This document shows positions 1 through 64,000 of a stretch of 64,000 nucleotides of DNA, in pieces. Within the stretch, counting starts at the first letter, position 1. Each line of letters begins with the position of its first letter. The position numbers and the translations under genes are program-made. The notes beneath the pieces are model-generated. The model was not told the DNA's origin. It saw only the letters and a program-made list of their open reading frames with translations, and ran no database searches. The DNA is from Gemmatimonadota bacterium (GTDB lineage: Bacteria; Gemmatimonadota; Gemmatimonadetes; Palauibacterales; Palauibacteraceae): positions 9,020-73,019 of the forward strand of contig JBDHBD010000006.1 of NCBI GenBank assembly GCA_039587755.1. Direction: 5' to 3'.

Positions 1-977
1 GTGGGGTGCGCCAACTGCTCGTTGGCCGCCTGCCGCACGATCTCCTCTACTTCGCTGTCACTGTAGCGCCGGACCGCGCCCTCCTCGGCCCGCACTGGCA
101 CCTGATCGGTCGCTGCGGCACCGTCGGCGGCGCGGACCGTAGGCTCCTCCTCGCGGAGCGCGAGCAGAAACGCGTCTACGGTTTCGATCCGATCGCGCGC
201 GCGCATGGCGAGAGCGCCCACCAGCGCGCGTTCGATGGATCCACCGAGCTCCCGGAGCGCACGGTGCCGTTCGGGCAAGTCGACCAACTTGCCGAGCTTG
301 AGCGATTCTTCATCCGACTGCCACATGCTGGGGGGCTCGCCGAGCAACATCTCGTAGAGAACACAGCCCAGACTGTACACGTCGGTTCGGGCGTCGAGAT
401 CGTGCTCGCCCACCGCCTGTTCGGGGCTTACGTATCCCGGGGTGCCGAGTGCCAGGCCGGTCCGGGTGAGCTTCGCGCCGCCGGCCGTGGTTACGGCCCG
501 CGCGATGCCGAAGTCCGCGACCATGGGATGCCCCTCGGAGAACAGGATGTTCTCTGGTTTGATGTCGCGGTGCAGGACGCCCTTCCGATGGGCGTAGCTC
601 AGCGCATCACCGACAGCTTCGACGATGCCTAGGGCCGCCTCCGCATCCATGCGCTTCTCGCGGAGAAGGCGTGCTCGCAGAGACTCGCCGTCGATGAACG
701 GCATGACGTAGAAGAGGAACCCGGCGGCCTCCCCCGAATCATGGAGCGGAACGATGTGTGGGTGTGTCAGGCGAGCGGCGATCTCGATTTCCTTGAGGAA
801 CCGTTCCACGCCCAGCGATGCGGCGAGTTCCGGTTTGAGCACCTTGATGGCAACGTAGCGGTTGTGCCGCACATCTCGGGCGAGGTGTACAGTAGCCATG
901 CCGCCCGCACCGATTTCTCGCTCGACCACATAGCGGTCACGGATCGCTTCGGTGAAGGCTGTGGGGAGGTCGGACAT
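1..977 (-). CDS. Hanks-type Ser/Thr protein kinase (3' end runs off the window)
   Basis: Manual translation from ATG at 977: MSDLPTAFTEAIRDRYVVEREIGAGGMATVHLA...VAIKVLKPE...HRDIKPENIL...ADFGIAR. Absent from the ORF track because there is no stop in the window. Confidence 0.93.
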   Translation of the reverse strand, partial: MSDLPTAFTEAIRDRYVVEREIGAGGMATVHLARDVRHNRYVAIKVLKPELAASLGVERFLKEIEIAARLTHPHIVPLHDSGEAAGFLFYVMPFIDGESLRARLLREKRMDAEAALGIVEAVGDALSYAHRKGVLHRDIKPENILFSEGHPMVADFGIARAVTTAGGAKLTRTGLALGTPGYVSPEQAVGEHDLDARTDVYSLGCVLYEMLLGEPPSMWQSDEESLKLGKLVDLPERHRALRELGGSIERALVGALAMRARDRIETVDAFLLALREEEPTVRAADGAAATDQVPVRAEEGAVRRYSDSEVEEIVRQAANEQLAHP

Positions 978-1165
978 TGAAAAAACATATGGGCGGAGGT
1001 GCTAGACCGTCACCTCCGCTTGGGGCGCAGCTCCCAGCAATCGCGACCTCACTTCAGCCTATCGCTCCTGTCTGAGTGAATGTTAGACTCTATCGCCTCA
1101 TTCTCGGGATTCCGGAGATTGGGTGCGGCAGCACGCTGCTCTTCGTTACGGGAGTACAAGGCGCG

Positions 1166-2737
1166 ATGCAGAGGATTACGACAACCCGTCTCATGACTCT
1201 CGGGCTCCTTCTCGCTCTCTCAGCTGCTTTTGCCCGAGTTGTCTTTCTTCCGGATGCGACGACGGACGGCGCCGACTCCGTGTACCGTGTTTGGGGAAGC
1301 ATGCGATGGCTCGAAGACCCGCATCTGATCACTCACGGGGTGTGGGGGCCGCTTCACTACTATCTCCTGGCTCTCGTGCTCTGGATCTGGCCGGATCCTG
1401 TCCATGGTACGGTGGGACTTCATGTCGTGATCGGCGTCGCGACGCCTCTTCTGGTCTACGTGTTCACGCGGACCGCAATCGCCGGCCCAAGAGCCGCACT
1501 CCTCGTGGCGCTCACGTACGCAATCTACCCAATCGCTATACGCAACAGTCTTCAGGTTCGCTCGGAAGTGCCTTTCATCCTTCTCGTCATGATCGGGTTG
1601 ATCTTCATCGAGTTGGCCCGTGGCGAGAAAGGCTCCTGGAAGCACGCGCTGGTCGCAGGAACCTCTCTAACCCTCGCAGCGATGCTTCGTTACGAAGCGT
1701 GGATGCTCATAGGGTTTCTGGCACTTCTCCTCTGGCGAAAACCACGGCTCATGGGCGTCTTTATCGCATGCGCGGTTGTCCACCCGCTCTTTTGGATGGT
1801 GGGGAACGGGATCCATAGCGGCGATCCACTCTACGGCGTCACCTTCGCGACCCGATGGGAGCAGGAGGCTATGGGCCGGGCCATGATCCCGTTGAGGACT
1901 CGGACCCTCCAGGCCGTCGAGTATCCCGGCACGATCCTCAGGGGCATGACCTTACCGATGGGCGTCATCGCGATAGCCGGAGCAGTCGTCGCTTTGATCA
2001 AACGCGAGCGATGTCGAGCTTGGCTGCTGCCGATGGGGGGGCTCGTGCTGCTTCTATTGTGGAGCGTCACACGCGGTGCACTAGTGCCCAAGATCAACTA
2101 CACGGTCACGGTCGGGACGATGTTGTTTCCGTTCACCGCAGTAGTGTGGCGCCGCATTGGCGTCGAGAGCTGGCCTGTGACCCGCATGCTCGTGCTCGGT
2201 GCGTCACTTCTCGGGCTGATGGTATTCTCGATGCGCTGGAGCTGGATGAACGCCGTTGGGCTTGCCGGACTGACAAGCACTCATCCCGTTCCGGCCATCC
2301 GAAACCAGGACACGGCGTTGACCCTGCCCGAGATCATCGACCGTAACATGCCGACCGAGCCGGCACTCATTACTGACTTCTACGGATGGGGGCCCAGCTC
2401 GTACGTCGCTTTCCTCACCCGGCTTTCGCCCGACCGAATACTGGCGGTGACAGGTGCCCCGCAACGCGAGATCGATGTCGATGGGGTCTCGACCTTCTTG
2501 GAACGCTACCCGGAAGGCATTCTGATCGCGCTCGAGGGTTCCAGATTTTCGAATGCCATCGGAATCCGAGACGGTGAAACGGCCAGGGTCGGCGAGCTCA
2601 GGCTTCTCTTAGAGAGAGTCTATCGAGTCCCCTGGCCGCCCGGGGACCCACCCCCCTTCTTGGACGTGCTCCGATATCGGCTTGCCGGCAACGGAGATCC
2701 AGAAGCACGGGCGTCATGGAATGGATCACCCCCCTGA
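1166..2737 (+). CDS. GT-C fold membrane glycosyltransferase (ArnT/PMT, GT39/GT83-like)
   Basis: Many hydrophobic helices; early luminal D-x-x-Y-R and W-G-P-L-H-Y-Y loop; RSEVPF and LRYEAW motifs typical of ArnT/PMT_2. ATG 1166 follows GGAG. Confidence 0.7.
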   Translation: MQRITTTRLMTLGLLLALSAAFARVVFLPDATTDGADSVYRVWGSMRWLEDPHLITHGVWGPLHYYLLALVLWIWPDPVHGTVGLHVVIGVATPLLVYVFTRTAIAGPRAALLVALTYAIYPIAIRNSLQVRSEVPFILLVMIGLIFIELARGEKGSWKHALVAGTSLTLAAMLRYEAWMLIGFLALLLWRKPRLMGVFIACAVVHPLFWMVGNGIHSGDPLYGVTFATRWEQEAMGRAMIPLRTRTLQAVEYPGTILRGMTLPMGVIAIAGAVVALIKRERCRAWLLPMGGLVLLLLWSVTRGALVPKINYTVTVGTMLFPFTAVVWRRIGVESWPVTRMLVLGASLLGLMVFSMRWSWMNAVGLAGLTSTHPVPAIRNQDTALTLPEIIDRNMPTEPALITDFYGWGPSSYVAFLTRLSPDRILAVTGAPQREIDVDGVSTFLERYPEGILIALEGSRFSNAIGIRDGETARVGELRLLLERVYRVPWPPGDPPPFLDVLRYRLAGNGDPEARASWNGSPP

Positions 2738-2937
2738 CGCTAAGCAGGGGTGACACCGCCAGGCGACCAACCCAAAAAGTTGAGGAAGGCTCGCTCCCAG
2801 GACTAGCTCAGGGCCGCGATCCCGCACTTCGAGGCCATGGGGCCTAAGGACGAGCGCGGCCAGTAGGGGTGCCAGCCGGATCGCTTGGCAGTATGCTATA
2901 GAGACCCATCGATAAGTGTATAGACAGGGAGGTAGCC

Positions 2938-3924
2938 ATGCTCTGTCGCCGCATGCTGCAACTCGCCGCTCTCTCGCTCCTGGTGCTCCCCGCCTCTGGT
3001 TTCACGCAGGATTCCAATGTTCTTCTTCCGATTCCCGAGATCGAACGCCGGCTGGAGAACGAAGCGTTCGAGGTCACCCTGATGCGCCCGTCTCGTGGAA
3101 TCCCAGGAGAACGGACGAACAACGTGATCCTGGAGTACGGGGACGGGACCATGATTCAGGCCAAGTGGGCGCCGGCTCCCAGAGGAGGGTTCGAATTCAA
3201 CAACCAGCCGCGACTCGAGATCGCGGTGTACGAGCTGCAGAAGCTGTTTCTCGACGAGCCGGACTACGTCGTCCCGCCCACGCTGGCTCGTTGCGTGCCG
3301 ATCGACGAGTACCCCGAGCTCGACGAAGATGCGCCCAGGCCCCGGCGGACCTTCAGCGGGTCGGACGAGGTGCTGGTGGTGCTCCAGTACTGGCTGTGGA
3401 ACGTGGACATGGGCTCTCCCGCGAAAGACTTCATCGATGAGGACAGGTTCGAGCAGGATCCCGTGTATGCTCGACACTCCGCGAACTTCAGTCTTCTCGG
3501 CTACTTGATCCGTCATCGGGATTCGAACCAGGGGAACTTCCTGCGCTCTAGAGACCCCGAGAATCCGCGCGCGTTCTTGATCGACAACGGAATCGCGTTC
3601 GAGAGCGAAGGTGAAAGCACCCGCGGCGACTACTGGGAGAAGCTCCGCGTGAAGCGGCTCCCCCGCTCGTCGGTCGAACGACTTCGCGCGCTCACGGAGG
3701 AGGACCTGCACAAAGCGCTCGGCGTATTCACCGAGTTCCGTGAGGACGCGAGCGGCAACGTCGTTGCCGTGGAACCGAGCGCCAATCTGCGACCGGAGTT
3801 CGGGATCCGTCCCGAGGGTCGGGTGGTCCAGCTGGGACTCACGAGATTCGAGATCGGCAAGCTGTATGATCGGATTCAGCGGGTCTTGGGCGACGTCGAC
3901 AAAGGGAAGCTGGAGCTCTTCTGA
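2938..3924 (+). CDS. Secreted atypical kinase-like protein (PI3K/PI4K/Fam20-like motifs)
   Basis: GGGAGG RBS and signal peptide; motifs EIAVYELQKL..VVPPT, HRDSNQGN, LIDNG. Confidence 0.6.
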   Translation: MLCRRMLQLAALSLLVLPASGFTQDSNVLLPIPEIERRLENEAFEVTLMRPSRGIPGERTNNVILEYGDGTMIQAKWAPAPRGGFEFNNQPRLEIAVYELQKLFLDEPDYVVPPTLARCVPIDEYPELDEDAPRPRRTFSGSDEVLVVLQYWLWNVDMGSPAKDFIDEDRFEQDPVYARHSANFSLLGYLIRHRDSNQGNFLRSRDPENPRAFLIDNGIAFESEGESTRGDYWEKLRVKRLPRSSVERLRALTEEDLHKALGVFTEFREDASGNVVAVEPSANLRPEFGIRPEGRVVQLGLTRFEIGKLYDRIQRVLGDVDKGKLELF

Positions 3925-3928
3925 GGCG

Positions 3929-3944
3929 CCCCTCTAGCGAGGGG
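3929..3944. terminator. Short GC hairpin between convergent genes
   Basis: CCCCTC-TAGC-GAGGGG in the 28-bp gap between two stop codons; no U-tract. Confidence 0.3.
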
Positions 3945-3952
3945 ATGGCGTT

Positions 3953-6385
3953 CTACCGTCCCGTCTCTGCCTCCGAACCCCCCGAGAGAGGCGGGGGCAC
4001 GACGGGAAGCGGGACCGGGTGCTCGTTTCCCGGTTCATACCGCAGGTTCATCCGCCGCAGCAGGGCCTGGTAGCGCGGATCCTCCTGGTACGGCTTCCAC
4101 AGGTACGTATTCTGAGAGGAGACGACCCAAGCCAGCCAGGCGTGGGGCGGATCGTACTCGAGCCAGCGGAACGCCTCGTCCAGGTTCCCGAGCTCTGCAT
4201 TGAGGAGCGCCAGACTGTACGCGTTCCAGCTGCTGGGCGGCTGGGCTTCGATCTGCCGCAGGATTCGCCGCGCGTCCTCTGTCCGACCCGCCCGCGCGTA
4301 GGTCCGGCCCAGCGGCTCCGACCACGTCGGGCGAACGGTGGCGAGCTGCTCATGGGCTGCGATGGCCTCTTCGTACAGGCCCAACCGTGCGGCCGTCTCG
4401 CCAAGGACGAAATGCGCGGTAACACCCGGGTCGTACCGCGTCACGTTCTCTCGCGCCTGCGGCAATGCCCGTTCGTAGTCTCCGGAGAACCAGTGCAACG
4501 CCGGAAGCCACGTGGTGTGGAGGGGGGTCAGGGGATCCAGCTCTCTCGCTCGTTCGTGCTCGACCACGGCCTCATCCACGCGCCCGAACAGGACCAGATA
4601 CCAGGCGTAGTGATAGTGGTTCATGGCCAGGCTGGGGTTCAACTCGTCGGCCCGTCGGAACGCCCGTTCGGCCCCCGCCCAGTCCCGTTCTGAGTACGTC
4701 TTGTAGTCGGCCAGGGCCGCCCAGCCCTCGGCCAGTGTCGAGTCGAGTCGAATCGCCCGCTCGGCGGCCGCTCGTGCGCGGGGCCACGCGTCGTCGGGAG
4801 GGTCGAACCCGTGGCCGAGGGTGGCGTACGCGAGGGCCAATCCCGCGTAGGCCAGCGGGTCGGCCGGATTCTGCTCCACGGCCTGGTTGAAGTAGTCGAT
4901 GGCTGTGTTGGCATCCTCTCTCGTACGACGGTTGTTCAGGACGTGCATGCCCCGGAGGTAGGCCTCGTAGACCGCGGGGTTCACCGGAGCCGCCTCGCCG
5001 AGGCGAGCCTCGTCCTCAGGGCTCAGGCTGAGCCGGATCTGGTCGGCGATGGCCCGGGCGAAACCCCGGTAAAGGGCCACGATGTTCGGCAGTACGCCGT
5101 CGAAGGACGCGGTCCAGATCTGCCGCTCGTCCCCGTCGTACAGCCGGGCGGCGATCTCCAGGCTGTCGCCCGCTCGATACAGGGAGCCCTCGATGACTCC
5201 GTCCACGCCCAGCTCCTGGGCGATCTCACGGATCCCTTTGTCCGAGTCTCTGTAGCGGGCCATGGTCCTCCGCGCGGTCACCGAGAGGCCCAGCTGACCC
5301 AGCTCGGCGATCAGGGCCTCGTGAACACCGGCCGCTACGTACTCCTGCTCCGGGTCGTTAGTGAGATCCGTGAGGGGCAGCACGGCCAACCGCTCCATGC
5401 GCTGGCCTCCCATCACGGTGACGATCCTCCAGGCCGCCAGGGCCAGCACGGCCACACCGATCACCGAGCCTGTCACTCGCCGCTTCGACTGCCCCGTCCC
5501 GGTCGGAGCCCGGACCCCACGGGCGGTCGACGGCACGGAGGGCGGAGGTGCCGTCTCGGGCGCCTTGAGCGCCTTGACGAAGTCCCCGGCCGTGTCGAAG
5601 CGTTGACCCGGCTCCTTCGCCATGGCCCGCTGGATTACCGTGTCCAGCGCGGGCGTCACCTCAGGTTGTGTCTCCCTAACCGAGGGTGGAGGGCGGTGCA
5701 GGTGCCCGGCCAACACTTCCGGTGGGCTGGTCCCCGTATAGGGCGGCTGCCCCGTGAGCATGGCATAGAGCACACAGCCCAGGGCATAGATGTCCATCCG
5801 GCCGTCCAGCTCCCACTCCCCGGTCACCTGCTCCGGGCTCATGTAGAACGGGGTGCCGATGATCTGGCCCGTCGCGGTGAGTTTGCTGCCACCCGCTTCG
5901 CCTACGGCCCGGGCCACACCGAAGTCGGTGATGCGGGCATGCCCACCGCTCAGCATGATGTTGCTGGGCTTGATGTCCCGGTGGATCACCCCCCGGCTGT
6001 GCGCGTAGTCCAGAGCGTCGGCCACTTCCTTGGCGATCCGGACCGCTTCATCCACCGGGAGGGCACCTTCCCGTTCCAGCCGTTCCTGGAGATCCTCGCC
6101 CTCTATGTACGGCAGCACGACGTAGAGCAAGCCGTCGACCTCACCCGAGTCGATCATGCCCAAGATGTGGGGGTGCTCCAGGTGGGCGGTGACCCGTATT
6201 TCCTGCTGGAAGCGGTCGGCGGCCAGGGTGGCAGTCAGCTCGGGGCGCATCACCTTGATGGCCACCGGGCGGCCATGCTTCAGGTCCTCGGCCAGGTACA
6301 CTGTGGCCATGCCGCCGCGGCCGATCTCGTGCTCGATGCGGTAGCGGCCCACAAGAGCCTTGGTCAGTCGCTTCTGATCGTCCAC
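3953..6385 (-). CDS. Ser/Thr protein kinase with TM helix, TolB-N-like domain and TPR repeats
   Basis: IGRGGMATVY, VAIK, HRDIKPSN, DFG, GTPFYMSPEQ; then TM, LAVLPL..D.EQEY, TPR helices. Likely GTG start at 6385. Confidence 0.93.
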   Translation of the reverse strand: MDDQKRLTKALVGRYRIEHEIGRGGMATVYLAEDLKHGRPVAIKVMRPELTATLAADRFQQEIRVTAHLEHPHILGMIDSGEVDGLLYVVLPYIEGEDLQERLEREGALPVDEAVRIAKEVADALDYAHSRGVIHRDIKPSNIMLSGGHARITDFGVARAVGEAGGSKLTATGQIIGTPFYMSPEQVTGEWELDGRMDIYALGCVLYAMLTGQPPYTGTSPPEVLAGHLHRPPPSVRETQPEVTPALDTVIQRAMAKEPGQRFDTAGDFVKALKAPETAPPPSVPSTARGVRAPTGTGQSKRRVTGSVIGVAVLALAAWRIVTVMGGQRMERLAVLPLTDLTNDPEQEYVAAGVHEALIAELGQLGLSVTARRTMARYRDSDKGIREIAQELGVDGVIEGSLYRAGDSLEIAARLYDGDERQIWTASFDGVLPNIVALYRGFARAIADQIRLSLSPEDEARLGEAAPVNPAVYEAYLRGMHVLNNRRTREDANTAIDYFNQAVEQNPADPLAYAGLALAYATLGHGFDPPDDAWPRARAAAERAIRLDSTLAEGWAALADYKTYSERDWAGAERAFRRADELNPSLAMNHYHYAWYLVLFGRVDEAVVEHERARELDPLTPLHTTWLPALHWFSGDYERALPQARENVTRYDPGVTAHFVLGETAARLGLYEEAIAAHEQLATVRPTWSEPLGRTYARAGRTEDARRILRQIEAQPPSSWNAYSLALLNAELGNLDEAFRWLEYDPPHAWLAWVVSSQNTYLWKPYQEDPRYQALLRRMNLRYEPGNEHPVPLPVVPPPLSGGSEAETGR

Positions 6386-6606
6386 AGCGTCGGCCCCGGT
6401 GAGACTCGATTTCCTTCCAACCCGGTCGAGCACCAAGAGAAACGATGTGATCTGCGCACGCTGCGGGCAAGGATACGCGTACGCCTTACGTCATCACGTG
6501 CATGCCGTGGTCACACCCAAACAGGTAATGACAGATCGGGATCACGTCGTGAAATGTGCAGGCGGCCGCAAAGAACAGGATGCTGCGCTATACCGTCGGG
6601 GTCTCG

Positions 6607-7557
6607 TTACCCGGGCCCACAGGCTTGCTCCAACTCCATCGCCGCCCTGGCAAACGCGGTTCCGAGGCGCAGGTACCCATCGGTATCGTAGTGCCAGCCG
6701 TCATCGAGGTAGCTGATCTCTTCAGTGATCGTTACCAGCGTCGCGCATTTATCTCTGCTGGTGAATGCTTCTTGGGCACTCTGCACGGCATCGATGTAGT
6801 CCATCACCGATCCATCCTCGGCCATCCCCGAGTCGGTGATCTTGCCGATAACCACCGGTAAGTCGTCGATGCGCAGGGCTGACCTCAACAGATTCATCAT
6901 GCGCTCGAGGTTTTCTTCGTAGGCGTCCGCCGATTCCTCACTATCATATGCGTCGGCCTCTCCCTGCATCCAAACGATTCCCGCAGGCCCAAGCCGATCG
7001 GCCTTGCCATCACCGTCGATATCGGCCACGGAGAGTGCATTGCGGATGGTGGTCAGCGCGTGGTCGTACTGATTGAGGCCCTCGCCGTCCGCATAATCAG
7101 GATCCCAGCTGCCGTATCCCACGCCGGCTGCGAGACCCGTTCCACCCATCGAGTACTTGACAATGGCGATGCGGGACTGCGGTTTAAGGTTGCCGATCGT
7201 CCTCCCGAACATGAGTTCCGGTCCGAAACGGTCTGCAATCTGGTTGGCCGTACCATCTGTTCTGAACCCTGTACCGTAACCGGGTCTCAGCGGCTCCCAA
7301 ACGCCGATCCCACCCGCGGGATCGTCATCCAGGGCGCTCAGACCCGTAAAGATCATGACGCGGTCCGCTTCCCCCCGCAGCTGATCCGGGAGCTCGTCTA
7401 CATAGCCGTAGCCGTCCATGTTCGACTGACCGCCCAGGAAGTAAAGCTCGAAAGTACTTGTGGCCGTTGGGGAGCCGGGCGCACAGCCCGTCATCGCCAC
7501 GGCGACGGCTGCTACGGCCACGACCGCGGTGGCGCACCGTCTACCGAGAGGATTCAC
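6607..7557 (-). CDS. SGNH carbohydrate acetylesterase (SASA/CE6-like), lipoprotein
   Basis: GQSNM, FGPE, WMQGEAD, DGWH motifs; lipobox MTGC; GTG start 7557 after AGAGGG. Confidence 0.85.
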   Translation of the reverse strand: MNPLGRRCATAVVAVAAVAVAMTGCAPGSPTATSTFELYFLGGQSNMDGYGYVDELPDQLRGEADRVMIFTGLSALDDDPAGGIGVWEPLRPGYGTGFRTDGTANQIADRFGPELMFGRTIGNLKPQSRIAIVKYSMGGTGLAAGVGYGSWDPDYADGEGLNQYDHALTTIRNALSVADIDGDGKADRLGPAGIVWMQGEADAYDSEESADAYEENLERMMNLLRSALRIDDLPVVIGKITDSGMAEDGSVMDYIDAVQSAQEAFTSRDKCATLVTITEEISYLDDGWHYDTDGYLRLGTAFARAAMELEQACGPG

Positions 7558-8000
7558 GATCCCTCTGCCTGTAGTGCCAGTCGTCCCTGCCCTCGGCCAC
7601 GGGTCGATAGCGAAAGAAATCGAAGTCCGCATAGTTGTCTGTGGATGCTCCGTTGGAGGTTGCATACAGGCCAATGTAGACGCCCGTGTAGTTGTACCCT
7701 TCGATCACCGCAGGTGAGAGCGACTTGGGACCTGTCGTGCAGCGTGTAACTGATCAATTCCCAATTGACCAGATCCGTGCTGTGATAGATGGGGATGCCG
7801 GGGAAGTACTCGAACGTCGACGTGACGAGGTAGAAATCGTCGTCGACCCTGGCAATGGAGGGATCGGGCGCGAATCCTGAGATGATCGGGTTGCTGAAGT
7901 ACACCTTCGGATCTGCACGCTGATCGTCGGTTGTGGGTCTGCACCCCGCCAACGACCAGAGAGTCCAAAGCAGCAACGGCACATGAAGCAGTCGATTCAT
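7541..8000 (-). pseudogene. GH43 beta-xylosidase-like gene with large internal deletion and frameshift
   Basis: N-terminus NPIISGFAPDPSIARVDDDFYLVTSTFEYFPGIPIYHSTDLVNW joins near 7725, out of frame, to a GH43 C-terminal tail SLSPAVIEGYNYTGVYIGLYATSNG..ADFDFFRY ending at TAG 7541-7543. Confidence 0.85.
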
Positions 8001-8025
8001 TACGCCAGTCCTGCGCCGAAATGCC

Positions 8026-9318
8026 TCAGCCACGAATAACGAACGAGCGGTCGAGCCCTCCGACGGACGAGACGCCATGGAGCTGCATCGCGAGGCGCAG
8101 TTCCTCCCGCAGGATTTCCAACACCTTCTCCACTCCCTCCTGGCCGAATGCCGCCAGGCCCCAGATGTACGGTCGACCGATGCAGATGGCGTCGGCGCCA
8201 AGAGCGAGCGCCTTGAGCACATCCGTACCGCGCCGGAAGCCACCGTCCACAAGCACGGGAATACGTCCGCTTACGGCATTCACGACCTCCGGCAAGCTCT
8301 CGATCGAGCTCCGTCCGCTGGCTTCCGCTCGACCCCCGTGGTTGGATACGATGATGGCGTCCGCGCCGTACTGGACGCACCGCTGCGCATCGTCGTCCCG
8401 GACGATGCCTTTCACGATGATCTGCATCTCCGTCGTGTCTCGGAGCCGCCCAATGAAGTCCCACGTCATGGACGGCGTCGCGAAGTTCACCTGTCCCATT
8501 TCGAGGCCGTCGAACATCGGCTTTCGACGCAGCCATCCGGTCGGGAAGTTCATCGGATCGTCGTCGCCCGGCGCCTCCTCGTGGCAGGTCTCGCAGTCGC
8601 GCGAGTCCCTCTGGATGAAGCGCTCCAACGTCTCCCGATTGCTTTCAACGGGCAGATCGACCGTCAGCACGAGCGCCTCGCAACCAGCACCCTCCGCCCG
8701 GCGAATGAGCGCTTCAGCGACGGTCCAGCTCGACGTGGGATAAAGCTGGTACCAGACGGGTCGACGGCGGGCGGCGTTCACGTCCTCCACCGATTCAGTC
8801 GTGACCGTGGACAGGATCTGATGGTGGCCTGCAGCGGCCGAGGCCCGCGCTGTCGCAAGCTCCCCTTCGGCGTGAAACGCCTTCTGGCTGGCCACGGGTG
8901 CGAGGACGATCGGCGTCTCCCATCGCTCTCCTAACAACTCCACACTCATGTCGATGTCGGAGACGTCGACCAGCCTACGTGCCCGGAGGTCGAAGCGCTC
9001 GAACCCTTCCCGATTGGCACGCAGCGTCTCGTCGCCATCCACGCCGGTGGCCAGGTACCCGTAGTGGGCCGGGGGAAGGACCTGCTCGGCCACCTCCCGG
9101 AAATCGAACACGTTGATCGCGTCATTCGGAGACGCGATGCGGTCGGCCAGCTCCTGCACAGCTTTCTCCCGTGATGTAGTTCCCGAGAGCGTGCTCTCCG
9201 GCCTCGAGCTGCCGGCATTCGGGCTAGCGCATGCTTGCAGTCCGAGCAGAGAAAGGAACGGGCTGCCGGCGAGGAAGCGAATGAAGGCCCGACGAGACGG
9301 ATGCATGAGTTCGTGCAT
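8026..9318 (-). CDS. FMN-dependent alpha-hydroxy acid dehydrogenase/oxidase with Tat (lipo)signal
   Basis: SRRAFI Tat motif, LQAC lipobox; LAPVA, WYQLY, LTVD, VKGI, SNHGGR, DGGFRRGTDVLKALALGA. ATG 9318 after GGAG. Confidence 0.92.
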   Translation of the reverse strand: MHELMHPSRRAFIRFLAGSPFLSLLGLQACASPNAGSSRPESTLSGTTSREKAVQELADRIASPNDAINVFDFREVAEQVLPPAHYGYLATGVDGDETLRANREGFERFDLRARRLVDVSDIDMSVELLGERWETPIVLAPVASQKAFHAEGELATARASAAAGHHQILSTVTTESVEDVNAARRRPVWYQLYPTSSWTVAEALIRRAEGAGCEALVLTVDLPVESNRETLERFIQRDSRDCETCHEEAPGDDDPMNFPTGWLRRKPMFDGLEMGQVNFATPSMTWDFIGRLRDTTEMQIIVKGIVRDDDAQRCVQYGADAIIVSNHGGRAEASGRSSIESLPEVVNAVSGRIPVLVDGGFRRGTDVLKALALGADAICIGRPYIWGLAAFGQEGVEKVLEILREELRLAMQLHGVSSVGGLDRSFVIRG

Positions 9319-9527
9319 TGCGGATCTCCAGGTTGGATGGAAGCCCCATGATGCAGCGACCTTCATGGCCGATGCCAGTCCAGGCGGTCGATGCACGACA
9401 AGCAGGCGGGCCGGTCCACGAGTCATTAGATTGGGAGCGCCCAATCCTGAACACCCGCTGATCGCGAATCGTCGGCGCATTCGCGAGTCTTTGTCCTGAA
9501 AAGGGCGACAAGCCGAGGAGATAGCGA

Positions 9528-11075
9528 TTGCGCAAGCTGCGGATCGGCATCATCGACCTGGTCGCAAAAACTCCCACCAAAGCCCTCTACGCCCGCGTGA
9601 TGAACGCGAACCTGGCCAGCATTATGCCTCAGGTGCTCGGTGTCTGGTGCGAGGAAGAAGGGCATGAGGTGAGCCTGGTGTGCTACACAGGCTTCGAAGA
9701 CCTCACCAAGGAGCTCCCCGACGACATCGATCTCTTGATCATCGGCGCGTTCTCGCAGGCAGCGCAGCTTTCCTATGCGATCAGCGCCATGTTCCGGGCG
9801 CGGGGGGTCGTGACCTGCCTCGGTGGTCCCCATGCGCGCTGCTATCCGCAGGACGCGCAGAAATACTTCGATTACGTCCTCGGTTTCACGGACCGGGATG
9901 TGTTGAGCGAGGTTCTGGACGAGTGCACCGCACAGCGACCGATGGGCCGCCACCTTTCCGCCACGCAGCAGCCCCTGTCGCTTCCCGGTGTGCGCGCGCG
10001 GTGGAAGTTCATCGAACCGACGCTGCGGAAGGCGCCGACCATAAAGATCGTCCCGATGCTCGGCAGCCTTGGCTGTCCCTACACATGTAGCTTCTGCATC
10101 GATTCCGAGGTCAAGTACCAGCCGCTCGATTTCGACGAGATGAAGGGGGATCTCCGGTTTCTGCTGACGAAGATGAAGCGGCCGAAGGTGGGCTGGCACG
10201 ATCCGAACTTCGGCGTGCGATTCGACGACTGCTTGAACGCCATCGAAGAGGCCGTCCCGCCAGGAGCCATCGACTTCATCGCGGAGAGCAGTCTGTCGCT
10301 CCTGTCCGAGCCACACGTCGAGCGGCTGGCCAGGAACGGCTTCAAGGCATTGCTGCCCGGTATCGAATCGTGGTACGACCTCGGGAACAAGTCGAAGACC
10401 GGCAAGAAGCAGGGCATGGAGAAGGTGGAGCAGGTCGCGGACCACGCGAACATGCTTCTTCGACACGTGCCGTACTTGCAGACGAACTTCGTGCTCGGAC
10501 TCGACGGAGACGAGGGCCCGGAACCATTCGAGCTAACGAAGCGGTTTCTGGATCGCTCGCCAGGCGCGTTCCCCGGCTTCTCGCTTTTGACGGCGTTCGG
10601 GGAAGCCGCCCCTCTCAATCTTCAGTATCAGAGGGAAGACCGGGTGCTGAGCTTCCCCTTCCATTTTCTCAACAACCACTACGCTATGAACGTCCGCCCC
10701 ATGAACTACGAGTGGCCGGACTTCTACGATCACGTGATCGATCTCAGCCGGTACAGCTTCTCCAAGAAAGGCGTGTGGCGCCGATTGAAGGCCAACGACA
10801 CCGCGATTCCACGACTGATGAACGTCGTGCGTGCCATTTCATCGGAGGGTCGGGGCAGGATCGAATTCTACAGCACCATCCGGAATAAACTCGCCACCGA
10901 CAGGGGCTTCCGCGGCTATTTCGAAGGGGAGACGGACCAACTGCCGGACTTCTACCGCGATCGCGTCAGGGCTGATCTCGGCCCCTTCTGGGATTTCCTT
11001 CCCGATGGGGCCCTGCACCACGACCCGCACGCCTACTTGCACGCGAACGGCGGGGCAACGGTGCGGCCGGCCTGA
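9528..11075 (+). CDS. B12-binding domain radical SAM protein
   Basis: GGPH in the N-terminal domain; GCPYTCSFC CxxxCxxC; DPNFG, PGIES, NFVLGLD. Confidence 0.88.
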   Translation: MRKLRIGIIDLVAKTPTKALYARVMNANLASIMPQVLGVWCEEEGHEVSLVCYTGFEDLTKELPDDIDLLIIGAFSQAAQLSYAISAMFRARGVVTCLGGPHARCYPQDAQKYFDYVLGFTDRDVLSEVLDECTAQRPMGRHLSATQQPLSLPGVRARWKFIEPTLRKAPTIKIVPMLGSLGCPYTCSFCIDSEVKYQPLDFDEMKGDLRFLLTKMKRPKVGWHDPNFGVRFDDCLNAIEEAVPPGAIDFIAESSLSLLSEPHVERLARNGFKALLPGIESWYDLGNKSKTGKKQGMEKVEQVADHANMLLRHVPYLQTNFVLGLDGDEGPEPFELTKRFLDRSPGAFPGFSLLTAFGEAAPLNLQYQREDRVLSFPFHFLNNHYAMNVRPMNYEWPDFYDHVIDLSRYSFSKKGVWRRLKANDTAIPRLMNVVRAISSEGRGRIEFYSTIRNKLATDRGFRGYFEGETDQLPDFYRDRVRADLGPFWDFLPDGALHHDPHAYLHANGGATVRPA

Positions 11076-11124
11076 GGCACGGCACGCGTAGCAGACGGGT
11101 CCGCGGTCTCGAGCGAAAAGCTCG

Positions 11125-11850
11125 CTAGTCTGTCGCTGCCGGGAACCGCGCGATCTCCTGGCCCTCCGGATCGAGCATGCGGAGGACCGGTGTGCCGTCG
11201 GGGGCCACCTCCAGAATCAGGCGCTCCCGTCCCTCTCCGTCGTTGAGTCGGAGGGAGACCGCTCCGTTGTCACTCTTCCCCAGATACAGTCGCGGATGGG
11301 CCGAGTCGCGCCCCGCGAAGAAGCTCGAAAGCTCGGCCTGCTGCTCGGCCTTGGGAAGTGTCTTCGTACGCTCGACCAGCTGGATGAGCTCCTCGATCGA
11401 GTAATCGGGTCTGTCCCACACCGACATACCGGCCTTCCGGTTCCCGCCGTCTTCGGAAGCGTTGAAGGTGAGTACCTGGTCCTGCTCGTACTGGTCGAAA
11501 CTCAGGTGCCCGAACGCGCTCACGTTGCCGTCCGCGTTCTTCGCGCCGCCGAAAATGAGACCACCCTGCTCGGTGCCCTCGTCGTTGAAGAAGAGGATGC
11601 CCGCCGTCTTCCGGCTGGGATGCTCGTACTCCATGCCCTTGAAGAGAATGCCTGGAAACAGGGCTTTGCTGGAGAGGACCAGACGGACCGTCCCGTCCGG
11701 CTCGACGACGTTGATCCGCTGCACGTCGAGTTCCGTGAAGCTCGCGTCGCGTGGTCTGGCAAACCCCGTGACCACAGTGAGCGCGAAGATCGTAGTGAGG
11801 GCGCCGGAATAGACGACCAGTAATCGGCGATTGTCCAAGAGTGCCTTCAA
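11125..11850 (-). CDS. Hypothetical membrane-anchored protein
   Basis: TTG start after AAGGAG; N-terminal TM; beta-rich body (ELDVQRINVVEPDGTVRLV); coding-like codon use. Confidence 0.7.
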   Translation of the reverse strand: MKALLDNRRLLVVYSGALTTIFALTVVTGFARPRDASFTELDVQRINVVEPDGTVRLVLSSKALFPGILFKGMEYEHPSRKTAGILFFNDEGTEQGGLIFGGAKNADGNVSAFGHLSFDQYEQDQVLTFNASEDGGNRKAGMSVWDRPDYSIEELIQLVERTKTLPKAEQQAELSSFFAGRDSAHPRLYLGKSDNGAVSLRLNDGEGRERLILEVAPDGTPVLRMLDPEGQEIARFPAATD

Positions 11851-12008
11851 CGGAGGCTCCTTTCTCACTGCTCGCTGTGCGTTCTCGTCGTTCGTCCTGT
11901 GCGCCCAATCGTTCGGAGGGTCAGCTCGGCTGGTCAAGACTGGGATCAAGAAAATCCTATCGGGAGATGGAACAGAGTTCCGAACACGGTCGAAATCGGC
12001 CGTTCCGT

Positions 12009-12033
12009 TAACCGTATATGATGTATACGGTTA
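12009..12033. promoter_or_regulatory. Perfect 10-bp inverted repeat, candidate operator
   Basis: TAACCGTATA-tgatg-TATACGGTTA in an AT-rich gap between divergent genes. Confidence 0.6.
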
Positions 12034-12048
12034 CAATGTTTTTCGGTT

Positions 12049-12065
12049 CTGGCACGCTTGTCGCG
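12049..12065 (+). promoter_or_regulatory. Candidate sigma-54 (-24/-12) promoter
   Basis: CTGGCACGCTTGTCGCG: exact TGGCACG and GG-N10-GC spacing; -12 element is TCGC rather than TTGC. Confidence 0.45.
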
Positions 12066-12120
12066 AATCCCCACGCCAACATCGTCTGACACCTGCTGCC
12101 GACGTGAGAAGGGTCTCCGT

Positions 12121-12831
12121 ATGCATGCTCCAGCTTGCTTGCTTCGATCGAGTTTCCCCATCTGGACCCCAGCTCCTAGATCGCCTGCAACGGTCCGCAG
12201 TGCGGGACCTGTTCACTGGGCCCGATGGGCTCGAACGGCTCTCTCGCTCCGCTGGCTTCGACAGTCACTGGCAGGCTCGGTCGTCGCGGTCGCGCTTCTG
12301 ACGTTGGCCACGCCGGCGGAGGGCCAGGAACCGCACACCCGCAGCGGCCAGTGGATCAGCGTGGGTGCCGGCGGTGGCGTCGACCGCGTGGGGTGCGACA
12401 TCTGCTCAGGCACACTCCGCGTCGGTCTGTCGGGATACGCCGCCTTCGGCGGAACGCTGAGCCAGCACGTCGCACTCGGCGGGGCCCTGTCCGGCTGGAC
12501 GCGTTCGGATGAAGGGATTCGTCAGCTCGTCGGCTCCTTGCTCGCCGTGCTTCGCTGGTATCCGAAGGCAGACGGACCGTGGCACTTCTCGGGAGGTCTC
12601 GGGGCCGTGGGCTATCGAGCCGAGGAAGAGGGCGACGCGCTGACGTCGCTCAGTCCCGGCCTGCAGGTCGGAGCGGTCTACGAGCGCTGGATATCCGGCG
12701 GTGTGACGCTGTCTCCCTTCGCGACACTTACGGTCGCGCCGATCGCCACGCTCAAATTCAACGGCGACCCGGCAGCTTCAGGCGCCAACATCGCGCTGCT
12801 GCAGGCCGGATTGGGGGTCACATGGCACTGA
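12121..12831 (+). CDS. Small outer-membrane beta-barrel protein
   Basis: Signal-like segment ending AEG-Q; alternating Gly/hydrophobic strands; C-terminal GLGVTWH; CDIC in the first loop. Start uncertain. Confidence 0.7.
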   Translation: MHAPACLLRSSFPIWTPAPRSPATVRSAGPVHWARWARTALSLRWLRQSLAGSVVAVALLTLATPAEGQEPHTRSGQWISVGAGGGVDRVGCDICSGTLRVGLSGYAAFGGTLSQHVALGGALSGWTRSDEGIRQLVGSLLAVLRWYPKADGPWHFSGGLGAVGYRAEEEGDALTSLSPGLQVGAVYERWISGGVTLSPFATLTVAPIATLKFNGDPAASGANIALLQAGLGVTWH

Positions 12832-14120
12832 CGAATATGCGACTAAATACGCCGCTTAAGACGCCACACGGATCGAGGATTTCCTGGCCGGCTCGACTCT
12901 CGCCGGCTCTGCTTCTCCTGCTCGGGGCCTGCGCGGACGGTGGCCCATCGGCGCTCCAATCCGCTCCCGCGGGTTTCAGCATGGCCTACGGGAGGTGGGA
13001 GCCGGGACCCTACGACACGTGCACCAGGGAGATCCACGATGGGTATTCCGTCGTCGGCCCCGATGGGAAGCTGTACCCGACATGGCACCCGCCGGTGGAT
13101 ACTCAGACCGGGTGTACGTTCGGGCACGAGCACGGTCGGGACCCGAGCAGTTCGGCGCTCTTCACAAAGGTCGGTCCCATCCCCTTCGGATACGCGAACG
13201 AGCAGCTGGACGTCTACGATCCGCTGACCGCGCGCCACGAGGACCACGTAGGACACAAGATCGAGTGGGAGAACGGCATCGCGCTGCGCTTTCCCGGCCC
13301 GGCGGCGGTGGTGTTCGACGTCCAGTGCGACGTGCTGGCCAAACTCCACCAGGGGTCTCACTCGAAAGACGCGTTCACCAACAACCTCCACGAGCTCGCG
13401 TACCACCTGCGCTGCGACGACGGCACGGCCATGGACTTCACGGTGCTGACGGCGATCGGTAAGCCCGGCCAGTTCGTGCGCTCGTGCGACAGCGGCGTGC
13501 ACGTGACGGTCGGACCGGCCACCCCCCTCAATTCTCCGAGCGGCGGCGGCAAGCGCCTGATCCCCGATAGGACCTGCGTAGAAGAGCACATCCTCGTCGC
13601 CGAGGGAGAACGGTCTAACTACGGACGAGGACTGAGAGAGAGCTGGCAGCTCTCCCAGCACATTCGGAGAGCCGACGGTCAAAGCCTCGCCTTCATCAAT
13701 CCGTACCTCAACGTCCGGTTTCCGAGCCGCTACTTCGATCCCGTCGCGCCGAGCGGAGTGGCTCGCCCCATCGACGCTTGTTACGAGACCGTCGGAGGTC
13801 GGCGGGCCCGCGGCGGTGAATGCGCCGAATCAACCGGGGAGGGCAACCTGATCGGCCTTCAGTTCGACGATCCGCGGTCGCTGTTCGATGGAGTCGTCCG
13901 GGACATGGACGTCAACGCGAACCGCATTCGCAACGCCGACGGCCCGGAGATCTGGTACACGGACCCGTTTGGCAACAACGCCCAGCCGGAGCTGTTTCCC
14001 GGGTCGATTCGGCAGTTCATCGCCCGCATCGACAACGATAGGGGTGGCGCCAACCCCGGCGGGCCCAGCATAGGTCGCGAGAGACACTACGGAGGAGCCA
14101 GCGTGCACGCTCCCAACTGA
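12822..14120 (+). CDS. Hypothetical His/Cys-rich lipoprotein
   Basis: Lipobox LLGAC; YPTWHPP, CTFGHEHGRDP, HEDHVGHK, HQGSHS..NNLHE; overlaps the upstream gene. Confidence 0.7.
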   Translation: MALTNMRLNTPLKTPHGSRISWPARLSPALLLLLGACADGGPSALQSAPAGFSMAYGRWEPGPYDTCTREIHDGYSVVGPDGKLYPTWHPPVDTQTGCTFGHEHGRDPSSSALFTKVGPIPFGYANEQLDVYDPLTARHEDHVGHKIEWENGIALRFPGPAAVVFDVQCDVLAKLHQGSHSKDAFTNNLHELAYHLRCDDGTAMDFTVLTAIGKPGQFVRSCDSGVHVTVGPATPLNSPSGGGKRLIPDRTCVEEHILVAEGERSNYGRGLRESWQLSQHIRRADGQSLAFINPYLNVRFPSRYFDPVAPSGVARPIDACYETVGGRRARGGECAESTGEGNLIGLQFDDPRSLFDGVVRDMDVNANRIRNADGPEIWYTDPFGNNAQPELFPGSIRQFIARIDNDRGGANPGGPSIGRERHYGGASVHAPN

Positions 14121-14438
14121 CTGGCTGCGATTTTTCGGGCCTCGACGTCGTTGCCAACGCCGGCCCGAGGGGCGCGCATCAAAACGATCCAGACGCGGCG
14201 GCTGCTTCAGCAGCATCGTCCGATCGCGATCTCGGCCAGCGTCAGAAGTATGCCTGAAATGCGCTCGCGCGCCGCACTCGTATAACTAAGCAGGCGTCGG
14301 CAGATCGTCACGTAACAGGGGTGGTTGGCATCAAGATTGTGCCCTTACCGAACGCCACATTGCTCTTCCGAGCGCCGACGATGTAACCTCCGAGCGTACA
14401 CCGATGACCATAGAACCCTCAGCAGAAAGGGACCGGTC

Positions 14439-15914
14439 ATGAATCGTACCATATCGCGATCCATCTTCCTTCTTTGGCTCGCTGCCAGCGTATCCCGGCC
14501 GACGATCGCCCAGGACCCGCCTCGCCCTTTGGCCGACGATCCACGCGTGGCGGATGCCCTCCGGATGTGGGAGGAGTGGGTCGAGTATCAGGCGACGATG
14601 GACGCCGTTCCCGGGGTGTCGCTCGGTATCGTCCACGACCAGGAGCTGATCGCTGCCGGCGCGTTCGGATTCGCGAACCCCGAGACCCAAATGCCGGCGA
14701 CGCCGGAGACCCTGTACAGCATCTGCTCCATCTCGAAGCTGTTCACGAGCGTCGCGGTCATGCAGCAGAGGGACGAGGGCAAACTGCGACTGGGTGATCC
14801 GGTGGCCGAGCATCTGCCGTGGTTCGAGATCCAGGATGCCCACCCGGACGACGGGCCGATCACCATCGCCGGGATTCTGACGCATTCGGCCGGGCTGCCA
14901 CGCGAGTCGGATTATCCGTACTGGACGGGTGCGGAGGGCTACCCGTTCCCGACCCACGAGGAGATCGTGGCCCGCATCGACGAGCAAGCCACGCTGTACC
15001 CGGCCTCCCGGTACTTCCAGTACTCGAATCTCGGGCTGACGCTCGCCGGCGAGATCGTGGCGGCCGTCTCCGGGCAGCCGTTCGGCGAGTACATCCGCTC
15101 GAGGATTCTGGAGCCGCTGGATATGAAGAACACCTTCACCGAGGTGCCGATCGACCTTCGCGGCAGTCGGCTCGCCATAGGACACACGGCGCGCAGACGC
15201 GATGGTTCGCGGCCCGTAGCGGAGCCCTTTCAAACGCGAGGGATCGCACCGGCGGCCGGTTTCGCCTCCACCGTGGGCGACCTCGCCCGGTTCGCGATGT
15301 GGCAGAACCGCTTGCTATCGGGCGGCGGCGAGGAAGTGCTGCGGGCCTCCACTCTCCGCGAGATGCACAGAGTCTGGTGGGTGGATCCCGATTGGAAGAC
15401 GACCCGGGGGCTCGGCTTCGCCGTGTCCCGCGAGGGCGACCGTACCTTCGTGAGCCACGGTGGTGGGTGCCCCGGATACTACACGCACTTTCGGCTGGAG
15501 CCGAAGTCGAAGATCGCAGCGATCGTGCTGACCAACAGCATCGGTTCCGAGGTCGGCTTCTATACCCTGAAGGCGTTCGATCTGATCGCGCCTGCGGTCG
15601 AGGAGGCGCTCGATGAGGAGGGCGAAGTACCCGAGCGCGATCCAAGCCTCGATCGCTACACGGGAGTCTACGAGTCGATCTGGGGACAGTCGGCGATCGT
15701 CCGCTGGGAGGACGGGCTCGCGTACCTTGGGTTGGGCAGCCGGGACCCGGCGAACGCTCTGTTCAAGCTGAAGAAGACCGACGACCACACGTTCCGGCTG
15801 GTTCGCAAGGACGACGACAAAGTGCTGGGGCAGGAGTTCGTGTTCGAGGTCGCCGAGGACGGCTCGGTCACACGGTACCTGACGCACAGCAACTGGTCCA
15901 CGAAGATTCGGTAG
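14439..15914 (+). CDS. Serine hydrolase, beta-lactamase/AmpC-like family, secreted
   Basis: SISK, LTHSAGL, YSN, HGG motifs; signal peptide. Confidence 0.9.
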   Translation: MNRTISRSIFLLWLAASVSRPTIAQDPPRPLADDPRVADALRMWEEWVEYQATMDAVPGVSLGIVHDQELIAAGAFGFANPETQMPATPETLYSICSISKLFTSVAVMQQRDEGKLRLGDPVAEHLPWFEIQDAHPDDGPITIAGILTHSAGLPRESDYPYWTGAEGYPFPTHEEIVARIDEQATLYPASRYFQYSNLGLTLAGEIVAAVSGQPFGEYIRSRILEPLDMKNTFTEVPIDLRGSRLAIGHTARRRDGSRPVAEPFQTRGIAPAAGFASTVGDLARFAMWQNRLLSGGGEEVLRASTLREMHRVWWVDPDWKTTRGLGFAVSREGDRTFVSHGGGCPGYYTHFRLEPKSKIAAIVLTNSIGSEVGFYTLKAFDLIAPAVEEALDEEGEVPERDPSLDRYTGVYESIWGQSAIVRWEDGLAYLGLGSRDPANALFKLKKTDDHTFRLVRKDDDKVLGQEFVFEVAEDGSVTRYLTHSNWSTKIR

Positions 15915-15923
15915 AGGTGACAG

Positions 15924-17201
15924 ATGGCGATCGATCGAGCCCGGCGTGTCGGTAGACGGATAGCCGTTTTGGCCGTCTCGTTATTGCTGGCCGTCCTGGT
16001 GCTCACCCCCCGTGCTGCGCGAGCCCAGGAAGAGGCGTACGTGCCAGCTCCGGGGGACGGCTGGGAGCGCCGGGCGCCCGAGGAAGTCGGGATGGACCCG
16101 GCGGGCGTCCGGGCCGCCGTCGAGTACGCGCTTGCCCACGAGACTTCGGTGGCTAGGGATCAGGAGTGGTCGCAGACGCAGAGTTTCGGGCGCGAGCCAT
16201 ACGGTCACGGCATCGGACCGTTCAGGATCCGGGGTGGCGCCGCGGGCCTGATCGTACGGCACGGATACATCGTCGCCGAGTGGGGCGATACGCGGCGTGT
16301 CGACATGACGCACAGCGTGACCAAGTCGTTTCTGTCGACGACGGTCGGTCTCGCCTGGGAGGAAGGCTTGATCCGGTCCCTCGATGACACCGTGTGCGAG
16401 TACATGGCGCCCCTCGACGTGCCGGAGGGGGACGGCGAGCCGGGTGTGGACCGGACCGGGTTCGGGCGCCTCGATCCGACCACGCTGTTCGAGTCGGAGC
16501 ACAACCGCAGAATCACGTGGGAGCACCTCCTGCGTCAGAGCTCCGACTGGGAGGGAACGCTGTGGGGCAAGCCCGATTGGGCGGACCGGCCGGATCATGA
16601 TCCCGCGAACTGGAAGACGCGCGACCGGTACGAGCCGGGCACGGCCTACGAATACAACGACACCCGGGTGAACCTTCTCTCGCTCGCCGCGCTCAACGTG
16701 TGGCATCGCCCGCTCCCGCAGGTGTTGAGAGAGCGGGTCATGAATCCGATCGGCGCGTCACCCACCTGGCGTTGGTACGGATACGAAAACTCTTGGGTGA
16801 CGATCGACGGCGTTCGGGTCCAAGCCGTCAGCGGGGGCGGCCACTGGGGAGGCGGAATGTTCATCAGCGCCCGGGATCAGGCGCGGTTCGGCCTGTTTAC
16901 GCTGCGGAAGGGCCGCTGGGGCGACCGGCAACTGCTCGCGGAGGAGTGGTTCGAGTTGGCCACAACCCCCGGGCCGGCGAACGGCGTCTACGGCTTCATG
17001 AATTACTTCTTGAACCTCCCCGACGAGGCCGGTGAAAGGAGGTTCCCGAGCGCTCCCGCCTCGGCCTACGCGCACCTGGGCAACGGGACGAACATGGTCT
17101 ACGTGGACCCGGAGAATGACCTGGTCGTCGTCGCACGCTGGATCCCACCGGGCGACATCGACGGACTGCTGAACATCGTGGTTGGCTCGATCTCCGAGTA
17201 G
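15924..17201 (+). CDS. Serine hydrolase, beta-lactamase family (NylB-like), secreted
   Basis: HSVTKS, YEYND, ISARDQARFG, HLGNG; signal peptide ARA-Q. Confidence 0.88.
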   Translation: MAIDRARRVGRRIAVLAVSLLLAVLVLTPRAARAQEEAYVPAPGDGWERRAPEEVGMDPAGVRAAVEYALAHETSVARDQEWSQTQSFGREPYGHGIGPFRIRGGAAGLIVRHGYIVAEWGDTRRVDMTHSVTKSFLSTTVGLAWEEGLIRSLDDTVCEYMAPLDVPEGDGEPGVDRTGFGRLDPTTLFESEHNRRITWEHLLRQSSDWEGTLWGKPDWADRPDHDPANWKTRDRYEPGTAYEYNDTRVNLLSLAALNVWHRPLPQVLRERVMNPIGASPTWRWYGYENSWVTIDGVRVQAVSGGGHWGGGMFISARDQARFGLFTLRKGRWGDRQLLAEEWFELATTPGPANGVYGFMNYFLNLPDEAGERRFPSAPASAYAHLGNGTNMVYVDPENDLVVVARWIPPGDIDGLLNIVVGSISE

Positions 17202-17314
17202 TAGGGGTACGACCGGCTACACTAGTCGTGGGCTCGCCTTTGACGAGTAGCCGCGGTAGTCGGGTGTACCGACGCAATGCGGAGCGGGATGCTACCGAGA
17301 AAGAGAAGACTGTG

Positions 17315-17734
17315 ATGCGCGGCGTACTCTTGGTTCTCGTTCTTCTAACTGCCTGTTGCGCGAGGACACGCGGTCCTGAAACGCTGCCAGAAGACCTGAC
17401 GGAAAGCGAGCAGGAGCTCGTCGGTCAGGACTGGAAATGCGAGCGGCGGGCGACCGTCACGGTCCACGTGGAAAATCGAAACTCCGCCGACGTCCACATC
17501 GCGTTCGGCCCGTACGCGCCAGCTCGTGCCGCACCGGGTCTCGGGGAGACCACCTATTCGGTCTCCCGCTACTTCCTGAACAGCTCCATCCGGCTCCGGA
17601 TCGCGCGTGGCGGGCTTCAGACGGGCACGCCCCCACCGGTCCCCACTGAGCCCGTCGTCTGCAATGATGCCACGCTGATCATCGGCAGCCACCTGCGTGA
17701 CAGCTTCTTCTACGGCGACAAGCTTCGCGGGTAA
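17315..17734 (+). CDS. Hypothetical lipoprotein
   Basis: MRGVLLVLVLLTAC lipobox. Confidence 0.6.
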   Translation: MRGVLLVLVLLTACCARTRGPETLPEDLTESEQELVGQDWKCERRATVTVHVENRNSADVHIAFGPYAPARAAPGLGETTYSVSRYFLNSSIRLRIARGGLQTGTPPPVPTEPVVCNDATLIIGSHLRDSFFYGDKLRG

Positions 17735-17763
17735 GTCTTACAAGCTCCGCCGGCAGGCTCCGC

Positions 17764-18213
17764 TCAGCGGACGTTTTCCGCTGTCACCGTCGGGGTCCGC
17801 TCTCCTCGCCAATAGCGCAGGACGTCCACGACGTCGATAGCCAGCGAGATCCCGTCGGCCACGATCACAGCCAGCAGCCACACTCCGAGTAGAGACCCCG
17901 TTCCAAGGGTCTGCAGGCGAAGCCAGAGCCACGGCAGGAGCGGAGTCCAGACCACGATGTGCCCCAATCCGAGCAGGCGGACGAAGCCGTGCTGCCGGAA
18001 GATCGCCAGCATGAGAATGAAGGCGACGGCCATCGCCGTGAGGACGAGCTGCCCCTCGATGATCTCGAAGAAGAACAGGCCGCCCAGGACATTGACTGCC
18101 CCCACCAGGCCAACCCACCCGCGCCATACGGGTGGCAGCGAGCGGAGGCCGGCAAGGAATCCCCTGAGGGTGCCGAAGAAAGAGCGGCGGAGCGGGTTCG
18201 CAGCGCGTATCAC
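17764..18213 (-). CDS. Small integral membrane protein
   Basis: About 4 TM helices; GFVRLLGLGH..W and DVVDVLRYWRGER. Confidence 0.7.
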   Translation of the reverse strand: MIRAANPLRRSFFGTLRGFLAGLRSLPPVWRGWVGLVGAVNVLGGLFFFEIIEGQLVLTAMAVAFILMLAIFRQHGFVRLLGLGHIVVWTPLLPWLWLRLQTLGTGSLLGVWLLAVIVADGISLAIDVVDVLRYWRGERTPTVTAENVR

Positions 18214-18286
18214 GATGCTTCAATCCCGCTCCGCCACAAGTTGATACACTCCGCCACGCATTGACCGAAGCGGCGCTGCCTCAATT

Positions 18287-19003
18287 CTAGAGCACCGCGC
18301 GCCCTTTCAGCTCGAGGAGGATGAGTTCGAGTGCCCCCTCACCCGCGTTTGAAGGCAGGTGTACCTCGGCGTCCGAGCACAGCACGTCGCCGGCGGACCC
18401 CGCAGGGATCTCCTGGATCTCTCCGTCCGGCATCTCGAACGTACTTGGCTGGCTAATCAGGAATATAGCGCAGTTGGCTGGATGGTTGTGCATGGCCGAA
18501 GTCTCGCCAGCCCCGTAGCGGATACGAACCAGACGGGCCACGTCGTTCTCGTACTCGACGGAATAATGGTCGGGATCGGCTGTGACGCCATCGGGATGCT
18601 CCGGCATCCAATCCGATCCTGCCGTCGCTCCCTCCTTGAACTCGATCAGGATGGCTTCGGCCACCGCGGCGCCCGCGTTCTCGGGAAGGTGAGCCCCGGC
18701 CTCAAAGCAACCAAGATCCCCAAAGGGCAGGGTGATCTCGGTCACGGCTCCTTCGGGATCCGTCATCCGCCAGGATCCGTCCCCGAGCGCGACGGCGCAG
18801 TGGGCTGGATGCGTGTGCATCACGGACTCCTCACCCGGACCGTACGCGACACGCACCAGGCGCACCGCATCGTTCTCGAACTCGACCGAGTAATGATCCG
18901 GGTCGGCCGTCACGGAATCCGTGTATTCCACCGGTGGCGGCGCCTCACCGCAGCCGAGGGAATACATGACAAGTGCAATCGGGAGAAGCTTGGAGTGGCG
19001 CAT
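18287..19003 (-). CDS. Tandem cupin-domain lipoprotein
   Basis: AGGAGG RBS, LGC lipobox; two copies of VTADPDHYSVExEND..RLVRxxYGxGE..MHxHPAxC..HLPxNAG. Confidence 0.82.
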   Translation of the reverse strand: MRHSKLLPIALVMYSLGCGEAPPPVEYTDSVTADPDHYSVEFENDAVRLVRVAYGPGEESVMHTHPAHCAVALGDGSWRMTDPEGAVTEITLPFGDLGCFEAGAHLPENAGAAVAEAILIEFKEGATAGSDWMPEHPDGVTADPDHYSVEYENDVARLVRIRYGAGETSAMHNHPANCAIFLISQPSTFEMPDGEIQEIPAGSAGDVLCSDAEVHLPSNAGEGALELILLELKGRAVL

Positions 19004-19235
19004 CCTTGACCTCCTGGGCGGCGAAACGCAGAAAATCCCGGCTATCGAACAGCGAGAGCCGCGATTCCTAATACGCATGAGACTGTAGATGAGAACCGCA
19101 GATCGCAAGGCGGTCGATCCCTGCACCGTTGCCTGCGGCTGAGCCCGTCGCGCATCTTTGGCCCGTCGAAGGGAAGGAAGTCGTGCGAGTCCGCCGTTGG
19201 GGCGCTCGCCCCTCAGAACCCTCCAGGAGGCTACG

Positions 19236-19736
19236 ATGCGCTACCCAGTCTTGGCTCTCGTGTTGATCTCGTTGTCAGTCGCCTGTGCTCCACAGGCCGA
19301 GGAAACGGCGCCACCGGAGGCTGCGGCTCCCGCTGTCTCCATGGAGGCCGACCTGCAGGCCGTCGCGGCGGTTCAAGCTCAGGAATTGGCCGCCTTCAAT
19401 TCCGGCGACACCGAGCTCGCCTACCTGGCCGACGATGCCGTGTTCATGCCGCCGAACGAGTCCGCCGTCACAGGGATCGAGGCGATCCAGGCATGGGCCA
19501 CGAGTTTCCACAGCCAGTTCACGGTGAATTCGCTCGATTACACCGAGAGCGAGATCGCCATCGCGGGCGACTGGGCCATCGAGCGCTACGCTGGCTCGGT
19601 TACGTTCACTCCGGCTGCCGGCGGGGATCCCATATCCGAGAACCTGAAGGGGATTCACATTTACCAGCGGCAGGCAGACGGATCCTGGAAGATGGTCCAG
19701 GACATCTGGAACTATGACGCGCCCGAAGCCATGTAA
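19236..19736 (+). CDS. SnoaL/NTF2-like (DUF4440) lipoprotein
   Basis: AGGAGG RBS, VAC lipobox; ADDAVFMPPN..G..AI, AGDWA, YQRQADGSWK. Confidence 0.85.
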   Translation: MRYPVLALVLISLSVACAPQAEETAPPEAAAPAVSMEADLQAVAAVQAQELAAFNSGDTELAYLADDAVFMPPNESAVTGIEAIQAWATSFHSQFTVNSLDYTESEIAIAGDWAIERYAGSVTFTPAAGGDPISENLKGIHIYQRQADGSWKMVQDIWNYDAPEAM

Positions 19737-19929
19737 TTGAGGCCTGCATGAGCCCAGCAGCATGGACGCCGGAACGGGCCGCCGCGTTAATCCCACGGGT
19801 CGGCGACGAGACAAGAAGGACAGTCCTCGAGTGTCCCTCCAATCGGCGTGATTTGCGCTTTGCGTTTTCACGCCTATCTTCCCGGCGCCTGATCTCGCTG
19901 CCTCACTCTCTCACTGAAAGGATCCGAGA

Positions 19930-20682
19930 ATGAAGTGCAAAACCCTGCTGTTACCCGTTGTCGCCGTGCTCGCGTTCGCTGCACCGGCACAGTCGCAGAC
20001 CCTGATTGCCCAGTACTTCCGATGCAGCACCGCCGACGAGGGCGAAGCGGACTTCATCATGAACGAAGTCTTCGAGGACGTCTTCGAGAGCCACGTCGAA
20101 TCGGGCGAGCTCATCGGCTGGGGGTGGGTCGAGCACCTGACGGGCGGTGCCTGGCGCAGAATCTCGACCATGACGGCCTCCGACCCGACCGCGGCCTGGG
20201 ACGCCTGGGGGTCGATCGTCGAGGAGATTACGGACGACCACCCGAACGCGTGGCACCGATTCAACGAGATCTGCCCCTCCCACGACGACTACATCTGGAA
20301 CGTGCAGGCCGTCTCGGACAACGAAAATGTGGGCACTACGCCGGACACGTGGGCGTCGACCTACTGGGTTTGCGACGCGACGGACGAGCCACGCGCCGAC
20401 GAGCTGATGCAGCAGATGACCCCCGCATTCGACAAGCATATCGCGGCGGGCAATATCGGCGGCTGGGGCTGGTACGAGCACTTGGTCGGAGGCCGGTTCC
20501 GTCGGCTGCTGACCCTCACCGAGGGCGAGGCCGTCAATATACTCGAGGGCCGTGAGATGGTGGTCGCGGAGCTCCGGGCCGAGCACGCGGACGCCCTCGA
20601 AGAGTTTGGCAACATCTGCGGCAGCCACGTCGACTACATCTGGGCGAACGCCGCCGAGGACGACGACGAGGACGACGACTAG
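19930..20682 (+). CDS. Secreted hypothetical protein with two internal repeats
   Basis: Signal peptide; repeat pairs GWGWVEHLTGG/GWGWYEHLVGG and CPSHDDYIW/CGSHVDYIW; acidic tail. Confidence 0.8.
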   Translation: MKCKTLLLPVVAVLAFAAPAQSQTLIAQYFRCSTADEGEADFIMNEVFEDVFESHVESGELIGWGWVEHLTGGAWRRISTMTASDPTAAWDAWGSIVEEITDDHPNAWHRFNEICPSHDDYIWNVQAVSDNENVGTTPDTWASTYWVCDATDEPRADELMQQMTPAFDKHIAAGNIGGWGWYEHLVGGRFRRLLTLTEGEAVNILEGREMVVAELRAEHADALEEFGNICGSHVDYIWANAAEDDDEDDD

Positions 20683-20723
20683 ACTTAAGTGTCGCGCCCT
20701 CCGGGCACGTTCTCGGGACAAGT

Positions 20724-20752
20724 CGAAAGCCTGCTAACCATGCAGGCTTTCG
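20724..20752. terminator. Hairpin, probable terminator between convergent genes
   Basis: Perfect 11-bp stem CGAAAGCCTGC-taaccat-GCAGGCTTTCG. Confidence 0.6.
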
Positions 20753-20941
20753 TGCGTCTGGATAGGCTGGTGGATCGTCGTCGGACGGACGGTCTTCGGC
20801 GATGACGCCCGGAGGCACCGGGAAGACGCGTGACAGCGGCAGGGCCGGGAACAACGACCGGAAGACGCAGGCGCTCGTTGTAGAAGGGAACGACCGGCGT
20901 GTACCCTGGATCCTCCGGGCTTTGCCGAGTCCTTGGACCCC

Positions 20942-22864
20942 TCATTCGGCTGTAGGGCCGCGCGTGCGCGCGTACTCTAGCGCCTCGCGATTCGTCTCGT
21001 GCACCAGCTTCCTCCATTGCTCGAGCGTGGCCAGGAAGCCGATGGTTCGCATGTGGTCCGCCAGAGTGCTGCGCTTCTTATCCAGCAGCGTGCCGACGAA
21101 ACCTTTGTCCAGGAGTCTTCGACTGACGCTGTCTTCCTCGACGAACCAGTCGCGCAAGGGTCCGCGCACCATTTCGGCCAGGGTTTGCAGCCGGACCATG
21201 TCGTGCGTAGCTGGGGAGTCGCCCGAGCGGCTGAATCGAATCGAGTCGACGAGGCGGTAGGAGGCCGACAGCACACGGGCCGTCGTGCGCGCGGCCAGCC
21301 CCCAGGATCTCGAGTCGGCGTATGCGGCTAACGGAAGCACGTACTTGTGATTCACCGGAAGCCAGTACGCCTTCCCGGCGTATCTCCGAATGATCGTCTT
21401 GTGCAGGGCCATATTGTGCCCGATAGGTGCTGGCAGCGTGTGTGCCAGTCGGGTGACCGACGGGCTCTCGAAAGGCGCATGTACCGGCTCCAACCAGGTG
21501 AACTTCGCTGCACCAGCAAAGCGTCCCTTTTCCCGCAGACAGAAGAGATCTAGTAGATCGCCAAGCAGTCGTGACATACCAGCGGCCTGGCTCACAGACT
21601 CCGCGACGCGCTCCACCAAGTCGTCAGCCAATCGCGGATCGCTCCAGGGGAGGGATCGCACATAGCAGCCCACCAGATGGCTGCAGGCGATGTCTGACGT
21701 TGCGAGTCGAAGGGTCTCCCGGTCGATCCCGCCGTACACGATTCCTCTAAACAGCTCACCATTCGTGCCGGACAGCGTAGCGGTTCTACCGGTGGCGCTT
21801 GGCAGGGCGTCCGCGGCCCGTTTCGCGTCCGTCATCCCGTTGGTGGCGTACGCGCGGAGTTGCAGGTGTGCTCCGAAATACACGTTGTCCGTTCCGGGCT
21901 CGGCTACCTCATGCTGTAAGCCGTACCAGCGCGCGAGCAGTCGAGCGGTCCGGACATCGGGACTGTCGCGACGCCCTGCCGTCGTGGCGATCAGCCTTTC
22001 AGGGGGAACCGCTGAAAGAGCGAGCGTGAGCACGGTTCGTGAATCGATTCCAGCGGTTAGGTCCAGCTCGACGCGGGAGTGGTTGGCACAGAAGGTCCTT
22101 GCCTGCGTACGCATGATCTCGATGATCTCATCTCGACGTGTCTCGATCGCCCGCTGATCTCCAAGCTCGAGCTTCTCACGCGGATCGACAGGAGACATTC
22201 CGCGCTGAGTAGTGATCTCTCCCTGTTGCCACTTCACAAACTTCGCGGAGTCACAGCTCTCGATGCCACGAACGAGACTCCTTCCAGCCACGGACCACTC
22301 CATCGCGAGGACCGAAGCCGCGCTCACAGGGTCGAGTTCGGGCTCGAGCAGTCCGGTTCCTACAATCGGCAGATCGTGGCTGGACACCACGATGGCATTC
22401 GGAAGGGTGAGGTATCTAAGGGACCTTCGTCCGGCGAGGTCGCTCACCATGTAGACGGCTTTCTCAGCCCTGGCAACGAGCACGGCGCCGAAGCTGCCGT
22501 CCAGCTCCTGGATCGAGCGAGGGCCGCCCTTTCTCCAGGCTGCTGCGCAGGCGCCGGCCGTCGATCGACCGGGAACGCTCTGACCGAACAGCACGCCGAA
22601 CGCCAGGACAGCCAGGTCTTCTTCCACGTGCTGCGAGATCAGTTCGCTCAGCGGGCCGGTCTCTGGCTGCAGGCAGTACCATCCGCCGCTCGGGCTCGTG
22701 CAGCTCCAGCGGCGACTGGCATATGATATGTCGAGACGCGGAAGCACGGCGTTGATCGCGTGCAGCGAAGCGTCGATCGGACGGCATCCCGATCGTGGCT
22801 GGCGTTCGAAGAAGGCGAGGAGTGCGTGCAAGGACTCTAGCCCGTCCCACCGCGAATCTTGCAC
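20942..22864 (-). CDS. Asparagine synthetase-like ATP-dependent amide ligase
   Basis: LDGSFGAV, SDLAGRRSL (degenerate GATase), DLTAGIDSR PP-loop, SGTNGELFRG, APF; no N-terminal Cys. Confidence 0.72.
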   Translation of the reverse strand: MQDSRWDGLESLHALLAFFERQPRSGCRPIDASLHAINAVLPRLDISYASRRWSCTSPSGGWYCLQPETGPLSELISQHVEEDLAVLAFGVLFGQSVPGRSTAGACAAAWRKGGPRSIQELDGSFGAVLVARAEKAVYMVSDLAGRRSLRYLTLPNAIVVSSHDLPIVGTGLLEPELDPVSAASVLAMEWSVAGRSLVRGIESCDSAKFVKWQQGEITTQRGMSPVDPREKLELGDQRAIETRRDEIIEIMRTQARTFCANHSRVELDLTAGIDSRTVLTLALSAVPPERLIATTAGRRDSPDVRTARLLARWYGLQHEVAEPGTDNVYFGAHLQLRAYATNGMTDAKRAADALPSATGRTATLSGTNGELFRGIVYGGIDRETLRLATSDIACSHLVGCYVRSLPWSDPRLADDLVERVAESVSQAAGMSRLLGDLLDLFCLREKGRFAGAAKFTWLEPVHAPFESPSVTRLAHTLPAPIGHNMALHKTIIRRYAGKAYWLPVNHKYVLPLAAYADSRSWGLAARTTARVLSASYRLVDSIRFSRSGDSPATHDMVRLQTLAEMVRGPLRDWFVEEDSVSRRLLDKGFVGTLLDKKRSTLADHMRTIGFLATLEQWRKLVHETNREALEYARTRGPTAE

Positions 22865-23817
22865 GTCGGGCCCTGGGAATCAGAATCTTCGGCGCGCCAC
22901 CGCAGATATGCCTCCACGTGTTCATGCAGCGCGGTCTTTTGAGTGTTCCACCTCCAGGCTCCCTGCCGAGAGATGGCAATGTCGGACTTCGGGTCGAATT
23001 CAAACCGAGTGAATGCGTTGTAGGCCCAATTCCTCGCGCGACGGGCAGTGTCGCCGTGCCACAAATGGAGGAGATCACCTTCTGTACAACCGATGTGGCC
23101 CCGGATTGCTTCGTAGAACCGTCGGGCCCAATCTCCGAAGTGGTCTGCGTGCAGCTTCGACATATGGAACGTTTTGATTATGTCGCCATACTTGCCGAGC
23201 CCAGTTGCAGCCATCGCCTTGTCTCCCCCACCCACGACGAGGGCGTCATAGAAACCGCAGGTCGCAAGCACGTCATAGCGGGCGGCCCAAGCATATCCGG
23301 GCTTGTAGCCCAAGAGGTGGCTTGCGCCAATGGTCTGAAACACCCACTGCGGCAAGGATCCCTGCGACGCCACCAGACCGAGAGACCGACTCCTGGAGCC
23401 GGGAATCTGCCGATAACCTTCAGAACTCGTTGAAGGCTCCGCTTGCCACACCAAACTGAACGGCTGAACGAGCGCCATCTTCTCGAGAGCCCGCCGTGCC
23501 AAATCGGGCCACCTCGAGTCCAAGAACACCACGTCGCAGTCTAGCCAAACGACCACCTCGCATTCCGAGGGAAGCGCAGACAAGGCGACGTTGAGAAGGC
23601 GCTCCTTCTGCCACAACCAGTCTCCCCCGGGGATCTTGACCAGCAGTTCGGCGTCGTCCTCAACAAGTTCATACCGGCCGAAACCCAGCTCCACGGTCAA
23701 CAGCGGGACTGCCAACGAGCGACGAAACATGCAGTAGTTGGCGAGCCGGCGAGGTGACCCGAGTGGGTTGAAATACGATGTTATGGCCCACACTGGGCTG
23801 TTACTAGCTTTCACCAT
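22837..23817 (-). CDS. GT-A-like glycosyltransferase-related protein
   Basis: ITSYFNP, LWQKERLLN, WLDCD (DxD), QPFS, GYAWAAR, GGGD, HLWHG. Confidence 0.6.
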   Translation of the reverse strand: MVKASNSPVWAITSYFNPLGSPRRLANYCMFRRSLAVPLLTVELGFGRYELVEDDAELLVKIPGGDWLWQKERLLNVALSALPSECEVVVWLDCDVVFLDSRWPDLARRALEKMALVQPFSLVWQAEPSTSSEGYRQIPGSRSRSLGLVASQGSLPQWVFQTIGASHLLGYKPGYAWAARYDVLATCGFYDALVVGGGDKAMAATGLGKYGDIIKTFHMSKLHADHFGDWARRFYEAIRGHIGCTEGDLLHLWHGDTARRARNWAYNAFTRFEFDPKSDIAISRQGAWRWNTQKTALHEHVEAYLRWRAEDSDSQGPTCKIRGGTG

Positions 23818-24287
23818 CCGCTCCCTATGGCAGCCTGGCTACTTTTACCGTATGTCCGCGAAAATCAAGGTAAACGGCAATGCACCGATCCAGCTTCCAG
23901 GGATGGGCACGAGATACTTGGCTGCGGAGCGCCCATCCCGCAACTGGACAGGCACACTCGCTGCGGCATCATGTAACAGCGTACTATCCAATTCTGTGCC
24001 ATGGGCACACGCAGATGCGGCGGCATCGACGGATGTGCGGTATGGAAAATGAGTGGTCCCTTCGGCTTGGCGGTGTTCGTGGTCTCGAGTGCACCTTCAC
24101 TCGGTCCTGGGCGTGTGGGCGGCAGATCGCAGCACATGCCACCTTGGCGTTGCGATGCTACAACAGGCACAGGTGACCAGTTTGCAGCGAGCCAACACCC
24201 TTGGCTTGGAACCGCTTTCACGTCTTCGTCGCAGCCCGCTGACTCCTGCGAACATTGGGTGGGAATGACGCGCAGGGTGAGTGCCCG

Positions 24288-25355
24288 ATGAGGCCGGAAC
24301 TGTACCTGCCGTTCGTGGTCGGCCTCACGAAGCGGGACCCCGCGGCGGTCAGTCGTCTGGTGTCAGCCACCGACTACAAGCCCGCGGATCTCCTGGCGTT
24401 CGTGTATCGAAACAGTATTCCGGGCTATCTATACGTCCGGCTCAGCGAGCTGGGGCAGCTCGACGAATTCCCGGATAAGATGGTCGAGGAGCTCGAACGC
24501 TTTCACAAAGAACGGCAGCTGCCTACCTGCCGCTTGCTGACCGATGAGCTCATGGAAGTTCGCGAACGGTTGGAGTCGGCGGGTGTCGACACGGTCTTCA
24601 TCAAGGGACCGTTTCTCGCTCAGCGATTCTATAGCGATCCGACCGCTCGACTTTTCTGGGATATCGATGTGCTGGTGCGCGGGCAGATTGACGTCGAACG
24701 GTGCGATGACGTACTCCAGGGGATGGGCTACCTGCGGAAGTCGATCCGGCTTCTGGGCTACAGGCTGGCCATGCACTTCGCCCACGACTTCGAGTACGCG
24801 CGGGAATGGCGGAGGTTGGACCTCCACTGGCGACTCGGAGCCCATTACTCATTCCGGGTCGATGAGGAGCGCATGTGGTCGTCTCGCGAAACGATCCTTC
24901 TGCGAGATCGGCCATTTGCTGTTCTTTCGGAGGAGTACGTTCTCGTGCTGCTCCTGCTGGCCCTGTTCAACGACAGCCAGCGCGGCAAGCTGCGCGCGAA
25001 GGGGATGATCGATACGTACATGGTTCTTGCGTCTGCTTATGAGAAAGTGGATTGGCAGGAGTTCTTTGCCTGCCGCGCAAAGGAGGGGATCCTGAAGATC
25101 AGCTGCACCCTGCTAAACCTGGTGCTGCACGCGTTCGACTGCCGGAGCGAGTTCCCCGAGCTCGCGACTTGGCTCGACCGGGCGGCCGATCAAATCGGGC
25201 CGAGCGACCCGGAGCGCGGCTTCTGGCTCCTCCAGCGTTCCCATGGGTCGCTCGACAACAAGTTCTGGAGCTTCCGGCTGTACGACTCGAGCCTCTGGAA
25301 GGTGTTACTCTGGTACGCGGCCTCCCAGCCCATAAAACAGGCGGTCTACCGGTGA
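24288..25355 (+). CDS. Nucleotidyltransferase family protein (NTP_transf_5-like)
   Basis: IKGP.LA..Y....R...DIDVLV and LDLHW motifs. Confidence 0.82.
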   Translation: MRPELYLPFVVGLTKRDPAAVSRLVSATDYKPADLLAFVYRNSIPGYLYVRLSELGQLDEFPDKMVEELERFHKERQLPTCRLLTDELMEVRERLESAGVDTVFIKGPFLAQRFYSDPTARLFWDIDVLVRGQIDVERCDDVLQGMGYLRKSIRLLGYRLAMHFAHDFEYAREWRRLDLHWRLGAHYSFRVDEERMWSSRETILLRDRPFAVLSEEYVLVLLLLALFNDSQRGKLRAKGMIDTYMVLASAYEKVDWQEFFACRAKEGILKISCTLLNLVLHAFDCRSEFPELATWLDRAADQIGPSDPERGFWLLQRSHGSLDNKFWSFRLYDSSLWKVLLWYAASQPIKQAVYR

Positions 25356-27250
25356 AGAGGTCCACCCGCCCGAAGACGACCGAGGCGCAAGCCGGAAGCG
25401 AGTGGACGCGAACCACCGTCGACACGAGCGCCTACTCGGACAAGCTCAAAGCGATTCTCCCCACCGCGCGCTGGGCCGTGCGCCTGATCTGGTCCACCAG
25501 CCCTTCCGTGCTCCTGGGGCTTGTCGTCCTGGTGGTCGTGCTCGGGCTGTTGCCCGCTGGCCTCGCTCTCACCGTGCGCGGCCTCGTGGACGCCGCGGTC
25601 CTGGTGCTCGATACTCCCGATGTTGGATTCGGTCCTATCCACGTCTGGCTTCTCCTCGCCTTCGGTCTGTCGATCGTCGAGGCCATCGGCATGAAGCTAG
25701 ACGCGTTCCTGAGGAGTCGTCTGAGGGACGAGCTGAACCTTCGGATCAACAGCGAAATTCTCGAGCATTCGGCCCGACTCGACGTGGCCTTCTTCGAGGA
25801 TCCGAGAGAGCGAGACCTGGTCACGCGGGCTCGCGAGAGTAGCAGCGGACAACTCGTCGGCTTCATCACGGAGCTCCTGCGAGCGGCCACGAGCCTGTTT
25901 CGCGCATTCTCGCTGGTCAGCGTACTGGCGTATATCGAGCCGCTGGTCCTGCTGGTCGTCCCGCCGTTCGCGATTCCGTTCTTGGGCTTTCAGTGGAAAC
26001 TGGCCCGGGACCGGTACGCCGAACGGCACAGGCGGACGACGAAGCGCCGCTGGACCAACTATTTCGTCGGCGTGATGACCGGAACCGGGTCGGTGGGTGA
26101 GGTGAAGTTGCTGGGCATCGGTCCGCTGCTGACGAGCAGGTATCAGGAGCTCATGAACGAGTTCCGCGTCCGCGATCGCCGCCTGCACCTGCGCAACTTG
26201 ATCGGCGGCTCAGTAGCCGCCGTGCTGGTGATCGTCGCCGTGTTCGCGATATTCGTGCGCGTTGCCTATCGCGCCGTACAGGGGGGGGCGAGTCTCGGAG
26301 ACCTCGCCGTGTTTGCCGGTGCCACGGCTCGACTGCGGATATCCCTCGATAACGCCATCGTCGCCCTGACTGTTTCGGCCGAGCAGGTCCTGTTCATCGC
26401 TAACCTCGAGAAGTTCATGCGGGTCGAGCCCCGCATCGCGACCACGGGGAAGCTCACGCCCCCACTCGACCGCGGGGCGATCGAGCTCCGCGACGTCACG
26501 TTCGCGTACCCGGGCTCGACGGAGCCCGTGCTGCAGGACCTGTCGCTCCAGATTCGTCCCGGAGAGACGCTCGCGATCGTGGGCGAGAACGGCGCGGGCA
26601 AATCCACGCTCGTGAAGCTTTTGGCCCGCTTCTACGATCCCGATCAGGGGCAGGTGCTGTTCGACGGTGTCGACCTCAAGGAGGTCTCGGTAGCCCACCT
26701 GCACCGACGAATGGGGCTGGTACTTCAGGCGTTCGGCCGCTACGAGACCACCGTGGCGGAGAACATCGCGTACGGCAATGTGGAGGATCTGCTGGACGAT
26801 CCTGCCCGAATCGAGGAACTGGCGAAGGCCGTGGGCCTGGACCAGAAGATCGGCTCGCTTGAGGAAGGTTACGAGACGCACCTTGGCCGGACGTTCGGCA
26901 CCGTGAACCTCTCCGGGGGGGAGTGGCAGAAGATTGCCGCGGCTCGAGCGCTGGCGCGGAGCGCCTCGCTGCTCGTGCTGGACGAGCCCACGTCGAACCT
27001 GGATACGCGAGGAGAGCACGAGCTGTTCACGCGCTTCCGCAACCTGGCCGAGGGCAGGACGACGATCCTCATCTCGCACCGGTTCACCACGCTCAGCATG
27101 GCGGATCGGATCGCCGTGATGGCGGACGGGCGAATCGTCGAGCTGGGTACGCACGCGGAGCTGTGCGCACAGGGAGGGGTCTACGCGACGCTGTACGGGT
27201 TCTACGAGCAGCTACTGCCCGAGAATCGACTGCTGAGTCAGAGCTCCTGA
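25352..27250 (+). CDS. ABC exporter, fused permease/ATPase
   Basis: TM domain; GENGAGKST, LSGGEWQK, LVLDEPTS, ISHR; GTGA overlap with the upstream gene. Confidence 0.93.
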   Translation: MKRSTRPKTTEAQAGSEWTRTTVDTSAYSDKLKAILPTARWAVRLIWSTSPSVLLGLVVLVVVLGLLPAGLALTVRGLVDAAVLVLDTPDVGFGPIHVWLLLAFGLSIVEAIGMKLDAFLRSRLRDELNLRINSEILEHSARLDVAFFEDPRERDLVTRARESSSGQLVGFITELLRAATSLFRAFSLVSVLAYIEPLVLLVVPPFAIPFLGFQWKLARDRYAERHRRTTKRRWTNYFVGVMTGTGSVGEVKLLGIGPLLTSRYQELMNEFRVRDRRLHLRNLIGGSVAAVLVIVAVFAIFVRVAYRAVQGGASLGDLAVFAGATARLRISLDNAIVALTVSAEQVLFIANLEKFMRVEPRIATTGKLTPPLDRGAIELRDVTFAYPGSTEPVLQDLSLQIRPGETLAIVGENGAGKSTLVKLLARFYDPDQGQVLFDGVDLKEVSVAHLHRRMGLVLQAFGRYETTVAENIAYGNVEDLLDDPARIEELAKAVGLDQKIGSLEEGYETHLGRTFGTVNLSGGEWQKIAAARALARSASLLVLDEPTSNLDTRGEHELFTRFRNLAEGRTTILISHRFTTLSMADRIAVMADGRIVELGTHAELCAQGGVYATLYGFYEQLLPENRLLSQSS

Positions 27251-28731
27251 CGCAGGACCTTGCCGGTTGCGCTGGTCGGTAGCTCGTCTCGAAACTCGAT
27301 GACGCTCGGGACCTTGTAGTCCGCCAATCGATCGCGACAGACGCTGATCAGCTCCTCTCGGCTGCATTCACCGTCCGGCACGACCACGGCTCGCACCCGC
27401 TCATCGCCGTACGGTGTCTCCATCCCGACGACGACCGCCAGTCGGACACCGGAGTATCGCTCGAGAACCTGCTCGACTTCGTAGGGATTTACCTTGTAGC
27501 CGCCGCAGTTGATGAACAGGGACTTGCGCCCGATCAGGTATATGTTGCCCTTCGCGTCCTTGCGCCCGACGTCCCCGGGGAAGAAGTAACCGTCCTTGAA
27601 CGCCTTTGCCGTGGCCTCGGGAAGGCCCGGATACTCGCGCGTCGCGGCAGGACTGCGGATTCCGACGTCGCCTTCCTCGCCTGATTTCGCGGGCGTCCCA
27701 TCTTCCGTGAAGATCTCGACCTCCACGCCCTGGATCGGAAGGCCGACCGATTCGAGCGACTCCACAGGGTCGTCCGCCAGGTTGTGGGCGACAGACCCCG
27801 TCTCGCTCGAGCCGTAGGCCTGCCGCACGTAATGACCGTAGCGGTCGTGGAACGCGACGCTGACCTCTCGCGGGAGCGGAGCGCTCGCACTGAAGCAGTG
27901 GCGCAGCGACGAGAAGTCGACGGGCCATGGCCACCGGCTCTCTGCGAGCACCTGAAACATGAAGGGGATGCCGATGAAGATGTTGACCCGGTGCTCCTCG
28001 ATGGTTCGAGCCACGCCACGACGCTCGTACTTCGGGAGAGGGACGAGTGTCGCGCCGGCGAGCATCGACGCCAGCATGCTACGAGTGAGGCCGTTGGAGT
28101 GGGCGAACGGCGCCACGCCGATCACGCGGTCTTCCGGTGAGAAGCCAAGCGCCTTGGTCAGTCGATCCGTTTCGTATAGCAGGTTGAAGTGCGTCCGGAG
28201 GATCCGCTTCGGCTTGCCGGTGCTGCCCGACGAATAGAGGCAGAGGACGGGATCATTGGATGCCGCGGCCATCTCCGGCCATGGGATACCCCCTCCCTTC
28301 GGTCCTTCGGAGGGGTCGTGGTCGCCGATCTCGAATACCGCTCCCCGGTCCTCGTTTCCGGCGGCCAGAAAAGCGTTGGTGCACCGCTCCCGAAGCTCGG
28401 CGTTCGTGGTCAGGAAGCTGACCCCAGCGTCGGCCAACAGCGATGCCATTTCCGTTTCGGTGAGCGCCGGGTCGATGGGCACCGCTACACCTCCCGAGTG
28501 CGCGATCGCGAAGAAAGCCCGGACGAACGCCGGACCGTTGGGCAGAGTGATCGCGATCCTCGTTCCGGGTTCCACGCCGGCCTCCACCAGCCGTCTGGCC
28601 AGACTGGCCACCTCGTAAGCGAGAGACGCGTACGTAATCGCTCCCGAGTTCCACAGAACCGCCGGATGCTGCGGGTCGGCCTCCGCCGCATTTCGAAAAC
28701 GGGTGCACAGGGTATCCGAGCTAGAATGCAT
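27238..28731 (-). CDS. AMP-binding (ANL family) acyl ligase
   Basis: YSSGSTGKPK, AYGSSETG, PGDVG, GRK..INCGGYKVNPYEVE, TGKV. Confidence 0.92.
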   Translation of the reverse strand: MHSSSDTLCTRFRNAAEADPQHPAVLWNSGAITYASLAYEVASLARRLVEAGVEPGTRIAITLPNGPAFVRAFFAIAHSGGVAVPIDPALTETEMASLLADAGVSFLTTNAELRERCTNAFLAAGNEDRGAVFEIGDHDPSEGPKGGGIPWPEMAAASNDPVLCLYSSGSTGKPKRILRTHFNLLYETDRLTKALGFSPEDRVIGVAPFAHSNGLTRSMLASMLAGATLVPLPKYERRGVARTIEEHRVNIFIGIPFMFQVLAESRWPWPVDFSSLRHCFSASAPLPREVSVAFHDRYGHYVRQAYGSSETGSVAHNLADDPVESLESVGLPIQGVEVEIFTEDGTPAKSGEEGDVGIRSPAATREYPGLPEATAKAFKDGYFFPGDVGRKDAKGNIYLIGRKSLFINCGGYKVNPYEVEQVLERYSGVRLAVVVGMETPYGDERVRAVVVPDGECSREELISVCRDRLADYKVPSVIEFRDELPTSATGKVLRQEL

Positions 28732-29035
28732 GACTCTCTCCCGTCGTGGCCGCCGCCTCGATCTTGCGGCGAACGGCCTCCAACAGGGAACCGAAGCTCT
28801 CGAGGCTTTGCGCGAACTCCTCGGCCTCGAGGAACAGATCGAACTCGTTTTCGATCCGTATCATGAAACTTACCGTGTCGAGGGAACTCAGGCCGATCCC
28901 CCGACCCAGGATCGGCGTGTCCAACTCGATCTCGTTCCAGGAGACGGCACCGCCCGTCTGGTCCGCCATGAGCCTCCTCAGCCGGACCTCCAAATCCGGA
29001 ACCTCACCGTTCTCGTGGAGCGCAGATTCGTTCAT
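28721..29035 (-). CDS. Acyl carrier protein
   Basis: 104 aa, acidic; GIGLSSLDTVSFMIRIENEFD (variant of GxDSL); coupled to both neighbours. Confidence 0.8.
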   Translation of the reverse strand: MNESALHENGEVPDLEVRLRRLMADQTGGAVSWNEIELDTPILGRGIGLSSLDTVSFMIRIENEFDLFLEAEEFAQSLESFGSLLEAVRRKIEAAATTGESHAF

Positions 29036-29832
29036 GGGCCGTCCGCACCCAGCCGCTGCAGCTCCTCGTCACTTCTGGGGAAGAAACGTAGATCACGCTC
29101 CCGGTAGCAACGGTGATGCCGCTCGACATACGATCTCACCGGGATTAGCTCCAGCTCGGAGGTTCCGACCGCGAGGCGTGTGATGCCGCCCTCCTCGCGC
29201 AGCCTGTCGAGTACGACCTCGCCATTGCAGGTGATTTTGGGGTTGTGTCCTCGCGTCTCCATCCAGCGCTCGTTCCCTCGCTCATCAAGGAGAAGCACCC
29301 GGACGCGACGACTTGAGTAGACGTCGTGTTCCAGGGAATCCTGAAGCAGGTGGTCCGCCAGGTGCCGGAAAGTCATACTGCTAACGCCCAGGTTGAGGAC
29401 CACGGCATCGCCCTCGTACATGCGGTGAAACGGCGAGCCCTCGTCGAAAGGGGTGGAGCAGCGCTCGTGGCCCTCCGTCAGTTCCATGGCTCTCGTGCCG
29501 CGGGCGGCCACCGAGTGCGTAGGGTGCAGGCTCCTCCGCGTGCCCGGCACGCGCCGAAACAGCTCGCTCAGGAGTCCGAGTTTAGACGGTGTCCGGCGCC
29601 AGTCGAAACGAGGGTTCCTAACGAGATAAACGTCCGACAGGCCGCGCATCGGATAGGTCGGCATAACCAGCGTTCCACCCTCGCCGACGGCCTGCTCCAG
29701 GGCAGCGAGGAGTTGCATTGGAGAGCTGGCGCTCTGCGCCATCTCGCTCCACGAGCTGTGTACGAAGATGACTCGGCCCGCCAGCGGGAGCTCTTCCAGT
29801 GCCTGGGAGAACAGATCGAGCGGATCCGTCAT
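29032..29832 (-). CDS. AAC(3)/Antibiotic_NAT family N-acyltransferase
   Basis: FVHSS, GTLVMPT, FD..TPS.LG.LSE.FR, RSLHPTHSVAARG, TFRHLAD. Confidence 0.88.
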   Translation of the reverse strand: MTDPLDLFSQALEELPLAGRVIFVHSSWSEMAQSASSPMQLLAALEQAVGEGGTLVMPTYPMRGLSDVYLVRNPRFDWRRTPSKLGLLSELFRRVPGTRRSLHPTHSVAARGTRAMELTEGHERCSTPFDEGSPFHRMYEGDAVVLNLGVSSMTFRHLADHLLQDSLEHDVYSSRRVRVLLLDERGNERWMETRGHNPKITCNGEVVLDRLREEGGITRLAVGTSELELIPVRSYVERHHRCYRERDLRFFPRSDEELQRLGADGP

Positions 29833-31004
29833 TGTGCCTCGACGGCCACATCGGTGCCTTCTGTAGGGGCAGCGGGTCCGGCGTCCGCCCGAGCCCTCTC
29901 CCCCGGGTGAGCCTCCGCCGCGCGAGCCTCCTCCTCCATGACGTTCGCGTCCACTGCGAACTTGCACGCCCAGTTGAGCATCTTGTTGGGCATGTAGTCG
30001 CCATCGATTGGCCAGGACCCGGCAACGGCGCCCCTCACACCGGGCGATCCGTCGAGCTTCATGGTGCGGCGGACGTAGCGGTTCGCCAGGTACGCGGCGT
30101 CCCGGTATCCCGTATCGCCGGTGAACTCATGCAGCATAAAGCAGCAGCAGGCTGTCTGCGCCGTGCCTGTCAAACAGGCCGAATCGGCCGCTGCTCGCCA
30201 CGAACGGTCCAACCGACCGGGTATCAGGCCCTCACCGTCCATGACCCCGATCAGTGCTTCGGCGGTAAGCCGTGCCGCCCTCAAGTACTCCGACTCGGGC
30301 CGGAACCTGTATGCCTCGAGCACACCCCGCAGGGCATACGCGATCGTATGGGTCAGCGGTCGCTCGAAGTCCCGGATGTCGCACGCTTCGAACCAGCCGT
30401 TGTCCCGCTGAAGGCCCAGCGCCCAGCCGATGTTCGCTAAAGCCGCTTCGGCGTAACCGCGGTTTGGGTCGATGCGGGCCGCCTCGAACAGGCCCCAGCT
30501 GGTTTGGATCTCGTAGGTCTTGGCCCCGGGCGCGGTAAGCGCCGACGGGTACGCGGACCACCCGCCGTCGGGATCCTGGGTGGCGACCAGCCAATCCGCC
30601 GCCCGGCGCATCGACTGCAAATATCGCGATCCCCACTCCTGCACGCCGGCCGCGAGACCGATGAGAATCTGCCCCGTGTTGAAGGTGACACGAACGACAG
30701 GCACGACTCCCATCCGGCCTCCTCGAAAGGCGCCGCTCTCGTACTGGATGGAGACCAGCCAGTCGAGCATGCGACGCACGCGCTCCTGCAACGAGTCGTC
30801 GCCGGCCATGCGGGCCTGCCGGAGAACGGTTGGAGCGATGTACCCCGTCGTCTCCGGGTACGAGGTGGACCACCCTTCCTGGAGGTCGAAATAGCTCGCC
30901 ACGCCACCATCGCTGGAGGTGGAGAAATCCTGGGCGCGGCAGAGCCAGCCGATCCCCTCCTCGATGGCCCGCTGAGCGCCCGGGTCTGAAACGGGTGGCC
31001 TCAC
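29829..31004 (-). CDS. (alpha/alpha)-barrel protein with prenyltransferase/squalene-cyclase-like repeats
   Basis: WLCRAQD, SYPETTGY, WLVSIQ..SG, FNTGQ, WLVATQDPDGGW, THTIAY, CLTG, NWACKF. Start approximate. Confidence 0.72.
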   Translation of the reverse strand: MRPPVSDPGAQRAIEEGIGWLCRAQDFSTSSDGGVASYFDLQEGWSTSYPETTGYIAPTVLRQARMAGDDSLQERVRRMLDWLVSIQYESGAFRGGRMGVVPVVRVTFNTGQILIGLAAGVQEWGSRYLQSMRRAADWLVATQDPDGGWSAYPSALTAPGAKTYEIQTSWGLFEAARIDPNRGYAEAALANIGWALGLQRDNGWFEACDIRDFERPLTHTIAYALRGVLEAYRFRPESEYLRAARLTAEALIGVMDGEGLIPGRLDRSWRAAADSACLTGTAQTACCCFMLHEFTGDTGYRDAAYLANRYVRRTMKLDGSPGVRGAVAGSWPIDGDYMPNKMLNWACKFAVDANVMEEEARAAEAHPGERARADAGPAAPTEGTDVAVEAQ

Positions 31005-31150
31005 CGTAACGGATCCATACAATGTGTTCCGTTGTTTCCTGGCATCCTTCGTTTCCGGTCCAGAATCTGCGTTGCCGTCTTGTTTCGGAAGCTGCGGTTC
31101 CGTAATTGCCAGGCCCGGAACTCTATCCGGAGCCCGAGGAAGCACATTCC

Positions 31151-32224
31151 ATGCCCACTTCGACCGAAGCGCGAGAAGCCGAGAAAGCCGACGGTGGCCC
31201 GAAGACCGTCGTGTTCGCCGGCCACCTACTCCACTTCGCGCAACCTCTGATCGACCTGCTGCAGTCGGAGCCACGATACCACGTGCTCGTGGATCAGTGG
31301 GAGGGACACAGGGCCCACGACGAAGCGTCAAGTGAGCGTTGCCTGACTGCAGCGGATATCATCTTCTGTGAGTGGTGTCTGGGCAACACCGTGTGGTACT
31401 CGAAGCGCAAGCGGTCGGACCAGAAGTTGCTCGTTCGGCTTCACCGACAGGAGTTCTTCAGACCTCCACGCGCCAATTACCTGGATAACGTCGCCTGGGA
31501 GGCCGTCGACGCGGCGATCACCATAGCGCCTCATTTTCGGGATGAACTGCGAGCCGCCGGACTCATGGCGCCGGAGAAAGTCCACTATATTCCCAATCTG
31601 TTCGATACCGGACGGTTCGATCGGCCGAAACCCGCTAGCGCCCGCTTCGAAATCGGCGTCGTGAAGTATGCGCCGATGCGTAAGAGACCCGACCTCGCGC
31701 TCGAGATCCTCGAGGGGCTGAGGGCTACCGAGCCCCGGTTTCGGCTCAGTTTTGTCGGCAGGCGCCCCGAACTGATAAGCTGGGTGTGGAATCGGCCGCC
31801 AGAGCGAGCGTTCGTGATGCAGTTTCTGGAGGCGGTAGAAGCGTCGCCGCACCAGTCTGCCATCTCGTTCGAGGACTACACGAACGACATGCCGGCCTGG
31901 TTCTCCCGAGTCGGCGTCCTGCTCTCGACCAGCGATTCTGAGGGATCGCACCAGGCCGTGGCGGAGGGAATGGCCTCAGGGGCCGTACCCGTAATCCGGA
32001 ACTGGCCCGGAGCGGACCGTCTCTATCCGTCACGCTACGTGTTCTCGAGCGCCGAGGAGGCCGTCGCGCGAATCTTGTGGGCTACGAATGAAGACCACTT
32101 TCAGAGGCTGTCCCGGTCGGTGAAGGACTGGGCCTCCTCCCGGTTCGATACGCGCACCGTCGCGGCGCAGATCATCCGGCTTTTTCATGAGCCCGTCCGT
32201 CGATCCGCCACTCCGGGTCCGTGA
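31151..32224 (+). CDS. Glycosyltransferase, GT4 (GT-B)
   Basis: IPN, KRPD, LSTSDSEGSHQAVAEGMASG (Ex7E). Confidence 0.85.
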   Translation: MPTSTEAREAEKADGGPKTVVFAGHLLHFAQPLIDLLQSEPRYHVLVDQWEGHRAHDEASSERCLTAADIIFCEWCLGNTVWYSKRKRSDQKLLVRLHRQEFFRPPRANYLDNVAWEAVDAAITIAPHFRDELRAAGLMAPEKVHYIPNLFDTGRFDRPKPASARFEIGVVKYAPMRKRPDLALEILEGLRATEPRFRLSFVGRRPELISWVWNRPPERAFVMQFLEAVEASPHQSAISFEDYTNDMPAWFSRVGVLLSTSDSEGSHQAVAEGMASGAVPVIRNWPGADRLYPSRYVFSSAEEAVARILWATNEDHFQRLSRSVKDWASSRFDTRTVAAQIIRLFHEPVRRSATPGP

Positions 32225-34151
32225 GTTGTTCTGGCAGGAGCTTATCTCGGACTTCCACCCGGGCAAGATACGGGTCGCGATCGACAAGGATGAGTTCAAC
32301 CTGGGTGCCGACCCAGGTTATCTGCGTGACTACTTCCTGGGAACCGAATCACACGCCGGAATGCGAGATGATGCGGCCACCTGGTACTGGTGTCCATCGG
32401 TCGGTGCGGCCTGCGATATCGTCAAGCGATCCTCTTACACCTTTCCATCTCACCCGTCGGTCCAGCTGCCGAGACGGCTCACGTGGGCCGAGGATCCCTT
32501 CGAGAGCGGGAACTGGCGGTTCTACCTGCACAGCCTGAGGGCGGTCGAACAGCTCCTCGGAGCTTTCATTGAAACGCGCCAGGAGCCTTTCATTCGGCGA
32601 GCGATCGAGCTTGTCGACAGCTGGATCGAACACAACACGACGGCGACGCCCCCCAGCGACAAGTCATGGCATGATCACGCGACGGCGAACCGCCTGACGC
32701 AGATGGTGCTTCTCTGGCAACACCGCGTGGTTCGTGGCGAGAACGACGACTACGTCGTTCGATTGCTGTCCGCGATCCACCTGCACGCGGAGATCCTCAA
32801 CCTCGAGTCGTTTTACACACGGCATCACAATCATGGTCTCTGTCAGGCCGTCTCGCTGCTGCAAGCGGCGACCGCGTTTCCCGAGTTCACGCGCGCTCGA
32901 GCCTGGCGGGAGACGGCGCTCGCACGACTCGATGACGAAGCACGGTTCGGTTTCACTAACGAAGGCGTGCACAGGGAGAACAGCCCTCTGTATCACCGAT
33001 ACGCTCTGGTCTTGCTCGATCGCGCCTTGTCGCTCCTGGAGCCCCGAGCACACCACGAGCTACAAGGCCTGCCAACACTGATCGATCGTGCGTATCGGTA
33101 CCTGGCCCATGCCGTGCTGCCGAACCGGGAGTTCCCCCTCTTCGGTGACACGGATACGCACCACGAGGCCACCTGGATGCCCGATGGGAGCGCCGGAGGG
33201 CGGGAAATGGCCGTGCCGGACCTCCTGCAGAGCGGAGGGCTAACGCGATACTCGTTCACTCAGGGGCGCGAGGGTCTCCGTCCCGCTGACTCCGAAGCCG
33301 TCGGCCTCTTTCAGGAGAGCGGCTACGTCTTTCTCAGGGACGGGTGGCACAGGCTGGAAACGTTCGGCGACACCGTTCACTTCGCATTCAAAGCCGCTGC
33401 GCCGTCGGCCGCCCATCGGCACGCCGACATCCTGTCGTTCTGTCTGTACGGATACGGCGAACGCTGGATCGTCGACCCCGGGACACTCTGGCGAAGGGAA
33501 GGCGCGGACTCCTACTGGCGACATCTCCGCGGGGCATCCGCCCACAACATCGTTCTGTTCGACGGAGGCGAGAGCCAGAGGTCGCGGGAGTCGCTGGATC
33601 GAGCAATCGCGGGGATCACCAGATGCGACCGCCGGGACGAAGGGGTTTACGTTGTCGCGAGCTGCCATTACAAGGGCATCGGTCGACACAGGCGGGAGAT
33701 CCTGTTCTTCGATCGCTCCCGGTTCTTTATCCGTGACACCGTCGATGTGCCCGGCTCGGAGAGCGAGCACGACTACGAGATGCTGATCCAGCTCGCTCCC
33801 GACAAGCGCGTATCCTGGCTGGATTCGGCGTATCTCGTTTCCTCCTCGACGCGAGGCGACGTCCAACTGGTGATCGCCCCACGGCGACCAGAGCCGTTCG
33901 AGCTCGCCACGTTCGTGGGCCAGACTTCGCCGACTATCAGAGGCTGGGCCTCACTGGATGGGGAGACTCTGGAATCCGCTCCGGTCGTCTCGCTGCGGGC
34001 CCGCGGACGCTGCTGCGTCTTCGAAACCCTCATCTGCTATCGCAGAGTACAGGAAGCCGGTGCCACGGAGCTCTCGGACGAGGTGAGCGAGGGCTTCGCG
34101 CGCTCTTCAGCCGTCTACCGGAGCTTCCGAACTCGGAGGCGGGATGTGTAG
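32187..34151 (+). CDS. Heparinase II/III-like protein
   Basis: WHDHATANR, HNHG, GVHRENSPLYH, FGDT, FQESGY, HRHADILSF, VDPG, SAHN. Confidence 0.85.
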   Translation: MSPSVDPPLRVRELFWQELISDFHPGKIRVAIDKDEFNLGADPGYLRDYFLGTESHAGMRDDAATWYWCPSVGAACDIVKRSSYTFPSHPSVQLPRRLTWAEDPFESGNWRFYLHSLRAVEQLLGAFIETRQEPFIRRAIELVDSWIEHNTTATPPSDKSWHDHATANRLTQMVLLWQHRVVRGENDDYVVRLLSAIHLHAEILNLESFYTRHHNHGLCQAVSLLQAATAFPEFTRARAWRETALARLDDEARFGFTNEGVHRENSPLYHRYALVLLDRALSLLEPRAHHELQGLPTLIDRAYRYLAHAVLPNREFPLFGDTDTHHEATWMPDGSAGGREMAVPDLLQSGGLTRYSFTQGREGLRPADSEAVGLFQESGYVFLRDGWHRLETFGDTVHFAFKAAAPSAAHRHADILSFCLYGYGERWIVDPGTLWRREGADSYWRHLRGASAHNIVLFDGGESQRSRESLDRAIAGITRCDRRDEGVYVVASCHYKGIGRHRREILFFDRSRFFIRDTVDVPGSESEHDYEMLIQLAPDKRVSWLDSAYLVSSSTRGDVQLVIAPRRPEPFELATFVGQTSPTIRGWASLDGETLESAPVVSLRARGRCCVFETLICYRRVQEAGATELSDEVSEGFARSSAVYRSFRTRRRDV

Positions 34152-34305
34152 GATTCGCGCTACACGTCAGACTCGGCGGATTCGGTTTCGGCCTTGTCCT
34201 GGAGCTTCGCGGACCTCTGAATGCCAACGCACGCGGCGCCCCTGCCGCAGCTGCTCGATCAAGGCCTGACGACTCGTCGCTGGCGCAGATATTGTATCCC
34301 AACCC

Positions 34306-36147
34306 TTGCTACGCCTTGGCCAAACCGTCAAGAATCCCGAACAAAAACCGTGGGACACGACCCGTTACATGGAACTCCGAAGACTCGCACCTGACAGACT
34401 CGACGGCTGCAGCGAGCTGCTGGATCGGATGTCAGCGCTTACGAAGGACGGGCGGCACGCCGAAGCGGCTGTGCACGCAACCGAGCTTCGCGGGAGACTC
34501 CGTGAGTTTGCATCGAACGGTCCGCAAGACGCAGAGCAGCTGTCCGAGTCCGCGAGGGTGTTCGCCGAGCTCGGCGATACGAAAGAGGCGCTGCGACTGT
34601 TCGGTCTGGCGGGGGAGTCACCCGAAGACCCGCGGATCCTGTTCAACCATGCACTCGTTTCGTGGGCCAGCGGCAGGTGGCGGGAAGCCGAGCGGCTTGC
34701 GCGGCGAGGCCGACAGGTCGATCCGGAGGACGCAGGCCTCGCACGTCTGTTGGAGTGCATACAGGGAACGACCAGAGTCTACCGCAACGGATTCTCTCCG
34801 CGTGTGACCTTCGAGGCAGTGCTGGAGCCGGGGCCCGACGGAAGACAGCACCCGCTGCACGCCCTCGCGATGTCACTTCCTCAGCAGCGGTGCGGGTACA
34901 CGTATCGAACGCACTACGTCCTCAAAGCCCAGAGGGATCTGGGTCTTACGCCCACAGCTGTGACCGCACCGGGGTTTCCTCTCGCTGAGCCGATCCCCGG
35001 CTTCGCCGACGTCGAGGAACTTGACGGCATACAGTACCATCGGCTCGCGAAATTTCTCCCGTCGTCCGAGCGCGAAGCGATCCACCGAGAGAAAGTGACG
35101 GGGTACTCGCGCTGGGACGCCCGTCAACCCTACGACGTCTATCTGGGACGCTACTCGCAGTATTTGGGACACCTGATCCAGGACATTTCCCCGGGGATCC
35201 TGCACGCGCATTCGAACCATCTGAACGCACTCGCTGCCGGGCCCGTCGCTCGGGCGCTCGGCATCCCCCACGTCTACGAAGTCCGAGGACTGTGGGAAGA
35301 GACAGACGTCTCGCTGGGGCGTATCGAGGCTGATTCGAACCTGCATGCAGCGCACAGGGGGGCGGAGACCCGCTGCTGCATGGCCGCCGATGCCGTCATC
35401 ACACTCTCCCATACCATGAAGGATGAACTGGCTGGTCGCGGCATAAGGCCGGAGAAGATCTTCCTCGTCCCGAACGCGATCGACCCGACCCACCTTCCAG
35501 TGCTCGAACGAGATTCGGGTCTTGCCGAGCGGCTGGCACTCGGTGACGGCCCGGTCATCGGCTACGTCGGATCGCTATCCGGCTACGAGGGCCTGGATCT
35601 GCTGGTGCGCGCGTTCCGCCGGGTGCATGAGGAGATGCCCACCGCACGGCTCCTCATTGTCGGCGGCGGGCGCTGGGCCACACGGCTTCACGAGACGGTC
35701 GGCGAGTCCGGCGTGCCCGACTCTGTCCGGTTGGTCGGGCGAGTGGACCACGACGCCGTCCTGGGCATGTACTCGTTGATCGACGTGTTCGTCGTCCCGC
35801 GCCTGCCGTTTCGCGTCTGCGAGGTCGTCACTCCGATGAAACCGTATGAGGCGATGGCGACCGGTCGGGCGCTCGTCGTCAGCGATGTGGCGGCGCTCAA
35901 GGAGATGATCATCGAGAATGTGACCGGCGTGTCGTTCAGAGCGGGAAGTGAAGAAGCCCTGGCCGCAGCATGCCTGAACCTCTGCCGCGATCGGGAAAAG
36001 CGAGACAGGCTGGGCCAGCAGGCTGCTCGCTGGGTACGAAGACACCGCACCTGGAGCTCGGTGACGCGTGCCTATCTCGACGCGTACGAGTTCGCGCGGG
36101 CGACACACCGCTCGAGAGGCCAGCGCGGCATCGCGGTCCGCGCGTAG
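34306..36147 (+). CDS. GT4 glycosyltransferase with N-terminal TPR-like region
   Basis: GYTYRT, LHAHS, YEVRGLWE, VPNA, YEGL, VTPMKPYEAMA. Start uncertain (34306 TTG or 34369 ATG). Confidence 0.88.
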   Translation: MLRLGQTVKNPEQKPWDTTRYMELRRLAPDRLDGCSELLDRMSALTKDGRHAEAAVHATELRGRLREFASNGPQDAEQLSESARVFAELGDTKEALRLFGLAGESPEDPRILFNHALVSWASGRWREAERLARRGRQVDPEDAGLARLLECIQGTTRVYRNGFSPRVTFEAVLEPGPDGRQHPLHALAMSLPQQRCGYTYRTHYVLKAQRDLGLTPTAVTAPGFPLAEPIPGFADVEELDGIQYHRLAKFLPSSEREAIHREKVTGYSRWDARQPYDVYLGRYSQYLGHLIQDISPGILHAHSNHLNALAAGPVARALGIPHVYEVRGLWEETDVSLGRIEADSNLHAAHRGAETRCCMAADAVITLSHTMKDELAGRGIRPEKIFLVPNAIDPTHLPVLERDSGLAERLALGDGPVIGYVGSLSGYEGLDLLVRAFRRVHEEMPTARLLIVGGGRWATRLHETVGESGVPDSVRLVGRVDHDAVLGMYSLIDVFVVPRLPFRVCEVVTPMKPYEAMATGRALVVSDVAALKEMIIENVTGVSFRAGSEEALAAACLNLCRDREKRDRLGQQAARWVRRHRTWSSVTRAYLDAYEFARATHRSRGQRGIAVRA

Positions 36148-36160
36148 CAGCGCGCCGGCC

Positions 36161-37501
36161 GTGGTCGCGCGTGGCGTTGCCTCGCTGTATGACCGTCGAC
36201 GAGTGGACGACTCCCGTCCGAACGTCCTGCTGCTATCCGAGTACTTCCCGTTCACTTCCGAGCAGGTGGTCGGCAGCTTTCAGCGGATGGAGATGTTCAT
36301 CGATGCGATCACACCACTCGCAGCCCTCGATATGCTGTTCTTCGTGCCGGATCGCACCCGCGCATCCGATGACGACATACGTGCTCATGCCGAGCGCCTC
36401 AGAGCGAAGTGGGGAGCTCCCCGGGAGCTTTCTCTCTGCGCCCGATGGGATGAGGAATCTGGCGTCCGCCGTCCCCGAAGGTGGGCTCGACAGGTTCGGT
36501 GTCTGGCCGCCGGTGCGGTGAGCCACTATCCGGAGAGAGTCTCGTTCCAGACGAGCGGATCGGTCCAGGTCGCGGCCGTGCGGCAGTGTCTTCAGCGCCG
36601 ACCTCAGGCCGTGTTCGCGCACACGCTTGGCGCGATGGCGCCACTCCATCTGGCCGGATCCGATCTGCCCCCCATCTTCTTCGACCTGAATGACGTAGAG
36701 CATCGTAAGCTCGATCGGGAGATCGAGTTCGGCAGCGGGTCGACGCTGGACCTCCGTCGCCGAGCAGTGCGTCGTGTGCTCGACTGGAGCGTCCGCCGGG
36801 CAGTGCGTCTGGCCTCTCAGACGTACGTGTGCGCCGATGAGGACCGAGACTTCCTGCGAGAGCGACTGCCGGGATCCGATGTCATCACGGTACCGAATGC
36901 CGTGCACGTTCCGGAAGCTATCTCCCCGGTCCGTGAGCGGGTCCTCCTGTTTCTCGGCTCCTACTGGTACAAGCCCAATGTCGATGCGGCTCGCTTCCTC
37001 ATACATGAGATCCTGCCCCGCGTGAGACGGGTCGTGCCGGAGGCGAGCTTGACCATCGCCGGACCCGGGCCCGAGCGAATCCCCGAGCACGCTTCGCCTG
37101 TCGAGGGAGTGGAGATCACGGGGTTCGTTGAAGACCTGCGCGCCCTGTACGAACGTGCGCGGGTCTTTTGCTGCCCGATCGAGCGGGGTGCCGGAACACG
37201 CATCAAGATCATCGAGGCTGCCGCCTACGGCCGGCCGGTCGTCGCCACCCCGTTCGGGGCCACGGGTCTGAAGTTCGTGAACGAGCGGGACGTGCTGCTG
37301 CGCGAGGATGCCGACTCTTTCGCAGAGGCTTGCGTGCGGCTCCTGCAGGACGATGCCCTCTGCGCACGTCTCGGAGCGAACGCTCGTGCAGCCGCTCAGC
37401 GCCTGTATGATCGGCGCTCTGTGTCGAAGGATGTGCGCCGTCTGATGTCGGAAGTGCTACGTACCCGACCGGCGGCGCCGAGGGCCACAGACCATGGATG
37501 A
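36161..37501 (+). CDS. Glycosyltransferase, GT4
   Basis: VPNAV, FLGS.WY.PN.DA, GAGTRIKIIEAAAYGRPVVAT. Start uncertain. Confidence 0.88.
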   Translation: MVARGVASLYDRRRVDDSRPNVLLLSEYFPFTSEQVVGSFQRMEMFIDAITPLAALDMLFFVPDRTRASDDDIRAHAERLRAKWGAPRELSLCARWDEESGVRRPRRWARQVRCLAAGAVSHYPERVSFQTSGSVQVAAVRQCLQRRPQAVFAHTLGAMAPLHLAGSDLPPIFFDLNDVEHRKLDREIEFGSGSTLDLRRRAVRRVLDWSVRRAVRLASQTYVCADEDRDFLRERLPGSDVITVPNAVHVPEAISPVRERVLLFLGSYWYKPNVDAARFLIHEILPRVRRVVPEASLTIAGPGPERIPEHASPVEGVEITGFVEDLRALYERARVFCCPIERGAGTRIKIIEAAAYGRPVVATPFGATGLKFVNERDVLLREDADSFAEACVRLLQDDALCARLGANARAAAQRLYDRRSVSKDVRRLMSEVLRTRPAAPRATDHG

Positions 37502-38639
37502 ACGAGTTCCGGGCCTGCCCGAGATCCTGTGGATTCGAGAGCGCCTTCCTCACATGGGAACTCACAGCGGGTACGATCGGCTGTGTGAAGCGCTCTCGGG
37601 GCTGCCCGGTCTGGGTTTCGCGAGCTGCTGGCGCGAAGAAGCCGCTGACGAGACGCCCGAGGAGAAGGGCTTCCTGCAGCGCCTCGAGGCGCTGGCCGGG
37701 GGGACCCAATTCTACAATACCCGGTCGGCGGCGACCGAAGAGAAGGCGATCCGGTCATTGGGCGGGGATCGCCGCCTGGTGCACGTCCTGTACGCGGAGA
37801 ACAACCTCGGCCTTCTTCGCAACGTTCGCTGTGGGTCGAAGCTGGTCGCCACCGTCCACCAGCCAAAGGAATGGTGGACGGCACCGGTGCCCCTATCCGT
37901 GCCGTGCTGGGGAGAGCGAGGCTCGTACGACGTGAAGGAGTTCTTCCGGGGTGTGGATGCTCTAGTCGTGCTGAGCACGGCGGACGCGGAGTTCTTTCGG
38001 ACCGAGGCAGGTGACTTCGTCCACTACATCCCGCACGGAGTAGACGTGGACTTCTTCCAACCCGCGAGCGAGGCCGACCGGCACGCGACAGCCGAGAGTG
38101 AGGAGCCCGTGTGCCTCACGGTAGGGCACTGGCTGAGAGACTTCGAGACCTTGGAGCGGGTGATCCGTATTCTCGACGAAGCGCCCCGGAAGATCCGCTT
38201 CGAGCTCGTAGTTCCCGACTGCGGCCCGCATCCGCACGCAAGCGCGCTCGAGCGTCTTCGCGAGCGGCCCAGCGTCCGATGGAACGATGGTCTGTCGGAT
38301 GAGGAGCTGCGTTGTGCGTATCAACAGGCGAACCTGCTCCTGCTGCCGCTCGTCGCGTCGAGCGCGAACAACACTTTGCTCGAGGCGCTAGCGGCAGGCC
38401 TTCCGATCGTCGGCACGCAAACGGGCGGCACTACGGACTACACGAATCCGAGGTGCGCCGAGCTGACAGCGCCGGCCGATAGTGAGGCACTGGCCGCCGC
38501 TGTGCTCGTGGTCCTGTCGGCCGCCGAACGGCAGATCGCGATGGGGCGGGAAGCGCGGTCTCTCGCCATATCGGAGTTCTCGTGGTCCCGGATCGCGAGC
38601 GAAACGCTCGAGGTGTACCGAGAGGTCGCTCTCGGATGA
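37494..38639 (+). CDS. Glycosyltransferase, GT4
   Basis: IPHGVD.DFF, GHWLRD, ANNTLLEALAAGLPIV, FSW. Confidence 0.88.
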   Translation: MDERVPGLPEILWIRERLPHMGTHSGYDRLCEALSGLPGLGFASCWREEAADETPEEKGFLQRLEALAGGTQFYNTRSAATEEKAIRSLGGDRRLVHVLYAENNLGLLRNVRCGSKLVATVHQPKEWWTAPVPLSVPCWGERGSYDVKEFFRGVDALVVLSTADAEFFRTEAGDFVHYIPHGVDVDFFQPASEADRHATAESEEPVCLTVGHWLRDFETLERVIRILDEAPRKIRFELVVPDCGPHPHASALERLRERPSVRWNDGLSDEELRCAYQQANLLLLPLVASSANNTLLEALAAGLPIVGTQTGGTTDYTNPRCAELTAPADSEALAAAVLVVLSAAERQIAMGREARSLAISEFSWSRIASETLEVYREVALG

Positions 38640-39589
38640 ACGACAAGAGGCGACGCCGGAAAGCGATGAAGTCGACCTTCTGCACGATTGTCGATCGGGC
38701 GTACGTGCCGTTCGCGATGGCACTGTACCAGTCTCTGGCTCGGCAGCGGCCGGATGCACGCCTCACGGTGCTCGTCACCGACGGCGTCCCCGAACACGAA
38801 CCGGAGCCGGGCTCAGGCATTGAGATGCTCGGGGTCGACGGACCGTGCGGTAGCGGGAGCGGGAGAGACATCTATGAGAAGTATTTCCACACGGCGAGGA
38901 ACACGTTCAGATGGTCTATGAAGCCCGTGCTCGTCGACCATCTTCTGAACGCCGGGGGCCTTGACCGGGTGATCTACCTGGACAGCGACATGTGGTGCTG
39001 TGGAGATTATCAGTTCCTGTTCGACAAGCTTTCACGCAGTCACGTCATTCTCACACCGCACTGGCGGCCCGTGGAAGCCCCCGAGGTCAATGCGGCTTCT
39101 TCTCGCGCGTGGGATTACCTGCTCAACTTCCGGGACGGCTTCTTCAACGGCGGCCTGGTCGGGGCCAGCCGCGCAGGTGCTCCTGCGATGCGTTGGTGGG
39201 CCAAGGCGTGTGCGTTTCGGTGTGAGAGGCACTACTCTCTCGGGCTCTATGACGACCAGAGGTATCTGGACATGTTGGCCTCTCTCTTCGAAGGAGTAGA
39301 GGTGATTCGCCATCGCGGGTGCAACATAGCCGGCTGGAATCGACTCGAGTGCGAGCGAACGCAGGCAGCGGACGGTCGGATCCTCATCAACGGCGACTGG
39401 GACGCGGTGTTCGTGCACTTTGCGATCAGCACGATCCGCTCGATCTCCCTGGGGCGCGATCCGCTGCTTCGCCCGCTGTTCGACGAGTATCTCGAGTGTC
39501 TCGCGAGCCACGGAGTCACTCCGGATTCGGCCCTCTACGCAGCCACGATCGGCGCCGCGATGACTCCAAAAACGTCCCCCGCGGTTTAG
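38636..39589 (+). CDS. GT-A glycosyltransferase (GT8-like)
   Basis: FCTI, KP, YLDSD, LTPH, FNGG, DDQRYLD, NIAGWN, FVHF. Confidence 0.75.
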   Translation: MNDKRRRRKAMKSTFCTIVDRAYVPFAMALYQSLARQRPDARLTVLVTDGVPEHEPEPGSGIEMLGVDGPCGSGSGRDIYEKYFHTARNTFRWSMKPVLVDHLLNAGGLDRVIYLDSDMWCCGDYQFLFDKLSRSHVILTPHWRPVEAPEVNAASSRAWDYLLNFRDGFFNGGLVGASRAGAPAMRWWAKACAFRCERHYSLGLYDDQRYLDMLASLFEGVEVIRHRGCNIAGWNRLECERTQAADGRILINGDWDAVFVHFAISTIRSISLGRDPLLRPLFDEYLECLASHGVTPDSALYAATIGAAMTPKTSPAV

Positions 39590-39593
39590 CCCG

Positions 39594-40550
39594 ATGCTTA
39601 CCGTGCTGATCGCGACGTACAACGGCGCCGACACGCTGCCGCGGACGCTGGCGGCCCTGTGCGAGCTGGAAGAGCCGGACAGTGGATGGCGGCTGCTCCT
39701 GGTGGACAACGGCAGCGAAGACGGCACGCGAGAGGTCATCGACACATATCGCCAGCGGCTACCGCTCACCCACCTGTTCGAGCCGAGGCCGGGGAAGTGT
39801 CGAGCGCTCAATGCCGGGCTAGAGAGGATCGAAGGCGACCTCGTTGTGTTCACGGACGATGACGTGATCCCTGAGGTGGACTGGCTGTGTCAGCTGAGGA
39901 GATGCGCGGATGAGCGACCGGAATACTCGATCTTCGGCGGTCCGGTGCTCCCCCTGTGGCCGTCGGAGCCCGCCGAGTGGATCACCGAGTGGGTGCCGTT
40001 GAGTCCGGTCTACTCCTTGCTTCCCCGGGATGAAAGCGGTCCGAGGGAGCCGCGCCGGGTTTTTGGGCCCAACATGGCGATTCGTTCGGAGGCCCTGCGA
40101 TCGGGTCCCAGGTTCGATGAGTCGCTGGGGCCAAGTGGCTCGCGCTACTCGCAGGGAGACGAGACAGACTTCTTGATTCGACTGTCCGCTGCAGGCCATC
40201 GCGCCTGGTTCTGCCGTGAGGCGGCGGTGCGGCACATCATAAAGCCGATTCAGCTGACGGAGCGCTGGATCCTCGAGAAGGCCGCGCACTTCGCCCGGTC
40301 GGAGTACGTGCTGGCTTCCAGACACGGCTTTCGAATTGACGGATCGGCGGCGGCCGGGCTGTACGGGACGCACAAGGCCTGGTTGACCGACTCCCTTCGT
40401 ACCGTATTTGCGCGCCTGAGTGAAACGACGGAGCCGGGATTTGGCGTGCGCTGGGAGCGGAGGCTGTCTCGCGGCCGCGCGCAGGGAGCCCGTTGGCTGG
40501 CGAAGCAGAAGGCCACGGCTGCGTTTCGTCGCGACCGGGGAGGTGTCTAG
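39594..40550 (+). CDS. Glycosyltransferase, GT2
   Basis: VLIATYN, VDNGSED, GK.RALN, FTDDD, GPNMA, GDET. Confidence 0.92.
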   Translation: MLTVLIATYNGADTLPRTLAALCELEEPDSGWRLLLVDNGSEDGTREVIDTYRQRLPLTHLFEPRPGKCRALNAGLERIEGDLVVFTDDDVIPEVDWLCQLRRCADERPEYSIFGGPVLPLWPSEPAEWITEWVPLSPVYSLLPRDESGPREPRRVFGPNMAIRSEALRSGPRFDESLGPSGSRYSQGDETDFLIRLSAAGHRAWFCREAAVRHIIKPIQLTERWILEKAAHFARSEYVLASRHGFRIDGSAAAGLYGTHKAWLTDSLRTVFARLSETTEPGFGVRWERRLSRGRAQGARWLAKQKATAAFRRDRGGV

Positions 40551-41513
40551 GTGCTTAGCGTGCTCATGTCGACGCGCGACGGTGAGCGGACGATCCCGGC
40601 GACGCTCGAGGCCTTCCGCAGGCTCCAGCGGCCTGCGGGCGGCTGGAAACTCGTTGTCGTCGACAACGCGAGCACCGATGGCACGCGAAGGATCATCGAA
40701 TCGCATCGCGACTCCCTACCGATCGACTACGTGTACGAGCCGCAGATTGGCAAGAACAGGGCGCTAAACAGAGGGCTTGAGCACATCGTCGGCGACCTGG
40801 TGGTAATCACGGACGACGACGTGCTTCCCGTCTCGGAGTGGCTGACGATCCTGCGCCGCGCAGCGGACGCCCGGCCGGCATATTCGATCTTCGGAGGGCC
40901 GGTTCTCCCCCGGTGGGCATCGCGGCCGCCTGGCTGGATCCTCGACTGGGTGCCCCTCAGCCCCACCTACACGATCCTCTATCCGCGCCCCGAGGGTCCT
41001 TATCTGGCGCGCGGAGTGTTCGGCCCAAACATGGCCGTTCGGGTTCCCGTTTTTCGCAAAGGCTACCGGTTCGAAGAACGCATCGGCCCCAGAGGCCGCA
41101 GCTACGCGATGGGGAGCGAGACCGAGCTGCTGCTCCGGCTTGAGCAGGCCGGCTACCGAACGTGGCATTGCCAGCGGGCGATAGTGTTTCACGCCATCGA
41201 GGCGCATCAACTGACCGAGGACTGGATCCTCGAGCGGGCGGTCCGCTTCGGCCGCGGGATGTACCGGCTTCAGCGCACGACGGGTCAGAGGCGACACTTT
41301 TCCGCGATGGGCTCGCGACGGAGTCTGGGCGGGGAGCTCCTGAATCGTTGGATCAAGGTCCAGCGGGCCCATCGTGCCGGGGACCGCGAGGCGACGTTCA
41401 AGCACCGCTGGTACCTGCGCTTCCACACCGGTCGGGCACTCGAGGCAGCGCGCCTGCTCCGCGATCGCTTGAGTCGCCGGGACTGGAGTCGCCAGGCAGG
41501 AGTGGCCGGATGA
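40551..41513 (+). CDS. Glycosyltransferase, GT2 (paralog of the upstream gene)
   Basis: VDNASTD, GKNRALN, ITDDD, SIFGGPVLP, WVPLSP, FGPNMA, GSET. Confidence 0.92.
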   Translation: MLSVLMSTRDGERTIPATLEAFRRLQRPAGGWKLVVVDNASTDGTRRIIESHRDSLPIDYVYEPQIGKNRALNRGLEHIVGDLVVITDDDVLPVSEWLTILRRAADARPAYSIFGGPVLPRWASRPPGWILDWVPLSPTYTILYPRPEGPYLARGVFGPNMAVRVPVFRKGYRFEERIGPRGRSYAMGSETELLLRLEQAGYRTWHCQRAIVFHAIEAHQLTEDWILERAVRFGRGMYRLQRTTGQRRHFSAMGSRRSLGGELLNRWIKVQRAHRAGDREATFKHRWYLRFHTGRALEAARLLRDRLSRRDWSRQAGVAG

Positions 41514-42400
41514 GCATAGTACAGCTCAGCGAGCTCGGATCGGACGTGCTCAAGTTGCTTGAGCAGCTCGGTCGGCGTGCCGTCGAGGTGGCGCCCATCG
41601 GCCGGTTCCGGAACGGACACCGATCCTGTTATCGCCTCCGCCTCGATGACGGTGTGACGGTCAAGGCGAGGATCGCCGCGACCGCCAACGATGCGTGCCG
41701 TATCGAGACGCTGTCCGGTCATCTCCCGCCGGAACTCTTTGCGCGTGTCCTCGCTCGATACGGACGTGCCTTGTTCGTCGAGTGGATTCCGGGGCGCTCG
41801 ATCACATCCGGGGACTGCACGAGCGCTTTCATGGAACGTTGCGGTGGTCTGCTCGCCACCGTGCACCACGTCAAGCCGCCGAACAGCCCCGCCTGGTGGC
41901 ACCCGACGACGCATCAACCGGCCGAGGAACGTCTCTCCCGCGACCTCCACAAACTCGTGGAGCTCGGTGGCCTGACTGAGCCTTGCGCCCGTGGTCTGGC
42001 CGGGGCCGCGGGCCGGTACGGTCCAGAGGACATCGCGGTCGGGCTCGTCCACTGGGACCTGTGCGCTGCGAATGTGATCGCGGGTCGCGACGGCGCGCCG
42101 AGAGTGATCGATCAGGACACCCTGTACATTGGACCGTGCGCAGGCGACCTGGCGAGAACGTGGTATCGCTGGTCGCTCACGAGTGAACAGTTCGGCGCCT
42201 TCCTGACGGGCTACAGGAGCCAGCGCGACACGGCCGAGTTCGAGTCCAGCTTCTGGTACTGGGCCGTCAGCGCGCTGGTGGACTCTGCCCTGTGGCGGCT
42301 CCAAGTGGGGTCGCGAGAGGCTCGCGTGCCGCTGTCGATGCTGAAGGATGCCGCTGCCGAGGGCGTCGAGAGCATCGGAAATCCGGAGGAGTGGCGCTGA
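41510..42400 (+). CDS. APH/choline-kinase family phosphotransferase
   Basis: TVKAR, EWIPG, LVHWDLCAANV (HxDxxxxN), VIDQD, DLA; ATGA overlap. Confidence 0.8.
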   Translation: MSIVQLSELGSDVLKLLEQLGRRAVEVAPIGRFRNGHRSCYRLRLDDGVTVKARIAATANDACRIETLSGHLPPELFARVLARYGRALFVEWIPGRSITSGDCTSAFMERCGGLLATVHHVKPPNSPAWWHPTTHQPAEERLSRDLHKLVELGGLTEPCARGLAGAAGRYGPEDIAVGLVHWDLCAANVIAGRDGAPRVIDQDTLYIGPCAGDLARTWYRWSLTSEQFGAFLTGYRSQRDTAEFESSFWYWAVSALVDSALWRLQVGSREARVPLSMLKDAAAEGVESIGNPEEWR

Positions 42401-43647
42401 TGGCCGACTCGTTGGGCAGCCACGACCGAGCGGCTTCGCGCGCCCGATCGCGCCCGGATCTCGCGGCGCAGTGCCGGATCATGTTGGACTACGCCGGGTT
42501 CCGGCTCGGCGTATCATCCGATCACTCGGCCCACCTCGAATGGCTGGAGGAGTTTCTCGCGCCGCCCTTCGAGACCGTGCGTGTAGACCGGCACGATTGC
42601 GAGCGTCTCGATTGCGAAGTCCTCTTGACCCTCGACGACGAGGCCTTCGAGCGCCAGTTGGCCGATGGGCCGGCGAGCGGAAGCGACGTGTGCTTCGAGA
42701 TGGACACGCGGGTCGTCCGCCTGCCCGTCTGGCGAAGCGACCAGCCGGATCGCGTCGTGTTCGACGAGGCCGGGTGCGTGTTCTACCGGGTGGATGCTCT
42801 TCACAGGACGATCGAGATTCTCGCCTCCGCGGCCACATCCGCGAGCGAGGATATGGCGGTGCGAATCGCGCTCATGCGAGCGGTTCGAGAAGTCGCGATG
42901 CACGCGGCCGTGGCCCACGGGGGCGTGTTTCTGCACGCCGCGGGGTTTGCAGTCGACGGCAGCGGCGTGATCGTGGCCGGCCCCAAACGGACGGGGAAGA
43001 GCACGCTTCTGCTCTTCGCACTGACGGCGACGCCCGCCGCGCTGCTCAGCAACGATCGGCTGCTTCTCACGTATGACAACGGCGATTTCCTCGTGAGAGG
43101 TCTTCCGACGATCACGACGCTCCGTGCCACTACGCTCGACTTCTTCCCCGCCATCCTACGCTCGCTGCTGGAGGATGGATTCCACACGGGTGTGACGGTG
43201 GCGGAAGCCGCGCGCTCATCCCGAGGGCATCGCGGTCAAGTGGGTCCGGCCCCGGACGGTCGATTCGGGATCACGAATCGACAGCTGTGCCAGCTCGCAT
43301 CGTGCGAAGCCGTGGCGCAGGTGCCGACGACGGCCGTCCTGTTTCCCCGCCAGAGGAAGGACACGGAAACGCTAGAGCTCGTCCAGGCGTCGGAGGACGA
43401 GGCGGCGCACCAGCTGCGGCGGTCCCTGTTCGGCCGTCAAGAGGACCGACCCGTGAACCCGTTGTTCAGGTTGGCCCCTTCGCCCGCGGGGGGCTATCCG
43501 GACGCGGCGGAGGCTTGTCGCGCACTGGCCTCGAACGTGCCCTGCTACTTCTGCGATGTCGGACCTCGCAGTTACGAGCTGGCGGCTTCGGCCGAGGCCT
43601 TGCTCGAGCGATTGCAGGACCGGAGAACGACAACCACGGAGAAGTGA
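42400..43647 (+). CDS. HPr kinase/PEPCK-like P-loop protein
   Basis: FLHAAG, AGPKRTGKST Walker A, LLSNDR; TGATG coupling. Confidence 0.75.
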   Translation: MADSLGSHDRAASRARSRPDLAAQCRIMLDYAGFRLGVSSDHSAHLEWLEEFLAPPFETVRVDRHDCERLDCEVLLTLDDEAFERQLADGPASGSDVCFEMDTRVVRLPVWRSDQPDRVVFDEAGCVFYRVDALHRTIEILASAATSASEDMAVRIALMRAVREVAMHAAVAHGGVFLHAAGFAVDGSGVIVAGPKRTGKSTLLLFALTATPAALLSNDRLLLTYDNGDFLVRGLPTITTLRATTLDFFPAILRSLLEDGFHTGVTVAEAARSSRGHRGQVGPAPDGRFGITNRQLCQLASCEAVAQVPTTAVLFPRQRKDTETLELVQASEDEAAHQLRRSLFGRQEDRPVNPLFRLAPSPAGGYPDAAEACRALASNVPCYFCDVGPRSYELAASAEALLERLQDRRTTTTEK

Positions 43648-43648
43648 C

Positions 43649-44539
43649 ATGTCACAGACAAGCGGTACTCGGCTGCGCCGAGCGGTTGAGGATACCGACA
43701 TTCTGCCGTTCATCGGCATATACGACGCGTTCTCGGCATCCCTCGCAGCGCATTCGTACGACAGCCTGTTTCTGAGCGGTTTCGGCCTCGCCGCGAGCCA
43801 CTACGGTCTGCCGGACGTCGGCTTCGTGACCTGGTCCGACATGATCGCTCTTTTGGAGCGGCTGCGCGGTGTGCTCCCAGACCATCACATGATGGTCGAC
43901 ATCGATGACGGCTACGGCGGCCCGGAGCAGGCGGCCTATGTCGCCGGCTGTCTCGAGTCGGTGGGAGCATCCGGCGTGGTCCTGGAAGATCAACGGCGGC
44001 CGAAGCGATGCGGCCACCTCGGCGGCAAGCGCGTTCTCGATGTCGGCGAGTACATGGAGAAGCTGGATGCGGTACTGGAGTCACGGAAGGACCTGTTCGT
44101 GGTAGCCAGAACAGATGCCGAGCAACGAGACGAAATGATCCGTCGGGCCGTGGCGTACGGAGAGGCCGGTGCCGACGCGGTGCTTGTGGATGGGCTGCAG
44201 GATTTGGGGATCCTCCTGGAGCTCTCGGCCGCTACTGATCGGCCGATCGCGTTCAACCAGATCGCCGGTGGAAGATCGCCGGCGTGCTCGCTCGAGGAGT
44301 TGAGCCAGCGGGGCGTCTCCATCGTTCTCTACAGCACTCCATGTCTGTTCGCGGCCCAGCGAGCCATCCAGGATGAAATGGTGGCACTGAGAGACAGGGG
44401 AGGCAGCCTCGAGCAGCCGGGCGTGGATGCCATCGGTCTCGCCGAGTGCAACGAAGTCCTCCAGCGCAACCTCGATGCCGCGCTGGAACCGGAGCGACAG
44501 CGAGAGCCCTCGGAAGCACCGGGCATGCAGAAAGCGTAG
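43649..44539 (+). CDS. Isocitrate lyase/PEP mutase superfamily enzyme (KRCGH type)
   Basis: YDAFSA, SGFG.AAS.YGLPDVG, VDIDDGYG, LEDQRRPKRCGH, VARTDA. Confidence 0.9.
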   Translation: MSQTSGTRLRRAVEDTDILPFIGIYDAFSASLAAHSYDSLFLSGFGLAASHYGLPDVGFVTWSDMIALLERLRGVLPDHHMMVDIDDGYGGPEQAAYVAGCLESVGASGVVLEDQRRPKRCGHLGGKRVLDVGEYMEKLDAVLESRKDLFVVARTDAEQRDEMIRRAVAYGEAGADAVLVDGLQDLGILLELSAATDRPIAFNQIAGGRSPACSLEELSQRGVSIVLYSTPCLFAAQRAIQDEMVALRDRGGSLEQPGVDAIGLAECNEVLQRNLDAALEPERQREPSEAPGMQKA

Positions 44540-44552
44540 GGATCCGTCGGGC

Positions 44553-45641
44553 ATGCACATTACTCACGTTGTGGGCGCGCGTCCGAACCTGATCAAGGTG
44601 GCGCCGGTCATGCGCTCCCTTCAGGAGGCAGAGGAGGTGACGCAGTCTCTGGTGCACACCGGACAGCACTACGATGATCCGCTTTCCGGCCGGTTTCTTC
44701 ACGACCTGGACATCCCGAGGCCGAACGTCAATCTGGGCGTCGGATCGTCATCTCATGCAGAGCAAACCGGCAGCATCATGATCGCCCTGGAGCCGGAGCT
44801 AGAGAGACTCCGTCCGGACTGGGTCTTTACCGTGGGCGATGTCAACTCCACGGTGGCTGCCGCACTCGTGGCGGCCAAGCTTGGCATACGCGTGGCTCAC
44901 GTGGAAGCCGGCCTGCGCAGTTTTGACTGGTCCATGCCCGAGGAAATCAACCGGGTCGTCACGGATCGGCTTAGCGATGCGCTCTTCACGACCGAGCCAT
45001 CGGCCAACGAAAACCTGCGCCGCGAAGGCATTGACGGTGCACGCGTTCATCACGTGGGAAATGTGATGATCGACACATTGGACCGCTATCGACCCCGGGC
45101 GGCCAAGCTCAAGCTGCATGAACAGCTATCGCTCAAGGAGGGAGGCTATGTGCTCGTGACGCTGCATCGGCCTCAAAATGTCGATCGAAAGCCCCGGTTA
45201 CGATCGATTCTGGAGGGCCTGGGCGACATCGGTGCAGAGGTGCCGGTCGCCATGCCACTTCACCCCAGAACCGAGCGCAACATCCGAAGATTCGAACTGG
45301 ACGAGCTTCTGGAGAGAATCACGGTGCTGGAGCCGCTCGGATACCTGGAGTTCCTCTGCCTGATGGACTGTGCGGGTGCGGTGCTCACGGACTCGGGCGG
45401 TGTTCAGGAGGAGACCAGCGTCCTGGGTGTTCCCTGCATCACCCTCCGCCCGAACACAGAGCGGCCCATCACGCTCACGGCAGGGACCAACCAGTTGTTC
45501 GACGACGATCTGACCGCCTTGCCCCCGCTCGTGCTAAACAGCCTCACCGTGGAGCGGCGCCCCTGCCGCCCCGCACTCTGGGATGGAAGGGCCTCGGAGA
45601 GGATTGCGTCTATTACCGTAACACAACTCGCTGAGGGCTAA
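44553..45641 (+). CDS. wecB: UDP-N-acetylglucosamine 2-epimerase (non-hydrolysing)
   Basis: VGARPN.IK.AP, HTGQHYD, GDVNST, HVEAGLRS, PEEINR, TLHR, TDSGGVQEE, TERP. Confidence 0.95.
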   Translation: MHITHVVGARPNLIKVAPVMRSLQEAEEVTQSLVHTGQHYDDPLSGRFLHDLDIPRPNVNLGVGSSSHAEQTGSIMIALEPELERLRPDWVFTVGDVNSTVAAALVAAKLGIRVAHVEAGLRSFDWSMPEEINRVVTDRLSDALFTTEPSANENLRREGIDGARVHHVGNVMIDTLDRYRPRAAKLKLHEQLSLKEGGYVLVTLHRPQNVDRKPRLRSILEGLGDIGAEVPVAMPLHPRTERNIRRFELDELLERITVLEPLGYLEFLCLMDCAGAVLTDSGGVQEETSVLGVPCITLRPNTERPITLTAGTNQLFDDDLTALPPLVLNSLTVERRPCRPALWDGRASERIASITVTQLAEG

Positions 45642-45730
45642 CTACGAGGGTGCTGACGCGCCTCGGCTGCGCCCTTGCTCATGAGCCCGTAGTATGTCGG
45701 GTCCTCTGTTCCCCAAAATGGTGAGGTGAG

Positions 45731-45940
45731 ATGGCGAGAAGACCGAACTACGGTTACGAGAAACGGCAGCGAGAGTTGAAGAAGCAGAAGAAGAAGGCCG
45801 AGAAGGCTGAGAGGAAGAGGCTCAAGAAGGAGGCTGCCGAAGCGGGCGATGAGGTCGAAGTCACCCTGGACGACGAGGTCGAGATAGCCTCGGGTGAAGA
45901 TGATGACAATGATGACAAGCCTGTGTGGCCTGGCGACTGA
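45731..45940 (+). CDS. Small hypothetical protein, basic N-terminus and acidic C-terminus
   Basis: GAGG RBS; MARRPNYGYEKRQRELKKQKKK. Confidence 0.7.
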   Translation: MARRPNYGYEKRQRELKKQKKKAEKAERKRLKKEAAEAGDEVEVTLDDEVEIASGEDDDNDDKPVWPGD

Positions 45941-45946
45941 GGTCGA

Positions 45947-47038
45947 TCAGGAGGCTGCGAGCTTGGCCTCGAGCGTGTCCAATTGGCCGCGGAGCTTCGC
46001 GATTTCCGCGTCCTTTGATTTGACGAACGCCGCGTGCTGGCGCTGCTGGGTCTTGAGCTCTTGCTTGCATTCCTTTAGCTCGCCCTTCAGCACCAACAGC
46101 GCTTGATACTTCTCATGGAGCCGATCGAATTCGGTGTCCTTCTGTTTGACGACCCGCAGGTGCTCTTTCGAGGCAGCTCTCAATACTAACTCCTTCTCTT
46201 GCAGCTCGCGGTCCCTGTCTTCCAGCTGGTCCGGCAGAGGTTCGAACTCGCGGATTCGCGCCTCATAATCGCTGACACGAGTCTGAAGCGGCTCGAGCTC
46301 CGCGACGCGACCTCGCAGCAACTCGATCTCCGAGTCTCGCGCGCTGAGGAGCGACGCGTGACTCTCCTTGAGCTCCCGTATACGGGACTCCCGCTCCTCG
46401 AGCCTTCCCACCACAGGCTCGAGTTCACGGACACGCTCCTCCGTCTCCGGTAATCTTGCCGCGAGGCCCTCGAGACGTGCGACCTCCTCAACAAGCGGTT
46501 GCAGTTCTTCGATCCCGGCGGCTCTCGCTGCAGCTTCGGTCTGGCTCTCCATGAGTTCCTTGAGGGCCTGCTCGAGCTCGGCCCGTGTGGACTTGTGCTT
46601 GGCGTTGACTTCAGCCAGCCGGGTCTCGAGTTGAGATAGCTGGTCATGAAGTGTATCGCGCTCGTCCGAAAGCCCTTCCGCCAGAGCCGTTTTGTCCGCC
46701 AGGTACTTACTTGCGGTTTCCAGCTTGGGGCCCATCTCGTCCAACTGTTGTCTGAGATCCGTTAGCTCGGCGTCACGCGTTTGGACCGTTCTCTGAGTCG
46801 CCTCGAGCTTGGAAGTCGTCGCCGTGAGCTCTGATTCCAGGTCCGCGTTGGCCCTGTCCATCTTCTTCGTCCAGACAGTCTCGACTCCTCTCAGCCGGTC
46901 ATTGAACTGCTCCTCCAGCTCACCTTCAAGCGCGCGCTCCCTCTGCTGCGCCTGTCGGCCACGCCATCGTGACCCGGCAAGGCCGCCGAGAACGCCTCCG
47001 AGGACGAAAAGCACGGACATCCCGATCAGATCCCACAT
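45947..47038 (-). CDS. Membrane-anchored coiled-coil protein
   Basis: N-terminal TM, then about 330 aa of E/L/R/K heptads with xELEP repeats. Confidence 0.78.
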   Translation of the reverse strand: MWDLIGMSVLFVLGGVLGGLAGSRWRGRQAQQRERALEGELEEQFNDRLRGVETVWTKKMDRANADLESELTATTSKLEATQRTVQTRDAELTDLRQQLDEMGPKLETASKYLADKTALAEGLSDERDTLHDQLSQLETRLAEVNAKHKSTRAELEQALKELMESQTEAAARAAGIEELQPLVEEVARLEGLAARLPETEERVRELEPVVGRLEERESRIRELKESHASLLSARDSEIELLRGRVAELEPLQTRVSDYEARIREFEPLPDQLEDRDRELQEKELVLRAASKEHLRVVKQKDTEFDRLHEKYQALLVLKGELKECKQELKTQQRQHAAFVKSKDAEIAKLRGQLDTLEAKLAAS

Positions 47039-47233
47039 TCGCTGGTCGCCTCCGTGGCAGGACAGCCGCCGATTAAGAACCCCTAACCTACGCGAAGATA
47101 GTGCTACAAGGGCCGGTCGATTTCCACTGGCTCGCCCCGTCGAGTGCCTTTCATCCCTTTCTGCGGCTCACCTTGCGCGCTCCGCCACCAACCTCCCACA
47201 ATGGCGCACTCTCATTCCGACAGGAGCTGGCGA

Positions 47234-48349
47234 ATGTGCGCTCGCAGGTCTCTCCCGACGCTTGTGATTCTCGTCCTTGTCCCGTTGCTGCTCACCGCCG
47301 CGCATATCGGGACGACCCGTCTTGCCGATCCTTCGTCGTCGCAATCGCCCGACGCAGACACCGAAATGCGTGATACGGCGATTCGCTTCCTCGACTCGCT
47401 CTCTCCGGGGCAGCAGGCGAAAGCAGCCCAGCCTTTCGATTCGACTCTGCGCGCCGCCTGGCACTTTCTGCCACTCTGGGCCCACCCGAGGACCGTGGGC
47501 GTGAAGCTGGAGGATCTGTCCGACGAGCAGCGTGCCAGTGTCCATCGAATCCTACAAGTCGGGCTCAGTGACCGGGGATATCTGAAGGCATCCGGGATCG
47601 TGATGCTGGACGACGTGCTGCGCTCCGAGGTTGAAGCATTGCTTGAGAGCGGAGCACAGATCGAGGGTCTCGGGCCGGAGCAGGCGCGTAGGTTCGGAAG
47701 CGAGAACTATGTGCTGACAGTGTTCGGTGACCCGTCTTCGGACAAGCCGTGGGGGTGGCGATTCGAAGGGCACCACCTGACGCTCAACTTTACCTCGGTC
47801 GACGGTATGGTGATCGGAACACCCACCTTCATGGGCTCGAACCCGGCCCGGGTTCTGGCTGGCTCGTACGCGGGCTGGCGGGTTCTCGCCGCCGAGGAGG
47901 ACCTGGGCCGAGCGTTCATCGCTTCCCTGACTGACGACCAGAAGGAGGCTGCTTACCTGTCGACCGAGACCCCGGCCGACGTGATCGCAGGCCCGGGCGC
48001 CCGGGATCGTCTGAAGGCGATCGAGGGCCTCCCGGCCTTGCGCCTCAGCGGGGAGCAGCAAGCGGGGCTACGGCGCCTGATCGAACAGTTCGCCGGCAAC
48101 CTGAGAGCGGAGCTCGCCATCGCCGAACTTGAGGCGATGGAAGTGGCAGGCTTCGAGAACGTCCACTTTGCCTGGGCCGGCGGCACCGGGCCTGAGGAGC
48201 TTCTCTACTACCGGGTTCACGGGCCCACGCTGCTCATCGAGTTCGACAACACGTTGAACTCACCCAACCACATCCACACGATTTTCCGCGGTCGTGACGA
48301 TCTGGGCGTGGACCTGCTCAAGCAGCATTACGGCCGAAGCCCCCATTAG
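47234..48349 (+). CDS. DUF3500 family protein
   Basis: LSDRGY, VFGDP, WGWRFEGHHLTLN, TPTFMG.NP, FAWAG, YYRVHGP..LIEFDN, NHIH. Confidence 0.88.
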   Translation: MCARRSLPTLVILVLVPLLLTAAHIGTTRLADPSSSQSPDADTEMRDTAIRFLDSLSPGQQAKAAQPFDSTLRAAWHFLPLWAHPRTVGVKLEDLSDEQRASVHRILQVGLSDRGYLKASGIVMLDDVLRSEVEALLESGAQIEGLGPEQARRFGSENYVLTVFGDPSSDKPWGWRFEGHHLTLNFTSVDGMVIGTPTFMGSNPARVLAGSYAGWRVLAAEEDLGRAFIASLTDDQKEAAYLSTETPADVIAGPGARDRLKAIEGLPALRLSGEQQAGLRRLIEQFAGNLRAELAIAELEAMEVAGFENVHFAWAGGTGPEELLYYRVHGPTLLIEFDNTLNSPNHIHTIFRGRDDLGVDLLKQHYGRSPH

Positions 48350-48476
48350 CACGGAGGGACCCGTTCCTGTACGCCCTGGAGGTCGGCTATATGAACCTCA
48401 CCGATCCCCTTATCATCTACGGGATGACGCACTGAGACGGCACGCTGATCCCGGCCTTCGAGCCAGACGGTGGCGG

Positions 48477-49733
48477 GTGGCGGGCCTTCTTGCCGCCGCT
48501 GCGATTGCCACGCCTGCCGTTTCACGCACTGTCGCCGCTCAGACGCCGATAGGAGAACCTCAGCAGGCCGAAACCACCTACGGTGCGCCCGGCACCATCG
48601 ACTTCATCCAGTACTGGACCTCCGGACGCTTGTTGCTCGAGGGAGTGAATCCCTACGACGCCTCGGCCGTTGGGTCGCGAGAACGGGCTCTGGGGGTGGT
48701 CGGCGAAGTCAGCCTGCTGCGTGGTCCGCCCTGGACTCTGTTCCTGCTCCTTCCGTTCCTTCTACTCCCGTTCGGGCTGGCGGCGCAACTCTGGCTGATC
48801 GTCAATGTCCTGCTGGTCTCGGTTTCGCTCATCGCACTGCACAGCGCCCTCGGTGCCGGACGCCGGAGCCTGTTGGCCTCGGCAGTCGCAACGGCCTGCT
48901 TCTACCCGGTCTTTCAAAGCCTCATCCTGGGACAGGTGAGCGTGGTACTGCTCGTCTGTCTTGCCGGATTCATGCTGGCCGAGTCCCGAGCGCGGCCATT
49001 TCTGGCCGGTGTATTTCTCGCACCACTGACCATCAAACCGCACCTCTTCCTGGTATTCGGTGCGATCTTGCTGTGGAGGGTGCTCAGGGAGAAGCGAACT
49101 CGTGTGCTGTATGGCACGGGCGCGGGTCTCGTACTGCTCCTGCTGCCCGTCGTTCTTCTGGTCCCTGCCTCCTTCGGCCAGTGGCTGGGGAGCTTCAGCA
49201 GCGCCAGTGCGGCGACGGGAGTGGTTCCCATCGAGACCTGGAAGACGACGACGCTGACAGGGCTGCTGCGCTCGTTGATCTTCTCCATCTCGGGCTCCGC
49301 GCCGATGTGGCCCCTGTGGGTCCTCCCACCCCTCGGACTGCTCGCCGCTTCGGCATGGATCAGACGATCTGGCCTCGGGCTCGGTCTCGCGGAGCAAACG
49401 CCGATGCTCCTGTGTCTTTCGTACTTGTTCGCCCCCTACGGCTGGGTGTTCGACCAGGCGATCCTGCTGCCGCTGCAGATCGCGATGGTGAGCCAGGCGT
49501 TCGAGCGGGGTCGGCCACGAGTTTCTCGGTTCGGGGTTCTGGCCGTTCTGATCGGGATCCAACTGGTCGCCATCCTCATCGGCCTCAGAGAGGGTGTCAC
49601 GCTGCATGAGTTCTTCTGGATCCCTCTGGCGATGATGGGTGTCTGGTTCTGGCACTCGCGCCGCATGGACACCAAGCTCCAAGCGGCGCAGGCACTCATC
49701 GCACAGTCAAAGGCCCAGGGAGCGAACGAATGA
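48477..49733 (+). CDS. GT87 (DUF2029) GT-C membrane glycosyltransferase
   Basis: DFIQYW..G.NPYD, PPW, LGQ, IKPH; multi-TM. Start uncertain. Confidence 0.75.
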   Translation: MAGLLAAAAIATPAVSRTVAAQTPIGEPQQAETTYGAPGTIDFIQYWTSGRLLLEGVNPYDASAVGSRERALGVVGEVSLLRGPPWTLFLLLPFLLLPFGLAAQLWLIVNVLLVSVSLIALHSALGAGRRSLLASAVATACFYPVFQSLILGQVSVVLLVCLAGFMLAESRARPFLAGVFLAPLTIKPHLFLVFGAILLWRVLREKRTRVLYGTGAGLVLLLLPVVLLVPASFGQWLGSFSSASAATGVVPIETWKTTTLTGLLRSLIFSISGSAPMWPLWVLPPLGLLAASAWIRRSGLGLGLAEQTPMLLCLSYLFAPYGWVFDQAILLPLQIAMVSQAFERGRPRVSRFGVLAVLIGIQLVAILIGLREGVTLHEFFWIPLAMMGVWFWHSRRMDTKLQAAQALIAQSKAQGANE

Positions 49734-50653
49734 GCTCGAAGAACTGGACATACGACGACGTTCCCGAGCAAGGCGGAAAGACCGTGATCGTGACCGGGGC
49801 CAACACCGGTATCGGCTTCGAGGCGGCACGTGCACTGGTGAGGAAGGGAGCGCGTGTGATCCTGGGCTGCCGCGGCCGGGAAAAGGGTGAAGCGGCAGTG
49901 GCGAAAATCGTGGCGGAACAGCCAAAGGGGCACACCGACCTGGCGCTGCTGGATCTCGCCGACCTCGACTCGGTGCGCCGATTCGCGGACAGCTCTATCC
50001 GCGAGTCCGAGCGGCTGGATCTACTGATCAACAACGCTGGCGTCATGGCGTGTCCGGAAAGCAGGACCGTGCAGGGGTTCGAGCGTCAGTTCGGCGTCAA
50101 CCATCTGGGCCATTTCGCACTGACAGCGCTCCTCATGCCACACCTGCGAAAGACCCGACAAGCGCGGGTGGTCACCGTGTCTAGCCAGGCCCACCGAACC
50201 GGCTCCATCGCGTTCGATGACCTGGACTTCACCAAGCGCGGCTACAACCCGATGGGCGCGTACGGCCAGAGCAAGCTCGCCAACCTTCTGTTCACGTTCG
50301 AGCTGCAGCGACGGCTGGAAGCGTCCGGGGCAGATACCATTGCGGTCGCTGCGCACCCCGGCTGGACCGCGACCGACCTTCAGCGGCACGCGTGGTACGC
50401 GCGGTGGCTGAACCCGCTGTTCGCCATGTCCGCCGAGAAAGGCGCGCTTCCAACCCTGCGTGCGGCCACGGCGCCGGATGTAAAAGGGGGCGAGTACTAC
50501 GGCCCAGGCGGCTTCTACGAGATGCGAGGCTATCCGAAGCGCGTGAGTGCGAGCGATTCGGCTCTGAGCTTGGAAGACGCAGCACGTCTGTGGACCACTA
50601 GTGAAGAATTGACCGGCGTACGCTTCGGCGACCTGCCGACGGGGGTCCCATAG
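49730..50653 (+). CDS. Short-chain dehydrogenase/reductase (retinol-DH-like)
   Basis: TGANTGIG, NNAGVM, NHLGHF, YGQSK. Confidence 0.95.
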   Translation: MSSKNWTYDDVPEQGGKTVIVTGANTGIGFEAARALVRKGARVILGCRGREKGEAAVAKIVAEQPKGHTDLALLDLADLDSVRRFADSSIRESERLDLLINNAGVMACPESRTVQGFERQFGVNHLGHFALTALLMPHLRKTRQARVVTVSSQAHRTGSIAFDDLDFTKRGYNPMGAYGQSKLANLLFTFELQRRLEASGADTIAVAAHPGWTATDLQRHAWYARWLNPLFAMSAEKGALPTLRAATAPDVKGGEYYGPGGFYEMRGYPKRVSASDSALSLEDAARLWTTSEELTGVRFGDLPTGVP

Positions 50654-50658
50654 CCCGA

Positions 50659-51648
50659 ATGCGCGCACCTCGACGCCACGTCCGGACGCTGCGGCAGCTC
50701 CTTGTTCTCTCTGTCGCGGTCGGCGCGCTCGCTTCGATCGTCCTGGCCGCGAACACACAGGCCCACGGTCGCGAGGCTGACGACGCCCCGTACCTCGTGG
50801 TGCTCGGGATTGCGCAGGACGCGGGCGTGCCACAGGCCGGCACCCGGGATCATCCGGGCTGGGACGACCCGGCCTACCGCCGCCTGGCCACGTCCTTGGC
50901 GATCGTCGACCCCGCGACCAGTGAGCGGTGGCTGTTCGAGGCGACGCCGGATTTCCGCGAGCAGCTACACCGCCTGGACGAGACCGCCCCTGTCGCGGCC
51001 GCACCCGGTCTGGCCGGGGTCTTCCTCACGCACGCCCACATGGGCCACTACGCAGGCCTGATGTACCTCGGCCACGAGTCGATGGGAGCCCAGGGTGTGC
51101 CGGTGTACGCGATGCCGCGCATGCGAAGCGTGTTACGAGGCGGGGCGCCCTGGAGCCAGCTTGTCCGCTACGGCAACATCGAGCTACGGCGCCTGGAAGA
51201 CGGCGTGGGTGTGGCGCTGAGCGATCGCCTCCGCGTAACGCCGTTTCTGGTGCCACACCGACAGGAGTACTCCGAGGTGGTCGGCTTCCGGATCGACGGG
51301 CCGAATCGCGCGGTCCTCTTTCTTCCCGACATCGACAGCTGGGAGGAGTGGGACAGGTGGGGGGTGAAGCTGGAAGACACACTCGAGAGCGTGGATGTGG
51401 CCTATCTGGACGCGACCTTCTACGCGCACTGCGAGATCCCGGGCCGCGACATGTCGGGGTTTCCGCACCCGTTCATCGCGCACACGATGACGCGGCTTGC
51501 CGACCTGCCCGAGTCCGAACGTGCCAAGGTGCGCTTCATCCACCTGAACCACACGAACCCGGCGCTGGGACCCGACAGCCAGGCGAGGCGGGAGATCGAG
51601 CGGCGGGGGTTCCGCGTGGCGGAGGAAGGGGAGCGCGTCGAGCTATAA
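50659..51648 (+). CDS. PqqB-like metallo-beta-lactamase fold protein, secreted
   Basis: LGIAQDAGVPQ, EATPD, LTHAHMGH, VPHR, PDID, DATF, PHP, IHLNHTN; signal peptide. Confidence 0.82.
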   Translation: MRAPRRHVRTLRQLLVLSVAVGALASIVLAANTQAHGREADDAPYLVVLGIAQDAGVPQAGTRDHPGWDDPAYRRLATSLAIVDPATSERWLFEATPDFREQLHRLDETAPVAAAPGLAGVFLTHAHMGHYAGLMYLGHESMGAQGVPVYAMPRMRSVLRGGAPWSQLVRYGNIELRRLEDGVGVALSDRLRVTPFLVPHRQEYSEVVGFRIDGPNRAVLFLPDIDSWEEWDRWGVKLEDTLESVDVAYLDATFYAHCEIPGRDMSGFPHPFIAHTMTRLADLPESERAKVRFIHLNHTNPALGPDSQARREIERRGFRVAEEGERVEL

Positions 51649-51696
51649 TCGTCACCCACGGGAGCAGCTCGGTTCCCCCGCTGCGACCGCAGGGCC

Positions 51697-52266
51697 TCAG
51701 CCGGCCGCGTACTTGTCGAGCAGCGAGCCGGCCAGCTGCTCGAGCTCCTCTTTCGTTCGGCCCTCGAAGCGGCGGGTGCACACCACGTCGTACGCGTCAC
51801 ACAGCGTCGCACACGCGGCACCGGTGACCATTGTGTCGGCCATGTTGAACAGGACGTTGTCCTCTTTCAGAATGTGCCCGCGGATTAGCTCGATGTAACC
51901 ACGGCCAGCGTTCGCGAGTATCCGCCAGGCCTGCTCGTCGCCCTTTTGTGCCTTCGGGAGCGCATCGGCCATGTGCCCCACGAAAGCCCGACCCTGCCGA
52001 TGCTCGTTCAGCATGACCGCGATGGGTCCGGTCTGTCGCGGCAGTCCGCGCACCTCCAGCTCGGGGAAGAGCAAATCCTCTTCCTTTCCGTGGTGACACG
52101 CGTCGGCGAACAGGCGGAAGAACTGGACGCACTCGTCGAGGCTGCCAAAGTCAGGCCCGGCCCCCTGCTCGATGCCGTCCAGGATCCGTTCCAGCACCTC
52201 CGCCACCTCGAGGATGTGGACGTGCTCGTCTCGGAGTACCTCGGTCGCGGTGTCGGTTCCGGCCAC
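51697..52266 (-). CDS. Hemerythrin (HHE) domain protein
   Basis: EH, HHGKEEDLLFP, EHRQGR, HILKEDNVLF. Confidence 0.88.
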   Translation of the reverse strand: MAGTDTATEVLRDEHVHILEVAEVLERILDGIEQGAGPDFGSLDECVQFFRLFADACHHGKEEDLLFPELEVRGLPRQTGPIAVMLNEHRQGRAFVGHMADALPKAQKGDEQAWRILANAGRGYIELIRGHILKEDNVLFNMADTMVTGAACATLCDAYDVVCTRRFEGRTKEELEQLAGSLLDKYAAG

Positions 52267-52509
52267 GATAGACCTCCTGGCAAGCGTCCGGGCTCGTTCC
52301 TGGCGGCAGCCAGCCGATCACATCACGTCTGTAGCCAACGGTAGCGCGTGGCCAAGTGCCGCGGAAGCGCTCTGTGAGGATAGTCACGGCAGCAGTGCGA
52401 GCCGCAGGTGATGCCCCGCTCGAGACGCTTTTCAAATCCCCTCGGTAGATTGCAGCTTGCAGAAGACTCACAGAACATCGACGCCAACCTCCTCGTGTGT
52501 GGAGATGAC

Positions 52510-53943
52510 ATGTGCTCGGAAGAGAGGCACCAGCCAGTTCTAAATGAAGCCGCTCCTGACTGCAACGCGACCCGACCAGGTCTCAGTCGTCGTGACCTGG
52601 TCAAGCTTGGGGCACTGGGTGTCGGCGCCGCGGTGGTCGGCCCGGCGTCCGGCTGTTCGATCCGGACTCGATCCGGGTCTCGGCGCGATCCGGCACCGGC
52701 GCCACTGGCTGCGCCTCCCATGGACGAGGTTCGGATCGGATTCGTGGGCATCGGCGGGATGGGATCGGTGCACGTTCGCAATCTGCTGAACATTGACGGG
52801 GTTCGCCTCGAGGCGCTGTGCGACATCCGGCCCTCCCACGCCGAGCGGGCTCGGGCCTGGACGACCGAAGCCGGCCAGCCTGAGCCGAGGCTGTACACGC
52901 GCGGCGAACGGGATTTCGTCCGCATGTGTGAAGAGGAAGAGCTGGATCTGGTATTCAACGCGACCCCGTGGCGGTGGCACGTGCCCATCTGTGTCGCGGC
53001 GATGGAAACCGGCAAGCACACAGCGACCGAGGTACCAGCGGCCTACCGGCTCGAAGATTGCTGGAAGCTCGTCGAGACGGCCGAATCGCAGCGGAAGCAC
53101 TGCGTGATGATGGAGAACGTGAACTACGGTCGCTGGGAGATGATGGTCTTCCACATGGTTCGCCGGGGAGTGTTCGGAGAGGTCCTGCACGGCGAGGGCG
53201 GATATCTACACGATCTGCGAAGCGTGAAGTTCTCACCCGAGGGTGAAGGCTTGTGGCGACGGGAGCACTCGAAGACACGCAACGGCAACCTCTACCCCAC
53301 GCACGGGCTGGGTCCGATCGCCAACTGCATGGACATCAACCGGGGTGACCGCTTCGACTACCTGGTCTCGATGAGCGGCCCTTCACGCGGTTTGCAGGAT
53401 TTCGCGCGCGGGCAATTTCCGCCCGACGCCCCTCAGCGAGACGAGTCCTACACCCTGGGCGACGTGAACGTGAGCCTCATCAAAACGGCTACCGGACGAA
53501 CGATCTATGTGAGCCACGACACGAATCTGCCTCGACCCTACAGCTGCATTCACCTCGTGCAAGGGACCCGTGGCCTCTTCCAGGGCTATCCGAACCGAGC
53601 GTACGTGGAAGGGCGCAGTCCCGAGCATCGCTGGGAAGAAGCCGAGACGTACCTCGAGGAATTCGACCACCCGCTGTGGAGACAGGCGGCCGCCGACGAC
53701 AGCGAATACCGCGGTGAAGGGGTCGGCCACGGCAGCATGGACTATCTGGAGGATTACCGGTTGATCAAGTGCCTTCGCGAGGGCCTGCCGACCGACATGA
53801 ACGTGTACGACGCGGCTGCCCTCAGCGCGGTATGCGAGCTATCGGAGCGCTCGGTGGCGAACGGCAGTCGCCCTGAGGCGTTCCCCGATTTCACGCGCGG
53901 CCGCTGGCAGACCAACCCGCCGCTCGGGGTCGTCGAGGCCTGA
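52510..53943 (+). CDS. GH109 NAD+-dependent glycosidase (alpha-N-acetylgalactosaminidase-like), Tat-exported
   Basis: SRRDLVK; GIGGMG; ATPW.WH, EVPAA, MMEN, GGYLHDLR, NLYPTHGLGP, GHGSMD. Start approximate. Confidence 0.88.
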   Translation: MCSEERHQPVLNEAAPDCNATRPGLSRRDLVKLGALGVGAAVVGPASGCSIRTRSGSRRDPAPAPLAAPPMDEVRIGFVGIGGMGSVHVRNLLNIDGVRLEALCDIRPSHAERARAWTTEAGQPEPRLYTRGERDFVRMCEEEELDLVFNATPWRWHVPICVAAMETGKHTATEVPAAYRLEDCWKLVETAESQRKHCVMMENVNYGRWEMMVFHMVRRGVFGEVLHGEGGYLHDLRSVKFSPEGEGLWRREHSKTRNGNLYPTHGLGPIANCMDINRGDRFDYLVSMSGPSRGLQDFARGQFPPDAPQRDESYTLGDVNVSLIKTATGRTIYVSHDTNLPRPYSCIHLVQGTRGLFQGYPNRAYVEGRSPEHRWEEAETYLEEFDHPLWRQAAADDSEYRGEGVGHGSMDYLEDYRLIKCLREGLPTDMNVYDAAALSAVCELSERSVANGSRPEAFPDFTRGRWQTNPPLGVVEA

Positions 53944-55172
53944 TGACGCCTGTCGACAACCGCTCTGATACCCTGGAAAGACTGCGGGCGGCCTTCCGGG
54001 AGAGCTACGAGGGTGCCGATCCCACACACCTCGTCGAGTCCCCTGGCCGCGTGAACCTTATCGGCGAGCACACCGACTACAACGGGCTACCCGTGTTGCC
54101 CATGGCGATTCAGCGCCGTGTGACCCTCGCCTTCCGAGCCCGGGAGGATGCGATCGTACGGGTGGCGAGCACGCGGTCGGGCTTCAAGTCCAGGTGCTTC
54201 GAGCTGGATGAGGAGATCGAACCGTACGCGTCTGGCGACTGGGGCAACTATGCCAAGGCCGCGGCTCTCACGGTGGCGAGAGAGGCCGGGGTCGCCCATG
54301 GAATCGACGCGCTGCTCGGATCCGACATCCCGATGGCGGCCGGGCTCAGCTCGTCTTCCGCCCTGGTGGTCGCGTGCGCGCTGGCGCTTCTCGAGGCGAA
54401 CGGTCTCTCTGCCGGGCGAACCGAGCTCGCCGACTGGCTCGCTGTCGGCGAGCGGTATGTCGGAACCGAGGGTGGGGGCATGGACCAGGCGATCTGCCTG
54501 ACTGCCAGGGCCGGCCACGCCGCCCGCATCGACTTCGATCCGCTACGCGTGGAGCTCCACCCTCTTCCCCCCGACTGGCGCTTCGTCGTGGCGCACAGCC
54601 TCGCGACAGCCCCGAAGTCGGGGCTCGCGCGCGAAACCTACAACCTGCGGACTTCCGAATGCCGTGAGGCGCTGGCCACGGTCGCCGCGCACCTGGGTAA
54701 AGAGGGAAGAAACGTCTCCTATCCAGCCCTCCTTGAGCAGCATGAGCCGAATGAGCTTTACGCCGTCGCCGAAGACGTGCTCGATCCCGTTCTCCGCCGC
54801 CGCTTCCACCACGCGGTGAGCGAGGCGAGACGGGTCGAACTGGCGGTCGAAGCCCTGGCGAACGCCGATCTGTCGGTGTTCGGAGTCCTCATGGACGCCT
54901 CGCACCGGAGCCTGCGAGACGATTACGAGGTGAGTACGCTGGAGCTGGACACGCTGGTCAGAATTGCGCAAGAGGCGGGGGCGGCCGGTGCGCGGCTCAC
55001 GGGCGCGGGCATGGGCGGCTGCGTGATCGCGCTCTGTCCCGCCGACTGGTCCGAAGAGGTGACGACGGCGTTCGGGGAGCGCTTCTATGCGTCCAGACAA
55101 TACCTCGGTGGTCTCGAAGACCGGCTGTTCACCGCCCGCCCCTCCCAGGGAGCGTCGGTCACCGCGCTCTAA
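53943..55172 (+). CDS. galK: Galactokinase / GalNAc kinase (GHMP)
   Basis: PGRVNLIGEHTDYN, GLSSSSA, GGMDQ, SH.SLRDDYEVS, GARLTGAGMGG. Confidence 0.88.
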   Translation: MTPVDNRSDTLERLRAAFRESYEGADPTHLVESPGRVNLIGEHTDYNGLPVLPMAIQRRVTLAFRAREDAIVRVASTRSGFKSRCFELDEEIEPYASGDWGNYAKAAALTVAREAGVAHGIDALLGSDIPMAAGLSSSSALVVACALALLEANGLSAGRTELADWLAVGERYVGTEGGGMDQAICLTARAGHAARIDFDPLRVELHPLPPDWRFVVAHSLATAPKSGLARETYNLRTSECREALATVAAHLGKEGRNVSYPALLEQHEPNELYAVAEDVLDPVLRRRFHHAVSEARRVELAVEALANADLSVFGVLMDASHRSLRDDYEVSTLELDTLVRIAQEAGAAGARLTGAGMGGCVIALCPADWSEEVTTAFGERFYASRQYLGGLEDRLFTARPSQGASVTAL

Positions 55173-55178
55173 CGATCC

Positions 55179-56147
55179 TCAGTGCGGGCCCTCGTCCTGA
55201 TGTTGGTCCTCTCCCCCCACATACGGGAGATCCCGCGTCCCCCAATCGTGCCAGGATCCGTCGTACATCTTCACATGGTAACCCAGCGAGCGAGCCACGA
55301 AGTACGTGAGGCTGGCCCGATACCCGACCATGCAGTAGGTGACGAGCGTGTCATCCTCCTGCGCCCCGTGCTGCTCGAACAACGCCCGCAGTGAATCGGC
55401 GGGTAGCAGCGTGGGTGCTTCCGTCGAGGTGATCAGACGATCCCATGCCAGATGATGAGCGCCCGGGATGTGGCCCGGATTCGCCCGGCCACCCATCCCG
55501 CCGTCATCGCCCGTGTACTCGTCCAGCGGCCGCGCATCCACCAGCAGCGTCTCGCGGTCGTCCATCCGATCGAGGATCCACTCGGCAGAGACCACGACGT
55601 CGTCACGTGCGTTCGCGGTCAGCCGACCAGGGCTCGGTTCCTCGGGCCCCGTCGCCGTGGGTCGGTCCTCGGCCAGCCACTGGGTCAGCCCGCCGTCGAG
55701 CAGGGAGGCGTGGCCCCCGTGGCCCAGGTAATCCAGCGTGAACCAGAGACGAGCGGCCGTCCGAGGATCCGCACTGTAGATGACGAGGTGCAGGTCGTCG
55801 TCCGCGCCCGCCTCCTCCAAAGCGGGTACGAGATCCGCAAGGGGCGGGATCTCCGTGGAGACATTCCCCTCTCCCGCCCACGTGATCCGGCGGTAGTCAA
55901 CGAAACTTGCGCCCGGAATGTGTGAGCTCTCGAAGCGATCGCGGCGGGTGTCCACATGCAGAATGCGCAGATCCCGATCGTCCAGCCGCTGCGCCAGCCA
56001 CTCCGTCGACACGAGGTATCGGCGCTCACCGGCTTGACTTTTGTCATGGTCTTGAGTGGCGGCCGGCACGGCCGTGACCAACACAGCCGCAACAGCGATC
56101 GGGAAGACGGCGCGCTCGCGCCACATGGAGATCGCGTTCTTCATCAT
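55179..56147 (-). CDS. Two-domain rhodanese/sulfurtransferase with signal peptide
   Basis: LVST.WL, HIPGA (twice), LDGG, VDAR, YCMVGYRA, YDGSW.DW. Confidence 0.88.
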   Translation of the reverse strand: MMKNAISMWRERAVFPIAVAAVLVTAVPAATQDHDKSQAGERRYLVSTEWLAQRLDDRDLRILHVDTRRDRFESSHIPGASFVDYRRITWAGEGNVSTEIPPLADLVPALEEAGADDDLHLVIYSADPRTAARLWFTLDYLGHGGHASLLDGGLTQWLAEDRPTATGPEEPSPGRLTANARDDVVVSAEWILDRMDDRETLLVDARPLDEYTGDDGGMGGRANPGHIPGAHHLAWDRLITSTEAPTLLPADSLRALFEQHGAQEDDTLVTYCMVGYRASLTYFVARSLGYHVKMYDGSWHDWGTRDLPYVGGEDQHQDEGPH

Positions 56148-56172
56148 TCGCACCCTCTTCTCGGGAGCCGCA

Positions 56173-57936
56173 TCACTCGAAGCCGACCCGCGGCAGGAGT
56201 CGGAAGAGCCACACCGCCGCCCCGCCGACCAAGAGCGCGCAAACGAGGGCCGCGCCCGTGTTGCCGTACAGGAAGTACCCGGTGCCGAACAGCGCCCCGT
56301 AAACCACCGTGACACCCAGGAGCCAGCAGAGCAGGGCGGCGGTCAGGCTGCCGCTCTCCTGTTCACCGACGGTGACCGCGGCCCGCCACCCGCCGTGGAA
56401 CGGACGAATTCGGTCATAGAACGCCTGCAGCGTTGGTCGGTCCGTCGCCGGGGTGAGGAAGGTCACGAGGATCCAGATCACGGTCGTCACCGCGACGCCT
56501 ACGATGAGCCGCACGGAGGGATGCAGTGATCCGAAGCCGAGCGCCTCGTGGGCGAACTGGAAGTAGACGGCTACCGCGAACGAGATGATCATGGCCGAGA
56601 TCTCGCTCCACGCGTTGACCCGCCACCAGAACCAGCGCAGCAGGAAGATCAGGCCGGTGCCCGCTCCGATCTGAAGGAGGATCTGAAAGGCCTGCAGCGC
56701 GTTCTCCAGCCACAGGGCGACGCCGGAAGCGAGCACGATCAGGGCGACGGTCGAGAGGCGTCCGACCGTCACGTAGTGATGCTCGGCCCGCTCCGACGAC
56801 ACGAAGCGCCGGTAGAAGTCATCGACGATGTAGGATGCCCCCCAGTTGAGGTGCGTACTGATAGTCGACATGTACGCGGCGGCGAGTGACGCCACCACGA
56901 GTCCCAGCAGCCCGTGTGGCAGGAAGACCAGCATGGCCGGGTAGGCCAGGTCATGTCGCACGATCGACGGGTCTAGACCCGGGAATCGGGCGACGATCGA
57001 GTCCAGGCTCGGATAGACGAGCACCGAGCAGAGGGCCACGATCACCCACGGCCAAGGTCGGAGGGCATAGTGGGCGATGTTGAACCACAGCGTGGCCCCC
57101 ATCGACTCCTTCTCGTTGCGGGAGGCCAGCATCCGCTGGGCGACGTAACCGCCGCCGCCGGGCTCGGCGCCGGGGTACCAGGTGGCCCACCACTGGACGG
57201 CGATCGGTATCAGAAAGACCGTGGCAGCGGTTCGCCAGTCCGAGAAGTCAGGCAGCAGCGAGAGCTTGTCGGCAAGCTCCGGGTTGGCGACCAGGCCGGC
57301 CAATCCGCCCACCTCGGGTTGCTGGAGCGCGTAGTAGGCCGCGGCGATCGAGCCTACCATGGCGATCACGAACAGGAGCAGGTCCGTCACCACCACACCC
57401 CACAGCCCGGAGCTGGCCGAGTAGATCACGGTGATCGCTCCGGCGGCCAACACCGTCGTGTACTTGTCCACTCCGAGCAGAACCCCGGCGATCTTTATCG
57501 CAGCCAGCGTAACGGTGGCCATGATCAGCACGTTGAAGAACACGCCGAGGTACAGTGCACGGAAGCCGCGTAGGAAGGCCGCCGGACGGCCAGAGTACCG
57601 CAGCTCGTAGAAGCCGATATCCGTGAACACACCCGAGCGGCGCCACAGCTTCGCGTAGAAGAACACCGTGCACATGCCGGTGATCAGGAAGGCCCACCAC
57701 AGCCAGTTCTGGCTCACCCCGCCGGTTCGGACCATGTCCGTGACCAGGTTGGGAGTGTCGGTGGAGAAGGTCGTCGCCACCATCGATGTGCCGAGCAACC
57801 ACCACGGCAGCTTGCGCCCCGAGAGGAAGAACTCCTTCGTGCCCTTGCCCGCGCGTCTCGCGAACGCGAGTCCTACGCCGAGCGCTATCACACCGTAGAG
57901 GGCCACCACGAGCCAGTCGACGCCGTTCAGCTGCAC
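56173..57936 (-). CDS. Na+/solute symporter (SSS family)
   Basis: FFLSGRKLPWW, SMVATTF, GLWGVVVTD, QRMLA, AAYMST; GTG start overlapping the upstream stop. Confidence 0.9.
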   Translation of the reverse strand: MQLNGVDWLVVALYGVIALGVGLAFARRAGKGTKEFFLSGRKLPWWLLGTSMVATTFSTDTPNLVTDMVRTGGVSQNWLWWAFLITGMCTVFFYAKLWRRSGVFTDIGFYELRYSGRPAAFLRGFRALYLGVFFNVLIMATVTLAAIKIAGVLLGVDKYTTVLAAGAITVIYSASSGLWGVVVTDLLLFVIAMVGSIAAAYYALQQPEVGGLAGLVANPELADKLSLLPDFSDWRTAATVFLIPIAVQWWATWYPGAEPGGGGYVAQRMLASRNEKESMGATLWFNIAHYALRPWPWVIVALCSVLVYPSLDSIVARFPGLDPSIVRHDLAYPAMLVFLPHGLLGLVVASLAAAYMSTISTHLNWGASYIVDDFYRRFVSSERAEHHYVTVGRLSTVALIVLASGVALWLENALQAFQILLQIGAGTGLIFLLRWFWWRVNAWSEISAMIISFAVAVYFQFAHEALGFGSLHPSVRLIVGVAVTTVIWILVTFLTPATDRPTLQAFYDRIRPFHGGWRAAVTVGEQESGSLTAALLCWLLGVTVVYGALFGTGYFLYGNTGAALVCALLVGGAAVWLFRLLPRVGFE

Positions 57937-58880
57937 TAGATCCCTCCTCGCCTCTTCGACCGCTCGCGGAACGCCTCCGCCAGATCGAGCGGGTAGAGCC
58001 CTTCGGCGACTCGCAGGTTGATGTGGTGCCGAACCGCGTCCAGATCTGCCGCGTGGGTGATCCCGCACCACGGATCGCGCGCCGAATGGACCCGAACCCG
58101 CACCGCCCGGAACATGACCATCTCCCCGAGGGCCGTGCTGAGGAGAAACTCTGCCTCGTGGTCGCCGGCGGCTCTCTCGAGGAACTCGATGAGCCGATGC
58201 TCCAGGAGCTCGAACAGCGCGGGCCGGAATCCCCACAGGTTCGTGGAAACGAGCTCCTCTCCGGCCAGTATTCGGGGGTGCCCGTCCGTCGAGACGCCTG
58301 CGATACCGTCGTTCTCGGCCCGGATGTCGTGCACCTCCGCGATCTCTTCCAGCACGCCGTCCGAATCGAGGCGGCATACGGCGCGGGCCACGCCCCCTGC
58401 CGCGGAGAGCGTGTCGCGCAGGCGGAAGCCGATCAGGGCGAACGAGGGGTCGCCGACCGACTGTGTATGTCGGAAGTGCTCTACGAGCAGGGAATAAGAG
58501 TGGGCGCCATAGAAATCGTCCGCGTTACAAACGGCGAAAGGGCCGTCGACGACGTCCCGGACCGAAAGCACGGCATGGCCCGTCCCCCAGGGTTTGCGGC
58601 GTCCACCGGGCGGCACGTACCCGGACGGAAGATCCCACGGGTCCTGCACCACGAACGACACTTCGAGCGCGCTACCGATCACCCGCCGCATGTGGTCGCG
58701 AAAGGCAGGTTCCTGCTCGCTCCGGATCACGACGGCGACATCTGTGAATCCGGCTCGCAAGGAGTCGAAGATCGCGTAATCGAGCAGCGCCTCGCCCGCC
58801 GGGCCGACGGGCTCCAGCTGCTTCGGCTGCCCGTACCGCGTGGACAGGCCGGCGGCCAGGACGACGAGCGTCAGATGCAC
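57936..58880 (-). CDS. Sugar-phosphate nucleotidyltransferase (NTP_transferase)
   Basis: VLAAGLSTRYG..KQ, KPWGTGHA, NADDFYG, VSTNLWGF. Confidence 0.88.
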   Translation of the reverse strand: MHLTLVVLAAGLSTRYGQPKQLEPVGPAGEALLDYAIFDSLRAGFTDVAVVIRSEQEPAFRDHMRRVIGSALEVSFVVQDPWDLPSGYVPPGGRRKPWGTGHAVLSVRDVVDGPFAVCNADDFYGAHSYSLLVEHFRHTQSVGDPSFALIGFRLRDTLSAAGGVARAVCRLDSDGVLEEIAEVHDIRAENDGIAGVSTDGHPRILAGEELVSTNLWGFRPALFELLEHRLIEFLERAAGDHEAEFLLSTALGEMVMFRAVRVRVHSARDPWCGITHAADLDAVRHHINLRVAEGLYPLDLAEAFRERSKRRGGI

Positions 58881-58899
58881 GGCCCGAACGCCAGTCGCC

Positions 58900-59580
58900 C
58901 TACCAGCGCCAACCCTCCCGATAAGCCGGCCGGATGTACTCGTCGGGAATCGTGGGGCTGACTACCACCCCGGTGGCCGAATCGAGCTCCAGCGTCCGGC
59001 CCGTCCGCACAGCCAGGTTGCCCAGCAGCACCATCTCGGTCAGTGGCCCCGCGTGTCCTGCGAAGTCGGAGCCTGCCGGCGGGCCTCCCCTGCAAGCCTC
59101 GATGAACTCGTCGTACACGCCGTCCGTCCGCGGATACGTCTCGGCCGGCGGATCGGCCAGCAACGCGGCGTGGCGCTCCGGATCCAGCACACGCGGTTTC
59201 TCTCCGTAGATGCTGGCGAACAGCAGCCCGTCGTCGCCCACCCACAGCTGGCCGCTGTCGTCGATCGGCCAACGAACATCGTCCGCCAGCGACTCGGGTT
59301 TGGTCGGTGCGAGGTTGCCGTCCCGCCACACGACCTTGACCGCGGGCCGCGGGCCCCTTGCATCGAAGTGGTACACGATGCGGGAAGCGGCGGGTGCCGA
59401 CTCGGGATACGGTGTAGTCGATTCGGGCTCGATGCGGGTCGGAAATCCGAGATCCAGCGTCCAGAAGGCAGCATCCATGGCGTGGCAGGCGATGTCGCCC
59501 AGCGCGCCGAGTCCGGCCGTCGCGGCGCTGCCCACGAACGTTCGTCGCGTCAGCTTCTTATCTGGCTTCCCACGGGACAT
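58900..59580 (-). pseudogene. Gfo/Idh/MocA oxidoreductase with in-frame deletion of the NAD-binding domain
   Basis: Tat leader (TRRTFV..AATAGL) fused directly to GALGDIACHAMD..WTLDLG..P and the C-terminal ending YREGW; no Rossmann fold in 226 aa. Confidence 0.75.
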
Positions 59581-59601
59581 CCTGCACTCCTCGTTTGGGG
59601 G

Positions 59602-60291
59602 CTAGGGCAGCCCCAGCCTCTCCAACACCTCCGGCGGCGGCCCGTCGAACCTGTCGAGGGCGATATTACCGATGTACTGCAGATCGGCCATCCCCTCTTC
59701 GGTCGTGTAGAATGCCGTCGCCGTCAGATCGCGCATCTTGTCGAAGAATCGGGCCGCCGACCTGTACTCGGCGGCGGCGTCCGGCACGTAATGGATGTCG
59801 GCACAGATTTCGTACCGCTGTGTCGCGTCCAGGAGGGCGAACTCGCTTCCAAAGCGACGCACCGACTCGACGTTCAACCAGGCGAGCCCGCCCCGGATCA
59901 CGACTCTGTCGTTCTGATTCGCCTCGTAGGGCGCGCTCACCCATTCGTCGATGAACTCGTGCGCGCCCACGGCGGAGGCGCTCGGAGAATGATCGTCGGC
60001 AGGTATGATCACGTCGCACAGGGCGGCGGCCGTCCGCATCTCCTCCTCGGTGAGCGTCCCGCCCCACGGCTTGACGGGGTTGATCAGATCTGGATCGGTG
60101 GACGTGCCGGCGGGGCCGCCGGCAGGCGCTGCCCGGTCCCCATCCGGTCGCGATCCGGACCGCTCGGCCTCATCGCCCGGTCGGCAGGACAGTGCAGGGA
60201 GCGTGGCCGCTGCGCCGGCACCCGCTGCCAGCACCTGGAGCGCCCTCCGGCGGCTGATGGTCGATCGCGTCCGCTCATCGGGGTCCGTCAT
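59602..60291 (-). CDS. Gluconate 2-dehydrogenase subunit 3 family protein (Tat)
   Basis: SRRRAL; L.D.IIP....PSA, FID.W, FF..MR.LT..AFYTT.EG..DL.Y.GN. Confidence 0.85.
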   Translation of the reverse strand: MTDPDERTRSTISRRRALQVLAAGAGAAATLPALSCRPGDEAERSGSRPDGDRAAPAGGPAGTSTDPDLINPVKPWGGTLTEEEMRTAAALCDVIIPADDHSPSASAVGAHEFIDEWVSAPYEANQNDRVVIRGGLAWLNVESVRRFGSEFALLDATQRYEICADIHYVPDAAAEYRSAARFFDKMRDLTATAFYTTEEGMADLQYIGNIALDRFDGPPPEVLERLGLP

Positions 60292-62135
60292 CACAGGCTC
60301 CCGTTCCCGAGCTGCGCGATCAGGTAATTGCTCGACCGCCAGGCAAGCGCCATCAGCGTATGCGTGCAGTTCTTGTCGGGGTTCGTGACGAAGGGGCCGC
60401 CGTCCATCACGAAAAGGCTCGGGACCTCCCATGCCTGGCACCACTTGTTCAGCACGGAGTCGGTGGGCCGGCTGCCCATCCGCACGCCGCCGACCTCGTG
60501 GATGATCTGTCCCGGGCTGGCGATCGCCTTCGCCCCATCCTCCTGCACGGTGCTCAGGACCCGTCCACCCATCTCCTCGACGATCGTGGCGAAGGTCCGC
60601 TGCATGTGGGCTGCCATCTTCAGCTCGTGATCCGACCACTTCCAGTGGAAGCGCAGCACGGGGATCCCCCACTCGTCGACCACGTCCGGGTCGATCTCAC
60701 AGTAGCAATCCTCATTGGGGATCATCTCGCCCCGTCCGTCGAACCACATGAACGAGCCGTAATAGCGGCGGCAGTCCTCCTTGAACTGCTTCCCGTAGGA
60801 GCCGCCAGTGAGAGGTTCGAGACCGCCGAACGCACCAAAGCCCGGCATCATCCGTCCGCCACCGAACTCGATGTGATAGCCGCGCGGGAAGCCGAGTCGG
60901 CCGCGCGCCTGGGCCCCGTACTGCCACCACGGGATGTACGCGTGGATCATGGTGGCGCCTTCCTCGTTGTGCGGAGGAAGGTTCTCGAGGGCGGGGATCT
61001 GGGCGGACAGTCCGGCGCCCACCGTGTCCATGATGTACTTGCCGACCAGACCGCTGCTGTTGGCCAACCCGTCGGGGAAAAGCGCGCTCTTCGAGTTCAG
61101 GAGGATGCGAGCCGACTCGCACGCACTGGCCGCCAGCACGACAACGCGTGCCGCGGCGTGCCGGTCCGTACGCGTCTTCTTGTCGATGTAATGGACCCCC
61201 GTCGCGCGTCCCGAGCCATCGACCGCCACTTCCCTCACCATCGCGTCCGTGATGACGTCGAGATTTCCGGTCGCGACGGCAGGGAGCAGGTGCACCGTCG
61301 GCGACTGGTACGCTGCCTTGATCGAGCAGCCGCGGCCGCAGTGCGTGGCCCACAGACACGGTGCGCGCGAACGCATGGACTCGGCCGTGACCCGCTGCGC
61401 GGCCGCGTTGCCCGGGAAGAGCATGGCCGGTACCCGCTCGTGGTCCAACGGCTGCGAGAGCACCGCGATGTGCGCCGGAATCACCGGCATGCCGAGCGGC
61501 TGACACGCCTTTCGGGTGAGCTGCTCGTAGGCCCGCATCTTGGGCGGTGGCAGCAGGATTCCCGGCGAGGAGTCGGGAGTGTTCTCAAGCCCCTCGTTCG
61601 TCCCGAATACGCCGATGAACGCCTCCGTCTTGTCGTAGTACGGGGCGAGGTCTTCGTAGTCGATCGGCCAGTCGGCTCCCAGCCCGTCCCGGCTGTGGGA
61701 CTGGAAGTCGTACGGGCCCGCGCGGAGAGTGACACGGCCGTAGTGGTTCGTGCGGCCGCCCAGCATGCGGGAGCGCCACCACATGAAGTTCACGCCCTCG
61801 GCGCTGGTATATGGCTCTCCAGGGACCTGCCAGCCGCCGTCGACAGTCGCATCGTAGAAGCCGAACGGCTTGTCGGGCGTGCCGGCTCCCCGCAGAGGTG
61901 CGTCCCTGGGGAGATCGAACATGGGGGTCTCGGCGACGGGGTCGTACCAGCGACCCGCCTCGAGCATCAGCACCTTCACACCGTGAGCCGCGAGCACGAA
62001 GCCAGCCGTGCCACCGCCGGCGCCCGATCCGACGACGATGACATCGTACTCCTCTCGCGACTCGCGACCTCTGCTGAGACCGATCGGAGGCCTCCCTGGC
62101 AGGAGTGACGAAGGTACCCTCGACTGCAACCACAC
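60291..62135 (-). CDS. GMC family flavoprotein oxidoreductase (glycoside 3-dehydrogenase-like)
   Basis: IVVGSGAGGG, LGGRTNHYGR, DWPI.Y, C..GC, LLNS, IIHEVGG.RM, NPDKNCT. Start approximate. Confidence 0.9.
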   Translation of the reverse strand: MWLQSRVPSSLLPGRPPIGLSRGRESREEYDVIVVGSGAGGGTAGFVLAAHGVKVLMLEAGRWYDPVAETPMFDLPRDAPLRGAGTPDKPFGFYDATVDGGWQVPGEPYTSAEGVNFMWWRSRMLGGRTNHYGRVTLRAGPYDFQSHSRDGLGADWPIDYEDLAPYYDKTEAFIGVFGTNEGLENTPDSSPGILLPPPKMRAYEQLTRKACQPLGMPVIPAHIAVLSQPLDHERVPAMLFPGNAAAQRVTAESMRSRAPCLWATHCGRGCSIKAAYQSPTVHLLPAVATGNLDVITDAMVREVAVDGSGRATGVHYIDKKTRTDRHAAARVVVLAASACESARILLNSKSALFPDGLANSSGLVGKYIMDTVGAGLSAQIPALENLPPHNEEGATMIHAYIPWWQYGAQARGRLGFPRGYHIEFGGGRMMPGFGAFGGLEPLTGGSYGKQFKEDCRRYYGSFMWFDGRGEMIPNEDCYCEIDPDVVDEWGIPVLRFHWKWSDHELKMAAHMQRTFATIVEEMGGRVLSTVQEDGAKAIASPGQIIHEVGGVRMGSRPTDSVLNKWCQAWEVPSLFVMDGGPFVTNPDKNCTHTLMALAWRSSNYLIAQLGNGSL

Positions 62136-62200
62136 GACGAGCTACCCGTATGGTAGAAGAGCGACACGAAGACCCGCAACGAAGAGACCGGAGGACTCCC

Positions 62201-64000
62201 GTGAAATGCGCAGCGACGGCATCCCGCTCGAACTCGCTCTGGCTGCTCCCCCTCGTCCTGCTCGTCGGCTGCCAGGCCGTCGATCGTACCCAGGAGGAGC
62301 CGCCCGTCGCCTTCGAGCAGTACACGATCGATCAGTTCCTCGAGACGACCTCCGTGTTCGGCGGCTCGTTCTCGCCAGATGAGAGCAAGGTCCTGGTCAG
62401 CTCCAACGAGACCGGGATCTTCAACGCATACGCGGTTCCCGTGGACGGGAGCGACCCCGTGCAGCTCACCACCTCGACGACTGAGTCGATTCGCGTCGCG
62501 GGCTACTTTCCCGACGATGAGCGTTTCGCGTACATGGCTGACGAGGGCGGGAACGAGCTCGACCACGTGTACGTGCGCGAGCTGGACGGCTTGGTAACCG
62601 ACATCACGCCGGGCGAGGGTTTGAAAGCGATCTTCATGGGTTGGGCGGACGACGACGAGAGCTTCTTCGTCGGCTCGAACGAGCGCGATAACCGCTTCTT
62701 CGACATCTACGAGGTGACGGTCGACGGCTACGAGCAAAGCCTCGTCTACCAGGACGACACCGGATACCAGTTCGGCGGCATGTCGCGTGACGAGCGCTAC
62801 CTGGTGTTTACGAAGCCGCGCACGACCAGCGATAGCGACATCTATTTGTACGACCGCGAGACGCAAGAGATGCGGCACCTCACCCCACACGAGGGCGACG
62901 TCTCCAACAGCCCGCAGGACTTCAGCCCCGACGGGACCAGCCTCTTCTACACTACGGACGAGGGTGGCGAGTTCTCGTACCTAGCGAAGATGGATCTGGC
63001 CACGGGCGAGTCGGAGCCGGTGCTCCAGCCGAATTGGGACGTGTGGTACGCCTACTTCTCCGACAGCGGCGATCACCTGGTCGTGGGGATCAACGAAAAC
63101 GCCCGCACGAACATCCGTATGTTCGCGATGCCCGGCATGGAGGATGTGGAGCTGCCGGAGACGTCGCTCGACATCACGTCCGTCTCTCTCGCACCCAGTG
63201 AGACCCGGATGGTCTTCTATGCCAGCTCCGGACGCTCACCCAGCAACCTCTACGTGCGGGAGTTCCCGGACGGCGAGCCGACCCGCCTCACGAACACGCT
63301 GAACCAGGAGATCGAGCCAGCCAATCTGGTAGAGCCGGAGGTGGTGCGGTTCGCCTCGTACGACGGGGTGGAGATCCCGGGCCTGCTCTACAAGCCAGTA
63401 CAGGCGAGCGCCGACAACCCGGTGCCGGCGGTCGTGTCGGTGCACGGGGGGCCCGGCGGCCAATCGCGCGTCGGCTATTCCGGTCTGACCCAGTACCTGG
63501 TGAACCACGGCTATGCCGTGTACGCGATCAACAACCGCGGCAGCACGGGATACGGCAAGACTTTTTTCAAGATGGACGATCGGAAGCACGGCGATGCGGA
63601 CCTGGATGACTGCGTGGCCAGCAAGGACATGCTGATCGATACCGGCTGGATCGATCCGGACCGCATCGGGATCATGGGAGGCAGCTACGGGGGCTACATG
63701 GTGCTGGCGGCCCTCACCTTCCGCCCCGAGGAGTTCGCGGCAGGCGTGGACATCTTCGGCATCTCGAACTGGCACCGCACCGTCACCAACATCCCACCGT
63801 GGTGGGAGTCGTTCCGCGATGCGCTGGAGCAGGAATTGGGCGGCTTTGACGACGAGGAATTCTTCAAGGCGAAGTCGCCCCTGTTCCACGCCGAGAACAT
63901 CGTGCGGCCCCTCATGGTGCTCCAGGGCGCGAACGACCCGCGCGTCCTCAAGGTCGAGTCCGACGAGATAGTGGAGGCCGTGCGGGCGAACGGGGTCCCG
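62201..64000 (+). CDS. S9 family (prolyl oligopeptidase-like) peptidase, lipoprotein; 3' end runs off the window
   Basis: Manual translation from GTG 62201 after GGAGG: LVGC lipobox, FSPD propeller repeats, VHGGPG, NNRGSTGYG, GIMGGSYGG, QGANDPRV. Confidence 0.92.
   Translation, partial: MKCAATASRSNSLWLLPLVLLVGCQAVDRTQEEPPVAFEQYTIDQFLETTSVFGGSFSPDESKVLVSSNETGIFNAYAVPVDGSDPVQLTTSTTESIRVAGYFPDDERFAYMADEGGNELDHVYVRELDGLVTDITPGEGLKAIFMGWADDDESFFVGSNERDNRFFDIYEVTVDGYEQSLVYQDDTGYQFGGMSRDERYLVFTKPRTTSDSDIYLYDRETQEMRHLTPHEGDVSNSPQDFSPDGTSLFYTTDEGGEFSYLAKMDLATGESEPVLQPNWDVWYAYFSDSGDHLVVGINENARTNIRMFAMPGMEDVELPETSLDITSVSLAPSETRMVFYASSGRSPSNLYVREFPDGEPTRLTNTLNQEIEPANLVEPEVVRFASYDGVEIPGLLYKPVQASADNPVPAVVSVHGGPGGQSRVGYSGLTQYLVNHGYAVYAINNRGSTGYGKTFFKMDDRKHGDADLDDCVASKDMLIDTGWIDPDRIGIMGGSYGGYMVLAALTFRPEEFAAGVDIFGISNWHRTVTNIPPWWESFRDALEQELGGFDDEEFFKAKSPLFHAENIVRPLMVLQGANDPRVLKVESDEIVEAVRANGVP

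Follow-up and report, generated by a model that had tools for sequence, protein, structure and literature searches.

A mosaic glycan gene island in an uncultured Gemmatimonadota bacterium with a putative phosphorylation, glycosylation and export core

Results

Organization of the island

The DNA analyzed here is a stretch of 64,000 nucleotides (the window, to which all positions refer). The host is an uncultured soil-type bacterium of the phylum Gemmatimonadota. Within the window lies a 25-kb glycan gene island (20942-45641), filled by 20 ORFs in four strand blocks: P02-P01 (minus), P03-P04 (plus), P08-P05 (minus) and P09-P20 (plus). At 14 of the 16 same-strand junctions the genes overlap or are at most 4 nt apart, the exceptions being P10-P11 (154 nt) and P19-P20 (13 nt); this agrees with an earlier note on the same DNA, which had described 20 contiguous, mostly coupled genes in four units. 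Family calls were judged against Pfam gathering scores and NCBIfam cut-offs. By profile search, 17 of the 20 proteins could be assigned to a Pfam family (E≤0.01); at this level P02, P14 and P18 could not. The genes are as follows.

P01, 20942..22864, minus: divergent AsnB-like ATP-dependent amide-forming enzyme, 640 aa; sub-threshold PF00733/PF13537, TIGR03108
P02, 22837..23817, minus: predicted GT-A-fold glycosyltransferase of an unnamed family; core member
P03, 24255..25355, plus: NTP_transf_5 (PF14907), nucleotidyltransferase fold, 108.6 bits; core
P04, 25352..27250, plus: fused TMD-NBD ABC exporter, MsbA/HlyB-like (ABC_membrane and ABC_tran); core
P05, 27238..28731, minus: AMP-forming acyl ligase; PF00501 (AMP-binding), 250.7 bits
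P06, 28721..29035, minus: acyl carrier protein with GLSSLD serine; PF00550 (PP-binding), 21.1 against a cut-off of 20.8
P07, 29032..29832, minus: AAC(3)/FrbF-fold N-acyltransferase; PF02522 (Antibiotic_NAT), 148.7 bits
P08, 29829..31004, minus: (alpha/alpha)-barrel with prenyltransferase/squalene-cyclase-type repeats; PF13243 (SQHop_cyclase_C), 36.2 bits
P09, 31151..32224, plus: probable GT-B (GT4-like) transferase, sub-threshold
P10, 32187..34151, plus: heparinase II/III-like, polysaccharide lyase or epimerase fold; PF16889 (Hepar_II_III_N), 91.2 bits, and PF07940 (Hepar_II_III_C), 78.3 bits
P11, 34306..36147, plus: TPR and GT4 glycosyltransferase; PF00534, 96.7 bits
P12, 36068..37501, plus: GT4 glycosyltransferase, start uncertain; PF13692, 103.1 bits
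P13, 37494..38639, plus: GT4 glycosyltransferase; PF13692, 53.4 bits
P14, 38636..39589, plus: unassigned protein with DSD motif; GT8-like role only hinted
P15, 39594..40550, plus: GT2 glycosyltransferase, core; PF00535, 81.6 bits
P16, 40551..41513, plus: GT2 glycosyltransferase, P15 paralogue, core; PF00535, 68.1 bits
P17, 41510..42400, plus: APH-family kinase, core; PF01636, 52.4 bits
P18, 42400..43647, plus: HprK-like P-loop kinase, core-defining gene; precomputed label PF27840
P19, 43649..44539, plus: ICL/PrpB-like, lyase-type member of the PEP-mutase superfamily; PF13714 (PEP_mutase/ICL), 124.3 bits
P20, 44553..45641, plus: WecB, non-hydrolysing UDP-GlcNAc 2-epimerase; Epimerase_2 and TIGR00236

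These families are those named in the earlier note, the AsnB-like and HprK-like calls being weaker (sub-threshold or low-scoring). Its count of eight glycosyltransferase-like genes held in part: five were above threshold and P02 has a predicted GT-A fold, whereas P09 was sub-threshold and P14 only hinted at such a role.

The island recurs in a sister species with its gene order kept and 74-83% nucleotide identity, P01 and P03-P13 lying on one contig and P14-P20 with the right flank on a second. P02 is missing from its position there, and a 5.2-kb insertion adjoins P01. Recurrence at this level of identity means that the island is not an assembly artefact; it is a real gene cluster, which confirms the original observation.

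Core proteins

Catalytic motifs were intact on sequence inspection in P17 (HWDLCAAN, IDQD), P18 (Walker A, GPKRTGKS) and P03 (DxD motif, WDIDV). P18, the only HprK-like gene found in the genome, was called from the NCBIfam models TIGR04355 (E 2.4e-7), ScmC (1.2e-6) and HprK_rel_A (2e-4), its P-loop region matched HprK 1jb1 by profile search (E 0.005), and its family has 763 representatives at E≤1e-30. P02 had no Pfam or NCBIfam match; its family alignment contains invariant DxD, YFNP, WQKERLLN, GGGD and WHG motifs, hhalign aligned it with GT2 (60%) with the DxD in register, and its AF2 model (pLDDT 82.9), for which the Foldseek matches were GT-A transferases, predicts a GT-A fold.

The core proteins have relatives in similar gene neighborhoods. 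In the clusters of G015 and L037, the gene ahead of ABC encodes an NTP_transf_5 protein (NTP5) that is 37% identical to P03. P04 is 47-54% identical to the exporters of PqqD-linked clusters; those encoded immediately ahead of the HprK-like gene in G015, L037, L038 and L023 share 54% with it. In L036, a GT2 gene lies directly upstream of APH, and the products of this GT2-APH-HprK-like run match P16 with 61%, P17 with 41% and P18 with 48% identity; P15 shares 47% identity with the L036 GT2 encoded ahead of APH.

Accessory proteins

P01 was below cut-off (PF00733, 20.5 against 21; TIGR03108, 27.9 bits), lacks an N-terminal Cys nucleophile and has a PP-loop-like AGIDS motif. It returned five clusters in a large protein search and no PDB match, and full-length relatives occurred in only 2 of 41 related genomes, namely its own and the sister. 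None of the many NCBIfam acyl-CoA ligase models that matched P05 reached its cut-off. The best PDB match of P07 was FrbF (3sma, E 4e-15), and it scored below every NCBIfam resistance-gene cut-off. P08, the start of which is uncertain (its ORF is open to 31331), matched SHC (3sqc, E 1.5e-4).

Four GT-B Pfam families matched P09 (E 3e-5 to 5e-4), all under the gathering score (24.9 against 27). Likewise, TIGR04063 matched P11 with 338 bits, under the cut-off of 442, and TIGR03087 matched P12 with 106 bits, also under cut-off. P14, which is 73% identical in the sister species, had a GT8 match (PF01501, E 0.038) over 23 residues only and no PDB or NCBIfam match. P19, with an EDQ...KRCGH motif, scored 156 bits with prpB and 78 bits with PEP_mutase, both under cut-off, and outside its own genome had relatives in the sister species only. 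The WecB assignment of P20 was above cut-off (TIGR00236, 290.2 against 210.15 bits).

Recurrence of the core outside the genus

We compared 51 loci containing a P18 relative (12 from one set and 39 from another). In 35 of them, no more than 400 nt separated the HprK-like gene from an APH gene, which was upstream and on the same strand in 29. The 19 loci of at least 10 kb contained APH (17), NTP_transf_5 (12), GT2 (11), MsbA-like ABC (5), Wzm/Wzt (3-4) and P02-like (4) genes. Among the top 150 representatives of the P18 family, eight long members were scanned: four were APH-HprK-like, one ABC-HprK-like and one NTP_transf_5-HprK-like fusions, and two had no added domain. Fusion of the HprK-like domain to APH, NTP_transf_5 and an ABC exporter confirms the module. 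Strong P18 relatives occurred in 4 of the 41 related genomes, and P02 relatives in 5, including those 4. Genes for N-acyl amino sugars also recur next to the module: DegT, GFO, hexapeptide acetyltransferase and DUF354 epimerase-like genes, together with PhoD, are present in both L036 and L037.

On the other hand, AsnB-like, ACP cassette, AAC(3)-like, barrel, GT4 block and heparinase-like genes were found in none of the 51 loci. Only six or seven genes (APH, HprK-like, NTP_transf_5, ABC, GT2 and P02-like) travel together outside the genus, so the island does not form one 20-gene pathway unit; the full set is co-conserved within the genus but not beyond it. Thus, the island is a mosaic rather than a single known pathway. 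The kinase pair with its helper enzyme and exporter is a widespread, unstudied module that probably attaches phosphate-linked sugars to a carrier. We found no published description of such a system.

A PqqD cassette on another contig

The earlier note had listed PqqD/RRE as absent, which holds for the island but not for the genome: contig C15 carries a cassette of a PqqD-tail protein, a GFO-type sugar oxidoreductase, four GT2 genes, a second NTP_transf_5 and a 2-hydroxyacid dehydrogenase, with no kinase or exporter beside it. The genome has two NTP_transf_5 genes (P03 and the one on C15) and one HprK-like gene, which leaves C15 without a kinase or exporter of its own.

In the nearest relatives of the core, the PqqD cassette is contiguous with it. 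G015 and metagenome contig L037 share the order GFO, four GT2, NTP5, 2-Hacid_dh, NTP5, ABC, HprK-like, APH, preceded in G015 by PqqD; L041 has GFO-NTP5-ABC...APH-HprK-like, and in L036 the GT2-APH-HprK-like genes lie 9 kb from a PqqD-tail gene (76% identical). A PqqD gene fell inside the scanned flanks of 2 of the 19 large loci, that of G015 lying 12.6 kb away, beyond the flank. Identity of the C15 block is 81-86% with L037 and 56-76% with G015, whereas the island core proteins share 31-54% with these two; the core is thus no vertically inherited partner of C15 and could function by itself. The PqqD protein has a near-invariant C-terminal tail (KHDEPLHEV...PFDPQLPLAE) with no invariant Ser, Thr or Tyr.

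Discussion

Our preferred reading, which is tentative (probability of about 40%), is that two loci form one system, to which the island contributes the kinase, transferase and export functions and the C15 cassette the rest, and that the island adds genus-specific N-acyl-sugar decoration. Its heart would be P02, P03, P04 and P15-P18, a putative module for phosphorylation, phospho-glycosylation and export. The coupled kinases P17 (APH-type) and P18 (HprK-like) would phosphorylate a hydroxyl group, P03 would build a sugar-bearing phosphodiester on that phosphate, the GT-A enzymes P15, P16 and P02 would extend the glycan and P04 would export the product. From the PqqD-linked relatives we infer that the two loci act together and that the acceptor could be the PqqD-tail protein or some peptide. 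Several observations speak against this reading: the island core is less similar than the C15 block to G015 and L037, few of the large loci have a PqqD gene nearby, the PqqD tail has no invariant Ser, Thr or Tyr, and some loci combine the module with Wzm/Wzt. The other island genes, P19 among them, are accessories restricted to the genus or the phylum. WecB and P07, with P08, P06 and P05, may supply and N-acylate amino sugars; the GT4 block and heparinase-like P10 may build or trim a backbone, and P01 may form an amide. A phosphorylated, N-acylated glycoconjugate, as first proposed, is still the most reasonable type of product.

The main alternative, which we consider somewhat less likely, is that the island works on its own and makes a lipid-linked surface polysaccharide of an EPS or O-antigen-like kind, to which the C15 cassette would be unrelated. 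A phosphoglycosyl transferase encoded elsewhere would prime the chain in trans, the GT4 and GT2 enzymes would assemble it from N-acylated sugars of the ManNAc type, and it would be exported by the ABC protein and given a phosphate-containing terminal cap or side group by the APH, HprK-like and NTP_transf_5 proteins, similar to the capping of E. coli O9a O-antigen by WbdD, a kinase that, in the available part of the report, phosphorylates the glycan terminus (PMC3482155). Wzm/Wzt genes adjoin NTP5-APH-HprK-like in G030, L025, L031 and L068, and the G030 Wzt has a Wzt_C domain (E 2.5e-7); these three or four loci suggest a lipid-linked glycan. The PqqD-tail query found nothing in G030, a one-contig genome with the module. 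In addition, the best matches of the island GT4 proteins are TIGR04063, TIGR03087 and TIGR03088, polysaccharide (PEP-CTERM-type) families, and polysaccharide loci typically contain heparinase-like and WecB genes. However, the P18 relatives of the Wzm/Wzt loci are more distant (30-36% identity), and P04, an exporter of the MsbA/peptide type, groups with exporters of PqqD-linked clusters. Moreover, the island encodes neither Wzm/Wzt, Wzx and Wzy nor a priming enzyme, and the assembly, which is 92% complete, lacks Wza and exosortase, its sole PF00953 gene being MraY. Searches for PqqD, Transglut_core3 (B2 protease), Bac_transf, Glycos_transf_4 and Wzx gave matches outside the island or none at all. 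The reported absence of Wzx/Wzy/Wzm, RRE and B2 protease from the island was thus correct, and that of a priming transferase was correct for the island but cannot be extended to the organism: a priming enzyme probably exists, since a Bac_transf gene is present in the sister genome and the equivalent region of the present assembly falls past the end of contig C14.

It is unlikely that the island has no common product and merely brings together, in a variable region, unrelated glycan gene sets (kinase module, AAC(3)-barrel pair, ACP cassette, GT4 block and WecB) belonging to different pathways. AAC(3)-like and P08-like genes are paired in 4 of 9 other loci of the phylum at which no kinase module was detected, the 51 kinase-module loci do without ACP, AAC(3), heparinase or AsnB-like genes, and in the sister species P02 is missing from its place and an insertion adjoins P01, all of which would fit such an assembly. 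Nevertheless, most same-strand junctions are tight, P12-P19 form a single coupled run that joins GT4, GT2, kinase and ICL-like genes, the sister species keeps the gene order, and no GC anomaly separates parts of the island.

It is very unlikely that the island is a lasso-peptide cluster like those of paeninodin and pseudomycoidin, in which P01 would be the cyclase. AsnB-like, HprK-like, NTP_transf_5 and ABC genes are all present, and pseudomycoidin could be made in a heterologous host without the B1/B2 proteins (available part of PMC6993621). However, reading of the P02/P03 spacer and of the stretch downstream of P01 revealed no precursor-like ORF, no Transglut_core3 protease was found in the assembly and no PqqD in the island, and P01 is under cut-off on all models, with its full-length relatives confined to the genus among the 41 related genomes and found in none of the kinase-module loci. 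Lasso tailoring would also hardly call for as many as eight glycosyltransferase-type genes.

Returning to the two-locus reading, the island maps onto no characterized cluster, in agreement with the earlier note. The combination of HprK-like, NTP_transf_5 and ABC (with AsnB-like) genes resembles phosphorylated lasso-peptide loci, a likeness that had been pointed out before and agrees with the literature as far as the available parts of two reports go (PMC6993621, PMC9266682). According to these, PsmK phosphorylates a C-terminal Ser of a lasso peptide and PsmN is needed for the hexose on the phosphate; P18 with P17, and then P03, could carry out comparable steps here.

Organization of the island and assignment of its genes

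The 20 ORFs of the island (P01-P20) fill positions 20942-45641 of the window as four strand blocks, and 14 of the 16 same-strand junctions overlap or are separated by at most 4 nt, the exceptions being P10-P11 (154 nt) and P19-P20 (13 nt). The window covers 9020-73019 of contig C6 of the Gemmatimonadota source genome (G000), whose assembly comprises 3.31 Mb in 49 contigs and is 91.9% complete. GC content was 60-68% across the window, and the composition scan detected no break at the island edges. No Rfam family was found in 18000-48000, and promoter and terminator scans of the island region performed no better than on shuffled sequences.

Strand blocks of the island (window 20942-45641)
P02-P01, minus strand: GT-A glycosyltransferase (P02), AsnB-like protein (P01)
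P03-P04, plus strand: NTP_transf_5 protein (P03), fused ABC exporter (P04)
P08-P05, minus strand: barrel protein (P08), AAC(3)/FrbF-like protein (P07), ACP (P06), AMP-ligase (P05)
P09-P20, plus strand: includes heparinase-like protein (P10), GT4 proteins (P11-P13), GT2 proteins (P15, P16), APH kinase (P17), HprK-like protein (P18), ICL/PrpB-like protein (P19), WecB (P20)

The family list proposed in the earlier note was borne out by Pfam and NCBIfam searches. NTP_transf_5, the fused ABC exporter, the AMP-ligase, the AAC(3)-fold acyltransferase, the APH kinase and the ICL/PrpB-like protein scored above threshold, as did three GT4 and two GT2 glycosyltransferases, with one GT-B call below. Both the N and C domains of heparinase II/III were found, P08 was recognized by Pfam as an (alpha/alpha) barrel with squalene-cyclase-type repeats, and the WecB score of P20 exceeded the NCBIfam equivalog cut-off. 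The Pfam match of the ACP (P06) barely cleared its threshold. Two assignments kept their family and turned out weak: the AsnB-like matches of P01 were present and sub-threshold, and the HPr-kinase-like matches of P18 had NCBIfam E values of 2e-7 to 2e-4, with a profile match to HprK 1jb1 (E 0.005) over the P-loop. The catalytic motifs of P17 (HWDLCAAN and IDQD), P18 (GPKRTGKS) and P03 (WDIDV) were intact. P02 had no family match in Pfam or NCBIfam; on the basis of an invariant DxD in an eight-member alignment, an alignment to GT2 (hhalign 60%) and an AF2 model (pLDDT 82.9, pTM 0.86) whose Foldseek matches were all GT-A transferases (K4CP with E 3.4e-7, GpgS, WrtF and hyaluronan synthase), it was identified as a GT-A glycosyltransferase. 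Sequence and profile searches gave no family assignment for P14, and PDB sequence searches returned no match for P01, P02 or P14.

Some flanking genes should be mentioned. A 250-aa protein at 19930-20682 (plus strand) starts like a signal peptide, is internally duplicated and ends in an acidic DDDEDDD tail; it has no family match and is retained beside the island in the sister species (83% nucleotide identity). Further upstream lies a divergent gene pair (8026-9480, minus strand; 9528-11075, plus strand), one member of which is an FMN-dependent dehydrogenase with LldD/MftD-like matches below the cut-offs and an N-terminal extension of ∼130 aa, the other being a 515-aa protein with a weak radical-SAM match and no SPASM domain. 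A mycofactocin link of the MftC/MftD type was rejected for these genes, given the missing SPASM domain and an MftD score of 221 against a cut-off of 471. P19 was likewise rejected as a PEP mutase of phosphonate synthesis (TIGR02320, 78.2 bits against 319.55); its best match was prpB (156 bits, cut-off 354), and its EDQ...KRCGH loop is presumably of the lyase type.

The best PDB match of P07 was FrbF (3sma, E 4e-15). Of 201 genomes sampled from the phylum, 19 contained an AAC(3)-like gene, and a P08-like barrel gene was located within 3.2 kb of such a gene in four of the nine foreign loci returned, four of the five loci without a barrel being covered with 1.5-kb flanks only. None of these nine loci yielded an ACP or a ligase gene. 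P07 and P08 form, by gene neighborhood, a second, independent sub-module. A role of P07 as an aminoglycoside-resistance gene was discarded (best NCBIfam AAC(3) score, NF033082, 75.7 against a cut-off of 270). The AAC(3)-like and P08-like pair, which has no name, is conserved in the loci L095, L097, L098 and L092 of other Gemmatimonadota, once next to WecB. A P07 paralog with 59% identity and one in-frame TGA is present at G000:C2:349614-350432; the 30 kb around it contained no modelled island family, ACP, AMP-ligase and P08-type barrel among them.

Conservation within and beyond the genus

In the sister species (G001), P01 and P03-P13 were found on one contig with 74-79% nucleotide identity to the island, and P14-P20 with the right flank on another (78.5%); the left flank was 83% identical. 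P02 was missing at the corresponding place. The distance between the left-flank gene and P01 is 5.2 kb in the sister species (G001:C68:50774-55984) and only ∼170 nt in G000, and part of the GT4 gene P11 has a counterpart of 68-74% identity in this extra DNA.

Beyond the genus, we examined 51 loci encoding relatives of P18; species genomes contributed 12 (three of them also obtained by genome searches) and metagenomes 39, and all were annotated with local HMMs built from sequences of this analysis. In 35 of the 51, an APH gene was no more than 400 nt away from the HprK-like gene; many of the other 16 are short contigs. Among the 19 loci of at least 10 kb, APH was present in 17, NTP_transf_5 in 12, GT2 in 11 and any ABC exporter in 9, followed by MsbA-like ABC (5), P02-like and GFO oxidoreductase genes (4 each) and Wzm/Wzt (3-4); PqqD was found in 2 within the flanks covered. 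These HMMs detected AsnB-like, ACP, AAC(3)-like, barrel and heparinase genes in none of the 51 loci, and P14-like, PrpB-like and WecB genes in the locus of the sister species only. Among 41 related genomes, four had a strong P18 relative, and the same four plus one more had a P02 relative; full-length P01 relatives were confined to the two species of the genus. The island is a mosaic limited to one genus.

A module of APH and HprK-like kinases

A profile from 16 members of the P18 family was run against 1.84 billion representatives and retrieved 11,820 proteins at E<=1e-3, of which 763, each representing a 50%-identity cluster, had E<=1e-30. According to record titles, the family occurs in Gemmatimonadota, Methylomirabilota/Rokubacteria, Binatia, Acidobacteriota, Chloroflexota and Deltaproteobacteria MAGs, and it is nearly always paired with an APH kinase. 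Eight long forms among the top 150 representatives were scanned for fusions: four APH-HprK-like, with the APH kinase N-terminal; one ABC-HprK-like, a 1036-aa form with a full ABC exporter; one NTP_transf_5-HprK-like of 711 aa; and two without a recognized extra domain.

Fusion proteins of the P18 family
Proteins: P0022, P0028, P0094, P0130, P0092, P0139
Locus: L030, positions 8906-11041

In the island, the P17-P18 pair, whose genes overlap by 1 nt and whose second member bears the precomputed label PF27840, is accompanied by P03, P04, P15 and P16. Taken together, fusion, adjacency and phyletic pattern establish APH, HprK-like and NTP_transf_5 proteins with an exporter (and GT-A enzymes) as a genuine functional module. 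The P18 family is separate from the named HprK-like families and is marked by its APH partner. Outside lasso-peptide tailoring, no published description of the module was found in a full-text search that leaves out most subscription journals.

A PqqD-tail cassette on another contig

The absence of PqqD/RRE genes, claimed in the earlier note, proved true inside the island; elsewhere in the genome, PF05402 matches were found on contigs C15 and C2. The C15 match belongs to a cassette downstream of a divergent Ser/Thr kinase-TPR gene, and a corresponding cluster was identified in G015, a genome of the same family.

PqqD-tail gene clusters
G000 C15:10410-18337 (positions 8411-16337 of locus L032): PqqD, GFO_IDH_MocA, four GT2, NTP_transf_5, D-2-hydroxyacid dehydrogenase
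G015, in gene order: radical-SAM/SPASM, PqqD, GFO, three GT2, sugar-nucleotide genes, GT2, NTP_transf_5, 2-hydroxyacid dehydrogenase, NTP_transf_5, ABC, HprK-like, APH (breaks after radical-SAM/SPASM and before APH)

The C15 contig carries neither a kinase partner nor an exporter for the tailoring set of the cassette, and G000 as a whole has no more than two NTP_transf_5 genes, one on C15 and the other P03, with P18 as its single HprK-like gene. In G015, the module closes one long PqqD cluster, with a P02-like gene and a sulfotransferase upstream. In the metagenome locus L037, the C15 block (81-86% protein identity) is directly followed by NTP_transf_5, ABC, HprK-like and APH genes; the GFO gene stands at the contig edge in L037 and in L041. 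A third locus, L036, contains the closest match to P16-P18 outside the genus (GT2-APH-HprK-like; 61%, 41% and 48% identity) and, 9 kb from this kinase module on the same contig, a PqqD gene 76% identical to that of C15. The exporter P04 is 47-54% identical to exporters of PqqD-type clusters. It could also be observed that a PhoD-like phosphatase with DUF7800 lies beside the kinase module in L036 (3965-11898) and L037 (12476-17692), together with a WbpB/E/D/I-like set (DegT aminotransferase, GFO dehydrogenases, hexapeptide acetyltransferase and DUF354 epimerase-like protein), L036 additionally carrying a methyltransferase.

The C15 PqqD protein has 141 aa from its likely start. We found 195 relatives, and the 120 that were aligned share a PqqD domain, a variable Ala/Gly/Pro-rich linker of ∼23 residues and the C-terminal sequence KHDEPLHEVxxxPFDPQLPLAE, which is at least 90% conserved at nearly every position while overall identity to the query drops to 42%. 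This tail contains no invariant hydroxyl residue. A mucin-like acceptor is not supported, since the linker is only 16% Ser+Thr (45 of the 120 sequences could be parsed by pattern). PqqD-domain matches occurred in 87 of 301 sampled genomes of the phylum; among the published genomes of this sample, the match extends into the tail in G000, G015 and G222. Small ORFs upstream of the G015 PqqD gene and inside the C15 cassette included nothing precursor-like, and a tRNA-like translation upstream of the C15 PqqD gene corresponded to no tRNA and no Rfam match. The full-text literature search, with most subscription journals outside it, returned neither a match to the tail motif nor a published description of the protein.

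Possible function of the island

We favor, with a probability of roughly 0.4, a reading in which the island core and the C15 cassette act together and the acceptor is the PqqD-tail protein or another peptide. Pseudomycoidin is the one experimental precedent for the proposed chemistry. Its HprK-like PsmK phosphorylates the C-terminal serine, the nucleotidyltransferase-fold PsmN is needed for one or two hexoses on the phosphate, and the B1/B2 proteins are dispensable in the heterologous host (PMC6993621, PMC9266682). By analogy, P17 and P18 would phosphorylate a hydroxyl group, P03 would form a phosphodiester-linked sugar, P15, P16 and P02 would extend the glycan, and the product would leave via P04. 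The accessory genes would fit N-acyl amino-sugar chemistry, with P20 (WecB) leading to UDP-ManNAc and P07, together with the ACP (P06) and the ligase (P05), probably transferring a non-acetyl acyl group; related loci hold the classical alternative N-acyl-sugar set (DegT, GFO, hexapeptide acetyltransferase and DUF354 epimerase-like) plus PhoD. If the module installs phosphate-linked sugars, the single known PsmK/PsmN case would extend to a chemistry that is widespread among soil bacteria. The PqqD-tail cassette provides a concrete, expressible candidate acceptor, with which the role of lasso-like tailoring genes without a lasso becomes directly testable. It should be noted that the island core is 31-54% identical to the cores associated with PqqD cassettes, compared with 56-86% for C15, so it may be a separate paralogous system. 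The presence of PqqD in no more than 2 of the 19 large loci, within the flanks covered, and the lack of an invariant hydroxyl residue in the tail also weaken the favored reading.

The joint action of island and C15 cassette may also be cast as a ‘phospho-glyco-RiPP’ system making a ribosomal glycoconjugate of a new kind, in which the PqqD (RRE) protein with its own 22-residue tail would be a self-guided scaffold and the product would be protein-anchored, with no lasso, leader protease or lipid carrier. The kinase pair would phosphorylate this scaffold, with its near-invariant tail behind a variable linker, NTP_transf_5 and at least six GT-A enzymes would add an N-acylated glycan through a phosphodiester link, and export would fall to the MsbA-like transporter. 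We regard this version as rather unlikely.

A tentative alternative, for which there is a reasonable case, is that the product is a lipid-linked polysaccharide with a phosphate cap. The module adjoins Wzm/Wzt in G030, where a Wzt_C domain is present, and in the loci L025, L031 and L068, although these loci hold more distant P18 relatives (30-36% identity). The Wzt_C domain is linked with capped glycans. Moreover, G030 has the module and gave no match to the PqqD-tail query, the island GT4 genes resemble EPS transferases in NCBIfam, and WbdD provides a precedent for capping by a kinase (PMC3482155). The lack of a priming transferase, also pointed out in the earlier note, seemed to speak against a lipid-linked product; it stood for the island and for the assembly, which has no Bac_transf and in which the only PF00953 gene is MraY, and was withdrawn for the organism. 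This argument fell because the sister species has Bac_transf in a region that lies beyond a contig end here: synteny in G000 ends at the C14 end, 4.5 kb short of it. Beyond the C14 end (about 71715-77236), the sister species continues into a second glycan locus (G001:C91) that has GT4 and GT2 genes, a priming transferase (Bac_transf) and a further AsnB-like gene, and judging from this alignment the G000 assembly probably lacks the matching region. The claimed absence of Wzm and Wzx from the island was correct, its exporter being fused and MsbA-like, with Wzm/Wzt only in related loci and the sole Wzx of the genome on C34 in another glycan locus; no Poly_export (Wza) gene was detected in the 91.9% complete assembly. 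The C34 locus (L034) contains Wzx (Polysacc_synt_3), GT4 genes, GT2, a sulfotransferase and an ATP-grasp gene, and the contig ends inside it. If the module caps polysaccharides, it would add a new chemistry by which chains are terminated in ABC-dependent glycan export.

Finally, chance juxtaposition of unrelated gene sets appears improbable. The 20 genes, which had been taken as one unit, hold together in the genus by synteny with the sister species, and beyond it this unity is lost, the core alone recurring in the 51 loci.

Comparison with known systems

Like the lasso tailoring sets with PadeK/PsmK, PsmN, exporter D and cyclase C, as set out in PMC6993621 and PMC9266682, the island combines HprK-like, PF14907-type, ABC and AsnB-like genes in one locus. 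For the PqqD domain of C15, too, the top-scoring models are those of lasso PqqD chaperones (NF033536, 49.5 bits, cut-off 80). Paeninodin, attributed to Zhu and colleagues in 2016, is reportedly a phosphorylated lasso peptide system with the PadeK kinase. Unlike these systems, the island has no precursor, B2 protease or RRE, pairs a second, APH-type kinase with the HprK-like one and contains 5-8 glycosyltransferase genes, and P01 lies outside the conserved module; a true lasso-peptide cluster is hardly tenable. In agreement with what had been claimed, nothing precursor-like appeared in the two stretches read for small ORFs, the spacer between P02 and P03 (23780-24300, ORFs from 20 aa upward) and the DNA downstream of P01 (19700-21000, from 25 aa upward), and the B2 family Transglut_core3 (PF13471) had no match in the whole assembly (91.9% complete). 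As a candidate lasso cyclase C, P01 showed AsnB-like matches below threshold only, matched no lasso-specific model and is missing the Cys nucleophile, which is absent in lasso cyclases and also in other AsnB-like enzymes.

P18 weakly matches TIGR04355, TIGR04249 and TIGR04352, the models that go with the HPr-rel-A, HprK-related kinase B and SynChlorMet (ScmC) cassettes, which place HprK-like kinases in uncharacterized PqqD-linked peptide-modification contexts. It scores 20-30 bits against cut-offs of 125-200 (20.5 against 200 for the HPr-rel-A kinase, TIGR04352). P07 shares its fold with FrbF of the FR-900098 pathway and with AAC(3) N-acetyltransferases; in contrast to both, it is coupled to an ACP and an AMP-ligase, and its partner is an (alpha/alpha)-barrel protein.

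As in PEP-CTERM/XrtA EPS loci, the GT4 genes best match TIGR04063, TIGR03087 and TIGR03088, the ligase matches TIGR03098 and the AsnB-like gene TIGR03108. However, all these matches are below cut-off (338 against 442, 106 against 317 and 64 against 409 for the three GT4 families, respectively), and the G000 assembly has no exosortase (PF09721), Wza or Bac_transf. The WbdD-Wzm/Wzt system of E. coli O9a, in which the protein-kinase-fold enzyme WbdD phosphorylates the glycan (PMC3482155) and an ABC transporter exports it, is resembled by the 3-4 related loci with the module beside Wzm/Wzt, one of them with Wzt_C. In contrast with that system, the island has no Wzm/Wzt, methyltransferase or coiled-coil ruler, and adds a P-loop kinase and a nucleotidyltransferase-fold enzyme.
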